This document shows positions 1 to 64,000 of a stretch of DNA of 64,000 bases, piece by piece; the stretch's first letter is position 1; each line of letters begins with the position of its first letter. The DNA is taken from positions 10,230,001-10,294,000 of the forward strand of contig JAGIQG010000023.1 in the NCBI GenBank assembly GCA_024679065.1, given 5' to 3'. The DNA comes from Sphyrna mokarran. Its lineage: Eukaryota. The position numbers were made by a program, and so were the translations under genes. The notes beneath the pieces were generated by a model, which did no database searches, was not told the DNA's origin, and was given only the letters and a program-made list of their open reading frames with translations.

Positions 1-157
1 TCTCCCTCATGTTAAGAGATTATTGCTCATTGAATTGACTCTGAAGATTGCAGAGTTAACAACCACTCAAGGAGGACATGCTCAAGTTTGCGATTGTTTC
101 TATTAACAAAATTAGAACTGATGAAATGTAGTTTTATGATATTTTGTTGATGACTTT

Positions 158-525
158 GTTTCATAGAATCCCTACAGTGTACAAGTAGGCTATTTGGCCT
201 ATCAGGTTTGCACCAGCTCTCTGACAGAGCTAACCAGTTCCTACCTCCGTAACCCCACATATTCACCTTGTTAATTTTCTTAATCTGTACACCTTGGTAT
301 ACCAAGGGCCAATTTACCCTGCTAATCTCTATTATTCTAAGGGGCAATTAAGCATAGGCAATCAACCGCAGAACACATCTTGGAGTGTCAGAGGAAAGCG
401 AAGCACCCGGAGGAAGTCCACACAGGCACAAGGAAGACATGCAAACTCCACACATAGTCAGCCGAGGCCAATATTGATCCCAGATCCTTGGTGCAATGAG
501 ATAGCAGTGATCACCACTGTGCCAT
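158..525 (-). mobile_element. tRNA-derived SINE (HE1-like); paralogous copy at ~41078-41435
   Basis: Reverse strand reads TGGCACAGTGG..CACTGCT (A box), a gtgtggagtttgca body and a CR1-like 3' tail. Confidence 0.75.
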
Positions 526-2223
526 TCAATCACTGGTCCGTGATTGGTCTACTTCGATGTTCCAAGATGTAATTATTTTATTTTCATTCCTTGACATTTC
601 ACAAAAGTAAATTTAAATTGTCACGCCAGCCCCATACTAAACTGATGTTATTATACTGGCTGTAATGGAACTTTTGATTCATACTGCCACCTCTCCTCCT
701 CAAGATGAACATTAGAAATAGGAGCAGGAGTTGGCCATTTGTCCCTTTGAGCTAGCTCCATCATTCAGCAACATCCTGACTGATCTCCACTCTCAATTCT
801 TATATCCCGCACTATCCCCACATTCCTCAATTATGTTGATGCCAAACAATTATATAAATCTCTGTGTTTAATATCCTTCAAGACTGAATATCTAAAGCTC
901 TCTGGGGTGGAGAATTCCAAAGATTCGCAACACCTTGAGTGAATGAAAATCTCCTCATCACATCTTTTGTGTCTGTCACTTTGTTCTGAGACTGTGATCT
1001 TGTGTTGCAGAATGCCCAACCCTGGTAGTGTAGCACATATATGCTCAAAATGTACCCTGTCAAGCTCCTTAAGGATTTTGCACATTTCAATTCAATCACC
1101 CCTGATTGTTCCAACAGACAGGGAATATGCACCTTGCAGACTCAATTGTTCCCATCCCATCCCCTTATTCCAGGAACCAGCCTTGGTTATCTCCATTGCA
1201 CTTTAGCCTGAGTAATGTGTCATTCCTGCTGCATTGACCTGTGGGGCAGACTGAGGCCCAGATTGCCGTCCCTGGGCCGTGTTCACTGAGTCGGGAAAGG
1301 CAATAAACAATGAGTTGGGATGGGCAACCCAGGAACAAATCCATAGGCTGCTCAGCCCGGAGGCGAGCTGGACACAAGGCCTGTTTCTGTGCCCCAGCGC
1401 CATGGTTAATAAATAAGATAATTTAAACTACCAAATAATCACTCCAGCCCTGACAACTCACCAGAGTTTGTCCCAAAGAGTAACTTTCCTCTCCCAAAGA
1501 ATAACTTTCCCCTGTCAAACAGTAACTTCCATTCCCAGAAGGTATACCCTGACTGTCCAGAAGAATCCACCAAGTTCAAACTTTCTCTTAACTATTCTAA
1601 TCTGCACATTCTGGATTCCACACTCCTGATTATACAAAATCCCACTTCTGTCGAGGCAGATGATGAATTTAATGACAATCCACCTCTACAAATCACGAAT
1701 GCCAACCCAATTCCTGTCCCATTCCCAATCTCAGAGCTTTAAAATTCCAGCCATTCTCAGATTTTCTCCATGACAGGGACCTTTCAGACCTGGATGTGAA
1801 ATTAACCTTTCAACTGAAAGTCATCACCCAGCTCTGTGAACGTGACTGGGGGAGGAAAATCTGAGCCATCTCGTCCCTCAGTATTACACTGGAATGTTCC
1901 TGTAGATTTTATACTCCAGTCTCTGGAGTGGGACCTGACCCTGCAATCCACCCATTCAGAGGCACCAGTGCAAAGCTTGAGTGACAAGGTGACACAATAA
2001 AGTGGCCACTACACATTAACAAGAAATCATTGGCACTGAAGTACTTTAGCACCGACAGCACGGCTTTATATTCATGTTTTCATTCAGCACAAACGAGAAA
2101 GAGAATGATGAATACAGATATTGGAGAGTTCCCTCTGTAAGCAATGGTAAATCTTATTAAAATGTTTCTCTCTGCATTAAGCAGTTATTTACTTGGTCAA
2201 TTGCTGAAATGTTGTCTCTTCAG

Positions 2224-2544
2224 TTTCAGGTGCATTGTGGGCAGAAAAGAGAGTCACAGGAATTGTGGGAAGAGCGATCACAATAAATTGCAATTATACT
2301 GAACAATACAAAGAAAATGTGAAATATTGGTGTCAGGGTTGGAGTAACTTTTGCTCATATTTAGTGAGAACAAATGATTCAGATGGAAGGCAAGGGAGAA
2401 CATCGATCACAGATAACAAGGCACAAGGAATATTTGCTGTTACGATGGAGGATCTTCACTCAGGAGATGCAGGATGGTATCGCTGTGGAATTGTTACATC
2501 TGGCATCGATCCAAAGTTTACTGTGGAGCTGCAAATATCTCACG
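2224..2544 (+). CDS. Gene A exon: V-type Ig domain 1 (CD300/pIgR/MDIR-like)
   Basis: ctcttcag|TT TCA GGT GCA TTG TGG acceptor and CAC G|gtagat donor (phase 1/1). Translation ALWAEKRVTG..INCNY..KYWCQGWSNFC..DAGWYRCG has the canonical V Cys/Trp/DxGxYxC plus the extra C-C' Cys pair typical of CD300/pIgR/TREM V domains. Confidence 0.92.
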
Positions 2545-3179
2545 GTAGATTATTCTCAATGATTTTCTTTAGTACTGAAATGCCTGATCAATGTCCTTTC
2601 CATGAGGAAACATTGACAGCTCCGATATCCCGAGGCTCTGCAGCAATGCAGAGTCTGACAGCTGAGGGGCAGAGACCTGGAAATCTGACTGTTGTGACAC
2701 AAACTCAATTTGTGGCCTGTCCAACATTCTGATCAAAAACTTCAAACATTATTAGACTAATAATTCCTTTAACTATAGGATATTATGAAAGAAATTACCC
2801 ACCTGGCTTAGAATATTTTTCTGTTTCTGAAATGTATTAAATATCACACTGTCAGGTTTTTATAGTCGGCATCAATCTAATAGTCAGACATTAACAAAGT
2901 GAAGTGAGCAGCCAGTTGGTAGTTAATTGTATCTTGTTGGTTCAGCACTGAATGGTGGGGCTGTGGAGGAGCACAGAGCGATTAAATATACAGAAATTAA
3001 CAATATTGTGGGAAGCCAGTCAAATTCCCAACATCCGTATGTATCTGCAATGTGTCAGTTTGTGTTTCTTTCAAATAAACCAGTGAAAACTCAAGGTGAT
3101 GCTGACAGGTTAAAGGTTAACAAATTGGCAAATTTAACAATTAAATAATCCAATATGGAGGAAGTCCTTGAAAGAGATT

Positions 3180-3990
3180 AAAGAACAAAGAACAGGACAG
3201 CACAGGAACAGGCCCTTCGGCCCTCCAAGCCTGCACCAATCGCATTTACCGATCTAGATGAAGTGCTTATATACCTCTCTTCCCTGTTTGTTCATATGTC
3301 TGTCACGATAAGTCTGAAAGTGGCTAATGTATCTGCCTCAACCACCTCACTTGGCAGTGTGTTCCAGATCCCCACCCATCATCTGTATAAAAACATTCCT
3401 CTGCACATTTCTACCGAAACTTTCCCCCCGATCTTGAACTCTGCCCCTTTGTAATTGTCATTTCTGCCCTGGGGAAAGCTTCCAACTTATCTATAACTTC
3501 CATAATTTTATAAATTTCTATCAGGTTGTCTCTTAGCCTTCGTCTTTCTAAGGGAGAATAAACCCAAATCATTCAAATTCTCCTCATATTTAATCCCCTC
3601 CACATTAGGCAACATCCTGGTAAACATTATCTACAATATCTCCAAAGCCTCCACGTCATTCTGGTTGTGTTGTGACCTGAATTGGATATCGTATTCCAAA
3701 TGTTCCATATGATCATAAAAATCTCCATGGAAACTTTAAATACAGCTAATCTTTCTGCCTCACCCACCTCACTTGGTAGTCTGTTCCAGATCCCCACCAC
3801 GGCTGGTGTAAAAAAGTTCCCCTGAACATCTCCACTGAACCTCTCCCCACTTATCTTGAAATTGTAATTGTCATTTCTGCCCTGGGAAAACTTCCAACTG
3901 TTCACTTTATCCATAACTTTCATAATTTTGTAAACTTCTATCAGGTGGTCCTCAGCCTCCGTCTTTCCAGGGAGAATAATCCCAGTTCAA
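3180..3990 (-). mobile_element. CR1-type LINE 3' fragment, locally duplicated
   Basis: NFFTPAVVGIWNRLP motif and (aaagaac)n tail; single copy at ~44025-44550 in copy B. Confidence 0.8.
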
Positions 3991-4320
3991 AGAACAAAAA
4001 AGAACAAAGAATAAAACAGCACAGGAAACAGGCCCTTAGGCCCAACGAGCCCGCGCCGCCACCCCGATGTTCCCACCTCTACCTGTGGTCCCTGTCTATG
4101 TTTATAGATCTATGGATTAAAAACCAAATTTGAGACAATTTAGGGAGAATTTGTTTTGCCAATTAGCCTAAGAGCACACCTTTGGGATGTGGGAGGAAAC
4201 CGGAGCACCTGGAGAAAACCCACGCAAGCACGGGGAGAATGCGCAAACTCCCACAGACACAGGCCCAAATCCATGTATCTGCACAGCACAGCGATAGTCA
4301 CTGAGCTGTCGTGTTGCCCA
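3990..4320 (-). mobile_element. tRNA-derived SINE with CR1-like tail, specific to copy A
   Basis: gggaggaaaccggagcacc..gcaaactcc SINE core; absent from copy B. Confidence 0.65.
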
Positions 4321-4533
4321 TCAAATGGTCCAGGTCAAGCGTACACTAACGACGTGAAGCACTAGGATACTCTCGAAAAAAATCCAAGAGCAGCCCTTCC
4401 ACGACCCATCGCGTGTATGCCCCTTGTTAGACAACAAGGTGGACCAAAGCACCTGTAGGATAAAAACAAGTACATCAATATCATCATCTATTTACACACT
4501 TTCCAGGGACTCCCAAGGCTCATGATCCCTATT

Positions 4534-5390
4534 TTAAATCAGTTTTCTATACCCCTCCATTCCCATTCTGTTCATGTGCCCATCTAAGTATTTCTTAAAT
4601 AACTCCAGAGTGCCTGCCTCCACCACTTTACTTGGCAGTGCATTCCATACCCCCACCACCCTCTGTGTGAAAAAACTCTCTCTAGCATCCAAATTATACC
4701 TTACCCCCCTCACCCTAAGCCTGTGACCCCTCGTGCTATTTGAGTCCATCCTAGGAAAAAGCTTAACCCTGTTTACTCTATCCATACCCCTCATATCTTG
4801 TACACCTCTATTAGATCTCCTCTAAGTCTACGTCTTTCTAAGGAAAACAGTCCCAATTTGCCTAACCTCTCCTCGTAACTCAGACCTTCCATACCAGGCA
4901 GCATCCTGGTAAACCTCCTCTGCACTCTCTCCAGAGTCTCCACGTCCTTCCAGTAGTAAGGTGACCAGAACTGGATGCAGTATTGTAAATGAGGTCTAAC
5001 TGTTTTATACAACTGCAACATTAAAGGCCAGCTCTTGTAATCTATACTCCTTCTTATAAAGGCTAGCATACTATATGCTTTCTACAACCTTCTCCACCTG
5101 CTCTGCCACCTTCAGAGACTTGTGCACCTGCACCCCTAGGTCCCTCTGTGTTTCTATACTCTTAATAGGTCTACCCTTTATCATATACCTTCCTCCTACA
5201 TTCTTTCTCCTAAAATGCATCACCTCGCATTTATCAGGATTGAATTCCATCTACCATCCGCCCAAGCTATCAGCCTATCTATGACCTGCTGCATCGCCTG
5301 ACAATGCTCCTCACTATCCGCAAGTCCAGCCATCTTTGAATTGTCCGCAAACTTGCTGATCACTCCACTTACTCCCTCTTCCAAGTCATT
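4534..5390 (-). mobile_element. CR1 LINE RT 3' fragment, specific to copy A
   Basis: KFADNSK; LYKTVRPHLQYCIQFWSP..LERVQRRFTRM; FFTQRVVGVWNALP. Confidence 0.9.
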
Positions 5391-6255
5391 CTCATTCAAA
5401 TTCTCCTCATAGTTAATACCCTCCACATTCGGCAACATCTTGGTAAATCTTTTCTGCAATCTCTCCAAAGCCTCCACATCCTTCTGATTGTGTTGTGACC
5501 AGAATTAGACACCATATTCCAAATGTTCCATATGATCGTAAAAATCTCCATGGAAACTTTAAATATGTCAATCAGTGCGTGATCAAACCTTTCCCCCCAC
5601 CCCGTGATCAGTTTCAGTCTATTAATCGTTCAGTGAATTCGTGGAATCTACCTGTGGCTGAAGAAGTGACTGGGAAAGATGCCAAGAAGCATTGGAACCT
5701 TACTGTTTATTTCTAGCCGGATTGTGTGAAAGGTTTAATATCAGTATTTACAGAGTGCTAACTTTCACAACAGTGTTAGGAATGTGTATTTCTGGGTGAC
5801 ATTTTGGCGATTGTGTCTATCAGATCAGCATGAGTGGTTCTCAGGCTGTTTTATTTTGGGCTCAGATGAAGATCAATACCATCAAGAGCAGCAACTGCCT
5901 CCTCCGCATAGAGCCTGAGCTCCACAAGACAAAAGAATGAACAGAGACAAGCAGCTCGCTGACAGGCAATCTCACAACACAGGGAGTACACGTTTCCTGT
6001 TCTGCTTCTTGATGTGAAGCTCCAGTGTCTGAAGAGGCTCATTTGACAACATCCAGAACGCTTCTCCGACACAGATTGATTCCATCTGAAATGTGGTCAG
6101 CAGTTCCAAATCCCACTGGAGAGACGACCAGTTGTAGTGCTGTGTGGACCACTGCACACACACCAATCTGTCACTGCAGATATTGGCGATGAGCACTGGC
6201 CCCCTCACCATAGGACTCCCAGCTCCCCGTCACCATCCGACCACTGGCCTACCAA

Positions 6256-6409
6256 AGAGGGAGAATGTTGATCACAGATAACAAGACACAAGGAATATTT
6301 TTTGTTACTATGGAAGATCTTTGCCCAGAAGATGCAAGATGATACAGCTGTTGGATTGATAAGCCCAGTTTCCTTTCAATATTTCCTATAAAGCTACAAA
6401 TATCTGACA
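6256..6409 (+). pseudogene. Gene A pseudo-exon: 3' half of a V2-type domain
   Basis: RGRMLITDNKTQGIFFVTMEDLCPEDAR*YSCWIDKPSFLSIFPIKLQISD. TGA replaces the Trp of GWY; the 5' half and acceptor are missing. Confidence 0.88.
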
Positions 6410-7590
6410 GTATATTGTTCTCAGAGATTACTTTTATTATTCTCAACTGGAATGACTGATTGGTGCTTTATCTGGCAGGAGAAGCTCCGCAGCAGTGATG
6501 AGTCTGGTAGCTAGAGGGCAGTTAGAACAATGATTATGTTGGAGGAATTGTAATTCAGAGGCTCAGAGTATTGATCCAGAGAGATGGGAGCAGATTTATT
6601 GCACCTTGGGCCACACTCTCCTGATTAACAAATTGGCAAAAACCTCACCAATGCTCCCGATGCCTGGAGAATAGACCTTGATCACTTCCCGAATATTCAC
6701 CAGATACTCACCAACAGTTCACTTCTCCTGTAATAAATTCCTTCAGCTCATTGAACTTCCACACTTGGGTGAAGTCAGAAACAAAAACAAAAGGTCTTAA
6801 TACAAAAAGAGCAGTTCAAGCCAGTTTCCCCAATTAACTATTTCAGTTGCTGCAAGCTGATAATTTCTATCTCCCAAATCATGTCCTTTGGATGATACTT
6901 GCATCGGAATTTTACTGCCTTGTCCGGAAATGTCTGCTGCTGACCTTGGGTGGGATTTTCCAGTCTTGGTCATCTGACGCCATAAAACCCCACCCTAGAC
7001 TGGAAACAGTACTCATACCTAAATGCTAAATGGTACTGACTGTAAAATGTTAAGTATAAATGCAAACAATGGCTGGAATTCATCAAACTCGTCCGCAGCT
7101 GGAATTATCCAGTCCTGCTGCTGTGACTGGAGATTTGGCTGAGCGCCAAATTCCCTACTCTAATTAGTAGCTGGGGAGGATCGCTCAATATCAGTGAATT
7201 CAGGTCAAAATTAGATTTTTAGAAGCGTATTTAAGTCTTTGTTATCTCAGCAAAGATCCACAGTTTATCTCAGTTCACACTGCAATGCTTGTTACTAACT
7301 AATTTGTTATCATGTATATATGCTGTTCATGACAGCATTAAATAGATACGACCGCATTTGGCCAAGCTCCCACTGCCATCTCTCTCTCTCTTTCTATCAT
7401 TTTCCGTTCCTCTTGATACACTGGATGAGGTATAGAAATATTGGGAATATGAAGCTATTTAGTCATTTTCAAATTCAAACTTTTAAAGTTTAAGCTCAAA
7501 CATTTTTTTTAGTTTGTATCACAAATAGATTTACATTAACACTGTAACGAAGTTGGTGTGAAAATCTGATAATGATTTTTATTTTCACAG

Positions 7591-7905
7591 AATCTGTATC
7601 TGTTCCTGTGCTTAGATTTCTATCACCACCAAATGCCTGGGGCTCAGTGTCTATCTCCTGTGAGTCTGTCCAGGGATCACTTCCCATTCAGTACACATGG
7701 TATGAAAAGACTCCATCTGAAGATTCAAAGATCTCTGACACCAATAAACTGGATCTACATTGTCAATCCTTCACACAGCGACATCATCAATATTACTGCA
7801 CAGCCTCAAATAACCAGGGAGACAAATCCAGTGAAATGGTTATTGTGTTAGTGATGAACATTTCAGAGAATGATTGCAGTTATGTGACACAATTCAGCAA
7901 CAGTG
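7591..7905 (+). CDS. Gene A exon: C2/I-type Ig domain a
   Basis: ttttcacag|AA TCT GTA ... AGT G|gtaaat (phase 1/1); VSISCES..YTWY..QYYCTASN motif. Confidence 0.9.
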
Positions 7906-8572
7906 GTAAATCTCTCTTTCAACTTCAGAAATCCAATTAAATTTTAAATTAATGTCTGTCAGAATTGCTCACGGGTTTAGTTCTATTGATCATTCAAAGC
8001 AATTTTTGTAAAAACAGAATTACATTTATTTTTCACTTTTCATAACTTCAGGACAGTTTTAATGTCAGTTCTGGTCAAAGCTGGAACTGATTCAGGGCCA
8101 TTGTTGTGATGTCGGAAGCTCAGCGCCAATTTATAAGCAATGAGCTCCCTCAAATAGCAACGTGATCATGAACAGACAATCTGCTGTCTGACAATTATTG
8201 TTTAAGAATGCAATGACTCCTGGAGGCGGATGTGAAGAAATCTTGCTTGCATTGTACAAATGATAATAAACAATAATACACACCTGTGGTGAACACAAAA
8301 AGCCCGAACCAGGACTCAAATATTCTTAAAGTTTCTCAAGGTCTTGCTTTATAAAGGGCTCAGTATATAATCTCAATACGGTTGTTTAATTATCAATCTG
8401 TGGGGAGCACACATTCAATGAGCCCAATGATCTCAAACAAGAAAGTTTTCAATGGCATTATATGATGTGTTTCAGAGATTTCTCTGAACACAGTGGTGTA
8501 TCCTAGTGAAAATACATCTGTTTCTATTAAACAATTATTTTCAGTTCAATTTTTGACCTGTTGCCTTTTCAG

Positions 8573-8905
8573 CTCCGAGTGCATTGTGGGCAAAAAATAA
8601 TATAACAGGAGTTTTGGGAAGAGCGATCGCTATTGATTGTCACTATGACAAATTGTCCCAGTCACATGTGAAATATTGGAGTCACCAGTGCTCTGTGTCA
8701 AAACAGAGTCAGTGCTCTGTTTTGGTAAAATCAGATGATCCAGATGGACGGCGAGGGAGAATGTCAATCACAGATAAGAAGACACAAGGATTATTTGTTG
8801 TTACTATGGAGGATCTTCGCCCAGGAGATGCAGGATGGTACACCTGTGGTATTTCTAAGTCCGGCCTCCTTTCACTATTTCCTGTAAATCTACAAATATC
8901 TGATG
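8573..8905 (+). CDS. Gene A exon: V-type Ig domain 2
   Basis: ccttttcag|CT CCG AGT GCA TTG TGG ... GAT G|gtaaat; IDCHY..KYW..DAGWYTCG. Confidence 0.9.
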
Positions 8906-9958
8906 GTAAATTGTTCTCAGTGATTATCTTTATTACTCTTGACTGAAATGTCTGATTGGTGCTTTATCTGGGAGGAGACATTGACAGCTCCGACGGCTGG
9001 AGGCTCCGCAGCAGTGCAGAGTCTGGCAGCTAGAGAGCAGTTAGAACAATGATTATGTCGGAGGAATTGTAATTCAGAGGCTCAGAGTAATGATTCAGAG
9101 AGATGAGGTTAGATTTATTGCACCTTGGACCATGCTGTCCTGGATAACAAGTTGGCAAGGACCCCCATCCATGCTCCCAATACCTGGACATTAGGCCTTC
9201 ACCACTTCCCGAATACTCACCAGATACTCACTAACAGCTCATTTCCTCTCCTGTAATAAATTCTTTCAGCTCATTAATCCTCCACACTCTGGTGAAGTCA
9301 GTGTCCAGTGTTGGTTGCAGTGAGAATGTCCAATTTTACATGTTTAAAAACAAAAGGACTCAGCTCAAAGAGAGCAGTTCAAGCCAATTTCCTCAATTAA
9401 CTGTTTCAGTTGCTGCCAGCTGATAGCTTCTATCTCCCAGCTCATGTTCTTTGGATGATACTTTGAAAATTTACTGCCTTGCCCGCTATGGTATTGGAGT
9501 GGGTGTGGGGCCGACAACAGAAATGTCTGTTGACTCTGGGTGGGATTTTCCAGTCTCGCTCATTCGAGGTCATAAAACCTCAGCCTAGAATTGAAACAGT
9601 ATTCACACCTTAATGTTAATGCTACTTATTGTTGAATGTTGGATACAAATACAAACAATGGCTGGAGTTCAGCAACATTATCCGCAGCTGGAATCCTCCA
9701 GTCCTGCTGCTGTGAATGAAGATTTGGCTGAGCGCCAAATTCCCTACTCTAACTGGCAATGGAGGCACCTCGTTTGATATCAGAGAATTCAGGTCAAGAC
9801 TAGATTTTATAAAAGATATTTATGTCTGTGTTATCTCAGCAAACATCTCACATCACACTCCAATTCTTGTCACTAATTAATCTACTATTATGAATACCTG
9901 CTGTCCATGAGAGCAATCAATAGATACTATCTGCATTCAGCCACGCTTCCACTGCCAT

Positions 9959-9986
9959 TTCTCTCTCTCTCTCTCTCTCTCTCTCT
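9959..9986. repeat. (CT)n microsatellite
   Basis: Direct reading; a shorter version sits at the paralogous position ~7379-7392. Confidence 0.9.
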
Positions 9987-10191
9987 AACACTTTCCTTTC
10001 CTCCTCACATCCTGAATGTGATGTTGAAATATTGGTAATCTGAAACAATTTAACTTTTTGGTCATTCTAAAGTTTAAACATTTAAAGTTTGAAGTTAGAG
10101 GTTTTTTTTACTTAGTATCACAAGTGGGCTTACATTAACACTGCAATGAAGCTACTGTGAAAATCCTTTCATGATTGTCTTTTGCCCACAG

Positions 10192-10515
10192 AACCCGTAT
10201 CTGTTCCTGTGCTTAGATTTTTATCACCACCAAATGCCTCATGTTCTGGGGGTTCAGTGTCTATCTCCTGTGACTCTGTCCAGGGATCACTTCCCATTCA
10301 GTACACATGGTATGAAAAGACCCCGTCTCAAGATTCAAAGATCTCTGACACCAATAAACTGGATCTACATTGTCAATCCTTCACACAGCAACATCATCAA
10401 TATTACTGCACAGCCTCAAATAACCAGGGAAACAAATCCAGTGAAATGGTTAATGTGTCAGTGATCAACAGATCAGGGGAGAATTGCAGTTATATGATGC
10501 AGATCAACAGCGTTG
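10192..10515 (+). CDS. Gene A exon: C2/I-type Ig domain b
   Basis: cccacag|AA CCC GTA ... GTT G|gtaagt; EPVSVPVL..ISCDS..YTWY..YYCTASN..ENCSY. Confidence 0.92.
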
Positions 10516-11194
10516 GTAAGTGATGGTGTAAATGTACAATGTGGTCACTAAAATATTTTGTTGTCATTTGCCTATTCTGATTGTTGGTTAACTTCCTAAT
10601 GTCTCTCTGAATGATTTGCAACTGACAAAATTCGCTCGTCTTTGTCCATCAACAATTCAGAGCAAAATACTGATAAAAATATTGATTGAAAATATCAGGA
10701 TCATAAGATATTCCCTAAACATGCGTAAATGTTGTGGTAATCCCATTAAAATTAAAGCAAACTTGACTGATAATATCTCCATTAACCATTCCTGTTCCCA
10801 TTTCTTGGAGATCAAATTGTGAAAAACAATCTTTACTTGATGTTTCTTGCTTTCGGATGAATGGTAAGGATAGAGAGCTGAAGAGTTGATGTAAAATGAC
10901 AACATCTTGAAAGATCTCACTTACGAAACGGAAGAATGTTTCCCATTTATTTTCACTGTCACCTGACTTCTCAAAGCTCTTTACAACCAATGAAATGCTT
11001 TCTGAAGCATTGTCGCTCTTGTGAGGCAGGGAACACAGCAGCCAATTTGCATACAGCAACTCAAAAGAATAAACTGAGAACCTGTTTTTGATTGAGGGAT
11101 AAATATTGCCGGGTGATTTGGGATAACGCTTCTGCATTTCTTCAGGAAATCGAGTGCCACAGATCTTATACATCCATAGTTTCATAGAATCCAT

Positions 11195-11510
11195 AGAATT
11201 CTACAGTGCAGAAGGTGACCATTTGGTGCATTGAGTCTCCGCCAACGATGATTCCATCCAGACCTTATCCCCATAACCCCATGCATTTACCCTAGCTGGT
11301 TTCCCCTGACACTAAAGGGCAATTTAGCTTGGCCAATCCATCTAACCCGCATGTCTTTGGAATATGGGCGGTAACTGGAGCTTCTGGAGGAAACCCACGC
11401 AGACACGGGGAGAATGTGCAAACTCCACACAGTCACCCGACATCAGATTTGAACCCGGGTCGCTGGCGCTGTGAGGCAGCAGTGCTGACCACTGTGCCAC
11501 CATGCTGCCC
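11195..11510 (-). mobile_element. HE1-like tRNA SINE nested in an older SINE
   Basis: MVAQWSALLPHSA-type head on the minus strand; catagaat tail. Confidence 0.8.
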
Positions 11511-12859
11511 ATAGAGCAAGCAGACTGGGGACTCAGTTCAACATCCCATCCAAAAGGCAGCATCTCCAACAGTGCAGCACTTCCTCAGTACTGCACAGGA
11601 GTGTCAGCTTTGATTTTTGAGTCCTAGAGTAGAGTTTGAGTATAGAATGTCTGATGCAGACACAAGAATGCTACCAACAGCTGACACCAGATAGCAGGCT
11701 GATTAGAACAGAAGGAAATGATCTGCTAGATATATTCAAAATTATTGGAAGCTTTGATTAGTTAATTGAGACTAATCATTTCCACTAGTAACTGAGTGAA
11801 TATTTGAGAGAATACATTAAGATCATTACAACAAGGAGAGCGGGAGAAGTTTGGAGATGCAAATGATTATTAAGATATGGATTACATTAGAACCAGGATC
11901 AATAATAGTTTTTATAAGGGAAAGCAAAAAAGGAGCAGACATTTCAGAGAATTTGGGGAAAAGACATGACAATGGGAGTGTCGCTGTCGACTCGATGGGC
12001 TAAATGGCCTCCTTGTGCATTGCATGGATTCTATGATTCTGAATGGCAAATTCTTTCATAGCGATGGAGGGCAACGGACCAAATTTCTTTCTTTGCCATA
12101 AAATTCTATCATCACAAAATGCTGCTTAAACTCTTAGAATTCCATGTTCTAAACATTAAATTACTCAGTGTTAACATAAACACTAACTATAGTTCGGAAT
12201 TAATGAGGACTTTAACCTGTTTGAATGTTTAATATGTGTCAGTGTCAGAAGGGGCTCAGTTGGTAGCAGCCTGATTTCTGAAACCAATGGGTTGTGAGTT
12301 CAAATTCTCCTTCCGAGAAAGGTGTTGATATCCCTGTACAGCACGGAGATTGTGCTCTGCTGTTGACAGTGCTATTGTCTGGTTGAACTGCTGACCTACA
12401 CGTCCTTTGAGCTAAATGTAAATGATTGTACGGCCCTCTTCTAGGAGGAATAGGCAAATTTTCCTGGTGCCTTACAGACCCTCATAACATTTAAGAATTA
12501 TTTAGATGTGCATTCGTGATGCCAATGCACACAAAGTTATGGATCATGTGTTGGAAAATGGGATTAGAATAGTCAGGTGGTTTGGCTTTGATGTGATGGG
12601 TGCTCCCTCCCTCACAGCACTGTGGATGTACCTACACCACAAGGACTGCAGTGGTTTAAGAGGCATCTCATGACCATCGCCTCAAGGGAAATTAGGGATG
12701 GGCAATAATTGCTGGGCTTAGCACTGACACTCACATCCCACGATGAGGTGCTCCCTCAACGAGGTTCTCCCTTAGGTCAAGGTGCCACTTGACAATGTGA
12801 CTCCCTTGGTTAACGACAATGAAAATGAGGCTGATCTGAATGTTGTTTTCTTGTTTCAG

Positions 12860-12938
12860 TTGGATCTGAAAATTCCTGTGAAGCTTTAACAGTATCGCCA
12901 ACACATTCCTCAACTCCAAACTCCAAACTTGCTGAAAG
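12860..12938 (+). CDS. Gene A exon: Ser/Thr/Pro-rich stalk (79 nt)
   Basis: ttgtttcag|..GAA AG|gtatgt; VGSENSCEALTVSPTHSSTPNSKLAES. Enters in phase 1 and exits in phase 2, exactly bridging the Ig exon and the TM exon; conserved in gene B. Confidence 0.85.
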
Positions 12939-13849
12939 GTATGTTGCTTTTATGTAAGTGTTTAAATGGCATGGCTTCTGTGTGGGTGATTAAATCCTCT
13001 TGAACAACTTCTGTGTCTACTCAGAAATAAAACTTGATTCTTTCAGTCTAGTATTTCCTGGGTAATTATCCAGGTAAGCCCCAATGAATTGTTTGAATCT
13101 CTTACCCAGAGCTGAAGATTTTCACAGAGGGACCCAGGCAGAATTGTCCATTGAAAGTTCCAATATCCCAGGCAATTCCCATGGAATTGGGTCATCTGCA
13201 GAGTTCTGACACACATCTTGGGTCGTATGTCCAGTCTCTGACAATTCGGGAGACTGGGCATCATTTTTCAATAGTTCTCATATCAGGAACCTTGGCGACA
13301 TGCTGTTGTGTTCGCTTCGTAATGAAGGTGCGAGCATTAAAAAGGGTTGATTTGATGTGAAGTCATTAGGATGCATGTTCAGGCTGCTGTGTTACTGACA
13401 GTTTTATACTTCATGCAGTGCAGAGAGCAGCTCTTTATTAAAACATGTTTTGCGTTTGCTTGAATCTATGTGTGCAAACCAAGTCTTTTCATTTTCTGTT
13501 AAAACCCACAACACCTAACATAGTTGGGACATAGAGAAAGAGCAGAAATTGTTACAATGATGATGAGGAGAAAATACCAACTAAACATCAACATGATGAA
13601 AAATCTGCTAGAAATACACAGCGGGTCACTTCTTATCTACAGAGAAAGCAGACAAAGAGAATCCTGAAGAAATGGCCAATATTGATCTGGTCAAAGGTCA
13701 CTGCTATTTGAGATTTTGCTGTGTGCAAATTGGTTGCCAATCTCCCATATAACAACAGTGACGGTTATTTAAAAGTACTTCCTAGATTGTAAAGCTCTTT
13801 AGGACATTCTAAGGGTATGAAGAGCGCTATATAATTTCAAAATCCACTT

Positions 13850-14850
13850 CCATAAACAAAGGGTCAAGAATCAATTGTGGCAGGAAACAAAAGATGATTG
13901 TTGACGTCTGTTTTGTGACTGAGTTTATTCCAATGCTTAGCGAGAGGTCCCCTACATTTTGTGGCATATATTAATGATTTAGGAATAAAGTAGAAAATAT
14001 CAACATGAAAATTACCCATGCAGTAGATAGCGAGGAAGATTGTTATTGGCTGCAAAATGATATCAATGGACTGGTTAAGTGGTCAGAAAAGTGGCAAATG
14101 GAATTGAATGCAGAGAAGTGTGAGGTGATGCATTTGAACAAGTCAAACAAAGGAAATGATTAGACAATAAATGGGAGTATACTGGGGGATGTAAAGGAAG
14201 TGAGAAACATTGGAGTGAAAGCCCACATGTTCTTGAAGATAGCAGGACAGGTCGATAAAGTGGTTAAGATGGCACATGGAATCCTTTCATTTATTAGCCA
14301 AGGTGTGGAATATAAGGTCAGAAAGATAATGCTAGAATTATATAAAATGTTAGTTAGGTCACAACTTGAGAAATGTGTGCAATTCTGGTCACCTCATGAC
14401 AGAAAGAATTTATCAGAAAGGAGGCTTACAGGGATGTTGCCAAGATTGGAAAATCACAGCCAAGAAGAAAAATTTGGTCAGCTGGGGTTGTTCTCCTTAA
14501 TTTAGGGGCAAATTGATTGAAATGTACAGCATTGTAAGGGCCTGGATAGAGTGGGCAGGAAGGAACAGTTTATTTTTTCAGAGAGGTCAGTGAGTAGGCA
14601 GCATAAATTTAAAGAAATTGGCAGAAAAATTTGAGGAGAGGTGAGGGAAAGAGTTTTCACCCAGAGGGCTGCAGTTTTCTAACAGGATGATCGAGGCAGA
14701 AACACTCAACTCATTTCAAAAATACCTGGATAATCTACAGAGCAATGGACAAAATGCTGGAGAGTGGGACTATAGTGAGGGGGCTGATTTTTAGACACAA
14801 CAGATATGATGGACCAAGTGGCCACTTTTTGCGCTGTAAAATTTCTATGA
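13850..14850 (+). mobile_element. Degenerate CR1 LINE RT fragment (paralogue ~51160-52150)
   Basis: LELYKMLVRSQLEKCVQFWSPH motif; ttctatgatt tail. Confidence 0.8.
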
Positions 14851-14894
14851 TTGTAAAGTCCAACACTGCTCATTTCCTATTCTCTGTGTCACAG

Positions 14895-14983
14895 TCTGGT
14901 TTACATTGTGCTTGGGATGCTGGGGGCCATTCTTGTGGTGTTTGCTGTTTCTCCACTTTTGTACCAGAGGCAAATCAACAAGG
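14895..14983 (+). CDS. Gene A exon: transmembrane
   Basis: gtcacag|T CTG GTT TAC..AAG G|gtgaac; LVYIVLGMLGAILVVFAVSPLLYQRQINK, with no charged TM residue. Confidence 0.88.
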
Positions 14984-16506
14984 GTGAACTTCTTTTCCTC
15001 CAGAATCAGTTTGTTATGTTACAATCACTTTCTAAAGACTAATATGCTGCAATCAACAAGCATCTCTGATTTTGAGATCCTGCACCTTCTAATATACTTG
15101 TTTTAAACATGGAAGAATATTGAAGTTGTTACTGTTGTTTGGAAATAACAAATAACCCCGCGAACTCTTGAGCAAGTGAAACTCAGCACAGGTTTAGAAT
15201 GATGGACACCATAAGACAATAAGAAAAAGGAATAGGAATGGCTTCTCTGCCATTCAATAGGATCATGTAGATTTGTTAAGACCAAGAGTGAGATTTGTTT
15301 GGCCAAGTACGCTCCAAGATTGGAAATTCCCATCCCAGGTCAACAGAGCTTTTAAATTATCCTCCAAATTCTCTGTCTCGCTTGCTACCTTTTGCAATGA
15401 AGACAGGCTGGGAAAATTCCACCCCAAGTCATTTCCTTGCTGAGCTGTGTGAGGGAAATCTTGCAATGATCTTTCAGTATGACAGCCTAGTTGCTCAAAC
15501 TCCCAAAAATCTATTGATGTCTGACTTGAATGTACTCAATGGATTCACAAATCTCTGCAACAGAGAATCCCAAAGATACAGAACCTTCTGTAACCTCATC
15601 CAAACTCAATAAAGGGGCCCAAACTGTTCTGTGGGACTGTGACAGGTTTAAAGCAGAGTTAGATAGATTCATGATTGGTGAAGGGATCGTAGATTTTTGG
15701 GAAAAGGTGGGAGAATGGGGTTGAGAAACTAATCAGCTATGATTGAATGGTGGAGCAGACTCAATAGGCTAAATGGACTAATTCTGCTCCTATATTATAT
15801 GCTCTTAAGATCTTATGGACTCCAGTCAGAAGAAATATTTTCTCATATCTGCCCTATGAAGTTAAGTAAGATTTTTAAAAAATTTTCAATAATATCATTT
15901 CATATCAGGCTGAACAGCAGAGAATATTGGCTTGGCGTGGTCCCATTGCCTCTTTATTGCACAGTCCTTCAGGAGCCGTGTGACTGGGCCATAACCAATA
16001 GAATGCAAGTGCACAAGCCTATCAGGAATCTATTGGGAGTGAGGGCATGCAGCCCTGGGGGACGGAGGCTATTGTTGAAGCCCGGGCATTCTTAGGAGTA
16101 GATCTGCATCATTGTGATGCTAAACCCTTCATTGTATAGAGTTTATCTCAATCAATAAACCCTTTAGTTTGTAACTTCACCATATCAATTCATCTCGGGT
16201 TATTACACCTAGGGTACTCACTCTGTCCTCAGAACACAATTTCCTTTTTGGAAATTAGCGCAGTGAACTGAAGGTGGATATATCCTACCTGGAGCCAAAA
16301 ACTATAAACAGCACTCAAGGCTTGGCTTCACCAATTCCTCATTTGTAACTCATCCATAACAAAAGATAAGAACCCATTTATCTTTCTTTAAATGCAAAAC
16401 AATGCAGGGTATCACATTCCCTGCAGCATATATTCAGTTGAGACACTCTAAGTATAACTACCTTTCTGATTAAAGCCTTTTCAATGTTAACATTTTCATT
16501 TTTCAG

Positions 16507-16559
16507 ATACAAATGACATTGGTCATGGAAGAGACAAAGATAATCTTTTTGACAATCAG
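16507..16559 (+). CDS. Gene A exon: cytoplasmic 1
   Basis: tttttcag|AT ACA..AAT CAG|gtgagg (phase 1/0); DTNDIGHGRDKDNLFDNQ; paralogous exon in gene B. Confidence 0.82.
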
Positions 16560-18779
16560 GTGAGGAGATTCAGTATGAATAATCTGACTAATGTCTGGAT
16601 ATTTTCAAACGTGGATGACATAGAATTTGCAGCACTGAAACAAGCCATTCAGGCCAGTTGGATCTGATGTTCAACACAAGCCTCCTCCCATCCCTCTTTA
16701 TCCAACCCGAACAGCATAAGCTTCTATTCCTTTCACTCACTTTTGCTTCTGTGGATTTGCCTTAAATGTGTTGATCCTGTTTGACTAAACTACATTTTTG
16801 ATTGGCTCCAATCTTTAATCTCATTGGATAGGCACAAAGGGAGACAGACTTTGGCTTTACCGTCAGAAATGAGATCTTGTTAATTATTTCATCCCAACTT
16901 TGGATTTGATGACATTTGTCAGTTTACGGTCTCGTCTATTCCTGTAAAGTCTCAAGTATTATTGCCAAAACAGAACAAAAATTGAGAATAAGACAAAACT
17001 ATTAAAAGTTAATGATTCCACCTGTTCGGTGGAAAGATGAGAGATTGGCCTTGCTGTAACTTCAACCATCTAGTCCCGAAGCTCTGGATTCCTCTCTGTC
17101 TAATTCATCACTTCATTATTCCTTTAAGGCAGTCCCTAAAATATCTTTGCCTTAAACCTTTGAAGGATTTTGGCCACCTTCACTAATATCTTCTTCCTTG
17201 GTTTAGTTTCTGTTTGTACCTGATGATGCTGCCATGGTTCTCGGAGCATTTTACTATGTTGAAGACTCCAAATAAATGTACTTCTTTCTATTAAATGTGG
17301 ACATTGCTAATTCTAATTCTAATTTAGGATCACTGTCGATTCTACTGTGTGATAGTAATGTGAAATTTTCTGTCATTCTGAAGGGGTTTGCATCATTGAA
17401 TGCAGTCCCTGTTCCCCTGTGAATTAATTACAGCACAGTTCACTGGGAAGCTGCTGTGAAGATGTTTCAGTGCGGTTCCCACAATTACAGATGGCCAGCA
17501 CACACAAGCTGATCAAAAGACAGAAAAAAGAACTCTGATAATCATAAGCCATAACAGCAGGCATGGATGTTTGGATGGCGTAACCGTGTCAACACACCTT
17601 GTTAGTAATTAATGATTATAATTAGACAAGCATATAGAGGCTATAACTGGTTGAGTATATTCACCTGACATAAATGAAGTTATCAGAACTATTCGCGTGA
17701 TTGGATATCAATGAGTTCTGAACAAATGTGTCCTTGTGATTGGTGTATGAGAATTATATGTAAGAATCGCCAAGTTATAATGGTGTGTGCCGTGTACCAA
17801 TACGCCACCTTGTGGGAGGCAGACCTCATTGCTAAAGGATGAATAAAAGTTGACTTAAAACCCCGAAAGTTTCATCTGGTCTGTCGAGGGTATGAGGTAC
17901 AATTTCACTGAATGGCAGCAAAATTCCATATCACATTCTGCCTTGGAAAATTTAAAATTTAAAGTTGGATTCAGCAAGCTGGGCCTCTCTTTGATTAATG
18001 ATCCGATTGAGATCTTCAAGATTCAGTTAGAGATAACGAAGATGTTTCCACTTGCAAGCAGTGACCAGAAATCGTGGATAGTCATTAATAACATGGAAGC
18101 AGTGGGGTAATGGTATTGTCATTGGATGAGGAATCCAGAGATCCAGGGTCATCATCTCGTGACCTCAGTTCAAATCCCATCACAGCAGAACTCAATAAAA
18201 ATCTGGAATTAAATGTCTAATGAGGACCACAAAACTATTGTTGATCGCTGTAAGAACCCATTCACTAATGTCCTTTAGGGACATTCCCCTTTGGAAATCT
18301 GCTGCCTTTACCTGGTCTGGTCTACATGCTGTTCATAATTGCCCCCTGAAATGGCCGAGCAAACCATTCAGTCCAATTGTGGATGGGCAACAAATGTTGA
18401 CCAGCCAGTGATGCCCACGTTCCACGTGTGAATAAAGAGGTTCATCCAATAGTGAATCCAAGAGAAACTTCTTTACCAGAGTGTTCAGAATGTGGAATTT
18501 TCTACCACAGGGAACAGTTGAGGCAAATAGCTGAAATACATTATAACAGAAGCTGAATAAGCACATGGGAAGGAAAGGATTTGAATGTTATTTTGATGAG
18601 ATTAACTGGACAGGTTTGTGTGGAGTTGGGACAAATGACATGTTTCACCGCTGGAGATAGATTATTGAATGTTGCAATCGCGTGTAAACTGATTTTCAAT
18701 AATATAAAAATCAATTTCTTCATAAATCACCATTCAAGTTAAATGGAAATAAATGGTATCTTTATTTTCTATATTACAG

Positions 18780-18893
18780 CAATTGGAAGTTGTAGAAGAG
18801 AACATTGTGTACATCAGTATAAAGCGAAATCGAGGAAGCTTTGCAAAAACATACAGAAAGCAAACTGTCCGCTTCACTAACAATGAGGATTGA
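18780..18893 (+). CDS. Gene A last coding exon: ITIM IVYISI, premature TGA (ancestral frame ran to 19055)
   Basis: ttacag|CAA TTG..; QLEVVEENIVYISIKRNRGSFAKTYRKQTVRFTNNED*VTYAAL..C*..AIYTNITH*; colinear with the last exon of gene B. Confidence 0.85.
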   Translation, partial: QLEVVEENIVYISIKRNRGSFAKTYRKQTVRFTNNED

Positions 18894-19321
18894 GTCACAT
18901 ATGCAGCACTACAGATTCAAAAGTCTGAAGAGTTAAGATGTTGATACACTCGGTTAACAATGAAGATGTGTCAATGTTCAATGATAGCTCTCAAAGAACA
19001 ACGTACAAACTTTAATGAATCTGAAATGGCAATATATACTAACATAACTCATTAGGAAAAGTATTCATGAAGAGCATGTGATGAATATTATTCCTTCTTA
19101 CTTTGCAATTAAATTTCATCTGCAATGAACTGTCTACAGACTTTGTCAATTTGTCTGTACTCTCTGAGTCATTCCCTCCAGTTTAAGTGCCACTTCCTAT
19201 TTGGTATCATTGTCATTTTTAATCAGGAAACAATGACCATCTGGTTATTGATATAAATGAGAAATAGCAAATTAAAATAAATTACCAATGAAGCTTTATA
19301 TTTAAGTTATTTTCATAAAAC

Positions 19322-19750
19322 TGTTGTGGGGCTGTTTTTGCTCAACACTTTGTCTTGCTGGAGACTTTGTTCCCTTCAAGTAGCTAGACTAGGATTTGGG
19401 GTTTTAAATTAGCTATTTATTAGTAGCTATAGTAAGAGCCCGAGCGTGCCAGATAGAGGTAAGTCAGAGCTCTGAATATACAAACAAATATACTTTCAGG
19501 TTTGATTACAAGTAATTAAGCATACCAATCAGAAGTATGCATTTCTTTAGGAATAATCTCTGTCCAGTCACAATTATTGATTCAGATTACATCATGCATG
19601 AGATACAAATGTTAAAACCCAGTCACAGACTCTGCACACCTGCTTAATTACAACATCCAATCAGTGTAAAAGTTTGCATATGCTAGGTTATCCTTGCACA
19701 TTGTCCTTAACACCCAGTTTATAACTATATTTGTGGATATCAATTATTTC
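19322..19750 (-). mobile_element. Possible solo-LTR fragment
   Basis: TG start, tttatt (reverse polyA signal) and repeated CCAATCAG boxes; boundaries uncertain. Confidence 0.35.
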
Positions 19751-20194
19751 TCCTACATCCATATGTTTGACTTAATAAATTCTCTCAGACAATGCATGGG
19801 ATTTTCTGACTGTGCTCACCTTGAAATTGGAAAATCCCACCCAAATTGGACAGACCTTTCCATGGTCCAACCCTTGTTCACTACAATTCCTGTGACAGGC
19901 AGAATGGGAAAATTTGCCTCTATGAGTCTTTGATAAATAAACAAACCTAGACTCTAGAGTCGTCTCCCTCAATGCAAACTGGTGTAGTTTTTTGATTAAA
20001 TATGCCTAACAGAATTTCAAGATTTTATGGACCAGATTTCATCATCTGGACGACTGAGCCTTCATGACATAACTTCCTGCTGCCTTCTTCCTCTTTTAAA
20101 TTTCTTCTAGAATGTATATTCAAGTCTTTTTTCAGTGTGAGACACAGGAGTTGCATGACTGACAAAAAGCACTCATCTGATCTCCAACAGAGCA

Positions 20195-20231
20195 ATGTGG
20201 ATTTTGATTCTCTTCATTTGCTCTCTGCCTG
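20195..20231 (+). other. Orphan signal-peptide (leader) exon of the same receptor family
   Basis: ATG TGG ATT TTG ATT CTC TTC ATT TGC TCT CTG CCT G|gtgagt = MWILILFICSLP; paralogous to 39050-39086, including the start of the intron. Confidence 0.8.
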
Positions 20232-21449
20232 GTGAGTAACAGCCAGAGCTGGACAGTCAGATAATGAATGTTAGTTTAACTCTAGCCTACAGCTTAGACA
20301 GCAAAGATGTTTAAGTATTTGGAGATGTGTAAAGGCACAAAAAACAATTTTGTGGTGCAGCAGGTAGAGTCTCTGTATCTGAGCCAGAAGCTCCACATTT
20401 GAGTCCTGCTTCTGCTATTGATGGGAATGGAAGGCAGGTTTTAACAAAGCCAAACAGTTTGATTGTCATCCTGAAAACTGTTCCAATAAGCTGAAAGCGG
20501 GTAGTAAGAAAGGGAGATACTCAGTCAGCAATGTCTTGATGTGGAGTGCTGTCCCTCATGCTATAGTCTCTAACTTCAGGCTTGTGACCAGATCCAGGAA
20601 GCACAAGCTATTGGGAACAGACACACACACATTTGCTTTGTCTGCCCCATGTGTCTCCGGATTCAGGAAATCTCCTAAGTTTAATAGCAAAAATACTTAG
20701 CAAAAACAAATGAATAATACTTACGACGTAATGTATCTCCTCATCAATGTATTAGCACAACATTGATGCATTCAGCAAATAAAGTAAACTGCATTATTAA
20801 TTGTGGATGGGAAATTAAGGATAATTTAATTTTTAAAAATCTAGTCAAGTTAGATTTTTAAAATGGAAGCTGCATTTAACTGGTAATTGTTTGAAATTGT
20901 GGGGGGAGGATTTACACTCTCACTTGTCCTGAAATTATAAAATCCTGCCCAATGTCAATGGAGCTTCTCACTGTCTGCCCGTCGCCCGCTCCGATTCCCA
21001 TGTCGGGTGGGGCGGTAAAATTCCGATTATCTGCTGTGCAATCCACACTGAAATCTACAGTGATAATAATCCTGCAAATAGAACATGTCCTCTCGTTTAC
21101 AACAGTTTCAGTTGTTTAACGTACATTTGATGAGATATGATTTTACGAGATTCTGTCAGAGACAATGTTTCTCTATAGTAAACAATTGGTTCGTACTAAT
21201 GTTCCCATTCTTTTTCTTTCAATTCATTAACTTTATTAAACTAGATTTCACTTTTCACTCTGCCCATTTTAACATTATCTAATACTTCACTGCAATGGAG
21301 TTCTTGATCAATATTATCAACTTTACACCATCTACAACAGATCTATTTTCTTATCAGCAATGACAAACTCTGAGTCCCACTTTCTTTTGAGTTTCTCTAA
21401 GGAAATAATTCAAAGTTCCTTATTTTATTTTAAACTTTGCACATCTTAC

Positions 21450-22830
21450 CAGAATGTTTCCTGAAACTTGACCATGAATACCATTGGAAACTGATCACAG
21501 CGTTTGATGTAGTTACACATAAACAACTCCCAAATAACACACCAAGTGTCAATTGATGTCTCACTGGACAGGTCACGATTTGTTTCAATCTTCTCTGACC
21601 TTTTTCAACACAACTTGTTCAAAATTACATTAGCAAATTACATTTTAATTTGTATTAGATCTCTGGTAAAAGTTCATAGATCATCTGTAATATTAAAAGA
21701 AACATCCTCTCTCTTATGTGTATCAATGAATTTCAAACAGCCTGTTCCAGCTGGTTCTTGAGGCTTAAAGCAAAAATCAATGTTAGTAATATTTCTTATT
21801 AATGTACAATAGTGATATTTCTTCAGTCAGGAGGTAATGCAATATTCTCCCCTACTCTTAAGAGCCACTCTTGTAATATTTGTGTCAAGATTTCTATTCT
21901 GCAACTTAAATTCACATCTATTTTAAAACCACATAAAGCCTCTTTGTTAGAATATATGGGATTAGGACACAATTATTTCATCTGTTTGTTGACATTTATT
22001 CAGATTAGTATCGACTAATCCATCCCTCTTCTCAACGGCTTATGGGAAGCTACCATGACACCCTATCCACATTTTCAATAATTCCTACAAACTCTACTTC
22101 AGAAAACTCTAAACCTACTTCATCTATTGGAATTTTTGGAATCCCCTACATCATTCCTTGAGCTTTTCCTCTACAATTGTTCTCAAGCCAAACCCCCTCG
22201 GCTGTTAAAATTGACAACCCAATATATTCGGATGTCTCTCTCCAAGAATCAAATATTCTAACTGTTCATTGCAAATCCGAGATGGAACCTTTCCCTGGTT
22301 AACTTTTTTAAAGATTCTACAGAAGATGTTTTAACATCCAATACCATCATCTGTTAGTTTTCTCTCAATGCATTGATTTATAGTTTGAGAATGTCTTTCT
22401 GATATTGTAACCATATAGTTATCAATTCGATTTTAAATTAACTCCCCTTTAGTGTTCAATTGGTCATTAGCATTTATGTTAGTTAAAGTGTGTTTGATCT
22501 TTTGTGTTAAAATTCTTAGTTTATTATCAAAATTGATTAGATCAAATGTTTTAACACTCGAAATGCTCACGCTGCAGGCTATTGCTAAGTCAATGAACGA
22601 TTCGCTATTTTGCTGACTATTTGATTGTAAATTTATTTCCCTTTCACTATTCCCTGTCTCTTGTTCTAACAACTTCAGAGTCAAAATGTAAACAGATCCC
22701 CAATTAGGAAAAGACACCATTCTGTTTGTTGAATCCCAGTTATAACAAACACTCCAGGTATTAATTTATGATGGACATTATTGTATAGAATTTTACCAGC
22801 TTCCTCCATAACCAAACCATTTTGTGATCC
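21450..22830 (-). pseudogene. env: ERV env fusion-protein remnant
   Basis: NGLVMEEAGKILYNN.., hydrophobic FIDLAIACSVSISSV followed by a heptad-like helix, then Cys-rich NKCQQTDEII(V)CP..ALCGF..LSC..RGEYCITS..DFC; lies downstream of integrase. Confidence 0.7.
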
Positions 22831-23035
22831 TGAGGTTACTTTAGGACTAGTATCCACACTGGATGTAGGTATTGTTGTCAGAGCTACGCTAGGTTTAGGA
22901 GTGGTAGGTTTAGTTCCTCTCTTTATGTGATCAAAAACATTATAATCATCTTCTTTAAGCGATTCCCTATGAATATCCAATGTTCATCATCATAAGAAAA
23001 CACCCCAAATTATTTGGTTTATAGCTACTTGCAAA

Positions 23036-23345
23036 GTGGCACAGTGTTTAGCACTGCTGACCCAGAGTGCAAGAGACCTGGGTTCAATTCCCAGCTTACG
23101 TCACTATGCGGATGTTTCATGTTCCCCCCAGTGTCTGCATGGCTTTCCTCTGGGTGCTTCAGTTTCCTCCCACAGTCCAAAGATGTTCAGGCTAGATGGG
23201 TTGGCCAATCTAAATTGCCTCAGCATCAGGGGGAGGAACTGGGGTGAATGCAGGGGTTGAGGGAAGAGGGCTTGTGTAGAATGTGGTCGATGCAGACTCG
23301 ATAGGCCGAACGGCCTCCTTCTGCAATACAGGAATTCTGTGATAT
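23036..23345 (+). mobile_element. HE1-like tRNA SINE inserted in ERV env
   Basis: GTGGCACAGTG..GGTTCAATTCC A/B boxes; CR1-like tail. Confidence 0.8.
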
Positions 23346-25184
23346 CCCGCCTGTTTTGAGGAAAACAGGGTTTACATACAATCTCAAGCAAGGTGGAGCT
23401 GGCAAGATAAAACAACTTTAATCTGGGTCAGATTGGATTTGAATCATGTCACGATGAGCTACTGGCATTATGGCAAACTACCACCATGCCAGCAGCTTTA
23501 AACAGGGTAATTTGGGGTATTTCTTATGATGATGAACATTGGGATATCCACAGGAAATCGCATTCGGATGTCTCTCTCCATGAATCAAATATTCTAACTA
23601 TTCATTGCTAATCTAAGATGGAATCTTTCCCTGGTTAACTTGTTTAAGATTCTACAAAAGGGAAGTAAATTTACAATGAAATAGTCAGCAAAATAGCAAT
23701 AGAGCTGTTTTACCATTTGACAAAGGAATTTCCCATATATTGATATTCTCACCCAAATATTACCAACACATCAAATTCAACCCATAAATGCCCATTTTCA
23801 AAATGTCCCACTCTCTGTGGAGTAAAGCATCGATCTTCTAGCTGGTCTTCAGCAGATTTATCACAAAACACCACCTCCCATGATAATGCATTGATCACTA
23901 ATCCAAAGAGAATGATTTCCATAAAGAACTCTATCTAAAAACACCCTATAATAGAATCAAGATCATACCTACTATTTTGTACAGTCTACAACCAGTTTCT
24001 TATTTGAACTATTTTCATTTCCAAAAATGGTTGATTTACAATATTTACCAAATAATGAAGATATTATTGTTTATGGAGGATTGCTTGATATTTACGAAGA
24101 ATTTGATTAGGATGATAACATCTCTAGTGAGGCTGTAAGATTTTCCCGAGAAAACTAAAAGCTGAATGCTCGATGCCAGAACAAACAGAATGAAAATGAG
24201 CTCTTGGGCATCAGAAGTGATCAATCCCGATGAACAGGAATCATCTCATTATTGGAACTTGCCCAACTACATTATTCTTCACCCGATTTCCCTCGTCTTG
24301 AATTTTTACAATCTGAACACCTGTTAGTTCATTACTTGTCCTCTTGTTCACATCGGGGAATCTAACTAACAATTTTGCTCATCTTGTACCAAAGCGAGCT
24401 TCACTGATCCCTATGACAGGGTTGATGCAATATCAGACTGTCTGTCTGACTATCTGATTATCTATCTGCAAAGTCCACACTGATGAAGAATCAGATGGAG
24501 AAGAACCAAACCAAAAAGAACAGCAATGAGCATACATGCCACATGTTTTCAACATAACATAATACTGATGTGTATGTTGAAAACGTGTATTACACTGAGT
24601 ACTATATACTTTCATTTGATTTCCATAATTCCAACCAGTCTTCCAAGAGTCCATTAACACCTTGTACAGAGATGGACTCACTTTATCCACAATGGAATGG
24701 AGTCCAGAATCTCTAGGAGAGACAAATCTGTTGTCCCACCTTATTCACCATTGGGTTCACTTTACCATCAAAATAAGCCTTACTCTGCTTCCTTCTATGT
24801 CCCATTTTAACAGTGGCTGATATCTGGATAGTTTGAACATTGTACACCAAGTGCTACACAATTCTCTCATGACTAAGGGCAATTATTTCAGATTCAGAAA
24901 AGTTCAATCCTAAAAGAAGTTCAGTTCTCCTCATGGGATGTGTAGTCATTAAAACATGTGGAGTAAATGCATTTGAATTTGACACTGAATTTTATGCTAT
25001 TATCAGAACAAAGGGTAATAGTATGTTCCATGTGGAATGATTTTGCTCTACACTTTTCCGAATCAGGGTTCATCCTTTCTACTACCCCACTCGATTGAGG
25101 TTGATAGGCAATGTGGAACTTTTGGTTGATCCAAAGTAAGGTCATGACATCCTACATGACTTGAGCAGTAGCTCACCAATGCCT

Positions 25185-25730
25185 CTACTTTCTTAGATGG
25201 CTAAGGAAATTTGGCACTTCTCCAAGATTCTCACCAACTTTTACAGATGCACCATAGAAAGCAGTTGTTCTGGTTGTTTTGCAGCTTGGCATAGGTTCTG
25301 CTCTTCCCAAGACTGCAAGAAAGTACAAAAGGTTGCGAATGTAGCTCAATCTATCACATAAACCAGCCTCCCATTCATTGACTCTGTCTACACGTTCCAC
25401 TGCCTCGGCAAAGCAGTCAGCATAATTAAGGATATCACACATTCTGGACATCCTCTCTTCCATCTTCTTCCACCGGGAAAAAGATACAAAATTCTGAGGT
25501 CATGTACCAACCCACTGAAGAACATTTTCCTTGCTGCCATCAGATTTTGCATGGACTTACCTCACATTCAGTTGATCTTTCTCTACACCCTAGCTATGAT
25601 TGTAAAGCTACATTTCTTGTCTCATTTCCTTCTCTATAAATGTATGCTTTGTCTGTATACCACGCAAGACACCCAATACTTTTTACCCTATATTAATACG
25701 TGACAAAAATAAATCAAATCAAATCAAATA
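25185..25730 (+). mobile_element. Non-LTR retrotransposon 3' fragment (Rex/Babar- or L2-like) inside the ERV integrase
   Basis: Typical 3' ORF2 remnant ending in aataaa(tcaaa)3. Confidence 0.65.
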
Positions 25731-26324
25731 GGAAAAAAAATGTTTTGATTTGATTCAGTGCTATTTGGGAGTGCTCATCTGGTAAACACTTGCTGTACCA
25801 GAAAATTAGCTGTCACTTTAGCTGTGTTGTTAAGGATGGGGAATGCTTTAACTCATTGACTGGAAGTGTCAGTTATTATCAGGATACATTGGTATCCTCC
25901 CTGACATGGTAGTAAAGGACCAACATCATCGATCTGCAAATTAATCTATGATCCTTCAATTGCTCCTGTATGCCTCAATTTCCCTTTACTTTGTTACTTT
26001 GAACATTAGTTTGAAGACATACTCAATAATTGTCTACATAATGCTTTATGTCTTTAGTCACATTCAGTCACCAGCATCCCTTTAATTAAATTAGCAGTTG
26101 TTTCTGCTCGCGATGACCCTGAACATCATGATATTGGTAAACAATTTGATTACAATCTTGGGTTGGTACCACATACAAACCATTTTTAAGAATAAACCCA
26201 TCCTGTAGTTGAAACTGTGAACTGTGTAGTCTGCAACTTGTGAGCTAAAATTCCAGTGGGGATGGGATGGGAGAATTCCAGCCTCCATACTCACCTGAAT
26301 AACAGTAACAGCATCTTTGTATCG

Positions 26325-26585
26325 TGGGCAGTACGGTGGCACAGTGGTTAGCACCTGAGTTCGATTCCCATCTTGTGTCAGTGTCTGTGTGGAGCTTGTA
26401 TGATCTCCATGTGTCTGCGTGGGGTTTCCTCCAGGTGATCTGACTTCCTCCCACAGTCTGAAAGATGTGCTGGTTAGATGCATTGACACAAAGTGGTGCT
26501 GGAGTGTGTCAACTGAGGGAATTTCACAGTAACTTCATTGCAGTAATAATGCAATCCTTGCTTGTGACTAATAAATAAATAAACA
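26325..26585 (+). mobile_element. tRNA SINE with (TAAA)n tail; related copy at ~54865-55120
   Basis: GGTGGCACAGTGGTTAGCAC head; gtgactaataaataaataaa tail. Confidence 0.75.
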
Positions 26586-27349
26586 TTTTATTTTAACTAT
26601 CTGTTCACCGACTGGACATTGCCATGATTCTCCCTTTTCGAGCACTGTGTTTTGCCAATTCATCTGCTCAAGAATTCCCAATGGGAGAGGTTGTGTGATG
26701 TAGCCCAATGATACCATAATCCCATCCTTTGGCAAAATGAAAAATATATTTTAGCAAAGGTACTGACAGTTGAGGTTTCTCATTCATTGAAACAAAACCT
26801 CTTACTTCCACATGGTAGGAAGTCAGTTCCTCTATCGCAGACATACATGCTATCAGAATATATATATATATATATATCAGCACGGCATGGGAACTTACTA
26901 GGGTGACTAACCACATAAACCACAGCAGTCAGCTCAGCTGCTTGAGCACTCATCCCACTAGATAGTTTTGCAGCTAAATCAACAAGAGCTATTCCTCTGT
27001 CAACCTCAACATAGATCCCACATCCTGTCACTCCTCCACAACAGAGGATCCAGTAACAAAAATATTCAAAGACCATTTTGTGTCTGCCCTCTGCACAATT
27101 ATGTCAGGTATATACCAAATCAAGCAGGCTTCACGGGTCCCCCCCCCCCACTTTATTTTGGCAGAAATGGTTCCTTGGGATCATTTGTTTCCACTACTTA
27201 ACACTCATGAGACTCACCGCTGTAATTTAGATTGTCAACTCAGAAACTAGGCAATTTAGTCCATTTGGCTGTAATATCTTAATCCTGAAGCATTAAAGTC
27301 CAATGTGCTTTACAGATTGGACTGATCTTAGCAACTGAGTATGTGACAA

Positions 27350-28728
27350 AGAAACTGAGAGACCATGTTGACTACAGTTCCTCACACCCCACATCCTGTA
27401 AGGAGCCCATCCCATTCTCTCAGTTCCTTCGCCTCCGCCTCATCTGCTCAGATGATGCCACTTCCCAAAATAGACCTGCCAATATGTCTTCCTTCTTCCT
27501 CAATCGTGTTTTTCCATCCACTGTGGTGGACAGGGTCTCAACCATGTCCAGTTCATTCCCTGGGCTACTGCTCTCCCATCCTTTCCCATCCCTCCCAAAA
27601 CCAGGATAGGGTCCCCATTGTCCTCACTTTTCACTCCACTAGCCTCCACATTCAAAGGATTATCGTCCATCATTTCCGCCAACTCCAGTAGGATGCTACT
27701 CCTCAACACGTCTTCCCCTCATATCACCCCCAACACCATCAGCATTCCACAAGGATCCCTCTCTCTGGGACACATGGGTTCTCTCCTCCGTCACACCCAA
27801 CACCTCACCCGCTGCCCACGGAACCATACCGTGCAACCATAGAAGATACAACACCTGCTCCTTTCCTCCTCTCTGCTCACTGTCCCAGGTCCTAAACACC
27901 CCTTTCAGGTGAAACAGCACTTCACACACACCTCCTCCAATCTGGCCCATTGCATTCACTGCTCTCAACGTGTCTACTCTGCATTGGAGAGCCCAAACGC
28001 AGAGTGAGGGACTACTTTGGGGCACACTTTTGGTCCATCTGCAAATAGAATCCTGACCTTCCCGTCGCTTGCCATTTCAACACACCGCCCTGCTCTCCTG
28101 TCCACATATCCATCCTTGGTCTTTGGCAATGTCCTCGCAAAACCATAATGCCAACTGGAGGAATCTTCCAGTTGGCACTTTACAGCCTTCCGAACAGAAC
28201 ACAGAGTTCAACAATTTCAGAGCATGAACTCTCCTCTCCACCTTCACTCCTTTCCTATTTACTTCATTCAATTTCATCTCCTTCATCCATTTTATCATCC
28301 TTCTTTTTCACTTCTATTTTTCCACAGCTCCATTCCAGCTCTCCTTCTTTCTCCCTTTACTCCCCCACCCATTTCAGTGAAACTGTCACATTCCTCAGGC
28401 TGTCCTTTAACAATCTGTGCCTCTGCTCCACCATTCTCACATTCTGATCACTGAATGGACATTCTTAGCACTTTCTCAGCCTTCTGTACCCTCAGTTACA
28501 TGTCCAGTGTCCAATTCCACACCCCCTGCCCCCAGCACCACCCCAACCCACCCCAATAGTATAAATCCCTGCTCCTTCTCTTTTCTTTTAGCTCTGATGA
28601 ACCATCATTTAGACTCGAAACATTGGCTCTATTCTCTCCTCACAGATGCTATCAGACCTGCTGAGATTAACCAGAATTTTCTGTTTTTGTCTCAGATTCC
28701 AGCACCCCTAGTATTTTGCTTTTATCTT
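27350..28728 (+). mobile_element. Penelope-like element remnant (RT C-terminus, GIY-YIG region and 3' repeat)
   Basis: HPTSCKEPIPFSQFLRLRLICS..; PIVLTFH..IQRII; degenerate CxxC/IGE endonuclease region; CTGATGA..GAAAC in the tail. Confidence 0.8.
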
Positions 28729-31139
28729 GCAGTGTGGGAGTCTGTTTCATTGTTGTCTGGGGATTACTGTTTTTCAAATCAATGGAGTTCATTTATTTAA
28801 CTCTCTCTGCCATCAACTCCAAGAACTCAGTCTCCAAGAACAATCCGGTTCCCTAACTAGCCAAATTGATGAATTGTTTGTGGAAACTCCTGGTCATAAA
28901 GCTCCCTGTTGTAGCAGACTCGTGATTATTTTTGTAATCTCCCCTTCAGCTTGTTTATGAGAAACCGCACTATCTTCGAAGTTTTGGTTCAGATTATCAT
29001 TAGTTCTCCTCTCATTCGACCACAGTCACACTTATGCGTCACAAATGCAGTTGCATGTTCAGCAATCATCTTTTATTTTGTTCCATCATCAGATATATTG
29101 GCAGGTTTAAACCAAAACTCCCCAACCCTCCAAATCCTGTCTGCATAAGTCCCTGTGGATATCTGTATTGGTGTTTCATTCACATCAGTTATCTATCAGA
29201 TACAACAATGTGACAGGTCAAAAGACAAATAATATCTGCTGATAAAATTAGAACTCAGAATGTGCTCTGCCATTTGGGAAAGGCAGACTGAAAGAAAAAG
29301 GTGAACATAAACTGCGTCCCCAATTTAAACTCAACCAAGTCCATTTCAAATCTTTCTTGGAAATGTCCTGTAAACTCAAAATAATTGTGCCTTGCTTCTA
29401 CCAGGAAAAAACAATATCTCTGGATGTGTTAAAGGAAGTGCAGGAACTCCCTATTTCTCAAAGGTATTCGGTAGGGTGGCCTTTCACCTCACCTTCTACC
29501 AGGGGTCCCCCAGCACCATCCCTCTTGGCATCACACACCCACACTGGAGAGGCTGGGGGTAGTCATGGTCTCCGATTCAAATCCCCATAGTTGTCGATAA
29601 AGAGAAGCAATCTCCTCCATTTCCCTGACTGGACCCTCCAGTAGCAGGGTGTTGACATTGACTGTCACCCCCCCCCCCCCCCCCCCACTTCCCCCCAGCC
29701 CATCCCCTGCTCCTCCCCCACCATTGTTCTGATGTGGCCTCCAGCCTGGGTTGACCTTGCCGCAGCAACAATGATTATCAATTCTACTAGCTTAATGCCA
29801 ACATGAAAATCACAGTAACTTCTTTGCAGTGTTAATGTAAGCCTAATTGTAACTAATAAACAAGTTTTAATTTACTTTAAGATAATTTCCCCTGTGTGAC
29901 TGACAGTAGGCAGATTGATTACGGTTTCACTTACACAAATTCATTCTGTATTTACCACTTCAGCTACAAATACTCAACATATATCTACATTAGTTGCAAT
30001 AATTACTTCAGCTTACTGTGAAATTCCCCTAGTTGCCACATTCCGGTGCCTGTTCGGGTCAATGCACATAGTACCTGGAGGAAACCCACGCAGACACGGG
30101 GAGAAAGTGCAAACCCCACACAGACTGTGACCCAAGCCGAAACCCGGGTCCTTGACTCTGTGATACAGTAGTGCTAACCACTGTTTCACCCTGTTGCCCC
30201 ATTAATTGGGATTTAAATCTTCAATTTTGCGCAGACATTTGGAGTGGTCTGTTGCACGGGCAGTATTTTCTTTTCCTCCTTGGGGCAAAACTTTTATTGC
30301 AGCCTGCAGGTCGCTGCATTTATGTTTAACATCCTCTACCTATCACAACGAAGCCTCGCTCTCACTGATGGCACGCTGCTCCTTCTGGTAGGCTTTATCA
30401 CATTGGATCTGGAACTGGCACATGTATATCATATTAATCTGGTTCATTTTCTCTCGTGTGCCTACCTCCACTGCGTGTGGTAGCACTCATCCAATCCTGC
30501 TTTTGGTGGATTACCTTGTCTTTTCTGTCCCTTTTAACCCAGATCATTTCCACTTCTCTACCACGGAGCTGTCCTACAACAGGCGATCGCAATCGCCTTA
30601 CTAATTTTGGGAAGCTTTAAACCCACTTCCTTATGGGCATGACTCCAACAACTCTCTCCCCCAGATCCCAGATCTGGTTTGGGGCATCACCCCACTGCAT
30701 CCATTAGGGCCATTTATGGTTCAAATATATACGGAGGAACTCCTTCCAATAGGCATGACTGACCATAATTATTTCCTTTTTAGGTTTGTCACATGGGAAT
30801 GGGTAAGGGATTGGTGTAGGGACCAGTTTACACTAAATTCCTTCCAGTGGATGTAACCCAAACTCCCTGGGCTAACCTAGTACTAGCTCCACAGTTTGTC
30901 CACCTGATGTTACAGGCACTGAGTTTATGGCTCAAATTACTGGTCAAATCTATATTAGTCCTTCACTCACTTAAGACTGGTCTTCATGTAGGGTAACCTG
31001 CCCTCTTAATTCAGGCTCATACCCAGTGTTGGGGAATATGGGGTTGAAGGTTTGACTTCAGAGCAATATATCATTTCTTAGCAAAGGACTATCTTAAATG
31101 TTGTTAAATGTTGTCCCTGTAAAACCTCAGATAAGAATA

Positions 31140-31645
31140 AAACAAAGAACAAAGAAAATTATGGCACAGGATCAGGCCATTCGGCCCTCCAAGCCTGCAC
31201 CGACCATGCTGCCCGACTTAACAAAAAACCCCTACCCTTCTCGGGACCATATCTCTCTATTCTTATCCTATTCATGTATTTATCCAGATGCCCCTTAAAA
31301 TGCATCTTATCTGCTTCCACTACCTCCCCAGGCAGCGAGTTCCAGGCACCCACCACCCAGCTACCTCGTATATCTCCTTTAAACCTTGCCCCTCACGCCT
31401 TAAACCTGTGCCAACTAGTAATTGACTTTTACATCCTGAGAAAAAGCTTCTGATTATCCACTCTGCCCATGCCCTGCATAAACTTGTAGATTTCTATCAA
31501 GTAGCCCCTCAACCTCTGCCGTTCCAGTGAGAACAAACCAAGTTTTTTCCAACCTCATAGATAATGCCCTCCATACCAGGCAACATCCTGATAAATCTTT
31601 TCTGTACTCTCTCCAAAGCCTCCGCATCTCTCTAGTAGAATTGAA
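31140..31645 (-). mobile_element. CR1 LINE 3' fragment (continues at ~32610-32710)
   Basis: VGAWNSLPGEVVEA motif; aaagaac tail. Confidence 0.8.
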
Positions 31646-31651
31646 CATCAT

Positions 31652-32609
31652 GGGCCTGATTTTACTATCTTCATTCTAAGTGCTGAGCCTGGGCACAATT
31701 CAGATCCAAAATCTGGGAAAACAGTTGGTGAATCCCATTCGTGCTGTGGGCGGGGTTTATCGTGCCCAAAACAGTCGGAGCTCTGAGAAAAAAAGTTGAG
31801 AAAGTGCGCCCATGTTAGATCGCTCCCCGGCCGCAGAAAGCAGAGAAAGCAGCGAAAAGTGGGAACAATGGCCCCCGGACACATCACTGTCCCCTTATCC
31901 ATACCCCCACCCCCCCACAACCCAGGCCAATCACAAACCCCTGCACCCCGCCCCCACCAATTGCCCACAAAGTGGCAGTGAACCACCCCCTCCTCCACTA
32001 GTGAATGATTGAGCTTCCCCAGACCTCCCAAGATACGTCTTATCCACCTCCTTCCTCCGCCTTCCCCAGAATGATCTGGCCTCATTCCCACCCCACCCCG
32101 AGGGAACATCTGACTCACCTCCTCCTCACCCCTTCGCCAAGAATGAACAGACCCGCTTCCCTCCTCCAACCAGACAACGATCGGCCCTCCTCCTCAACCA
32201 GACAACAATGAGGACTCACTCCCCCCTGCCCTCCAAGAATGATCTGACCTACCTCCCGCCTCCCCCCCAACACATCTCCCTACCCCCCTCCCACCCCTCC
32301 CCACCACCAATCTGAGTCACAGCGCTGTTGGAAGCTCTGAACTCACCTCTTCAACAGCTGGAGTGCCCGATTCAGACTTTTACTCAACATGTCCAATTTG
32401 GTGCAATTTGAATTGGTGATAAAGGGAAAATGCTGATAAAGTTGGGTGGGCAATTCATTAATTCAATTGAAATGAATGTATTTAAATCGTCGTTAGGCAA
32501 GAATTGAATCACGGCCATTCCTGGGTCTCAGTAAAGTGGTCATTTGCACTGACGCTGGCGCAGATTACATTAATGGCCTCACTTTACCACACAATGGTAA
32601 AATAGACCC
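31652..32609. mobile_element. Non-autonomous TIR element (MITE-like, possibly Harbinger) inserted in CR1
   Basis: Imperfect terminal inverted repeats GGGCCTGATTTTACTAT / ATGGTAAAATAGACCC; CR1 sequence resumes on both sides. Confidence 0.55.
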
Positions 32610-32853
32610 TGTATGTTCTATAAAGCTGCAACATGACTTGCCAATTTTTAAACTCAATACCCTGGCCTATGAAAGCAAGCATGCCATTTGCCTTCTTAAC
32701 TACCTTCCCGACCTTACAACCAGTTTACTTACTCAAAACTTTTACCCCGGTTCCCTTGTTTGCAAGATGGACAGAAGACAAACACAAGTAAAGATTCAAT
32801 AACTTTATTAACAATAATACTATTAACCTTAAATTACCCACATAAAACAAGAG

Positions 32854-33159
32854 GTTTTTATTCCAACTCAATCAAATCAAGTCCAATTCAGAGTGCCAAC
32901 AAGTTGAGACATTCCCCATCCAAGCTGACAAGACAGGGCTCTCACCTCCCATCTTGGGCTTGATTTACATGATCCAAGCTGATTGGAGTAGGCATAGCTC
33001 CTCCTCCTAAGGTTTGATCTAATTTGCATCTTAGCCAAAAGGCCAAAATGCCACTTTTAATAATTACTTCAAATGAATCTGAAATGTAACCTAATGACTT
33101 CAACAAAGCATAGCATATCAATACTACACTTGATCTTAGCCAAAAAGCCAAGAAGTGAA
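32854..33159 (-). mobile_element. U2-headed short retroposon, copy 1
   Basis: U2 nt 1-39 head, unique body, AATAAAAA end, flanked by ATAAAACAAGAG / ATGAAACAAGAG direct repeats. Confidence 0.8.
33121..33159 (-). pseudogene. RNU2: U2 snRNA 5' fragment (nt 1-39)
   Basis: TTCACTTCTTGGCTTTTTGGCTAAGATCAAGTGTAGTAT matches vertebrate U2 ATCGCTTCTCGGCCTTTTGGCTAAGATCAAGTGTAGTAT at 35/39. Confidence 0.88.
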
Positions 33160-33345
33160 ATGAAACAAGAGTTTTTTTTATTTTTTTTATATATGAAGCA
33201 AGAGGTTACCCCAGATTCAAGTGTACTACACGGGAACTTATTTCGGTTAAAGTGCAGGCCCAATTCTCTGAGTCCTTCTGCTCTGTCGTCATGAAGGTGA
33301 ATCTCGATGGCAGCTTCTCCCTTCCTTCCTTCTCTGGTCAGTCTC

Positions 33346-33652
33346 TTTTTTTCATTTATGTCCAATTCACTGCAATCAAAATTCAATTCAAAGTCTCAGC
33401 AAGTAAGACATTCCCGATCCAAGCTGACAAGACAGACATTCCACTTCCTGCCCTGAGATTGATCTACATGATCCAAGCTGATTGGAGCAGGCGTTGCACC
33501 TTCTACAAGACTTGATCTAATTTGCATCTTACCAAAAGAACGAGATGCCACTTTAAAAATTGCTGCAAATGAAGCCTCAGCATAACCTCATGACTTCAAC
33601 AAGTGCAAGATGCTAAAACTATACTTGATTTTGGCCAAAACTTCCAGACGAT
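33346..33652 (-). mobile_element. U2-headed short retroposon, copy 2 (more diverged)
   Basis: Colinear with copy 1 over its full length; starts ATCG, ends in an A-rich tail. Confidence 0.75.
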
Positions 33653-34214
33653 CAAGGTCATCTCCCTCATTGAGACTTCGCTGTTGCTATGTCTGAGAAG
33701 CGTTCTTTTATTCCACCTCCCCCCCCACCCCCCCACCCCCAACTCCACACACACACCCCCCCCTCCCCCCCAACCTTTCCAGATACTTCTCTGGCTTATA
33801 GCCAATGAGGTCTCAGGAGGGAGGTTCCAATACCCAGTGGGACCCCCTCCCCTGACAGGACCTGTCCCCAGGTGTCCATTTCTGTGCTGTTGCTTACATA
33901 GAACTTGTTGCCAGATAAGGTAACTGCAGGAATTCTCAGTGACAGAAAGTCTGGCCTGATCTGGGTTTCTAACAATAGGCCAGAGCGTTTCAATGGGATG
34001 CGATGATCTCCTGTTGGGTATCAGTGCGATGATTATTGATGGGTGATTGAGGGGCCAGGCCCAGACATGTTTCTGAGTATTTGTATATTTGACCTCAGTC
34101 AAGTTTGGTCTGCCTGAGGTTTGACTGTTTGATTTTAATTTGCCTAATTCTTTAGGATATGCAATTTAATCAGCCTTAAAACTAGGCCCTGATTACCACA
34201 CCACTGAGCTCGCT

Positions 34215-34620
34215 GCTGGGTGTCTGAAATGATTCCGATGCAAAAAGATTTAGGGCAACCGTCACCTTAATTCACAGGGAGCGGGTGGTTGCCCCTTCCC
34301 TGAGTTGTCAGGTGATGTGAGTGCCTCACATAGGTGTCGCTCCGTGCTCTTGGAGATCCGCAGCTGGTGACGGCACATCACCTCTGAGAGGGCCTCAAAT
34401 GAATTCCAGGGTCTGCACCTCCTTGCCCTCTGCACCCTCCGCCTTCTGTGCACCCGTTTGGGAGACTGCTCACCCACCTCCTGGCCCTCAGCAGCAGCCC
34501 CCCCCCTTCCTGAGAGACTGGGATTTGCTGCTCCTGCGGTGTTCTCCCCACACTCTCCACCTCCTGAGCTGCCTCCTCCTCCTCTTCATCCGCCACCATA
34601 ATGGAGAATTCCAAATCGAT
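34215..34620 (-). mobile_element. PIF/Harbinger transposase (HARBI1-like) N-terminal remnant
   Basis: RRRRVQRARR..SFEALSEVMCRHQLRISKSTERHLCEAL resembles the Harbinger nuclease N-terminus. Confidence 0.55.
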
Positions 34621-35875
34621 CAGTTCAAGATCTATCTGCATAGTGAGGTTGGGAAAGAGCAAAGAATGACAGATTAATGTCATTGGCTGCACTGACCCAG
34701 CATCACCTCAATCCCTCACTTGGGCCGGTACCCCCACTTGTGGGAGCTGGCAACACCACACAATCCATGGTACCGATTAGGTTGTGTGAAATTTCCATCA
34801 TGACAAATGCTGACACAGATTACACAGGCGGGTGTGCAGCCGTGGGCAATGCGCACTCTTGATCCATTGCTCTGTTACAGGCAGGTGTTGCTGGTCCGTG
34901 TCCCGGGGTAGGGAATCAGCACCAGATGGGTGTCCAGTGACAGCAGATTTCATGCACTCCTTGTCTGAACCTTGGCACTCCGGCCTGGAGCACTAGCTGC
35001 TTATTCTGGTCGGGCCTCAGTCAACACATGGTGCACTCCTCCACCCCTCCCCCTCATTTTCCCCCAGAAGCGCCCTAATCTTTGCCTCAGCAACAACATT
35101 TGTCATTACTGTAAACGCCGGAGGAGGTTTTATTGAGTGAAAGGTACTTTATAAAGAGCAAGTTATTGCTGTTGTTGTTGATTCCATCAATGAGTTAATA
35201 ATAAATAAGTTAATAATTCATTGCCCATATTAAATTGCCCCATTGTGTCAGGGAATTAGCAGGTTAAATATGTAGAGTTACAGAGATAGAGTCTGGGTGG
35301 CATTGTGCAGTCTCAATGAACCAAATGGTCTCTATCTGCACTGTAGGATTCTATGATAAAAGGCATTTTTAAAAAGAGCAAGTTATTGCTGTTGTTGCTG
35401 ATTCCACCAATGGGTTAATAATAAAAAAATGAACATGTTTCTCCACTTAAGGTTGTGGTCAATGAGAGTTCTAACTTTAGATTTACTCAAAATGAAGTTC
35501 TTACCCACTTGTAACAGTTTGTATTCAGAGTTCTGAATTTTCCAAATAGTTCCAATGTTTGATCATTTTTTATTGAGTTCAGAATTCTGTGAGTGACAAC
35601 TTCATTCTAAATAAGCACCAATTTACAGCAATATTCCATTAACTCCTCAAATTCATTAACGGTTGATGAGAAAGGCAAAGAGAGAGATTGAATTGGAAAT
35701 AAATGTGGGTTCATGTTTGCTGCATCTTGCAATGTTCATGGTTTGAAACTGCAAGAAAAATGTGTTGCTATCCTCAGGGTGGGGTGAGATAGAAATCCTG
35801 TGAATGTACAAGAGGTGTTAGATACGAAATGCAGAGCTGTGCTTGCAACAGCAAGAAGATCAGCATTGATACAGC

Positions 35876-36029
35876 ATTTTTTTAAAACTTTATTCCAATC
35901 CAATTCATCTCCTCTCCTGTCTTGGGCTTGATCTACATGATCCAAGCTGATTGGATAGATATAGCTCCTCCTCCAAGGCTTGATCTTAGCCAAAAGGCCA
36001 AGATGTCACTTTAAATAATTGTTTCAAAT
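35876..36029 (-). mobile_element. Same retroposon family, copy 3 (5'-truncated, internal deletions)
   Basis: Shares cttgggcttgatctacatgatccaagctgattgga and cttagccaaaaggccaagat with copy 1. Confidence 0.75.
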
Positions 36030-36199
36030 TTGTTATGGGCAAACAACATGGGGGTTGCTACATTTCTTGAACATCAGATGATTAGGCTGAAGAAGTAATG
36101 ATCAGGGCTCATATCAGCTACACCATGGTGTGAACAAGTTATCCCAGAGAGAGGTATCAGGGAGTGAGTATCAGAAATCAATGGGGCAATTCTCCTAGA

Positions 36200-36625
36200 A
36201 ATAGGAGTAGGAATAGGATTAGGCCAACCAGCCCTTCGAGCCCTCCCTGACATTGAACAAGATTATGGCTGATCTGAAGTGGATCAGTTCTGCTTTCTCC
36301 CCACAACCCTTAATCCCCTTGTCTATCAGAAACCTATCTACCCATGACTTAAATATATTCAGCGGGGTAGCCTCCACCACTTCAATGGGCGGAGAATTCC
36401 AGACACTCACCACTCTCTGAGTGAAGAAGTTCCTCCTCAGCTCCAATCTAAACTACGCCCCCTCTTTTACTTTGAGGCTGTGCCCTCTAGTTCTGCTCCT
36501 TTCTAAGCGGGAAGAATCTCTCTACCTCTACCCTATCTAGCCCCTTCATTATCTTATATGTTTCTATAAGATCCCCCCTCAGTCTTCTAAACTCCAATGA
36601 GCATAGGCCCAGTCACAATTGTTTA
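36200..36625 (-). mobile_element. CR1 LINE 3' fragment
   Basis: ELRRNFFTQRVVSVWNS motif. Confidence 0.8.
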
Positions 36626-39049
36626 TCCAGTGCAGCTTCTCACTCAAATCTCTGTACTTTGTGTAATGCTGAAGTCAGAGTTGGGAATCTTATTAAATAC
36701 CTGGGGATGGGGCCTATTCTCACCGGAGTCTGACAGCTCTGGGACTCTGAGCGTGTGCAGTGGTCCTGATCTGTCAGTCTCCCCATTTGCTGGCCTGCCC
36801 GGGACCCTCACAGTTTTGCCCCTCCAGCACCTCGCACCCACGACAATTCCCGGGTCAGCCCTGACACCTCCCACCTTGGAGCCCCCCGATATCCAGCACA
36901 ATCCCCCCAGTAGTGGTAATCCTCCCACACCCCACACCCCGGCAGAACTCCCCTTCTGCTGACCCCTCCCCGGAGTCAGACCGTCCTCCTCCGGGTGGGA
37001 GGCAGGTGCCCCACTCTAGGAAGACCCACCCATCCTGACCCGATCGCTGGCCTCCCTCCCTCCAGCCCAGATTGATCGCCATGCAAAATGGCAGTAGGAC
37101 CCCACAACCCCGCCCCCCCCACAGATTGTTTCCCTAAGACCCGCCCACAATAAGCCCCACTCCCTTGGTACTTCCCAATGCCTTGTGGGCTGTGTCAAAG
37201 TGCCCCTGGATATGGGCACTTTGATGCTTGGGCAATGTAGGGGGAACAGTTTGGCATTGCCAGAGTGGCCATGACAAGTGTGCATAAACCCCCTGCAGAG
37301 CCCCAATAATCCTCCCTTCATTACGGTGGGGTTTCCCGCTCGTTCCCCAAACATGGGGAGTTATTCTAAACCCTACCGAGTGAAGTGCTCCTGGTGGGAT
37401 ATGAGATTCAATTGGGACCAGGAAGTTACAATAATCGCATGCAAAACATATTTTAAAAAGATTCAAATCATTTACCCGTCTCCCTGTCAGTTTCCAACCT
37501 GGTCTGGACTCTTGACTGTTCTCTGGCTCTGGGAGAAGCTCATGTATTCCCAGCGCTTGCGCAAATCCCTGAAAAACACACATCTCCCAGCACAATCCAC
37601 CGGAAAATTTGCGAGTCATGATTGGAGAACCGGACTCCCTCTTCCCTTTAGAAACTACACAATAGAAGGAGTTGATTCAGCTCGTTGTGCTGGAGTTGGC
37701 TCATTGAACAATAGTCAAGATCAGTCCCAAATCTTCAATTTTCACAAGTGGGAGGGACCATCCCTGATTCATGACCCTCCTCCCCCTGTCAATTGTACTC
37801 ACCATCCTCTCTGGTGCTAGCACTGACTGACCCAGGCGAATCCACCCCATTTAGCTTCTGCTTGGATCTTCATCATTAGCTCGCTCCAAAATCGACTGCA
37901 GTCCCTGCAGCGACCACAGCTCCTGGTGGCGCTGCTGTGACTGAAGAGCTGCCAACCCCCTGATTGGAGAGCAGGTCTCCTGTCCCTGCTGTAACAGTGC
38001 TGTAATGGTGCCAGCCTCAGTGTAAAATCACTGAGAGGTCAGAGTGGGCAGAACCCAGAAATAATCCCGTCTCTGCAATTTTACTCACTCTCCCCAGCTG
38101 AACACCTGCTGGGGGGTGAGAGGGGGGTGGTGGAGGGCAGTAGGGAGGCAGTGGAGAATGTAAAACTCAGACCCATGTCTTTCTATCAGTTTCCTTGCTG
38201 CATCTATCAGTTAGGTATTGACACAATCTCTGGGAAAAAGTGGGGAATTAGACCCACAATTTGTACATTTCCGAATTTAATAGCACGCGCACTCTACTAC
38301 TTCATTTGCTCTGTAATAACAGTGAATGTTTGTTAGTCTTCATCGTTCTCTCATTGGAAAATCCAGGTCAATAACTCAATCCAGGAGAGAATGAAACTCT
38401 AGAGTTTATAATTGTTCACATTCTGGACCAGGGAGACTGATGTTCTGAGACTGAACATTCTGTGGCCTGTTCAGCAGATAATTAATTGGCAAATGTCACT
38501 ATTTCATCCAAGTCAGGAGGCTTAAGAAAGAACCACCATTTTCTCAAAGCTAATGGAGGAGACAAAACAAGCAGCCAGTAACTTGTAATTAGTTTGACAT
38601 CTCTTCATTGTCTCAGCTCATTGGTCAGTTTACGCACTGTGGTATTTTCAGCAAATTCTGGACCTTTCTATTTTCAGCAATAGTGCAGGAAGGGTCAGGG
38701 TGAACCACACTTCCCATGATGTCAACAACCACATTGAGCAACATTGTCAAAACTGGACAGTGACTGTCCATAGGTCACCGAAGAGGCAGATGTAGAGCTG
38801 TTCCTGCTGGAACAAGGAGATCAGCAGCTAAAAGGGATCTTTCAAGCTGGCACACCCAGTGATAGCAATGGCCAGCTGGCACCTCTGTTCCGGAGCTTTC
38901 TGAAGAATGGAATTTCCTGAGGCCTGGCTTGCTGCTTCCTTCAATTTTATTTCAATTCCATATCAGAGTTTATTCGATGCACTTTCAACATCTCAACAAA
39001 GAGCTGGGTGAAGACAATAAATACTGATCGAAACATTGCCAAGATAATA

Positions 39050-39086
39050 ATGTGGATTTTAATTCTTTTCATCTCTTCTCTGCCTG
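39050..39086 (+). CDS. Gene B exon 1: signal peptide
   Basis: ATG..CCT G|gtgagt, MWILILFISSLP; phase 1 joins 43078 to give MWILILFISSLPVSGALW. Confidence 0.88.
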
Positions 39087-40308
39087 GTGAGTAAGGGACA
39101 GAACTAGATATCAAGATGATGAATATTAGATTAATTTTAGTGCATGGTTTATCCCGCAGCAATATTTAAACACTTGGAGACATGTAAAGCTATGAAAACT
39201 CAGCAAAAATAAATTAATGACATTTTTGTGATATTTGTCGCTATTTTGTTGATACTATTATGCCACAGAAATATTTACCCAGCAAATAGTAAATGGCATT
39301 ATTGATTATGAATATAAACTAACCTATTGATTTTTGTTAAAAAGCTATGTGACTGAAATAATTAAAATGCAGAAGCAACACATTTTAGTCCAGTAAAAGT
39401 TAACGTGTTAATGTAGTTTCATGCTCAATATATCCTGGAGACTGGAGGGTTTGATTCACTCAGTTAGTTGGAGCGTAATGCAGAATGGTTCCATTGGCAA
39501 GGGTTCAATCCTCAGGCTGGCTGTGGTAGTTTATGGAAATCTGCCTCCTCACCTTTCCTCATTCCTGTGGATTGAGTGAGTGGGTGAAATGACCACTACG
39601 CACCCAGGGTGTAGTTCAATAGCAGTATAGCTTTATTTTCTTTTACGTCGATGGAGGTGCAAGCAGGGCATACAGTCGAACTGTCCCAAAAGCACACTAA
39701 AGACCTGCCAAAACGGGCTATAATTATACCCAAACTTCGGTGTAGTGTGCAATTCAAATTTTAATGTTTTGTTTACAGTGTTTGATCTTAGTCATCCTGT
39801 CTCAATGTTTTCAAGTGTTTGGATGATTGTTTTAAATATGTGTTAATCGTTTTTGCCTGATTGGTCATCAATGGTCTGGAATCTCTGAGGTTTGAATAGG
39901 TGTACAATTATTCTCAGGAAGTTTGAGAGGCCAGGGGTGCACTCTGAGCTATGCTAATCTTAAGGTGTCTCTGTAGGTTGTCTGACTGGTTTAGAAGTGC
40001 TGATTTGGTGGGGTATGGAGGTGTGTACTTTTTAATTTAGCTCCTAGAGGTGCCTTCCTGACCAGCTTCTCCTGTGTGCTAGCCCTCATTTGCATTCTAA
40101 AAGCATGCTCCTGCCTGCGTCTGCGATTTTTAGTGGAGGGGCTCTGAGTGTGGTTTTAGTCTGCTTCTATATTGTGTGCCCAATTTCATTAAATTTGTTG
40201 TCCGATAACAGGGTCCCTCACACTCGATGTAACCAATTGTCTCTCCCTCATGTTGAGAGATGCCTGTGATCCATTGCAGATTATTGACTCTGAAGATTGC
40301 TGAGTTAA

Positions 40309-40968
40309 AGTTGGCAATCAAGTCGATAACGTTGTTAAGAAGGCATATGGAGTCTTAGCTTTTGTTGGTAGGGGGATTGAATTTCAGAGCCGCAACGTCA
40401 TGTTGCAACTGTACAAAACTCTAGTGCGGCCGCACTTGGAGTATTGTGTGCAGTTCTGGTCCCCGCATTATAAGAAAGATGTGGAGGCATTGGAGAGGGT
40501 ACAGAGGAGGTTTACCAGGATGTTGCCTGGTATGGAGGGCAGGTCTTATGAGGAGAGGCTGAGGGATTTGAGGTTGTTTTCGTTAGAAAGGAGGCGGCTA
40601 AGAGGAGACCTTATTGAAACATATAAGATGATTAGAGGTTTAGATAGGGTGGACAGTGATAGCCTTTTTCCTAGGATGGAGAAAGCTAGCACGAGGGGAC
40701 ATAGCTTTAAATTAAGGGGTGGTAGTTATAGGACGGATGTCAGAGGTAGGTTCTTTACCCAGAGGGTGGTAAGGGTATGGAATGCCCTGCCTGCGGCAGT
40801 TGTAGATGCGCCAAGTTTGGTGGCGTTTAAGAGGTTAGTAGATAAGTTTATGGACGAAAAGGGAATGGTTTAGTTTGGAGGGTCATTGCTTTTTCCTAAT
40901 TGGTCGGCGCAACATCGAAGGCCGAAGGGCCTGTTCTGCGCTATAATGTTCTATGTTCTATGTTCTAT
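40309..40968 (+). mobile_element. Young 5'-truncated CR1 LINE, specific to copy B
   Basis: Uninterrupted RT C-terminal ORF (LYKTLVRPHLEYCVQFWSP); (TGTTCTA)3 tail; GTTAA on both flanks; empty site at 55-60 in copy A. Confidence 0.93.
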
Positions 40969-43077
40969 GTTAACAACTGCTCAAGGAGGACATGTCTCAA
41001 GTTTGCAAATGTTTCTATTAACAAAATTAGAACTGATGAAATGTAGTTTTATGATGCTTTGTTGGTGACTTTGTTTCATAGAATCCCTACAGTGTACAAG
41101 TAGGTTATTTGGCCCATCGGGTCTGCACCAGCTCTCTGACAGAGCATCTAACCAAATCCTACCTCCATAACCTCACATTCTTTTTCTTAACTTATACATC
41201 TTGGAACACCAAGGGCCAATTTACCCTGTTAATCTCCGTTATTCTAAGGGCAATTAAGCGTAGGCAATTGACCACAGACACACATCTTGGAGTGTCGGAG
41301 GAAAGCAGAACATCTGGAAGAAGTCCTCGCAAACACAAGGAAGACATGAAAACTGCACACAGATAGTCAGCCGAGGCCAATATTGATCCCAGATCCTTGG
41401 TGCGGTGAGGTAGCAATGATCACCACTGTGCCGTCCAATCACATGTCCACGGTTGGTCTACTTTGAACTTCCAAGATGTAATTATTTTATTTTCATTCTT
41501 TGACATTTCACAAAGTAAATTTAAATTGTCACGCCAGCCCCATACTAAACTGATATTATTATGCCGTCTGCAATGGAATTTTTGATTCATACTGCCACTT
41601 CTCCTCATCAAGATGAACATTAGAAATAGGAGCAGGAGTTGGCCATCTGTCCCTTTGAGCCGGCTCCTTCATTCAGCGACAGCCTGACTGATCTCCATTC
41701 TCAATTCTTATATCCCGCAATATCCCCATATTCCTTGATTATGTCGGTGCCAAAAAATTGTATAAATCTCTGTGTTTAATATCCTTCAAGACTGAACATC
41801 TAAAGGGCTGGAGAATTCCAAAGATTCACAATACCTTGAGTGAATAAAAATCTCCTCATCACATCCTTCGTGTCTCTCACTTTATTCTGAGACTGTGATC
41901 CTGTGTTGCAGAATGTACCCTGCCAAGCTCCTTAAGAATTTTATACATTTCAATTCAATCACCTCTGATTGTTCCAACCAACAAGAAATATGCACCTTAT
42001 GGACTCAACTTGTTCCCATCCCATCCCATTATCCCAGGAACCAGTCTTGGGAATCTTCCTTGCACTTTTTCCTGAATAATGTGTCAGTCCTGGTGCATTG
42101 ACCTGTGGGGCAGACTGAGGCCCAGATTACCATCCCTGGGCAGTGTTCACTGAGTCGGGAAAAGCATTTAAAAAAATGAGTCGGGTCAAGCGACCCAGGA
42201 ACAAATCCACAGGCTGCTCAGCCCGGAGGCGAGCTGGACACAAGGCCTGTTTCTGTGCCCCAGCGCCATGGTTAATAAATAAAATAATTTAAACAACCAA
42301 ATCATCACTCCGGATCTGACTGCTCACCAGAGTTTGTCCCAAAGAGTAACTTTCCCCTCTCAAACAATAACTTCCCTCTCCAGAAGGTGAACCCTAACTG
42401 TCCAGAAGAATCCACCAAGTTCAAACTTTCTTTTAATTATTCTAATCTGCACATTCTGGATTCCACACTCCTGATTATACAAAATCCCACTTCTGTCGAG
42501 GCAGATGATGAATTTAATGATAATCCACCTCCACAAATCACATATGCGTGAATGCCAGTCCAATTTCAGTCCCACTCCCAATCTCGGGGCTTTGAAATTG
42601 AAGCCATTCCCGGGATTTTCTCCATGACAGGGACCCTCCAGACCTGGGTGTCAGATTAATCTTTTACCTGAAAGTCATCACTGAGTTCTGTGAACGTGAC
42701 TGGGGGAGGAAAATCTGAGCCATCTCGTCCCTCAGTATTACACTGGAATGTTTCTGTAGGTTTTATACTCCAGTCCCTGGAGTGGGACCTGACCCTGCAA
42801 TCCACCCATTCAGAGACACCAGTGCAAAGCTTGAGTGACAAGTGACACATTAACAATGGCCACTATACATTAACAAGAAATCATTGGCACTGAAGTACTT
42901 TAGCACTGACAGCACGGCTTTATATTCATGTTTTCATTCAGCACAAACTAGAAAGAGAATGATGAATACAGATATTGGAGAGTTTCCTCTGTATACAGTA
43001 GTAAATCTTATTAAAATGTTTCTCTCTGCATTAAGCAGTTATTTAATTGGTCAATTGCTGAAATGTTGTCTCTTCAG

Positions 43078-43398
43078 TTTCAGGTGCATTGTGGGCAGAA
43101 AAGAGAGTCACAGGAATTGTGGGAAGAGCGATCACAATAAATTGCAATTATACTGAACAATACAAAGAAAATGTGAAATATTGGTGTCAGGGTTGGACTA
43201 GCAGGTGCTCATATTTAGTGAGAACGGATGATCCAGATGGACGGCGAGGGAGAATGTCGATCACAGATAACAAGGCACAAGGAATATTTTTTGTTACAAT
43301 GGAGGATCTTCACTTAGGAGATGCAGGATGGTACAGCTGTGGAATTGTTACATCTGGCATCGATCCAAAGTTTACTGTGGAGCTGCAAGTATTTCATG
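43078..43398 (+). CDS. Gene B exon: V-type Ig domain 1
   Basis: Paralogue of 2224-2544 with the same splice sites; YWCQGWTSRC, DAGWYSCG. Confidence 0.92.
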
Positions 43399-46300
43399 GT
43401 AGATTATTCTCAATGATTTTCTTTAGTACTGAAATGTCTGATCCATCTTTTATTCGCGCAGAAACATTGACAGATATCCCGAGGCTCTGCAGCAATGCAG
43501 AGTCTGACAGCTAGAGGGCAGAGACCTGGAAATCTGACTGTTGTGACACAAACTCAATTTGTGGCCTGTCCGACATTCTGATCAAAAACTTCAAACATTA
43601 TTGGGCTAACAATTCCTTTAACTATAGGATATTGTGAAAGACATTACCTACGATGCTCAGAATATTTTTTCTGTCCCTGAAATGTATTAAATATCACACT
43701 ATCAGATTTTTACAGTCGGCATCAATCTAATTGTTAGACATTAACAAAGTGAAGTGAGCAGCCAGTTGGTGGTAATTGTACCTTATTGGTTTAGCAGTGA
43801 ATGGTGGGGCTGTGGGGGAACACAGAGGGGTTAAATATACAGAAATTGACAATATGTTGGGAAGCCAGTCAAACTCCCAACATCCGTATGTATCTGCAAT
43901 GTGTCAGTTTGTGCTTCTTTTAAATAAACCAGTGAAAATTCAGGGTGAAGCTAACAGATTAAAAGTTAACAAATCGGAAAATTTAATAATAATCCAGTAT
44001 GGCGGAAGCCCCTGAAAGGGATTAAAGAACAAAGAACAGGACAGCACAGGAACAGGCCCTTCGGCCCTCCAAGCCTGCACAAATCGCATTTACCTATCTA
44101 GACGAAGTGCTTATATTCCTCTTTTCTCTGTTTGTTTATACGTCTGTCAAGGTAAGTCTTAAATGTGGCTAATCTTTCTGCCTCACCCACCTCACTTGGT
44201 AGTGTGTTCCAGATCCCCACTACAGCCTGAGTAAAAAAGTTCTCCTGGACATTTCCACTGAACTCCTCCCCACTTATCTTGAAATTGTAATTGTCATTTC
44301 TGCCCTGGGAAAACTTCCAACTGTTCACTTTATCTATAACTTTCATAATTTAACAAACTTCTATCAGATGGCCCTCAGCCTCCTTTCCAGGGAAAATAAT
44401 TCCTGTTCATTCAAATTGTCCTCGTAGTTAATACCCCCCACATCAGGCAACATCCTGGTAAATCTTTTCTGCAATCTCTCTAAAGCCTCCACGTCATTCT
44501 GGTTGTGTTGTGACCAGAATTGGACACCATATTCCAAATGTTCCACACGATCATAAAAAACCCCATGGAAACTTTAAATATGTCAATCAGTGCGTGGTCA
44601 AATCTTCCCCACTGAGAGATGGGTTATCAGTTTCAGTCTATTAATCAGTCAGTGAGTGTAATTAGTGGAATCTACCTGCGGCTGCTCGGGTTACTGAGCA
44701 AGGGCAGAAGACAGAGGCAATGGGGGAGGCTGAAGAAGTGACTGGGAAAGATGCCACAAAGGATTGGACCCTCACTGCTTATTTCTAGCCGGATTGTGTG
44801 AAAGGTTTAATATCAGTACTTACAGGTGTTGACTTTCACAACAGTGGCCGGAATGTGTATTTGGCGATTGTATCTATCAGATCAGCATGGGTGGTTTTCA
44901 GGCTGTTTTATTTTGGGCCTCAGATGAGATCAATAATATCAATAGCAGCAACTGCCTCCTCCGCACAGAGCCTGAGCTCCACAAGACAAAGGATTGAACA
45001 GAGACAAGCAGCTCGCTGATGGGCAATCCCACAACACAGGGAGTACACGTTTCCTGATCAGTTTCCTTGACATGTTGGAATTTCAGTGTCTGAAGAGGCT
45101 CATTTGACAACATAAGGAATGGACCAGAGCGATTCTCCAACTCAGATTGATTCAGTTTGAAATGTGGTCAGCAGAACCAAATCCCACTGGAGAGGCCGGC
45201 AGCATAGTGCTGAATGGACCACTGCGTACACAACAATCTGTCACTAAGAATATTGGTGCATGCGCGCTGGCCCCCTCACTACCGTCCTCCCGATCACTAG
45301 CTATCCCGACTCCCCATCACCATCCGACCACTGGCCTACTGGAGCTCTCCTGGGCAAGTCCCAATCTCCCCTCACCCCGATAGCCAGCTCCGACAGCCCT
45401 CGCCTCTCCCTCTTCCATTGATCCCAGTGTAGAGTGTCAGTGAAAACCCCCAACTCACTGAACCCCCAATAGGCCCCAACGCCCAATATGTCACACCCCA
45501 TCCCCCTCCCCCTCCCAACATCACCCACATTGACGCTGCCTGATGCTGGATGTCAGAATATTTTTTTCATTCGTTTGGGGACATGGGCATCGCTGGCAGG
45601 GTAGTATTTATTGACAATCCTGAGAGATTTGAGAGGCCATTTCAGAGGACAGTTAAGAATTCAGGCCAGACCAGGAAAGGATGGTAGATTTCCTTCCCTA
45701 TCAGATATTAGTGAACCAGATGTTTTTTTCCAACAACTGGCAATGGTTTCATGGTCATCAGTAGATTCCCAATTCCAGACTTTCTTTATTGAAATCAAAT
45801 TCCACCCACTACCTGCTGTGGTGGTATTCGAACCCAGGTCCCCAGAACATTAAGTGAGATTCCAGATTAATAGGTTAGCGATAACACCACTCGGCCACCA
45901 TCTCCCCATACGTATACACATATCTTTGGTTGTGGGAGGAAACTGAAGCGCACACAGGAAAACCAAGCAGACATGGGGAGAATATGCAAATTCCACACTA
46001 ACCACACAGCCAACGCTGGAATTGAATCCGGATCCCTGGTGCTGTGAGGCTGCAGTGCTAATCACTGTGCCACTGTGCCACACTGGGTCCTATCTAATCC
46101 CACCATCTAGTTCTTGATCCAGGATGCTGTAGGTTACGGCATCTCAAGTTTAATCCATTTTGTTTAATGCGATCAGGTTATCCACCTCTCCCATCCTCTA
46201 CCACTCTTCCAGGCAGTGAATTCTGGACTCTCAAGAGTGAAATAACCCATTGTCATCCCCCGAGTGAAATAACCCATTGTCCCAAATCTCCTCTAATCCA

Positions 46301-46544
46301 TTCACCAATTAATTTAAATCTTTGTCTCCTGGTTCATGGTCTGATCTGGAGAGCTGCTATATTCTGAAATAATAATAGAGAATGTAGATCAGACTGTTTG
46401 GAGGATGGAGAAATATAGAGAGCTAGATGTATTGGTGAGATTACAACATGACTGACCCTGAATGAAAAGTTGATGAGCTGAAATTTACAGTGTTTGATTT
46501 TTAGATATTCACTCATTTTCTGAATATTTGTTTCTTTCCCACAG

Positions 46545-46868
46545 AACCCGTGTCCGTTCCTCAACTGAGATTTCTATCACCACCAAATGCCTCATGTTCT
46601 GGGGGCTCAGTGTCTATCTCCTGTGACTCTGTCCAGGGATCACTTCCCATTCAGTACACATGGTATGAAAAGACCCCATCTGAAGATTCAAAGATCTCTG
46701 ACACCAATAAACTGGATCTACGTTGTCAATCCTTCACACAGCAACATCATCAATATTACTGCACAGCCTCAAATAACCAGGGAAACAAATCCAGTGAAAT
46801 GGCTAATGTGTCAGTGATCCACATTTCAGAGAATAATTGCAGTTATTTAACACAAATCGACAGTATTG
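46545..46868 (+). CDS. Gene B exon: C2/I-type Ig domain
   Basis: cccacag|AA CCC GTG..ATT G|gtaaac; ISCDS..YTWY..YYCTASN. Confidence 0.92.
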
Positions 46869-47888
46869 GTAAACATCACTTTAAGCATCAACAATTACAA
46901 CAAATTTTTAAGTTAATATTTGTCTGAATTGCTCACTGGTGAAAATCCATCATTGGTCTAAGCAATTGGAATAAAAATAGAATTGAGTTTATTTTGCACT
47001 TTTCACAACTTGGGTACATGTTAAAGTCCGTTCTTGTCAATGCTGGAACTGATTCAGAGCCATTGTTGTGATGTAGGGAGCTCAGCACCTATTTATGAGC
47101 AATAAGCCCCCTCAAAGAGCAATGTGATCAGACAATCTGATGTCTGACAGTTGCTGTTTGAGAGAAAAACTTTCCCTAGAATGGGGGAGAATTCCTCAGG
47201 CATTCTTTGGGCTTTTATTCCTCTTGTAGACTGGGGGGTGCTGATGTTTGTGGGCAATGGGGGAGGAGGAGGTTATATATGCATTGGGGTGGATTCTGTG
47301 AATTGGTGGGGGGGGGGGGTGCTGGGATTCGTTGCTGAGAGGGTGAGAGTGGGAATGCCACAATGCTGGCAGAGATAGGCTGGTGTAGGGTCACCCTAAT
47401 GATTGCATGGTGTTGGAGAAGAACGTTGATCTTTGAATGGTGGGACATTGAGGGGAGACTGATCTTCTACCTGAGGAATGTTCTCCTTGTCCACTGAGGT
47501 TCCTGATGTCTGTGAGCAGTGGGGGTGGGGGAGAGGGTTCTTCAACTGAATGTTGAGACCAACTTTAAAAATGATGCCCAATCTCTATGGAGACAACCCA
47601 GCACAAACCAAGCCACCTGTTTTTTTTGACAAAGTCAGAAAGTTTTGTGGGCAAAGCTTTCTGGAGAGAAACTCATCAGATTTCAGATCAAACCTGACAA
47701 TTTACCCCCTTCTAGAAAATTCCAGCCATCATATTAATGTTTTAACATCTCAGACAAGGATGTATTCAATTGCATTAGAAAATGTATTGGAGAGATTTCT
47801 CTGAACACAGTGGTAAATTCTATTGAAACATATCTGTTTGTATTAAACAATTATTTTTGGATCTGTTTTTGACCTGTTGTCTTTTCAG

Positions 47889-48197
47889 TTCCAAGTGCAT
47901 TGCGGGCAAAAAATAATGTAACAGGAGTTTTGGGAAGAGCGATCACTATCGAATGTCACTATGACAAATTGTCCCAGTCACATGTGAAATATTGGAGTCG
48001 TCAGTGCTCTGTTTTAGTAAAATCAGACGATCCAGATGGACGGCGAGGGAGAATGTCGATCACAGATAACAAGACACAAGGATTATTTGTTGTTACGATG
48101 GAGGATCTTCGCCCAGGAGATGCAGGATGGTACAGCTGTGGTATTGATAAACCCGGCCTACTTTCAATATTTCCTGTAAAGCTACAAATATCTGATG
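47889..48197 (+). CDS. Gene B exon: V-type Ig domain 2
   Basis: cttttcag|TT CCA AGT..GAT G|gtaaat; IECHY..YWSRQC..DAGWYSCG. Confidence 0.9.
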
Positions 48198-49448
48198 GTA
48201 AATTGTTCTCAGTGATTATCTTTGTTACTCTCGACTGAAATGTCTGATCGGTGCATTATCTGGGAGGAGACATTGACAGTTCCGATGTCTGGAGGCTCTG
48301 CAGCAGTGCAGAGTCTGGCAGCTAGAGGGCAGTTAGAACAATGATTATGTTGGAGGAATTGGAATTCAGAGGCTCAGAGTAATGATCCAGAGAGATGGAG
48401 GCAGATTTATTGCACCTTAGACCACACTTTCCTGGTTAGCAAGTTGGCAAAAACCCATGCTCCTGATGCCTGGACAATAGACCTTGATCACTTCCCGAAT
48501 ACTCACCAGATACTCACCAACAGCTCACTTCTTCTCCTGTAGTAAATTCCTTCAGCTCATTAAACCTCCACATTCAGTTGAAGTCAGAGTCCAGTGCTGA
48601 GTTCAAAAACAAAGGATCTCAGTACAAAAAGACCAACTAAAGCCAGTTTCCCCAATTAACTATTTCAGTTTTAGCTTCTATCTCCCAAAACATGAACGTG
48701 CAAACTCCATAGTCACCCAAGGCCAGAATTGAATCTAGGTTTTTGGTGCTGTGAGGCAGCAGGGGTGCCATTATTGTGCCACCATGCTGCCCGTAGAGCA
48801 GGCAGAATAGGGACTCAGTTCAACATCCCACCCAAAAGGTAGCACCTGCAACAGTGCAGCACTTTCTCAGTACTGGACAGGAGTGTCAGCTCTGATTTCT
48901 GAGTCCTAGAACAGGGTTTAAACACAGAACCTTGTGGATGCTACCAATAGCTGGCACTGGCTGAGAATCATTAGATCTCTTCAAAATTACTTGAGCCTTT
49001 GATTAGATAAATTGGGATGAATTATTTCCAGTAATAAGTGAGTAAATACTGGAGAAAATACATTAAGATAATCACAACAAGGACAGCAGGAGAAGTTTGG
49101 AGAATTTTATTGATGCAAATGATTATTAAGATATGGATTGCATTAGAACGAGGACCAACAATAGCTTTTATAATGGAAGCAAAAAGGAGCAGACATTCAA
49201 GAGGATATGGCAAAAAGATACAATAATGAGAATGTCGCTGCAGCGGTTCAAGGCATTTCATGACTATTGTCTCGAGGGCAATTGGGATGGATAATAATTG
49301 CTGGCATAAACTGTGATACCCACATCTCAAGATGAGGTGTCCCCTCAATGAGGTTCTCCCTCAGGTTGGGATGCCACTTGACAATGTGATTCTCTCGTTT
49401 CACGACAATGAAAATGAGGCTGATCTGAATGTTGTTTCTTTGTTTCAG

Positions 49449-49527
49449 ACGGATCTGAAAATCCTCGTGAAGTTTTAACAGTATCACCAACACATTCCTC
49501 CATTCCAAACTCTAAACATACTGAAAG
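49449..49527 (+). CDS. Gene B exon: stalk
   Basis: tgtttcag|..GAA AG|gtacgc; DGSENPREVLTVSPTHSSIPNSKHTES (phase 1/2). Confidence 0.85.
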
Positions 49528-52193
49528 GTACGCTGTTTATATTGTTAGTGTTGAAATGGTATGGCTTTTGTGTGAGTGATTAAATCCTCTTTAACAACAT
49601 TAGTGCAAGGATGGATGTCATTTATTGTCCCGGGTCAGTCATAGAGCAGCAATCATTGTTGGATTGTCATTCCACTCGAAGCTTTCCATCCTCGACTCAG
49701 CTCCACATTTCTTGTCTCACCTTCCGAGTCTAGACTCTCCAGAACTGTGGAGTGCAGCGTCCCTCGGAGGACTCCATTGCAACTCTGTAGGACATAGGTG
49801 GGTAGGATAGAAGCTGGATAGGGAGACAGGTGTATCGGTGTGTTGGTGGTTGGAGGCAAGAGTGGTAGGTGGGTGAGAAGACAGATGACTGTGTCATAAG
49901 TATGTGAGATTAATGGGGTTGCAGATAAGTGAGGTGGTAGATGTGGAAGGAAGCAGTTGAGTGAGGATGTAGGTTGATAAGGTAACAGCAGAGTAGGGTT
50001 GCAGTTGGAACAGGTGGTAGGTTGATGAGGTGGTAGATGAATAGTGTGGCAATTGTGTCAGGTTGGCAATGGTAGCCTGATTTGTGGGCTAATCACATTT
50101 GGATATTGGGTAATCAAATGGTGGGTGTAAAGGATAGTCAGAGAGAATAATTGGATTGGCTCAGGTTGTGGTTTAATCCCAAGGTCAGATGTGATAGTCA
50201 GAGGTATGGACTGATAGTTGACATGTCAGGAGGTTCATCAGAAGATTGGGAGAGGTAACGGGGGTCAGTGTGATTAATCAGGGGTCAGTTCTGTGTCTAC
50301 TCAGAAATAAAACTTGATTCTTTCAGTCTAATATTTCCTGGGTAATTATCCAGGTAAGCCCCAATGAATTGTTTGAAGCTCTTGCGCAAGATTTTCACAG
50401 AGGGACCCAGGGAACAGCAGAATTGTCCATTGGAAGTTCCAATGTCCCAGGCAATTCCCATGGAAGTCATCATGTTGCGTCATCTGCAGGGTTCTGACAC
50501 ACATCTTGGGTCATATGTCCAGTCTCTGATGATTCGGGAGACTGGGCATCATTTCTCAATAGCTCTCAGATCAGGAACCTTGGCTAGATATTGTTATGTT
50601 TGCTTCATAATGAAGGTGCGAGCTTTACAAAGGGTTGATTTGAAGTGATGCCTTTAAGGTACGTGCTCAGGCTGCTGTGTTACAGTCAGTTTTGTACTTG
50701 ATGCAGTGCAGAGAGCAGCTCTTCATTAAAACCTGTTTTGTGTTTGCTTGAATCTACATGTGCAAACCAAGTCTTCTCTTTTTCTGTTAAAACCCATAAC
50801 CCCAAACATAGTTGGGGCATAAAGAAAGAGCAGTTATTGGTGTCCAATGTAAACACGGGGGTTACAATGGTGATAAGGAGAAAATACCAATTAAACATCA
50901 AAATGATGAAAAAATTGCTGGAAATATGCAGCAGGTCACTTCTTACCTACAGAGAAAGCAGACAAGGAGAACCCTGAAGAAATAGCCAATATTTTTCTGG
51001 TCAAATTTCACTGCTATTTCTGAGGTTTTGCTGTGTGCAAATTGGTTGCCACATCTACTATATCACAACAGTGGTGATTATTTAAAAGTACTTCCTAAAT
51101 TGTAAAATTCTTTAGATCACTCAAAGAAGTACCATATAATTTCAAAACCTACTTCCTTAAACAAATGGCCAAGAATCAATTGCGTTAGGAAACAAAGAAT
51201 GATTGTTGATGGCTGTTTTTGTGACTGGAAGGCTGGTTCCAACATTCAGTGCTAGGTCTCCTGCTTTCTCTGGCACATATTAATGATTTATACGTAATGT
51301 AATGAAAATTACCAATGCTGTAGATAGCAAGGAAGGTTGCTGTCGACTGCAGGTAGATATCAAAGGATTGTTCAGATGGGCAGAAAAGAGGCAAATGAAT
51401 TGCACTAGAAAAGTGTGAGACGATGCATTTGAACAGGTCAAACAAAGTAAGTGGTTAGACAATAAATAGAAGGGTACTGGGGGACATAGCGGAAGTGAAA
51501 ATCCTTGGAGTGAATGTTCACAGGTCCTTGAAGGTAGCAGGACAGGTTGATAAGGCGGTTAAGGAAGCACATGGCATCTTTTCATTTATTAGTCAAGGTA
51601 TGGAATATAAGCTCAGAAAGATCATGCTGGAACTATATAAGATATTAGTTCACAACTTGAGTATTGTGTGCAGTTCTAGTCACCTCATGACAGAAAGGAT
51701 TTGTCAGAGAGGAGATTTACAGGGATGTTGCCAGGACTAGAAAATTGCAGCCAAAAAGAAAAATTTGGTAGGCTAGGGTTGTTCTCCTTAATTTAGAGGA
51801 GAATTGATTGAGATGCACAGCATTGTAAGGGCCCAGATAGAGTGGACAGGAAGGACCAGTTTACTTTTGCAGAGAGATCAGTGACTAGGGAGCATAAGTT
51901 TAAAGAAATTGGTAGAAAGATTTGAGGAGAGATGAGGAAAAATGTTTCCACCCAGAGGGCTGTAGTTTTCTGAAAGTGTGGTAGAGGCAGAAACACTCAA
52001 CTCATTTCAAAAATGTTTGGATAATCTGCAGAGCAATGGACAAAATGCTGGAGAGTGAGATTACAGGGGGGAGGGGGGGGGGCTGGTTTTTAAGCACAAC
52101 AGACATGATGGACCAAGTGGTCACTTTCTGCGCTGTAAAATTTCTATGATTGTAAAGTCCAGCACTGCTCATTTCCTATTCTCTGTGTCACAG

Positions 52194-52282
52194 TCTGGTT
52201 TACATTGTGCTGGGGGTGCTGGGGGCCATTCTTGTGGTATTCGTTGTTTCTCTACTTTTGCACCGGCGGCGAATTGACAAGG
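52194..52282 (+). CDS. Gene B exon: transmembrane
   Basis: LVYIVLGVLGAILVVFVVSLLLHRRRIDK; donor G|gtgagt; uncharged TM followed by a basic stop-transfer stretch. Confidence 0.9.
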
Positions 52283-53774
52283 GTGAGTTTCTGTTTCTCC
52301 TGACTCATTTTGTTATATTTCAATAATTTTCTGAAGAATATAAAGAGAACCTAATTTGCTGCAATCAACAAACATCTCTGATTCTGGTATTCTACACATT
52401 CTAATATAGATGTGTTAAACATGGAAGAATATTGAAGTTGTTACTGTTATTCAGAAACAACAGCTAACCCTGTGAACTCTGGAGGAAGTGAAACTCAACA
52501 TGGGTTTACAATGATAGAGACCATAAGACCATCAGAAATAAGAACAGGAGTAGGCCATTCGGCCCATCTGCTCCGTCATTCAATAGGATCATGTAGATTT
52601 GTTTGTGACCCACAATGGAATTATTTTGGCCATGTATGCCCCAAAATTAGAAGTTCCCATCCCAGTTCAACAGACCTTTCAAATGGTCCACCAAATTCTC
52701 TGTCCCACCTGCTACAATTCACAATGTGGATAGGACGGGAAAATCTTGCCCCAAGTCATTTCTTTGCTTAGCTATGTGAGGGAAATCTTGCAATGATCTT
52801 TCAGTATCTATTGATGCCTGGCTTGAATGCACTCAGTGGTGGAGCATTCACAGCTCTCTGCAACAGAGAATTCCAAAGATACAGAACCTTCTGTAACCTC
52901 ATCTCAATAAATGGGCCCACACTGTGCTCTGGGACTGTGACAGATTTAAGGCAGAGATAGATAGATTCATGATTGGTGAAGGGATCATAGATTTTTGGGG
53001 AAAAGGTGGGAGAATTGGATTGAGAAACTAATCAGCTATGATTGAATGGTGGAGCAGACTGGATGGGCTAAATGGGCTAATTCTGCTCCTATATCATATG
53101 CTCTTATGATCTTATGTACTCCAGTCAGAGGAAATATTTTCTCATATCTGCCCTATGAAGCAATTAAGATTTTTAAAAAATTTTCAATAAGATCATCTCA
53201 CATCCTGCTGAACAGCAAAGAATATTGTCTTGGTGTGATCCTATTGCTCCTTTATTGCACAATCCTTCAGGGCCATGTGACTGGACCACAATCAAGTGCA
53301 CAAGCCTATCGGGAATCTATTGGGAGGGAGGGCATGCAGCCCTGGGGGACGGAGGCTATTGTTGAAGCCTGGGCATTCTTAGGAGTAGATCTGTATCATT
53401 GTGATGTTAAACCCTTTGTTGTGTAGAGCTCATCCGAATCAATAAATCCTTTAGTTTGTAACTTCACCACATCATCTCGGGTTATTACACCTGGACCACT
53501 CAGTCTCTTCTCAGAACACAATTTCCTTCTTGGGAATCAGCACAGTGAACTGAAGATGGGAATGTCCGACCTGCAGCCAAAAACTACAAACAGTACTCCA
53601 GGTGTGGCCTCACCAATTCCCCATTTGTAACCCATCTGGAACAAAAGATAAGAACTCATTTGTCTTTCTTTAAATGCAAAACAATGCCCTGCAGCACATA
53701 TTCAGTTGAGACATTCTAAGTATAACTACCATTCTGATTAAAGCCTTTTCAATGTTAACATTTTCATTTTTCAG

Positions 53775-53827
53775 ATGCAAATGTCATAAGCCAAGGAAGA
53801 GGCAATGATAATGCTTATAATGATCAG
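53775..53827 (+). CDS. Gene B exon: cytoplasmic 1
   Basis: tttttcag|AT GCA..GAT CAG|gtgagg; DANVISQGRGNDNAYNDQ. Confidence 0.82.
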
Positions 53828-56266
53828 GTGAGGAGATCAAGTGTGAATTCTCTGACCAATGTCTGGAAATTTTCAAACCTGGATGATATAGAATTTACAG
53901 CACTGAAACAGCCCATGCTGGATTTGATGCTCAACACAAGCCTTCGTCCATCCCTCTTTATCCAACCTGAACAATATAAGCTTCTGTTCCTTTCACTCAC
54001 ATTTGCTTTTGTGGATTTGCCTTAAATGTATTGATGCTATTTGACTAAACTACACCTTGGACTGGCTCCAATCTTTAATCTCATTGAATGGGCACAAAGG
54101 GAGACAGACCTTGGCTTTACTTTCAGAAATGAGACCTCGTTAATTATTTCATCCCAACTTTGGATTTGATGACATTTGTCAGTTCACGCTCTCGTCTATT
54201 CCTGTAAAATCTCAAGTATTACTGCCAAAACAGAACAAAAATTGAGAATAAGAAAATGCTATCAAAAACCGATGAGTCCACCAATGAGAGATTGGCCTTG
54301 CTGTAACTTCACCATCTAGTCACTAAGCTTTGGCATCCTCTCTATCTAATTCATCACTTCATTATACCTTAAAATGTCTTTGCCTTAAAACTTTGAAAGA
54401 TTGTGGTCACCTTCACTAATATCTCCTTCCTTGGTTTAGTTTCTGTTTGTACCTGATGATGCTGCCATGGGTCTCGAGGCATATTACTATGTTGAAGCCT
54501 CCAAATAAATGTACTTTCTTGTGTTAAATATGGTCATAGTTAATTCTAATTTAGGATCGCTGCTGGTTCTACTGTGAGATAGTACTATGAAAGATGCTGT
54601 CATTCCAAAGGAGTTTGCATCATTGAACGCAGTCCCTGTTCCCCTGTGAATTAATTACAGCACAGTTCACTGGGAAGCTGCTGTGAAGATGTTTCAGTGC
54701 GGTTCCCACAATTACAGATGGGCAACACACACAAGCTGACCAAATGACAGAAAAAAGAACTCTGATAATCACAAGCCATAACAGAAAGTGTGGATATTTA
54801 GATAGTGCAATCATGTGAACAAACCTCATTCATAACGAATCATTATAATTAGGCAAGCATATATGGGGTGCCACATTAGCACAATGGTTACACTGCTTCT
54901 TTGCAGCACCAGGGACCTGGTTCAAGTCCGGCTTGGGTCACTGCCTGTATGGAGTTTGCACATTCTCCCCGTATCTGTGTGTGGGTTTCCACTGGGTGGT
55001 CCAATTTCCTCTCACATTCTGAAAGACATGCTGGTCATGTGCATTGACCCGAACAGGCACTGGACTGTGGTGACTCAGGAAATTTTACAGTAACTTACTC
55101 GTGATTAACAAATAAATAAACTTAAAACTTTAAGTACAGAGGATATACCTGGTTAACTACATTCATCTGACATAAATGAAATAGAACTATTCGCTCAATG
55201 AGTTCTGAACAAATGTATACTTGTGATTGGTGTATGAGAATTATCTGTAAAATATGCAAAGTTATAATGGTGCATGCCCTGTACCAGTGCGCCACCTTGT
55301 GGGAGGCAGACCTCCTCACTAAAGTGTAAATAAAGGCTAATTTAAAATCCTGAAAGCTTCATCTCGTCTGCCAAGGATGCGAGATACAATTTCACTGAAT
55401 GGCGGCAAAATTCCTTTTCACATTCTGCCTTAGAAAATTTAAAACATTAAGGCTAGATTCAGCAAGCTGGGCCTCTCTTCTCTGATTAATGATCTAGCTG
55501 AGATCTTAAGATTCAGGTAGAGATAACAAAGATGTTTCCACTTGCAGGCAAGACCAAAAACAGTGACTATAAATAGTGGATAGTCATTAATAACAGGTAC
55601 TGATGAATTAGTATTGGACTAGTAATCTAGAGATGCAGGATCAACATCTGGGGATGTTCAAATTCCACCAAGACAGAACTCAATAAAAGTCTGGAATTAA
55701 GTGTCTAATGATGTTCGTAAAACTACTGCTGATTGCAGTAAAAACCCCATTTCGTTCACTAATGTCATTTAGGGATATTTCCCTGCGGAAATCTGCTGCC
55801 TATGCCTGGTCTGGCCTACACATGACTCATAAATGCCCCCTGAAATAGCCGAACAAGCCATTCAGTTCAATGATGGATGGGTAAAAATGTTGGCCCAGCC
55901 AGCAACGACCACATTCCTTGTGTGAATAAAAAAGGTTCATCCAACAGCGAATTCAAGAAAAGCATCTTTACCCAGAGTGTTCAGAATTGAAATTTTCCAC
56001 CATAGGGAACAGTTGAGGCCAATAGCGCAAAATACATTCAAAGAGGAGCTGGATAAGCACATGGAAAGGGAATGTTATTTTGATGAGATTAACTGGACAG
56101 GTTTATGTGAAGTTGGGACAAATGATATGTTTCACCGTTGGAAATAGATTATCGAATGTTGCGATGACATGTAAACTGATTTGCAACAATCTAAAAATCG
56201 ATTTCTCCATTAATCTCCATTCAAGTTAAGTGGAAATAAATTGGATCTTTATTTTCTATTTTGCAG

Positions 56267-56542
56267 CAATTGGCAGTTGTAGAAGAGAACTTTGAGTATG
56301 CCAATGTAAAGTGCCATCGAGGGAACTCAGCAGAAACACGCAGCAAGCAAACTGTCCGCTTCACTAACAATGAGGATAGAGTCACAAATGCAGCTCTGCA
56401 GATTCAAAAGCCTGAAGAGTTAAGAGATCGAGGCACTCAGTTAACAATGAGGATGTGTCAAGGTTCAATGACAGCTCCCAAAGAACAACACACAAACTTT
56501 GATGAATATGTAATAGCAATATATGCTAACAAAACTCATTAG
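56267..56542 (+). CDS. Gene B last coding exon: cytoplasmic tail with degenerate tyrosine motifs
   Basis: tttgcag|CAA TTG; open to TAG; FEYANV, VTNAAL, AIYANK. Confidence 0.87.
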   Translation, partial: QLAVVEENFEYANVKCHRGNSAETRSKQTVRFTNNEDRVTNAALQIQKPEELRDRGTQLTMRMCQGSMTAPKEQHTNFDEYVIAIYANKTH

Positions 56543-56849
56543 AAAAAATATTCACTATAAGCACATGAAGAATATTATTCCTTCTTACTTTGCAATTAAA
56601 TTTCATCTGCAATGAATTGTCCACAAACTTATTTTGTCAATTTGTCTGTATTTTCTGAGTTGTTCCCTCCAGTTTGATTGCTGCTGCCAATTTGGTTTCA
56701 TTGCCATATTTAATCAGATAACAATGAGCTCCCGGTTCCGATTCCCTGGAAATAATAGACCCACTGGTGGATGTTTCCCAAAATTAGTTTGACTCTGGAC
56801 TGGTTCTCACCGATTAGAGGGTAGCTAATGCAAGCTGCAAAAAAGGAGG

Positions 56850-59700
56850 CAGAGAGAAAGCAACAAACTATAGTCCACTGAGCCTAACGTCAATGCTGGG
56901 AAAGTTGTTAGAGTCTATTTCATTGTTCAGCATTTCACAGCTCAGCATTTGGAAGACAATGGTATAATTAGACAAAGTCAGCCTGGATTTACAAAGTGGA
57001 AATCATACTTGACAAATCTACTGGAATTCTTTGTCAACTTTGTAGAGTTGACAAAGGAGAACAGGTAGATATGGTTTATTTGGACTTTCAGATGAGGTCT
57101 CATGTTGCTGACTACTATGTAAAGTTAAGGCACATGGGAGTGAGGGTAGTATATTGTGATGGATAGCAAGCTGGTTAGCAGATTGGAAGCAAACAGTTGA
57201 CATAAATGCATGTTTTTCCAATTGGCAGGCAGTGATTAGTGGGCTACTGTAAGGATCTGTGTGAGAATCCCAACAATTCATGTTATATATTAACAATTTG
57301 GAAGAGTGTACTATATGTAATATCTCCAAGTGCGCAAATGATTTAAAGTTGAGTGGGAGGGTAAGCTGTGAGGAGGATACAGAGATGCTTCAGCATAATT
57401 AGACAGGCATGGCAGATACAGTATAATGTAGATAAATTGCAGGTTATCCACTTCAGTAGCAATAATAGAAATGTGATGCTACTGTACCTTTAAGAAATGT
57501 TTTTTAAAAAAAACATGCTCTCTGCAGTTTGCAAGCTGGTCTTTTGTTTTTGTTATAGCGCCAGCTGCTTGCTTAGAAGTGCTTTTATTGCTGCATAAGT
57601 GGGTTAAATGAAGTTTTGTTTATTTTTACTCTGGGTCGAATTCATTTCCTTGCATTTTATGAATTATTGAAGTGTTGTGGGAAGATTGCTTGACAAATAA
57701 AATTCATGTGGTTCCTCCACAGAGATATCTAAGGATTCACTTTCAGTCTTGGGTGAGAAGGTGTTTTACTTCAGACTGGCTGCAGTGTTCTCTCTCTCTC
57801 TCTCTGGTGTTTTGAGAAGCTGTTCTAGCTTCAAACTTATCCGTGCTATGTCAAGAAAGTTGCAGAATTCAACCAAAGGACTAAGTTTCAGCATCAAGTG
57901 AACATTCTCATTTTCTGTGCTAAACCTGTGGCAGGTACATGTTTTGAAGGAGGTTTGTTCTGTTGGAACAAAGCATTTAGTTGTTAAGATTGATACGATA
58001 CCATGGTTGTTATTTTTTCTTATTTTGTAATTGGTAAAAGTTATTGCTAATTTCTTTCTATGTGTTAACTGTATTCTTAAATAAAATTTGTTTGATAAAA
58101 GCTCCCTAGGGAATCATTTGAATCAGACTTGAAGTAAAACATCTCATGCTTATCCTAGTCAAATTCAAATCCAAAATTTATTGTCCAAGCCAACTTCATA
58201 AAATACCTTGGAGTTTTTTACTTGGAAGGCAGCTTATTATTTAAATGGGTGTAAACTGAGAGAGGTGGATACTCTGCACTACCTTGGTGTCCTCATGCAT
58301 CAGCCACTGAAAGTGAGCACGCAGATACAGCAGGAAGTAAAGACGACAAATGGTATATTGGCTTTCAGAGCGAGAGGATTTGAATATAGGAATATGGATG
58401 CTTTGCTGTATTTGTATAGGGCATTGGTGAGGCCATACCTAGAGCATTGTGTGCAGTGCTGGTTTCCTTATCAGAAGAAGGAGGCGCTTGTGACAGAGAA
58501 AGTACAACAAAGGCTGACTCCTGATGAATGAAGGGAGGCTAAGTCCATAAGGATTATATTCATTGGAGTTTAGAAGAGTGAGAGGGAATCTCATAGAAAC
58601 TTATAAAATTCTAACAGGGTGAGACAGGGTAGATTCAGAAAGTATGTTCTCATTGGTGAGGGAATCCAGAACCAGGAATCATGTTTTTAGGATAAAGGTC
58701 CCTGGATTACTAGTCCAGGGACAATAGCACAATGTGACTGCCTTTCAACTAATAGCTGAAAAGACAGCAAGTTGGTGAAAAAAAAATAAAAATCAGAGAC
58801 TTGAGGGGGAAATGAGAAAAAAATAGTTGTTCAGATTGGAAGAAGATAAAAAGTGATATTCTACAATAATCAGGATAGAAAACACTGTTAATTATGATGT
58901 ACATAAATAATAAGACTTGGGAGTAAGTAACTCTATGAAAATGTGCAAGTTGTGCCAAAATTGAGTGTATGGCTGTCATTTAGGCAGAATATAACATAAT
59001 ACGGAAATCGATTAGAAAAGTTGCAGACTGGGTCGGTAAGTAACAAAGAAACTTTCCTCCAGATAAATGCAAGATGATGCACTTTGAAATAATAAACAAT
59101 CTCTACCTTAGACAATAAGCTTCTGAAATGAGTTAGAAGGGCATGAAAATCTAGAGAGACAGGTTAACAAGTAATTAGAAGCCATGTAACTGATCAGTAA
59201 AAAACGAAATAAAATATTGACAAAGCATTGAGATTTCATTCCAGTGGGATCAAATTCAAAAGTGGCCAAATTATATACAAGCCTAGGTAGACTATGCTTA
59301 CAGCACCTTGCACAACACTGGTGCCCGGACTGTAAAAATGATAAACAAACACTCCATAAAGTACAAAGAAAGATTTACAAGAATGTTTTAGAATGTGGAT
59401 GGTGCAGCCACAGGGAATGATTAGACAGACAGGGTAGTTTTCATTAGAAAAGGGAAAACTTAGTGGACACATGACAGAGGTCTTTAAAATTCTGAATAGG
59501 TTGGATTGGGCACCTGCAAAGAAAATACTCCCATTTTTGGGAGACGATTAACACAAGCTAGTTACCAATATATCTGACAGGGGAATAAGGAGCAACAATA
59601 TGACTCAGAGAGTGATGACAGACTGTGGAGATTTCTACTATAAAAGACCGAGGCAAATAGTTTTGATGCTTTAAAGAGTGAAGTAGGTGATTTTGTCAGA
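56850..59700 (+). mobile_element. Degenerate CR1 RT fragments interrupted by an LTR-like insert (~57472-58220)
   Basis: GFT..KSYLTNLLEFF; LYRALVRPYLEHCVQCW. The insert starts TGTG and carries AATAAA. Confidence 0.7.
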
Positions 59701-61794
59701 CAAAGGTGAGGGTACACAGTGGCACAGTGGTTAGCACTGCTACCTCACAGCACCAGGGACCCTAGGTCCAATTCCCGACTTAGGTCACTGTCTGTGTGGG
59801 GACTGCATGTTCTCCCTGTGTCTGCATGGGTTTCCTCCAGGTGCTTCACAACAATCTCCTCATTAGAATGAGGAAGCAGAATTATAGACACAAATCCCAG
59901 CTTCCTTCTGCACCATCGGGCTTCTATGAGAAAGATAAGCTACAGGTGGAGTGAGAGTGGGCTCCTGTGGATTATAAAAATAGATGGGCTGAATGGCCTG
60001 TTTCTGTGACATACTATTTAAATTCTTGCTATTGTTTCTAAGTCTGTGCAGCTTTACTCATTGTTATCGGAGAGGTTTTTCAAACAGATATAACTTATTT
60101 TAGTCTGAGATTTTCATTGAACCATTTTAAATATATGTATAATTTGAGCATCTTTTTGTTCATGAGGATTGACACATGACACATTATACTCTAAATGTTA
60201 CAAACAAAATACAATGATAATATGAGCAATTATAACTTTGTCAATACAACGAGAACAAACAAAGCACTACAACAGTAATTTGCATTTAGAAAGTAAATTT
60301 ACCTGCCCAGAACTGAACACAATGGATGACTAACCAATGCTTCATAAAGGTGAAGCATAACTTCTTCGCTTTTGTAACTCTGTCCCTCTATCAATCAACC
60401 CAAGGATCTGAAACATGTTTTTTTCACAGTCTTCTCAACTTATCCTTCTACCTTCACTCATATACGCAATGGAGCTGTCAAGTATGTTGGTGAATGCTGT
60501 AAAACCCAATACCCTTCACTAAACAACCGAAAAAAAATGGTTTGCATTTATCAATGCTTTAGCCTCAGAAAATCCCCAGTAATCAGTAACATACTTTGAA
60601 AGTTTTGCTGCAGGAAGCACAGTAGCCAACTGGTGCACAGCAAGAAATCACGAAGTGCGAAGTAAAACTGGTGAATGTTCGCCTTCCGTTCATCACGGGA
60701 ATAGTAGCGGAATGGGCGGAGGGAGGAATCTGACCATTGGGAGGATCCGTTGACTTCAGGGCAGGATGTTCTGGTTTTCATGGTGAGTGCGGCTGGAAAA
60801 TCACGCCCATAATCAGCAGATAATCTGGTTCTTGGCGATGATGATGGAGAGATAAATTTTGGCCAGTGCACCACACTGGCCAGGATAACTTTTACATCGA
60901 TAAAGGTTACAGTGAAGAATACTAAGATTCAAAGACGTTCAACCAACAACTTCCAGCTTGATCACTGCATGAAACTAGACAATCAGGGGAGGGAGGCCCA
61001 ACCCATCTTCAATGCCCGTTTGCACTGAGTTCGGGGTGCCGTGTCTGAAGGGCACTATGATCAGATGAAAAAAATTCCACCTCCCCCTCTGCCCCGCCAT
61101 TAAGTTTTCACTGGGGTCCACCCTAGCACTGCCCCCTGGCACAGCTTGGCATAACTACTTGGCACTGCCTGATTAGCATAGTGCCAACCTGGCTTTGCCA
61201 ACATGTGCTAAGGGTATGCCAGGGACATTGCCAGGTCACTGCCTGGCCTTGTGCTTCTACCCCAGGAGTTATACTCACCTTTATACCTGAAAGATACCCC
61301 CACAACAGGTTCATGTCTGGATGAACTTGTTGTAAATCACGCCAGTCAATATCTGTTGAGAGGGGTGTTTAATTATATGGAAATATACTCAAATGCAGGA
61401 GAAGTTATTTCCAATTGCATTTCATTTTGACTGATGTTACAATCGCTTGACTGTGGAGGAAAAAAGTAGCAATTACAGCATAACTTTATAGAACTGAACA
61501 TGAAAGTTCACTTAGTTACAAATAGAAATTGATCACATTTCTGGCTTTGTTGGGGTTCTCTTTACAGCTATTACAATATCCATAACCACCCCATTAAACA
61601 CAAGAGACAATCACATTAACCTGATCAGAAAACACTTCTTGAAAGCCTAGCAATTGAAACGCCACTGTCTGATTCATGGATGTTATCTTTTAGGAAGTGA
61701 AGTGATAAGGATGTAACTGGAACCAATCTTTACTTGCTTTTTTAAGTATTACGAAGTTGTAGACTACAAGCAAATCCAATGAATGGAGCAACAA

Positions 61795-62110
61795 GATGGC
61801 ACAGTGGTTAGCACTGCTGCCTCACAGTGCCAGGGAGCCAGGTTCAATTCCAGCTTGGGTTACCGTCTGTCAGAGTTTGCACATTCGCTCCATGTCTGCA
61901 TGGGTGTCCTCCAGGTGCTCCGGTTTTCTCCCACACTCCAAAGATGTGTGGGTTAGATTGATTGGCCACGGAAAATTGCCCCTTAGTGTCAGGGGTACTA
62001 CCAGGGTAGATATATGGGGTTACAGGGATAGAATCTGGGTGAGATTGTGATCGGTGCAGACTCGATGTGCCAAATGGCCTCCTTCAGCACTGTAGAGATT
62101 CAATGATTCT
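61795..62110 (+). mobile_element. HE1-like tRNA SINE
   Basis: TGGCACAGTGGTTAGCACTGCTGCCTCACAG..GGTTCAATTCC; gattcta tail. Confidence 0.85.
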
Positions 62111-62515
62111 ACGAAGAGTTTTAAAATGTGTCCATTGAGATGTAGGTATTGCCGGCAAGGACAGTATTTGTTACCCATCCCCGAATTGTTTGTTCCTGTG
62201 GAGCAGCACGGAGAGGCAGCGATTTGGGCGAGTGTAAAGTTCGAGTTTAAGGTAATTTTTAACATTTTCTTTTTGGTTAAAGTAGCGAAAGGTGGTAGTT
62301 TTTTGCTGTTTTTTTTAAAACTAACTGGAAACCGGAAGTTGTCATAAGGAGGCTTGCCGGTAGTTGTAGTTTTTCTCTCTGACTCTATAAATTGGTACAG
62401 AGAGGAAACCTGATACTCTACACAGGTAGAGTATCCCACCCTGCCCCCTCCTCTAACCTAATAATAAAAGTGTGTGGGAAGTTTTTTTTCTCTCCTAGAA
62501 ATTAAAGTATCAGAG

Positions 62516-63439
62516 ATGGCAAAGCAGGCAGTACGTTGCACCTCCTGCGGTATGTATGAGGCGAGGGACACCAGTAGTGTTCCTGCTGATTATACCTGCA
62601 GGAAGTGTGCCCATTTGCAGCTCCTTGAGGATCGTGTTAAGGAGCTGGAGCTGGAATTAGAGGAACTCAGGATAATTCGAGAGGTTGAGGCAGATATTGA
62701 CAGGAGTTACAAAGAGATAGTCACTCCTAAAAGAGATTCTTGGGTAACTATTAGGAAGAGGGGTAAGAAGCAATCGGGTAGACAATCCCCTGGGGCTGTT
62801 CCCCTCCAAAATAAGTTTTCTGTCCTGGAGGCTACAGTTGAGGAAGAATCAACTGGAGATAGCCAAAGGGAGCAGGTCTCGGGGGGTGAGCCTGCTGTGA
62901 ATGCTCAGGTGGGTAGGGGAAATAAGAGATTGGGCCTGGTAATTGGAGACTCCATAGTTAGGGGGACAGATAAGAGAGTAAATAGTAATAAATGGGACTC
63001 AGGGCTGGTGTGTTGTCTCCCAGGGGCCGGAGTCCAGGACGTCTCAAAGCGGGTTTTCAAGATTCTTAAGGGAGAGGGGAGTCAGCCCCAAGTCATAGTT
63101 CATGTAGGGACACATGATGTAGGTAGGACAAGGGAAGGGGATATTAAACAGAAATTTATGGAATTGGGGTGGAAGCTTAGGGCCAAAACAGACAGAGTGG
63201 TTATCTCTGGACTCTTGCCTGTGCCACGGGATAGTTTAGAGAAAAACAGAGAGAGGGAATGTTTGAACTCGTGGCTGCGGGGATGGTGCAGGAGGGAGGG
63301 GTTCAGGTTCTTGAACAATTGGGGCTCATTCTGGGGTAGGTGGAACCTCTACAAGAGAGATGGTCTACACCTGAACCAGAGGGGAACCAATATCTTGGGG
63401 GGAAAATTTGCAAAGGCTATGCATGGGGGTTTAAACTGA
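62516..63439 (+). CDS. CR1 ORF1p: CxxC..CxxC zinc finger, coiled coil and SGNH/GDSL esterase domain
   Basis: CTSCGM..CRKC; LEDRVKELELELEEL; GDSIVRG, HVGTHD, DGLHLN motifs; open frame. Confidence 0.9.
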   Translation: MAKQAVRCTSCGMYEARDTSSVPADYTCRKCAHLQLLEDRVKELELELEELRIIREVEADIDRSYKEIVTPKRDSWVTIRKRGKKQSGRQSPGAVPLQNKFSVLEATVEEESTGDSQREQVSGGEPAVNAQVGRGNKRLGLVIGDSIVRGTDKRVNSNKWDSGLVCCLPGAGVQDVSKRVFKILKGEGSQPQVIVHVGTHDVGRTREGDIKQKFMELGWKLRAKTDRVVISGLLPVPRDSLEKNRERECLNSWLRGWCRREGFRFLNNWGSFWGRWNLYKRDGLHLNQRGTNILGGKFAKAMHGGLN

Positions 63440-63549
63440 TTCAGAGAGGGGGTGGGATCCTGAGTAGTTTGGATGTTAAGAGGGACGAGAGTAGGGGGGA
63501 TCATAGATGAGAACTGTAAAGCACAGCAGCGCACGGGTGGAGTAGGGCA

Positions 63550-64000
63550 TGGTTTGAAATGCGTATTCTTCAATGCAAGAAGTATTCGCAATAAGGTGGA
63601 GGAACTTGCAGCTTGGATCAGTACCTGGAACTTCGATGTTCAGAGACATGGATAGAGCAGGGACAGGAATGTTTGTTGCAGGTTCCAGGGTTCAAATGCT
63701 TCAGTCGGAGTAGAGAAGGAGGTAGAAGTGGGGGAGGAGTGGCATTATTAGTCAAAGACTGTATCGCAGTGACAGAAAGGAAGTTTGATGAGGACTTGTC
63801 TGTTGAGGTAGTATGGGCTGAGATTAGAAACAGGAGAGGAGAGGTCACCCTGTTGGGAGTCTTTTATAGACCTCCTAAAAGTTCTAGAGAGGTAGAGGAA
63901 AGGATTGCAAAGTCGATCCTGGACAGGAGTGAAAGTAATAGGGTAATTGTTATGGGGGACTTTAACTTTACTAATATTGATTGGAATAGCTATAGCTCTA
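63550..64000 (+). pseudogene. CR1 ORF2 endonuclease, frameshifted near 63640
   Basis: FDV|SETW: the expected intervening hydrophobic codons are missing and the frame changes. Confidence 0.8.

Follow-up and report, generated by a model that had tools for sequence, protein, structure and literature searches.

Two MDIR-family receptor genes of Sphyrna mokarran, probably shortened from longer V-C2 arrays

Two genes with alternating V and C2 immunoglobulin (Ig) domains, here called A and B, lie in a 64,000-nucleotide stretch of contig JAGIQG010000023.1 of Sphyrna mokarran (positions 10,230,001 to 10,294,000; the window). The question is to which receptor family they belong and how their different domain numbers arose. 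The in-frame splicing proposed by the initial annotation was confirmed, with canonical sites throughout: gene A (V-C2-V-C2, transmembrane (TM) segment, tail) has 9 exons and encodes 554 aa, and gene B (V-C2-V, TM, tail) has 8 exons, encodes 495 aa and ends at 56542. The B-like leader assumed for gene A was found 519-555 bases upstream of the window. Every exon of both genes is open and flanked by AG/GT at the positions first stated, and both stop codons lie within the last exon. All seven Ig exons (309-333 nt each) are phase 1/1, as claimed at the outset; Ig-domain exons normally have this phase, so it is unremarkable. Pfam assigns the four V exons to V-set and the other three to Ig_2/Ig_3/Ig_C17orf99, and in each gene the second V is of another subtype than the first. 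The stop of gene A (18891-18893) directly precedes a VTYAAL motif; the tail sequence of gene B was examined and holds no canonical ITIM. The positions of all features are listed in Table 1. The orphan leader is either left over from the next gene of a duplicated block or serves gene B as an alternative first exon.

Table 1. Features of genes A and B (window positions unless a contig is named).
Feature	Position	Strand	Remarks
Gene A leader exon	G000:C805:10229446-10229482		outside window; B-like
Gene A head V exon	2224..2544	+	CD300-type; with C-C' cysteines and FG-loop Asp
Broken 3' half of internal V exon	6257..6409	+	stop inside, no acceptor
Gene A C2 exon 1	7591..7905	+	9-nt deletion common to penultimate C2 of 28-Ig neighbour
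Gene A internal V exon	8573..8905	+	spacer subtype; in-frame 24-nt duplication
Gene A terminal C2 exon	10192..10515	+	FCRL5-like
Gene A stalk exon	12860..12938	+	one Cys; phase 1/2
Gene A transmembrane exon	14895..14983	+	core uncharged, one Pro
Gene A first cytoplasmic exon	16507..16559	+	
Gene A last exon, coding part	18780..18893	+	one ITIM-like IVYISI, then TGA
Orphan leader exon	20195..20231	+	ATG and donor intact
Gene B leader exon	39050..39086	+	
Gene B head V exon	43078..43398	+	top single-domain solved-structure match is mouse CD300f (E 4e-22)
Gene B C2 exon	46545..46868	+	
Gene B internal V exon	47889..48197	+	spacer subtype; lacks first C-C' Cys and FG-loop Asp
Gene B deletion junction	48670..48720	.	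near 48694; terminal C2 exon removed
Gene B stalk exon	49449..49527	+	without stalk Cys
Gene B transmembrane exon	52194..52282	+	core uncharged
Gene B first cytoplasmic exon	53775..53827	+	
Gene B last exon	56267..56542	+	ITIM tyrosine lost (VTNAAL)

On sequence grounds, genes A and B are assigned to the MDIRs, a known but almost unstudied family of cartilaginous fish that is related to CD300 and pIgR; the skate members were reportedly described by Cannon et al. in 2006. All seven Ig exons of the window match MDIR2/3/5 (44-70% identity, E 1e-30 to 1e-48). The skate proteins (ABC86796.1, ABC86797.1, ABC86800.1) have a leader near-identical to that of the shark genes and share with them the V and C2 types, the C2 cysteine pattern and the tail or TM types. 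The initial annotation had named an identical architecture among the MDIRs as grounds for rejecting its reading, and such an architecture exists, so that a layout going beyond the MDIRs is not supported: the ectodomain of MDIR5 has the gene A layout (V-C2-V-C2, followed by TM), MDIR2 is V-C2-TM-ITIM, and MDIR3 is V-V-C2-V-C2. Differences exist nevertheless. The TM of MDIR5 carries an arginine, whereas those of genes A and B are of the uncharged type, and the skate proteins, each with a TM, contain 2-5 Ig domains, whereas the shark cluster reaches 28 and includes forms without TM. The V domains of MDIR2/3/5 all keep both C-C' cysteines, unlike the shark internal V; the spacer subtype is therefore absent from these three proteins.

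Among 148 homologues, the layout is V-C2 in 46, V-C2-V-C2 in 30, (V-C2)3 in 13 and V-C2-V in 5. The expectation of poor annotation was correct, relatives being labelled pIgR-like, CMRF35-like, FcRL5-like, titin-like or uncharacterized. Long (V-C2)n RefSeq models of 12 and 18-19 Ig domains are found in Mustelus (XP_078098058.1, XP_078098060.1) and Amblyraja (LOC116987004, LOC116986997). Three of the four have a TM, unlike the longest genes of the shark cluster; the fourth, XP_078098060.1, has none, but the model ends running past the last C2. The arrays of the skate Amblyraja are built on ordinary two-cysteine V domains, not on the spacer subtype, and are therefore likely to be an independent expansion. 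C2-V and V-C2 joints, belonging to one or another paralogue, were seen in contigs of relatives from runs of unrecorded library type that are presumed to be RNA, the comparison covering the C2 and internal V region of gene B in 4 of the 13 listed runs. Transcripts of genes A and B themselves were not seen, and no run was recorded as RNA for the stretch searched. A structure model of a basking-shark homologue contains four Ig folds (pLDDT 81, pTM 0.46), their arrangement being unreliable, and a fold search with it returned generic multi-Ig matches only (TM-scores near 0.2).

The cluster comprises 14 V-C2 loci, the smallest with 2 and the largest with 28 Ig domains. Together with deletions and gene-specific expansions, this range supports the rapid remodelling first suggested. 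Seven loci have a TM of the uncharged or ITIM-tail type. The arginine type is represented by three intact loci, one pseudogene and one variant in which Arg is replaced by Cys. Gene A has one ITIM-like motif and gene B none, and the neighbours G3 and Gc have two. The surroundings also contain orphan leaders, an orphan tail and one clear pseudogene. Beyond the window, two neighbours have 20 and 28 Ig domains, the latter as 14 V-C2 units. No frameshift or stop was found in 6,333 nt (20-Ig) and 8,865 nt (28-Ig) of their Ig exons, where the rate in neighbouring introns predicts 14 and 20 frameshifts, respectively. Their TM and tail exons bear several lesions apiece, three of them within the 89-nt TM exon of the 20-Ig gene. 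Because these exons are destroyed while all Ig exons are open, the two genes are predicted to encode secreted proteins of 2,155 and 2,987 aa. Under the 50-nt rule, the stops predicted for them would not trigger nonsense-mediated decay. An activating receptor of this cluster has a head 92% identical to that of the 20-Ig gene.

Genes A and B are deletion products of longer tandem arrays. At 88% identity, positions 6257-13010 of the window are colinear with the final 1.5 units of the 28-Ig gene (other units about 80%), and the broken V half in this region marks the deletion by which gene A was shortened. In gene B a V-intron is joined to the post-C2 intron at 48694. In the 20-Ig gene, the middle C2 units C3-C8 group in a clade of their own (UFBoot 100). 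Intron divergence between repeats is 0.21-0.24, and frame-breaking indels number about 12 per 1.1 kb; most repeats are therefore not recent. The DNA tree of internal V and intron was poorly resolved and distorted by insertions.

The exons had been described as freely shuffled. Domain number does vary, but the description is overstated: in a quick V-domain protein tree (19 chosen of 92 homologues plus the domains of the cluster), head V and internal V form separate clades and keep their positions. In head V, which varies fast, the C-C' cysteines and the metal-binding Asp of CD300 are conserved, and internal V lacks that pocket; the FG-loop Asp is present in 7/7 subfamily heads and 0/26 internal V. 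Head Asp95 aligns over an ungapped range to position 98 of mouse CD300f, the site of the metal ligand Asp98 (PMC6166816). Conservation of the pocket is only partial: where CD300f has Trp89 and Met100, the shark heads have Ser/Arg and Lys/Ala. Pairwise, non-independent dN/dS values, which may reflect selection before TM loss, were 0.32 (0.22-0.48, n=26) for internal V, i.e. purifying selection, 0.40 and 0.52 for C2 in the two longest genes, and 0.94 (0.58-1.69, n=7; not significantly above 1) for heads, with pN 0.254 vs pS 0.038 in the head FG loop. Terminal exon pairs are weakly constrained (gene A C2 vs last C2 of the 28-Ig gene, dN 0.076, dS 0.105). In the 28-Ig head, dN roughly equals or exceeds dS, and a rescue acceptor 6 nt downstream is used; this also fits early decay. 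Internal V is likely a spacer, and its lone cysteine is predicted to bond with the C2 A' cysteine.

CD300f (CLM-1; PDB 6C74) is the best single-domain match to the shark head V, which has counterparts of its Tyr34, Cys36-Cys44 pair and Asp98. Mammalian CD300 and the shark cluster also share paired ITIM and activating forms. The CD300f ectodomain, however, is a single V, whereas genes A and B have 3-4 Ig domains including C2. FCRL5 domains 3-8 match the shark C2 (best 35 bits), but FCRL5 has no V domains, and the shark C2 alternates with V, contains additional cysteines and is predicted to have one more strand at its C-terminus; this similarity is best regarded as distant and no proof of orthology. 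In teleosts, the carp soluble immune-type receptor SITR is a secreted CD300/MDIR-related Ig protein without TM; it has two Ig domains, in reversed order relative to the shark genes (PMC3031540).

Genes A and B are thus probably MDIR-family paired receptors shortened from longer arrays, with a likely ligand-binding head and internal V-C2 units that likely form a spacer rod. The head could bind lipid head groups or microbial surface ligands via a CD300-like metal site, and unequal crossing-over, by varying the number of internal units, would alter its reach. Since most of their tail tyrosine motifs are gone, genes A and B may signal weakly or serve as membrane decoys; both longest genes may supply secreted decoys or opsonins. 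A wider proposal is made only tentatively, at somewhat less than even likelihood: in sharks an inert V-C2 spacer accordion would set the reach of a lipid-sensing CD300-type head, its longest versions would twice have turned secreted (20- and 28-Ig), and the 20-Ig product would be a soluble decoy or opsonin for the activating receptor sharing its head, a giant innate counterpart of antibody in plasma or mucus. Such a head-plus-spacer accordion with likely secreted giants is apparently undescribed, although the family is known. If secretion is true, sharks have very large soluble innate receptors hidden by names like 'titin-like'. The shark genes combine CD300-type V and FCRL-type C2 on the contig that carries IL-10, and therefore bear on the origin of Ig receptors and of lipid-sensing paired receptors. 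The natural series of 2 to 28 domains permits a direct test of how ectodomain length tunes signalling.

It is distinctly unlikely that the genes are instead polymeric-Ig or Fc receptors, in which V would bind shark IgM/IgW like pIgR domain 1 and the TM-less giants would resemble secretory component. The V domains, with their C-C' disulfide, are related to those of pIgR, both proteins are multi-domain, and pIgR chains come out on top both in whole-sequence score and in fold comparison; the best match of C2 is FCRL5. Per domain, however, CD300f scores 82 bits and any mammalian pIgR domain at most about 39. The shark head is two residues shorter in CDR1 than pIgR domain 1 and lacks the VNRH Ig-binding motif, and the pIgR ectodomain is V-only, whereas the shark genes contain C2. 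Secretory component is the soluble form of pIgR made by cleavage, whereas the giants would become soluble by loss of the TM exon. Paired ITIM and arginine-TM forms suit signalling receptors, not transcytosis. The genomic setting is divided. Mammalian PIGR lies close to IL10, and an IL-10 gene lies about 5.6 Mb from the cluster on the same contig; one Tweety locus (TTYH2) flanks mammalian CD300, and the three Tweety loci, the only CD300 neighbour marker examined, are on contigs C749, C783 and C1104, not on C805 with the cluster. Both observations favour pIgR, but the immediate left neighbour, EFCC1/CCDC48, is not an IL10-cluster gene. Pfam gave no family for the ORF on the right flank. A 2014 survey detected neither PIGR nor FcRL homologues in the shark genomes accessible at that time (PMC4016189).

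Genes A and B and the giants could also be decaying birth-and-death copies, their Ig exons still open from recent duplication or past selection. The premature stop and TM proline of gene A, the loss of the ITIM tyrosine and one C2 exon from gene B, and the broken V exon and nearby relics agree with this. Yet the splice sites of genes A and B are all canonical with stops in the last exon, the lesions of the 20-Ig gene spare its Ig exons, and the age of most repeats speaks against recent duplication, so that decay is considered unlikely. The chance that the long arrays are misassemblies or read-through joins of adjacent genes is very small. Some database models of relatives (P0002-P0004) are joins of this kind and contain internal heads or leaders, and a 100-N gap interrupts the sequence between the 28-Ig gene and gene A; but each array has a single leader, a single head, a regular spacing of about 2.5 kb and no internal gap, its units are diverged (closest intron pair d 0.023), and an independent Mustelus 12-Ig model likewise has one head and a TM (P0148).

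A six-frame scan and self-comparison identified one gene in two copies, A and B, on the plus strand of the window, which spans G000:C805:10230001-10294000; the copies are 79-87% alike across several kb. By exon mapping and in-silico splicing, gene A consists of nine exons encoding 554 aa and gene B of eight exons encoding 495 aa, with every site AG/GT; the leader exon of gene A lies just upstream of the window. V-set and C2/I-type domains were confirmed by Pfam in both. The initial annotation had described the two genes accurately. Of 142 candidates, 92 proteins matched the internal V domain of gene B. Almost all belong to sharks, rays, skates and chimaera and are named pIgR-like, CMRF35-like, FcRL5-like, titin-like or uncharacterized; Mustelus models come closest (90-95%). 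A second search (108 of 6,085 candidates) included among its matches the skate immune receptors MDIR2 (V-C2-TM-ITIM; TM, transmembrane), MDIR3 (V-V-C2-V-C2-TM-ITIM) and MDIR5 (V-C2-V-C2-TM), to which all seven Ig exons of the window are similar at 44-70%. The alternating architecture does not go beyond MDIRs: the same layout is already deposited as skate MDIR5. With V-C2 in 46 and V-C2-V-C2 in 30 of 148 homologues, the alternating layout is the family norm. Genes A and B are a genuine finding within a known family. The original MDIR paper (Cannon et al. 2006) reportedly gives one to six domains in its abstract. Because 120 of 122 further unnamed relatives in a 50%-identity library are V-only and two carry this C2, the pairing of V with C2 seems restricted to close family members. 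PMC3031540 describes MDIRs as multigenic activating/inhibitory receptors resembling CD300, TREM and pIgR. In three Mustelus models (P0002, P0003, P0004), head V domains are repeated or an internal leader is present, and P0002 ends in an intronic repeat; they are probably neighbouring genes joined. The Rhinoraja model P0087, with TRIM69-like sequence fused to C2-V-C2-TM, is probably an annotation join, a hint that skates may have a TRIM gene next to the receptor.

Within 1.06 Mb read around the window, 14 V-C2 loci were found between 9.93 and 10.42 Mb of the contig, with 2, 2, 6, 20, 2, 2 (pseudogene), 2, 28, 4 (A), 3 (B), 6, 2, 2 and 2 Ig domains, followed by more distant V exons up to 10.67 Mb. 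The TM is uncharged or of the ITIM-tail type in seven loci and arginine-bearing with a short tail in three intact loci; a usable TM is absent in two. EFCC1/CCDC48 forms the left flank, an IL-10 gene lies at 16.27 Mb of the same contig, and the Tweety loci are on other contigs. Coordinates are summarized in the table.

Features of the window and of the surrounding cluster
Feature	Sequence	Position	Strand
20-Ig gene	G000:C805	10084647-10044932	minus
28-Ig gene	G000:C805	10203758-10151387	minus
Arginine-bearing TM, gene Gc	G000:C805	10106630-10106718	
Orphan tail	G000:C805	10214563	
V-only subfamily (L077-L098)	G000:C805	10454075-10669466	
Weak V matches	G000:C446	28048214-28159567	
Stretch colinear with 28-Ig gene	window	6257-13010	
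Orphan leader exon	window	20195-20231	
CR1-type LINE 3' end, gene B first intron	window	40304-40968	
Region compared with sequencing runs	window	46400-48500	
C2-V junction in run X7	window	46868 to 47890	
Deletion junction, gene B	window	about 48694	
Last exon of gene B, middle in another frame (and paralogues)	window	56267-56542	
LINE ORF1 and beginning of ORF2	window	62468-63999	

The Ig exons of the 20-Ig and 28-Ig genes are all open (48/48) with canonical sites, one via an AG 6 nt downstream. In the 20-Ig gene the acceptor of the TM exon is dead and its donor deleted, and the exon carries a 5-nt deletion; the first tail exon is missing and the last is frameshifted. In the 28-Ig gene a stop interrupts the stalk, the TM exon is deleted and the tail has decayed. 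Had the giants been dead since the split of gene A from the 28-Ig gene, the frameshift rate of the introns compared between those two genes predicts roughly 14 frameshifts in the 20-Ig gene and 20 in the 28-Ig gene; none was observed. Splicing of the stalk to the last exon would give 2,155 aa (20-Ig) and 2,987 aa (28-Ig), with 38 and 45 N-glycan sites, no hydrophobic segment, and stops in the last exon or 11 nt before it. ATTAAA is conserved. The heads of the 20-Ig gene and of the activating gene Gd share 92% identity. Against secretion, the selection may predate TM loss, tails of the subfamily decay even where a TM is present, and the evolutionary rate of the 28-Ig head equals or exceeds neutral. 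Both giants are probably secreted proteins of the predicted lengths. Long models elsewhere (12 Ig in Mustelus, 18-19 in Amblyraja) mostly have a TM, and among 1,428 candidate proteins of 1,837-5,000 residues only two Amblyraja skate models matched. These probably secreted forms appear undescribed so far.

The colinear stretch of the window starts within a V exon and matches the final 1.5 units of the 28-Ig gene at 88%, other units at about 80%. Because of this colinearity and a 9-nt deletion that gene A has in its first C2 and the 28-Ig gene in its penultimate one, gene A is a longer array minus its middle. The last C2 of gene B was removed by a deletion. The middle units of the 20-Ig gene group together in a clade specific to that gene (UFBoot 100), those of the 28-Ig gene in separate small clades; the likely mechanism is unequal crossing-over. 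This head-plus-spacer accordion appears undescribed so far. In the literature covered, which excludes subscription journals and Cannon et al. 2006, nothing was found on MDIR clusters of sharks, on V domains acting as spacers or on giant secreted forms.

The solved single domain nearest to the head (N-terminal) V is mouse CD300f (82 bits); mammalian pIgR domains reach at most about 39 bits. The CD300f lipid pocket lies between the CDR3 and C-C' loops, with Cys36-Cys44 as floor and Asp98 as metal holder (PMC6166816). Head Tyr34, Cys36, Cys43 and Asp95, kept in 7/7 subfamily heads, fall on pocket positions as read from aligned ranges rather than a residue alignment; the positions of CD300f Trp89 and Met100 differ. 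In the internal V, the C-C' loop is four residues shorter, the first cysteine is missing and the Asp occurs in 0/26 domains; across homologues it is present in 120/141 first V domains and 2/34 internal V domains with fewer than two loop cysteines. The internal subtype forms a single clade in a quick tree (SH-aLRT 98). Among the models sampled, it occurs in those of mackerel sharks, carpet sharks and houndsharks and was not found in those of skate, ray, sevengill, sawshark, horn shark, catshark and chimaera. Its dN/dS is 0.32 (0.22-0.48), that of heads 0.94 (0.58-1.69), with head amino-acid change mostly in the FG loop.

The C2 domain resembles FCRL5. Two of its extra cysteines co-occur in 282/294 domains; a third is found in 112/122 domains followed by a Cys-bearing stalk, in 25/29 followed by a one-Cys V and in only 38/104 followed by a two-Cys V, these counts coming from domains that share phylogeny and are not independent. 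Gene A and both giants depart from this in their penultimate C2. The pattern suggests an inter-domain disulfide that would stiffen the rod.

Contigs from four probable RNA runs of relatives, none recorded as RNA, were placed on the window. Those of X5 and X7 cover mainly exons, the X7 joint matches the predicted C2-V splice to within one paralogue base, and a V end is linked to a C2 start in X2, X5 and X7; X1 and X2 contigs also span introns and may hold DNA. The contigs support this splicing in the family but do not speak to genes A and B themselves.

In gene A a stop immediately precedes VTYAAL and one ITIM-like motif is retained; in gene B the VTYAAL tyrosine is replaced by Asn and a canonical ITIM is absent. 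As tail tyrosine motifs are mostly lost, both probably act as weak inhibitory receptors or as decoys on the membrane. The neighbours G3 and Gc retain two ITIMs each. Gc combines these with an arginine in an otherwise inhibitory-type TM, making a dual-function receptor possible. By eye, the middle of the last exon of gene B and its paralogues is read in a frame other than that of the cluster's older tails, which drops one ITIM-like motif and keeps the final tyrosine motif. The orphan leader, 1.1 kb past gene A, could give gene B an alternative first exon; like arrangements follow the 20-Ig gene and the orphan tail. The V-only subfamily comprises distant V exons (about 28-48% to queries), several arginine-type TM exons and a near-identical 30-kb tandem duplication. 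Three weak V matches on another contig (33-34%, E about 5e-5) are possibly a second CD300/TREM-like cluster. The young CR1-type LINE has an ATGTTCT tail and 94-96% identical copies in both giants; the LINE ORF1 is open for 323 aa.

What the first reader, a model, noticed from the sequence alone, without database searches (positions are those of the whole stretch)
32854..36029. Candidate U2-snRNA-headed SINE family in a shark (three copies within ~3 kb)
Seen: on the minus strand a ~305 bp unit begins with U2 nt 1-39 (35/39 identity, including the branch-point-pairing GTAGTA), continues into a non-U2 body and ends AATAAAAA. Copy 1 is bracketed by a 12-bp target-site duplication with one mismatch (32842-32853 / 33160-33171). 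Copy 2 (33346-33652) is the same length, with a possible degenerate TSD (ggtcagtctc / ggtcatctc). Copy 3 is 5'-truncated. The rest of U2 does not follow any copy, so the U2 head appears to move with the element. Known: snRNA-headed SINEs (SINEU) were described from crocodilians, and the Keno (Tx1) and Utopia retrotransposons insert into U2 genes near this position (from memory, about nt 37-39). Inference: a U2-promoter-driven chimera of U2 and a U2-targeting LINE 3' end became a non-autonomous retroposon, independently of crocodilian SINEU.
Basis: partly seen in the sequence, partly recalled or inferred. Interest (0 to 1): 0.8.

Follow-up and report, generated by a model that had tools for sequence, protein, structure and literature searches.

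The report
U2-headed retroposon copies in an elasmobranch
Three old, independently inserted copies of a short non-coding mobile element that starts with the first 38 bases of the U2 spliceosomal RNA sit within 3.2 kb; this resembles the snRNA-headed SINEU elements so far described only from crocodilians.

Summary
On the minus strand there are two full-length copies (c1 32854-33159, 306 nt; c2 33346-33652, 307 nt; 78% identical) and one 5'-truncated, shorter variant (c3 35877-36029). Both full-length copies start at U2 nt 1, keep U2 to nt 38 and share the same junction. U2 does not continue after it. c1 has an 11-of-12 target-site duplication, which 0 of 20,000 random placements reached. c2 has a 9/10 duplication. 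The flanks are unrelated, so these are separate insertions.

- a second, internal U2 5' module (nt 1-31);
- three copies of c1's 15-nt target around an A-rich stub, meaning the site was used twice;
- c3 belongs to a different subfamily.

There are no pol III boxes, and T4 runs occur inside each copy. The head ends where Keno/Utopia LINEs insert into U2 (PMC4640811).

Best reading: a SINEU-like, LINE-mobilised retroposon family.

This scan has 38 unchecked first-reader notes of the same kind on other pieces of this genome. The open-access papers I searched describe no such family in cartilaginous fish.

The parts
32854..33159 (-). Copy 1, full length (306 nt). Order: U2 nt 1-38 head, 67-nt linker, internal U2 module, body, AATAAA plus short A run.
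   Evidence: Rfam U2 46.4 bits.
33013..33054 (-). Internal second U2 5' module of copy 1 (U2 about nt 1-27, an 11-nt insertion, then CAA).
   Evidence: c1 positions 9-27 match 33046-33028 at 18 of 19..
32842..32853 (-). 3' target-site duplication of copy 1. It extends to a 15-mer at 32842-32856.
   Evidence: (family D14).
33160..33174 (-). 5' target-site duplication of copy 1, the middle copy of the 15-mer.
   Evidence: (D14).
33175..33207 (-). 18-nt A-rich stub (33175-33192) preceded by a third copy of the 15-nt target (33193-33207). Read as an earlier, almost fully 5'-truncated insertion at the same site.
   Evidence: (D14: 3 copies at 87-100%).
33346..33652 (-). Copy 2, full length (307 nt), with the same junctions as copy 1. 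Three extra bases (33653-33655) lie between the TSD and U2 nt 1.
33656..33664 (-). 5' target-site duplication of copy 2 (GAGATGACC).
33336..33345 (-). 3' target-site duplication of copy 2 (GAGACTGACC).
35877..36029 (-). Copy 3, 5'-truncated inside the linker. A shorter subfamily that lacks the 11-nt insertion and a 49-nt body segment and ends AATAAA-GTTTT-A7.
35979..36009 (-). Internal U2 module of copy 3, aligned to U2 model positions 1-31.
   Evidence: U2 26.4 bits, E 0.021; 26 of 28 identical to the c1 head.

Best explanation
These are three old, independently inserted copies of a composite, non-coding, LINE-dependent retroposon of the SINEU type. Its order is: U2 snRNA nt 1-38, a 67-nt linker, a second U2 5' module (nt 1-31), a body of about 160 nt with a partial internal duplication, then a polyadenylation-like AATAAA and a short A tail. 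Shown: the structure, the shared junction, the TSDs, the separate insertion sites, the absence of pol III promoter boxes, and the age (K2P 0.20-0.28 between copies). Inferred: an RNA polymerase II transcript that begins at U2 nt 1 is reverse-transcribed at a nicked target by a poly(A)-type LINE, most plausibly a Tx1/Keno-like one. The head ends exactly at the Keno/Utopia insertion site of U2. I therefore infer that each U2 module was gained when a copy, or its LINE partner, landed in a U2 gene at nt 38/39 and was then co-transcribed from that gene's upstream snRNA promoter. That would explain both the exact 5' end and the stacking of two U2 modules.
For: U2 model positions 1-38 at the 5' end of c1, and nothing convincing beyond. 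c1 and c2 are collinear across the junction, 78% identical over 292 nt. TSDs: c1 11 of 12, reached by 0 of 20,000 random placements; c2 9 matches of 10 plus an indel. Both full-length copies begin within 3 nt of U2 nt 1. Five flank-against-flank comparisons give nothing beyond shuffles. c1's 15-nt target is present three times around an A-rich stub. A second U2 module sits inside all three copies. No A or B box at up to 1 mismatch, and T4-T5 runs in every copy. Three copies within 3,175 nt of a 64-kb window, all on one strand: P = 0.007, or 0.002 with strand. PMC4640811 section 6: U2 downstream of Utopia starts at nt 39, the site is identical for Keno, and nt 1-38 is expected upstream. PMC4494074: SINEU has U1/U2 heads, recurrent 5' additions, partial duplications, poly(A), tandem insertions sandwiching a TSD, and Tx1 partners that carry U2 heads. 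Tx1 elements exist in the whale shark and Callorhinchus (PMC8455134 passage). Unchecked leads: 38 first-reader notes of U2-headed SINE-like elements of about 300 nt on other pieces of this genome.
Against: Only three copies were verified by me. No LINE with a matching 3' end is in the window. A tails are short (5-7 A) and AATAAA is not intact in c2. No TSD was found for c3. The 3' flanks show no residual U2-like target motif: best 6 of 9, null P = 0.12. The internal module ends at nt 31, not 38, so the capture-at-the-Keno-site idea fits only the outer head. snRNA-type promoters normally couple to 3'-box processing rather than polyadenylation (established knowledge), which is awkward for a U2-promoter-driven, A-tailed transcript.
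Confidence: 0.75

Rival explanations
1. It is a non-autonomous deletion derivative of a Keno-like Tx1 LINE that carries a transduced U2 5' flank. That would make it a non-autonomous LINE rather than a SINE. Linker and body would be the LINE's own 5' and 3' ends, so it would be mobilised in cis-like fashion by that one LINE family.
For: The head ends at nt 38, which is the Keno/Utopia site. Kojima reports Tx1 families with U2 heads. There is an unchecked note of a Keno-like Tx1 with a U2 head at a non-U2 site in this genome (s1-919127).
Against: No Tx1 sequence was available to compare with. The second U2 module in the middle is not expected from a simple internal deletion of a LINE. This differs from the best explanation mainly in classification.
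Confidence: 0.3
2. The copies are independent chimeric retropseudogenes, each made by reverse-transcriptase template switching from some RNA onto U2 snRNA. They would not be copies of one transposing unit.
For: Such U2 chimeras are known in human (Buzdin 2002 and Garcia-Perez 2007, as cited in PMC4494074 Discussion).
Against: c1 and c2 share the same junction, linker, internal module, 11-nt insertion and 49-nt duplication. Independent switches would give different junctions and partners.
Confidence: 0.04
3. This is a local segmental or tandem duplication of a single U2-chimeric pseudogene, and there is no family.
For: There are three copies in 3.2 kb on one strand, and none elsewhere in the 64 kb.
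Against: The flanks are unrelated in 5 of 5 comparisons. c1 and c2 have different TSDs. c3 is truncated and belongs to another subfamily. 38 unchecked notes on other pieces of the genome describe the same kind of element.
Confidence: 0.05
4. The U2 head is target flank. A headless element would insert specifically at nt 38/39 of U2 genes or pseudogenes, so U2 1-38 merely precedes each copy.
For: The junction coincides with the Keno/Utopia site.
Against: The TSDs lie outside the head. The 3' flanks do not continue as U2: best 6 of 9 to the target motif quoted in PMC4640811, null P = 0.12.
Confidence: 0.04
5. These are functional U2-variant or other structured non-coding RNA genes.
For: The Rfam U2 score just reaches the gathering threshold.
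Against: Only nt 1-38 align, and the Sm site and 3' stem-loops are missing. c2 folds no better than shuffles (z = +0.88). CpG decay and 20-28% divergence between copies are seen.
Confidence: 0.02

Closest known systems
SINEU-1 of crocodilians (Kojima 2015, PMC4494074)
   Same: A short non-coding retroposon with a short 5'-terminal U2-derived head. Further snRNA modules are stacked by 5' addition, there are partial internal duplications and a poly(A)-type 3' end, TSDs are about 10 bp, and insertions occur in tandem around a TSD. There is no pol III promoter, and oligo-T runs lie inside the element.
   Different: The host is an elasmobranch, not a crocodilian; the paper states that no SINEU was detected outside crocodilians. 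Sequence relatedness of the bodies could not be tested because no Repbase consensus was available. No U1 module is present in these three copies. Here the outer head ends at nt 38, which is the Keno/Utopia site. The head lengths of SINEU-1 are in a figure and supplements that I could not see.
Keno (Tx1 clade) and Utopia (NeSL clade), U2-gene-targeting LINEs (PMC4640811; Kojima and Fujiwara 2004 as cited there)
   Same: Their insertion leaves U2 nt 1-38 upstream and nt 39 onward downstream. The head of this element is exactly that upstream fragment.
   Different: This element is 306 nt and non-coding, sits at non-U2 sites with its own TSDs, and its 3' flanks are not U2-like.
U2/U6 snRNA-LINE chimeric retropseudogenes made by template switching (as reviewed in PMC4494074 Discussion)
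   Same: An snRNA sequence is fused 5' of another retrotransposed RNA and flanked by TSDs.
   Different: Those are one-off events with variable junctions. Here two diverged copies share one junction and one complex architecture.
Pol II-transcribed composite retroposons such as SVA (as discussed in PMC4494074)
   Same: No internal pol III promoter, an AATAAA-type end, and mobilisation in trans by a LINE. Transcription probably depends on upstream sequence.
   Different: This element is much shorter, is built from snRNA 5' ends, and lives in a different host with a different partner.

Membership tests
SINEU (Kojima 2015) | 5' region derived from U1 or U2 snRNA | tested here: met
   Rfam U2 positions 1-38 at the 5' end of c1. 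c2 is collinear.
SINEU (Kojima 2015) | Short (<500 bp) non-coding retroposon flanked by TSDs | tested here: met
   306 and 307 nt. The longest stop-free stretch is 63 codons or fewer. TSDs.
SINEU (Kojima 2015) | 3' poly(A) tail | tested here: inconclusive
   Only 5-7 A remain. This is consistent with old copies but is not a long tail.
SINEU (Kojima 2015) | Many copies of near-identical structure (a transposing unit, not a sum of chimeras) | tested here: inconclusive
   Three copies in the window, and 2 of 2 full-length ones share the junction. The 38 notes are unchecked.
SINEU (Kojima 2015) | Recurrent 5' addition of snRNA modules and partial duplications (SINEU-1) | tested here: met
   A second U2 module inside all three copies. 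A 49-nt segment with a repeated TCAGCTTGGAT in c1 and c2 is absent from c3.
SINEU (Kojima 2015) | Sequence homology to the crocodilian SINEU-1/2/3 consensus | not testable with these tools
SINEU (Kojima 2015) | Shared target preference with, and mobilisation by, Tx1 LINEs | not testable with these tools
   No Tx1 in the window. The only hints are one twice-used target at c1 and the clustering.
Canonical pol III SINE (tRNA/7SL/5S head) | Internal A and B boxes | tested here: not met
   No match at up to 1 mismatch to the recalled consensus motifs in c2, c3 or c1 beyond its head.
Canonical pol III SINE (tRNA/7SL/5S head) | No internal oligo-T terminator | tested here: not met
   2-5 runs of T4-T5 in each copy.
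U2 snRNA gene (RF00004) | Full U2 with Sm site and 3' stem-loops | tested here: not met
   46 model positions are skipped and the remainder aligns poorly. The score of 46.4 comes from nt 1-38.
Template-switch snRNA chimeric retropseudogene | Independent events with variable junctions and partners | tested here: not met
   c1 and c2 have the same junction and architecture.
Keno/Tx1 non-autonomous derivative | 5' U2 fragment ending at the Keno site (nt 38) | tested here: met
   against PMC4640811 section 6.
Keno/Tx1 non-autonomous derivative | 3' end shared with a Tx1/Keno LINE | not testable with these tools
   No Tx1 sequence from this genome or from Repbase was available.
Keno/Tx1 non-autonomous derivative | Insertion into U2 or U2-like targets | tested here: not met
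   The best match of the three 3' flanks to the quoted target motif is 6 of 9, null P = 0.12.

The most novel reading that the evidence does not exclude
Elasmobranchs carry a diverse family of snRNA-headed retroposons. It is either independent of the crocodilian SINEU or shares a very old origin with it. In this reading, heads are not gained by random template switching but by promoter capture: a copy, or its Keno-like Tx1 partner, lands in a U2 gene at nt 38/39. The gene's external snRNA promoter then drives a transcript that starts at U2 nt 1, and the new head-plus-element becomes the next master copy. Repeating this cycle would produce the stacked U2 modules seen here. That would make snRNA-headed SINE genesis a predictable by-product of U2-targeting LINEs across vertebrates.
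Probability: 0.3. Interest if true: 0.65.

Novelty: new member of a known kind. Interest (0 to 1): 0.45.

Why it matters
SINEU is the only described class of SINE-like elements with pol II snRNA heads. In the papers I could search it is reported only from crocodilians.

A second occurrence in cartilaginous fish would show that this route to new retroposons is either very old or recurrent. A head ending precisely at the Keno/Utopia cleavage site would also make Kojima's open question directly testable: how such promoter-less elements are transcribed and how they keep acquiring snRNA heads.

There is a practical consequence too. c1 just passes Rfam's U2 gathering score (46.4 against 46), so copies of this family can be mis-annotated as U2 genes in shark genome annotations.

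Tried and rejected
- **c3 as a full-length copy with a decayed head.** Rejected: its upstream DNA against the 5' part of c2 scores no better than 235 of 500 shuffles.
- **A degraded fourth copy upstream of c2.** It was suggested by TGGAATAAA at 33707-33715(-), where the window has 5 matches against 1.1 expected. Pairwise alignment is borderline (19 of 500 shuffles) and the nhmmer profile scan does not find it, so it is not accepted. The two other TGGAATAAA sites (13924-, 46967+) show no further similarity.
- **A third U2-like module inside the body.** Weak: 7 of 500 shuffles for c3 and 173 of 500 for c1. Left open.
- **Residual U2-like target at the 3' junctions.** Not found.
- **RNA structure.** c2 has z = +0.88. 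A two-sequence consensus fold has 2 of 60 pairs with changes on both sides, which is uninformative.
- **Pol III boxes.** None.
- **A Tx1 or any poly(A)-type LINE in the window.** Of 10 ORFs scanned against Pfam, two are V-set domains, one is a GDSL-lipase/OSK LINE ORF1-like protein and seven have no hit.
- **A bacterial-type promoter/terminator scan of the spacer.** It found nothing and does not apply to this genome. It was a wasted call.
- **Host taxon.** The protein atlas gave only 'Chordata'. The LINE ORF1-like protein's best named relatives are elasmobranch: Mustelus asterias at 67% identity, then rays, skates and the zebra shark. 'Shark' is therefore supported only to the level of Elasmobranchii.
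- **Literature.**
  - 'SINEU' as a whole word: 23 papers hold the term, 21 were listed, and none is on cartilaginous fish by title.
  - 'U2 snRNA' + SINE + shark: 5 papers, none relevant by title or abstract start.
  - 'U2-derived' + SINE: 2 papers.
  - snRNA + SINEs + Chondrichthyes + retrotransposons: 2 reviews, which cite only crocodilian SINEU.
  - A six-term search: 124 papers, 20 listed, none describing such a family.
  - Repbase and Dfam could not be searched. The supplements and figures of PMC4494074 and PMC4640811 (head alignments, Tx1 families, target figures) were not seen and may bear on head length and on the Keno 5' junction.
Full report
**What is there.**
Read on the minus strand, the region holds three related units.
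- Copy 1 (c1, 33159..32854, 306 nt) matches itself, copy 2 (c2, 33640..33355 in the BLAST; 77.7% over 292 nt, E 4e-54) and copy 3 (c3, 36029..35908; 80.7% over 135 nt, E 3e-31). Nothing else in the 64-kb window matches at a convincing level.
- A profile of the non-head parts of the three copies, run with nhmmer at maximum sensitivity over the whole window, again finds only these three at E<0.05.
- Rfam at gathering thresholds gives a single hit in the window, U2 (RF00004) at 33017-33159(-), 46.4 bits against a threshold of 46.
- The alignment shows where that score comes from. Model positions 1-38 align without gaps, with 32 of 38 letters identical to the consensus. Then 46 model positions are skipped and the remainder is a low-quality alignment. 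The Sm site and the 3' stem-loops are not there. This is a U2 5' end, not a U2 gene.

**Anatomy.**
The full-length unit, in order:
- the U2 nt 1-38 head;
- a 67-nt linker;
- a second U2 5' module;
- a body of about 160 nt;
- AATAAA and a few A.

The second module is clearest in c3 (35979-36009), which Rfam aligns to U2 positions 1-31 (26.4 bits, E 0.021). It matches the c1 head at 26 of 28. In c1 and c2 the module carries a shared 11-nt insertion.

c1 and c2 also share a 49-nt body segment that repeats the motif TCAGCTTGGAT and is absent from c3. c3 starts inside the linker, and its upstream DNA is unrelated to the 5' part of c2 (235 of 500 shuffles do as well). c3 is therefore a 5'-truncated copy of a different, shorter subfamily.

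**Are they retroposed copies?**
- c1 is bracketed by an 11-of-12 direct repeat flush with its ends. None of 20,000 random placements in the window reaches 11 of 12.
- c2 is bracketed by GAGATGACC / GAGACTGACC, with three extra bases before U2 nt 1.
- I found no TSD for c3.
- The flanks of the three copies are unrelated in all five comparisons made. This rules out a segmental or tandem duplication of a larger unit.
- The TSDs lie outside the U2 head.
- The 3' flanks do not continue as U2. The best match to the U2 target motif quoted in PMC4640811 is 6 of 9, and 12% of random sites reach that.

The head therefore belongs to the element and moved with it.

c1 and c2 are collinear through the U2/body junction and share every later peculiarity. 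They descend from one composite source and are not independent template-switch chimeras.

**A twice-used target.**
Upstream of c1 the 15-nt target is present a third time, separated from the middle copy by an 18-nt A-rich stub (family D14). The order is target, A-rich stub, target, c1, target. This is what two successive target-primed insertions at one nick site would leave, the first almost completely 5'-truncated. Kojima describes the same picture for crocodilian SINEU-3: tandem insertions sandwiching a TSD.

All three copies also lie within 3,175 nt on one strand of a 64-kb window. The probability is 0.007, or 0.002 with strand. This hints at a local or sequence preference of the inserting enzyme. 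It is a single case, so I treat it as a hint only.

**How it probably works.**
- No A or B box at up to one mismatch is present, and every copy contains T4-T5 runs. Pol III transcription is therefore unlikely. Kojima made the same argument for SINEU.
- Both full-length copies begin within 3 nt of U2 nt 1. The source RNA therefore started at the U2 start site.
- The head ends at nt 38. PMC4640811 section 6 (read in full) states that U2 sequence downstream of Utopia insertions starts at nt 39, that the 3' flank is identical for Keno, and that nt 1-38 is the fragment expected upstream.

My inference is the following. A copy, or its Keno-like Tx1 partner, inserted into a U2 gene at this site. It was then co-transcribed from the gene's upstream promoter, and the resulting head-plus-element RNA was retrotransposed by a poly(A)-type LINE. 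Repeating this would stack heads.

Caveats:
- the inner module ends at nt 31, not 38;
- snRNA promoters normally direct 3'-box processing rather than polyadenylation (established knowledge);
- no partner LINE could be examined.

Tx1 elements do exist in cartilaginous fish (passage in PMC8455134).

**Age.**
K2P distances between copies are 0.20-0.28. The CpGs of the U2 modules are mostly decayed in c1 and c3. These are old, dead copies.

**Host.**
The window also encodes two V-set domains and a LINE ORF1-like GDSL-lipase/OSK protein. The best named relatives of that protein are elasmobranch (Mustelus asterias 67%, then rays, skates and the zebra shark). 'Shark' is supported to the level of Elasmobranchii, and I did not try to go further.

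**What could not be checked.**
The decisive test is copy number and junction constancy across the genome. The look-up of sequencing runs returned only Logan contigs. From then on I worked beside that stretch and did not look for the locus or family in any collection.

The scan's own index holds 38 first-reader notes with the words U2, snRNA and SINE, and 29 with SINEU. They lie on other pieces of this genome, out of 1,082 windows with notes, and mostly describe elements of about 280-420 nt. Among them are U1-headed and U1-U4-U2 forms, a tandem pair at one target, and a Keno-like Tx1 with a U2 head. These are unchecked AI notes. They are leads that fit a dispersed, diverse family, not evidence.

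**Comparison with the known.**
The architecture and behaviour match SINEU as defined by Kojima 2015 (abstract, Results and Discussion read). That paper states that no SINEU was detected outside crocodilians. Later papers I could open still cite only crocodilians, apart from one loosely worded sentence listing avian, crocodilian and mammalian genomes for SINEU and SINE28 together. My searches found no description of an snRNA-headed SINE in cartilaginous fish.

Repbase and Dfam were not searchable, and homology of the bodies to crocodilian SINEU could not be tested. I therefore file the element as working like SINEU and as a probable new member of that kind. Membership by descent stays open.

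**Verdict.**
- This is an ordinary-sized but neat addition to a rare class of retroposons, with a mechanistic clue (the nt-38 junction) worth following at genome scale.
- Interest is 0.45.

Noticed in passing
window 33017-33159 (-): c1 just passes Rfam's U2 gathering score (46.4 against 46) although only nt 1-38 are U2. Copies of this family could inflate U2 gene counts in automated annotation.
   Followed up: yes
window 62474-63436 (+): A 321-aa ORF with a GDSL-lipase/OSK domain, typical of an esterase-type LINE ORF1. Its best named relatives are elasmobranch proteins (67% to a Mustelus asterias entry). One relative is named as a Pseudomonas aeruginosa protein (P0011, 63% identity), which looks like host contamination in a bacterial record.
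   Followed up: partly
window 2235-2729 (+) and 43089-43511 (+): Two ORFs with immunoglobulin V-set domains (E 2e-11 and 7e-12). They fit the first-reader notes of paired ITIM-bearing or CD300-like receptor genes in this window.
   Followed up: no
window 34200-34700 (-): Between c2 and c3 lies a decayed coding-like stretch that, from memory only, resembles the N-terminal region of Harbinger/PIF-type transposase genes. Two ORF pieces gave no Pfam hit.
   Followed up: partly
window 36219-36446 (-) and 32600-32760 (-): Fragments that read like the C-terminal end of a CR1/L2-type LINE ORF2 lie just upstream of c3 and just downstream of c1, on the same strand. The 75-aa piece gave no Pfam hit. The resemblance is recalled, not tested.
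   Followed up: no
window 33716-33790 (-): A G-rich, (GGGGT)-like low-complexity tract lies directly upstream of a TGGAATAAA motif that matches the element's 3' end. A degraded fourth copy was considered but not supported.
   Followed up: yes
window 35148-35213 and 35368-35433: Two 66-nt direct repeats at 89% identity, 220 nt apart, between c2 and c3 (family D6). This is an unrelated short repeat of unknown kind.
   Followed up: no
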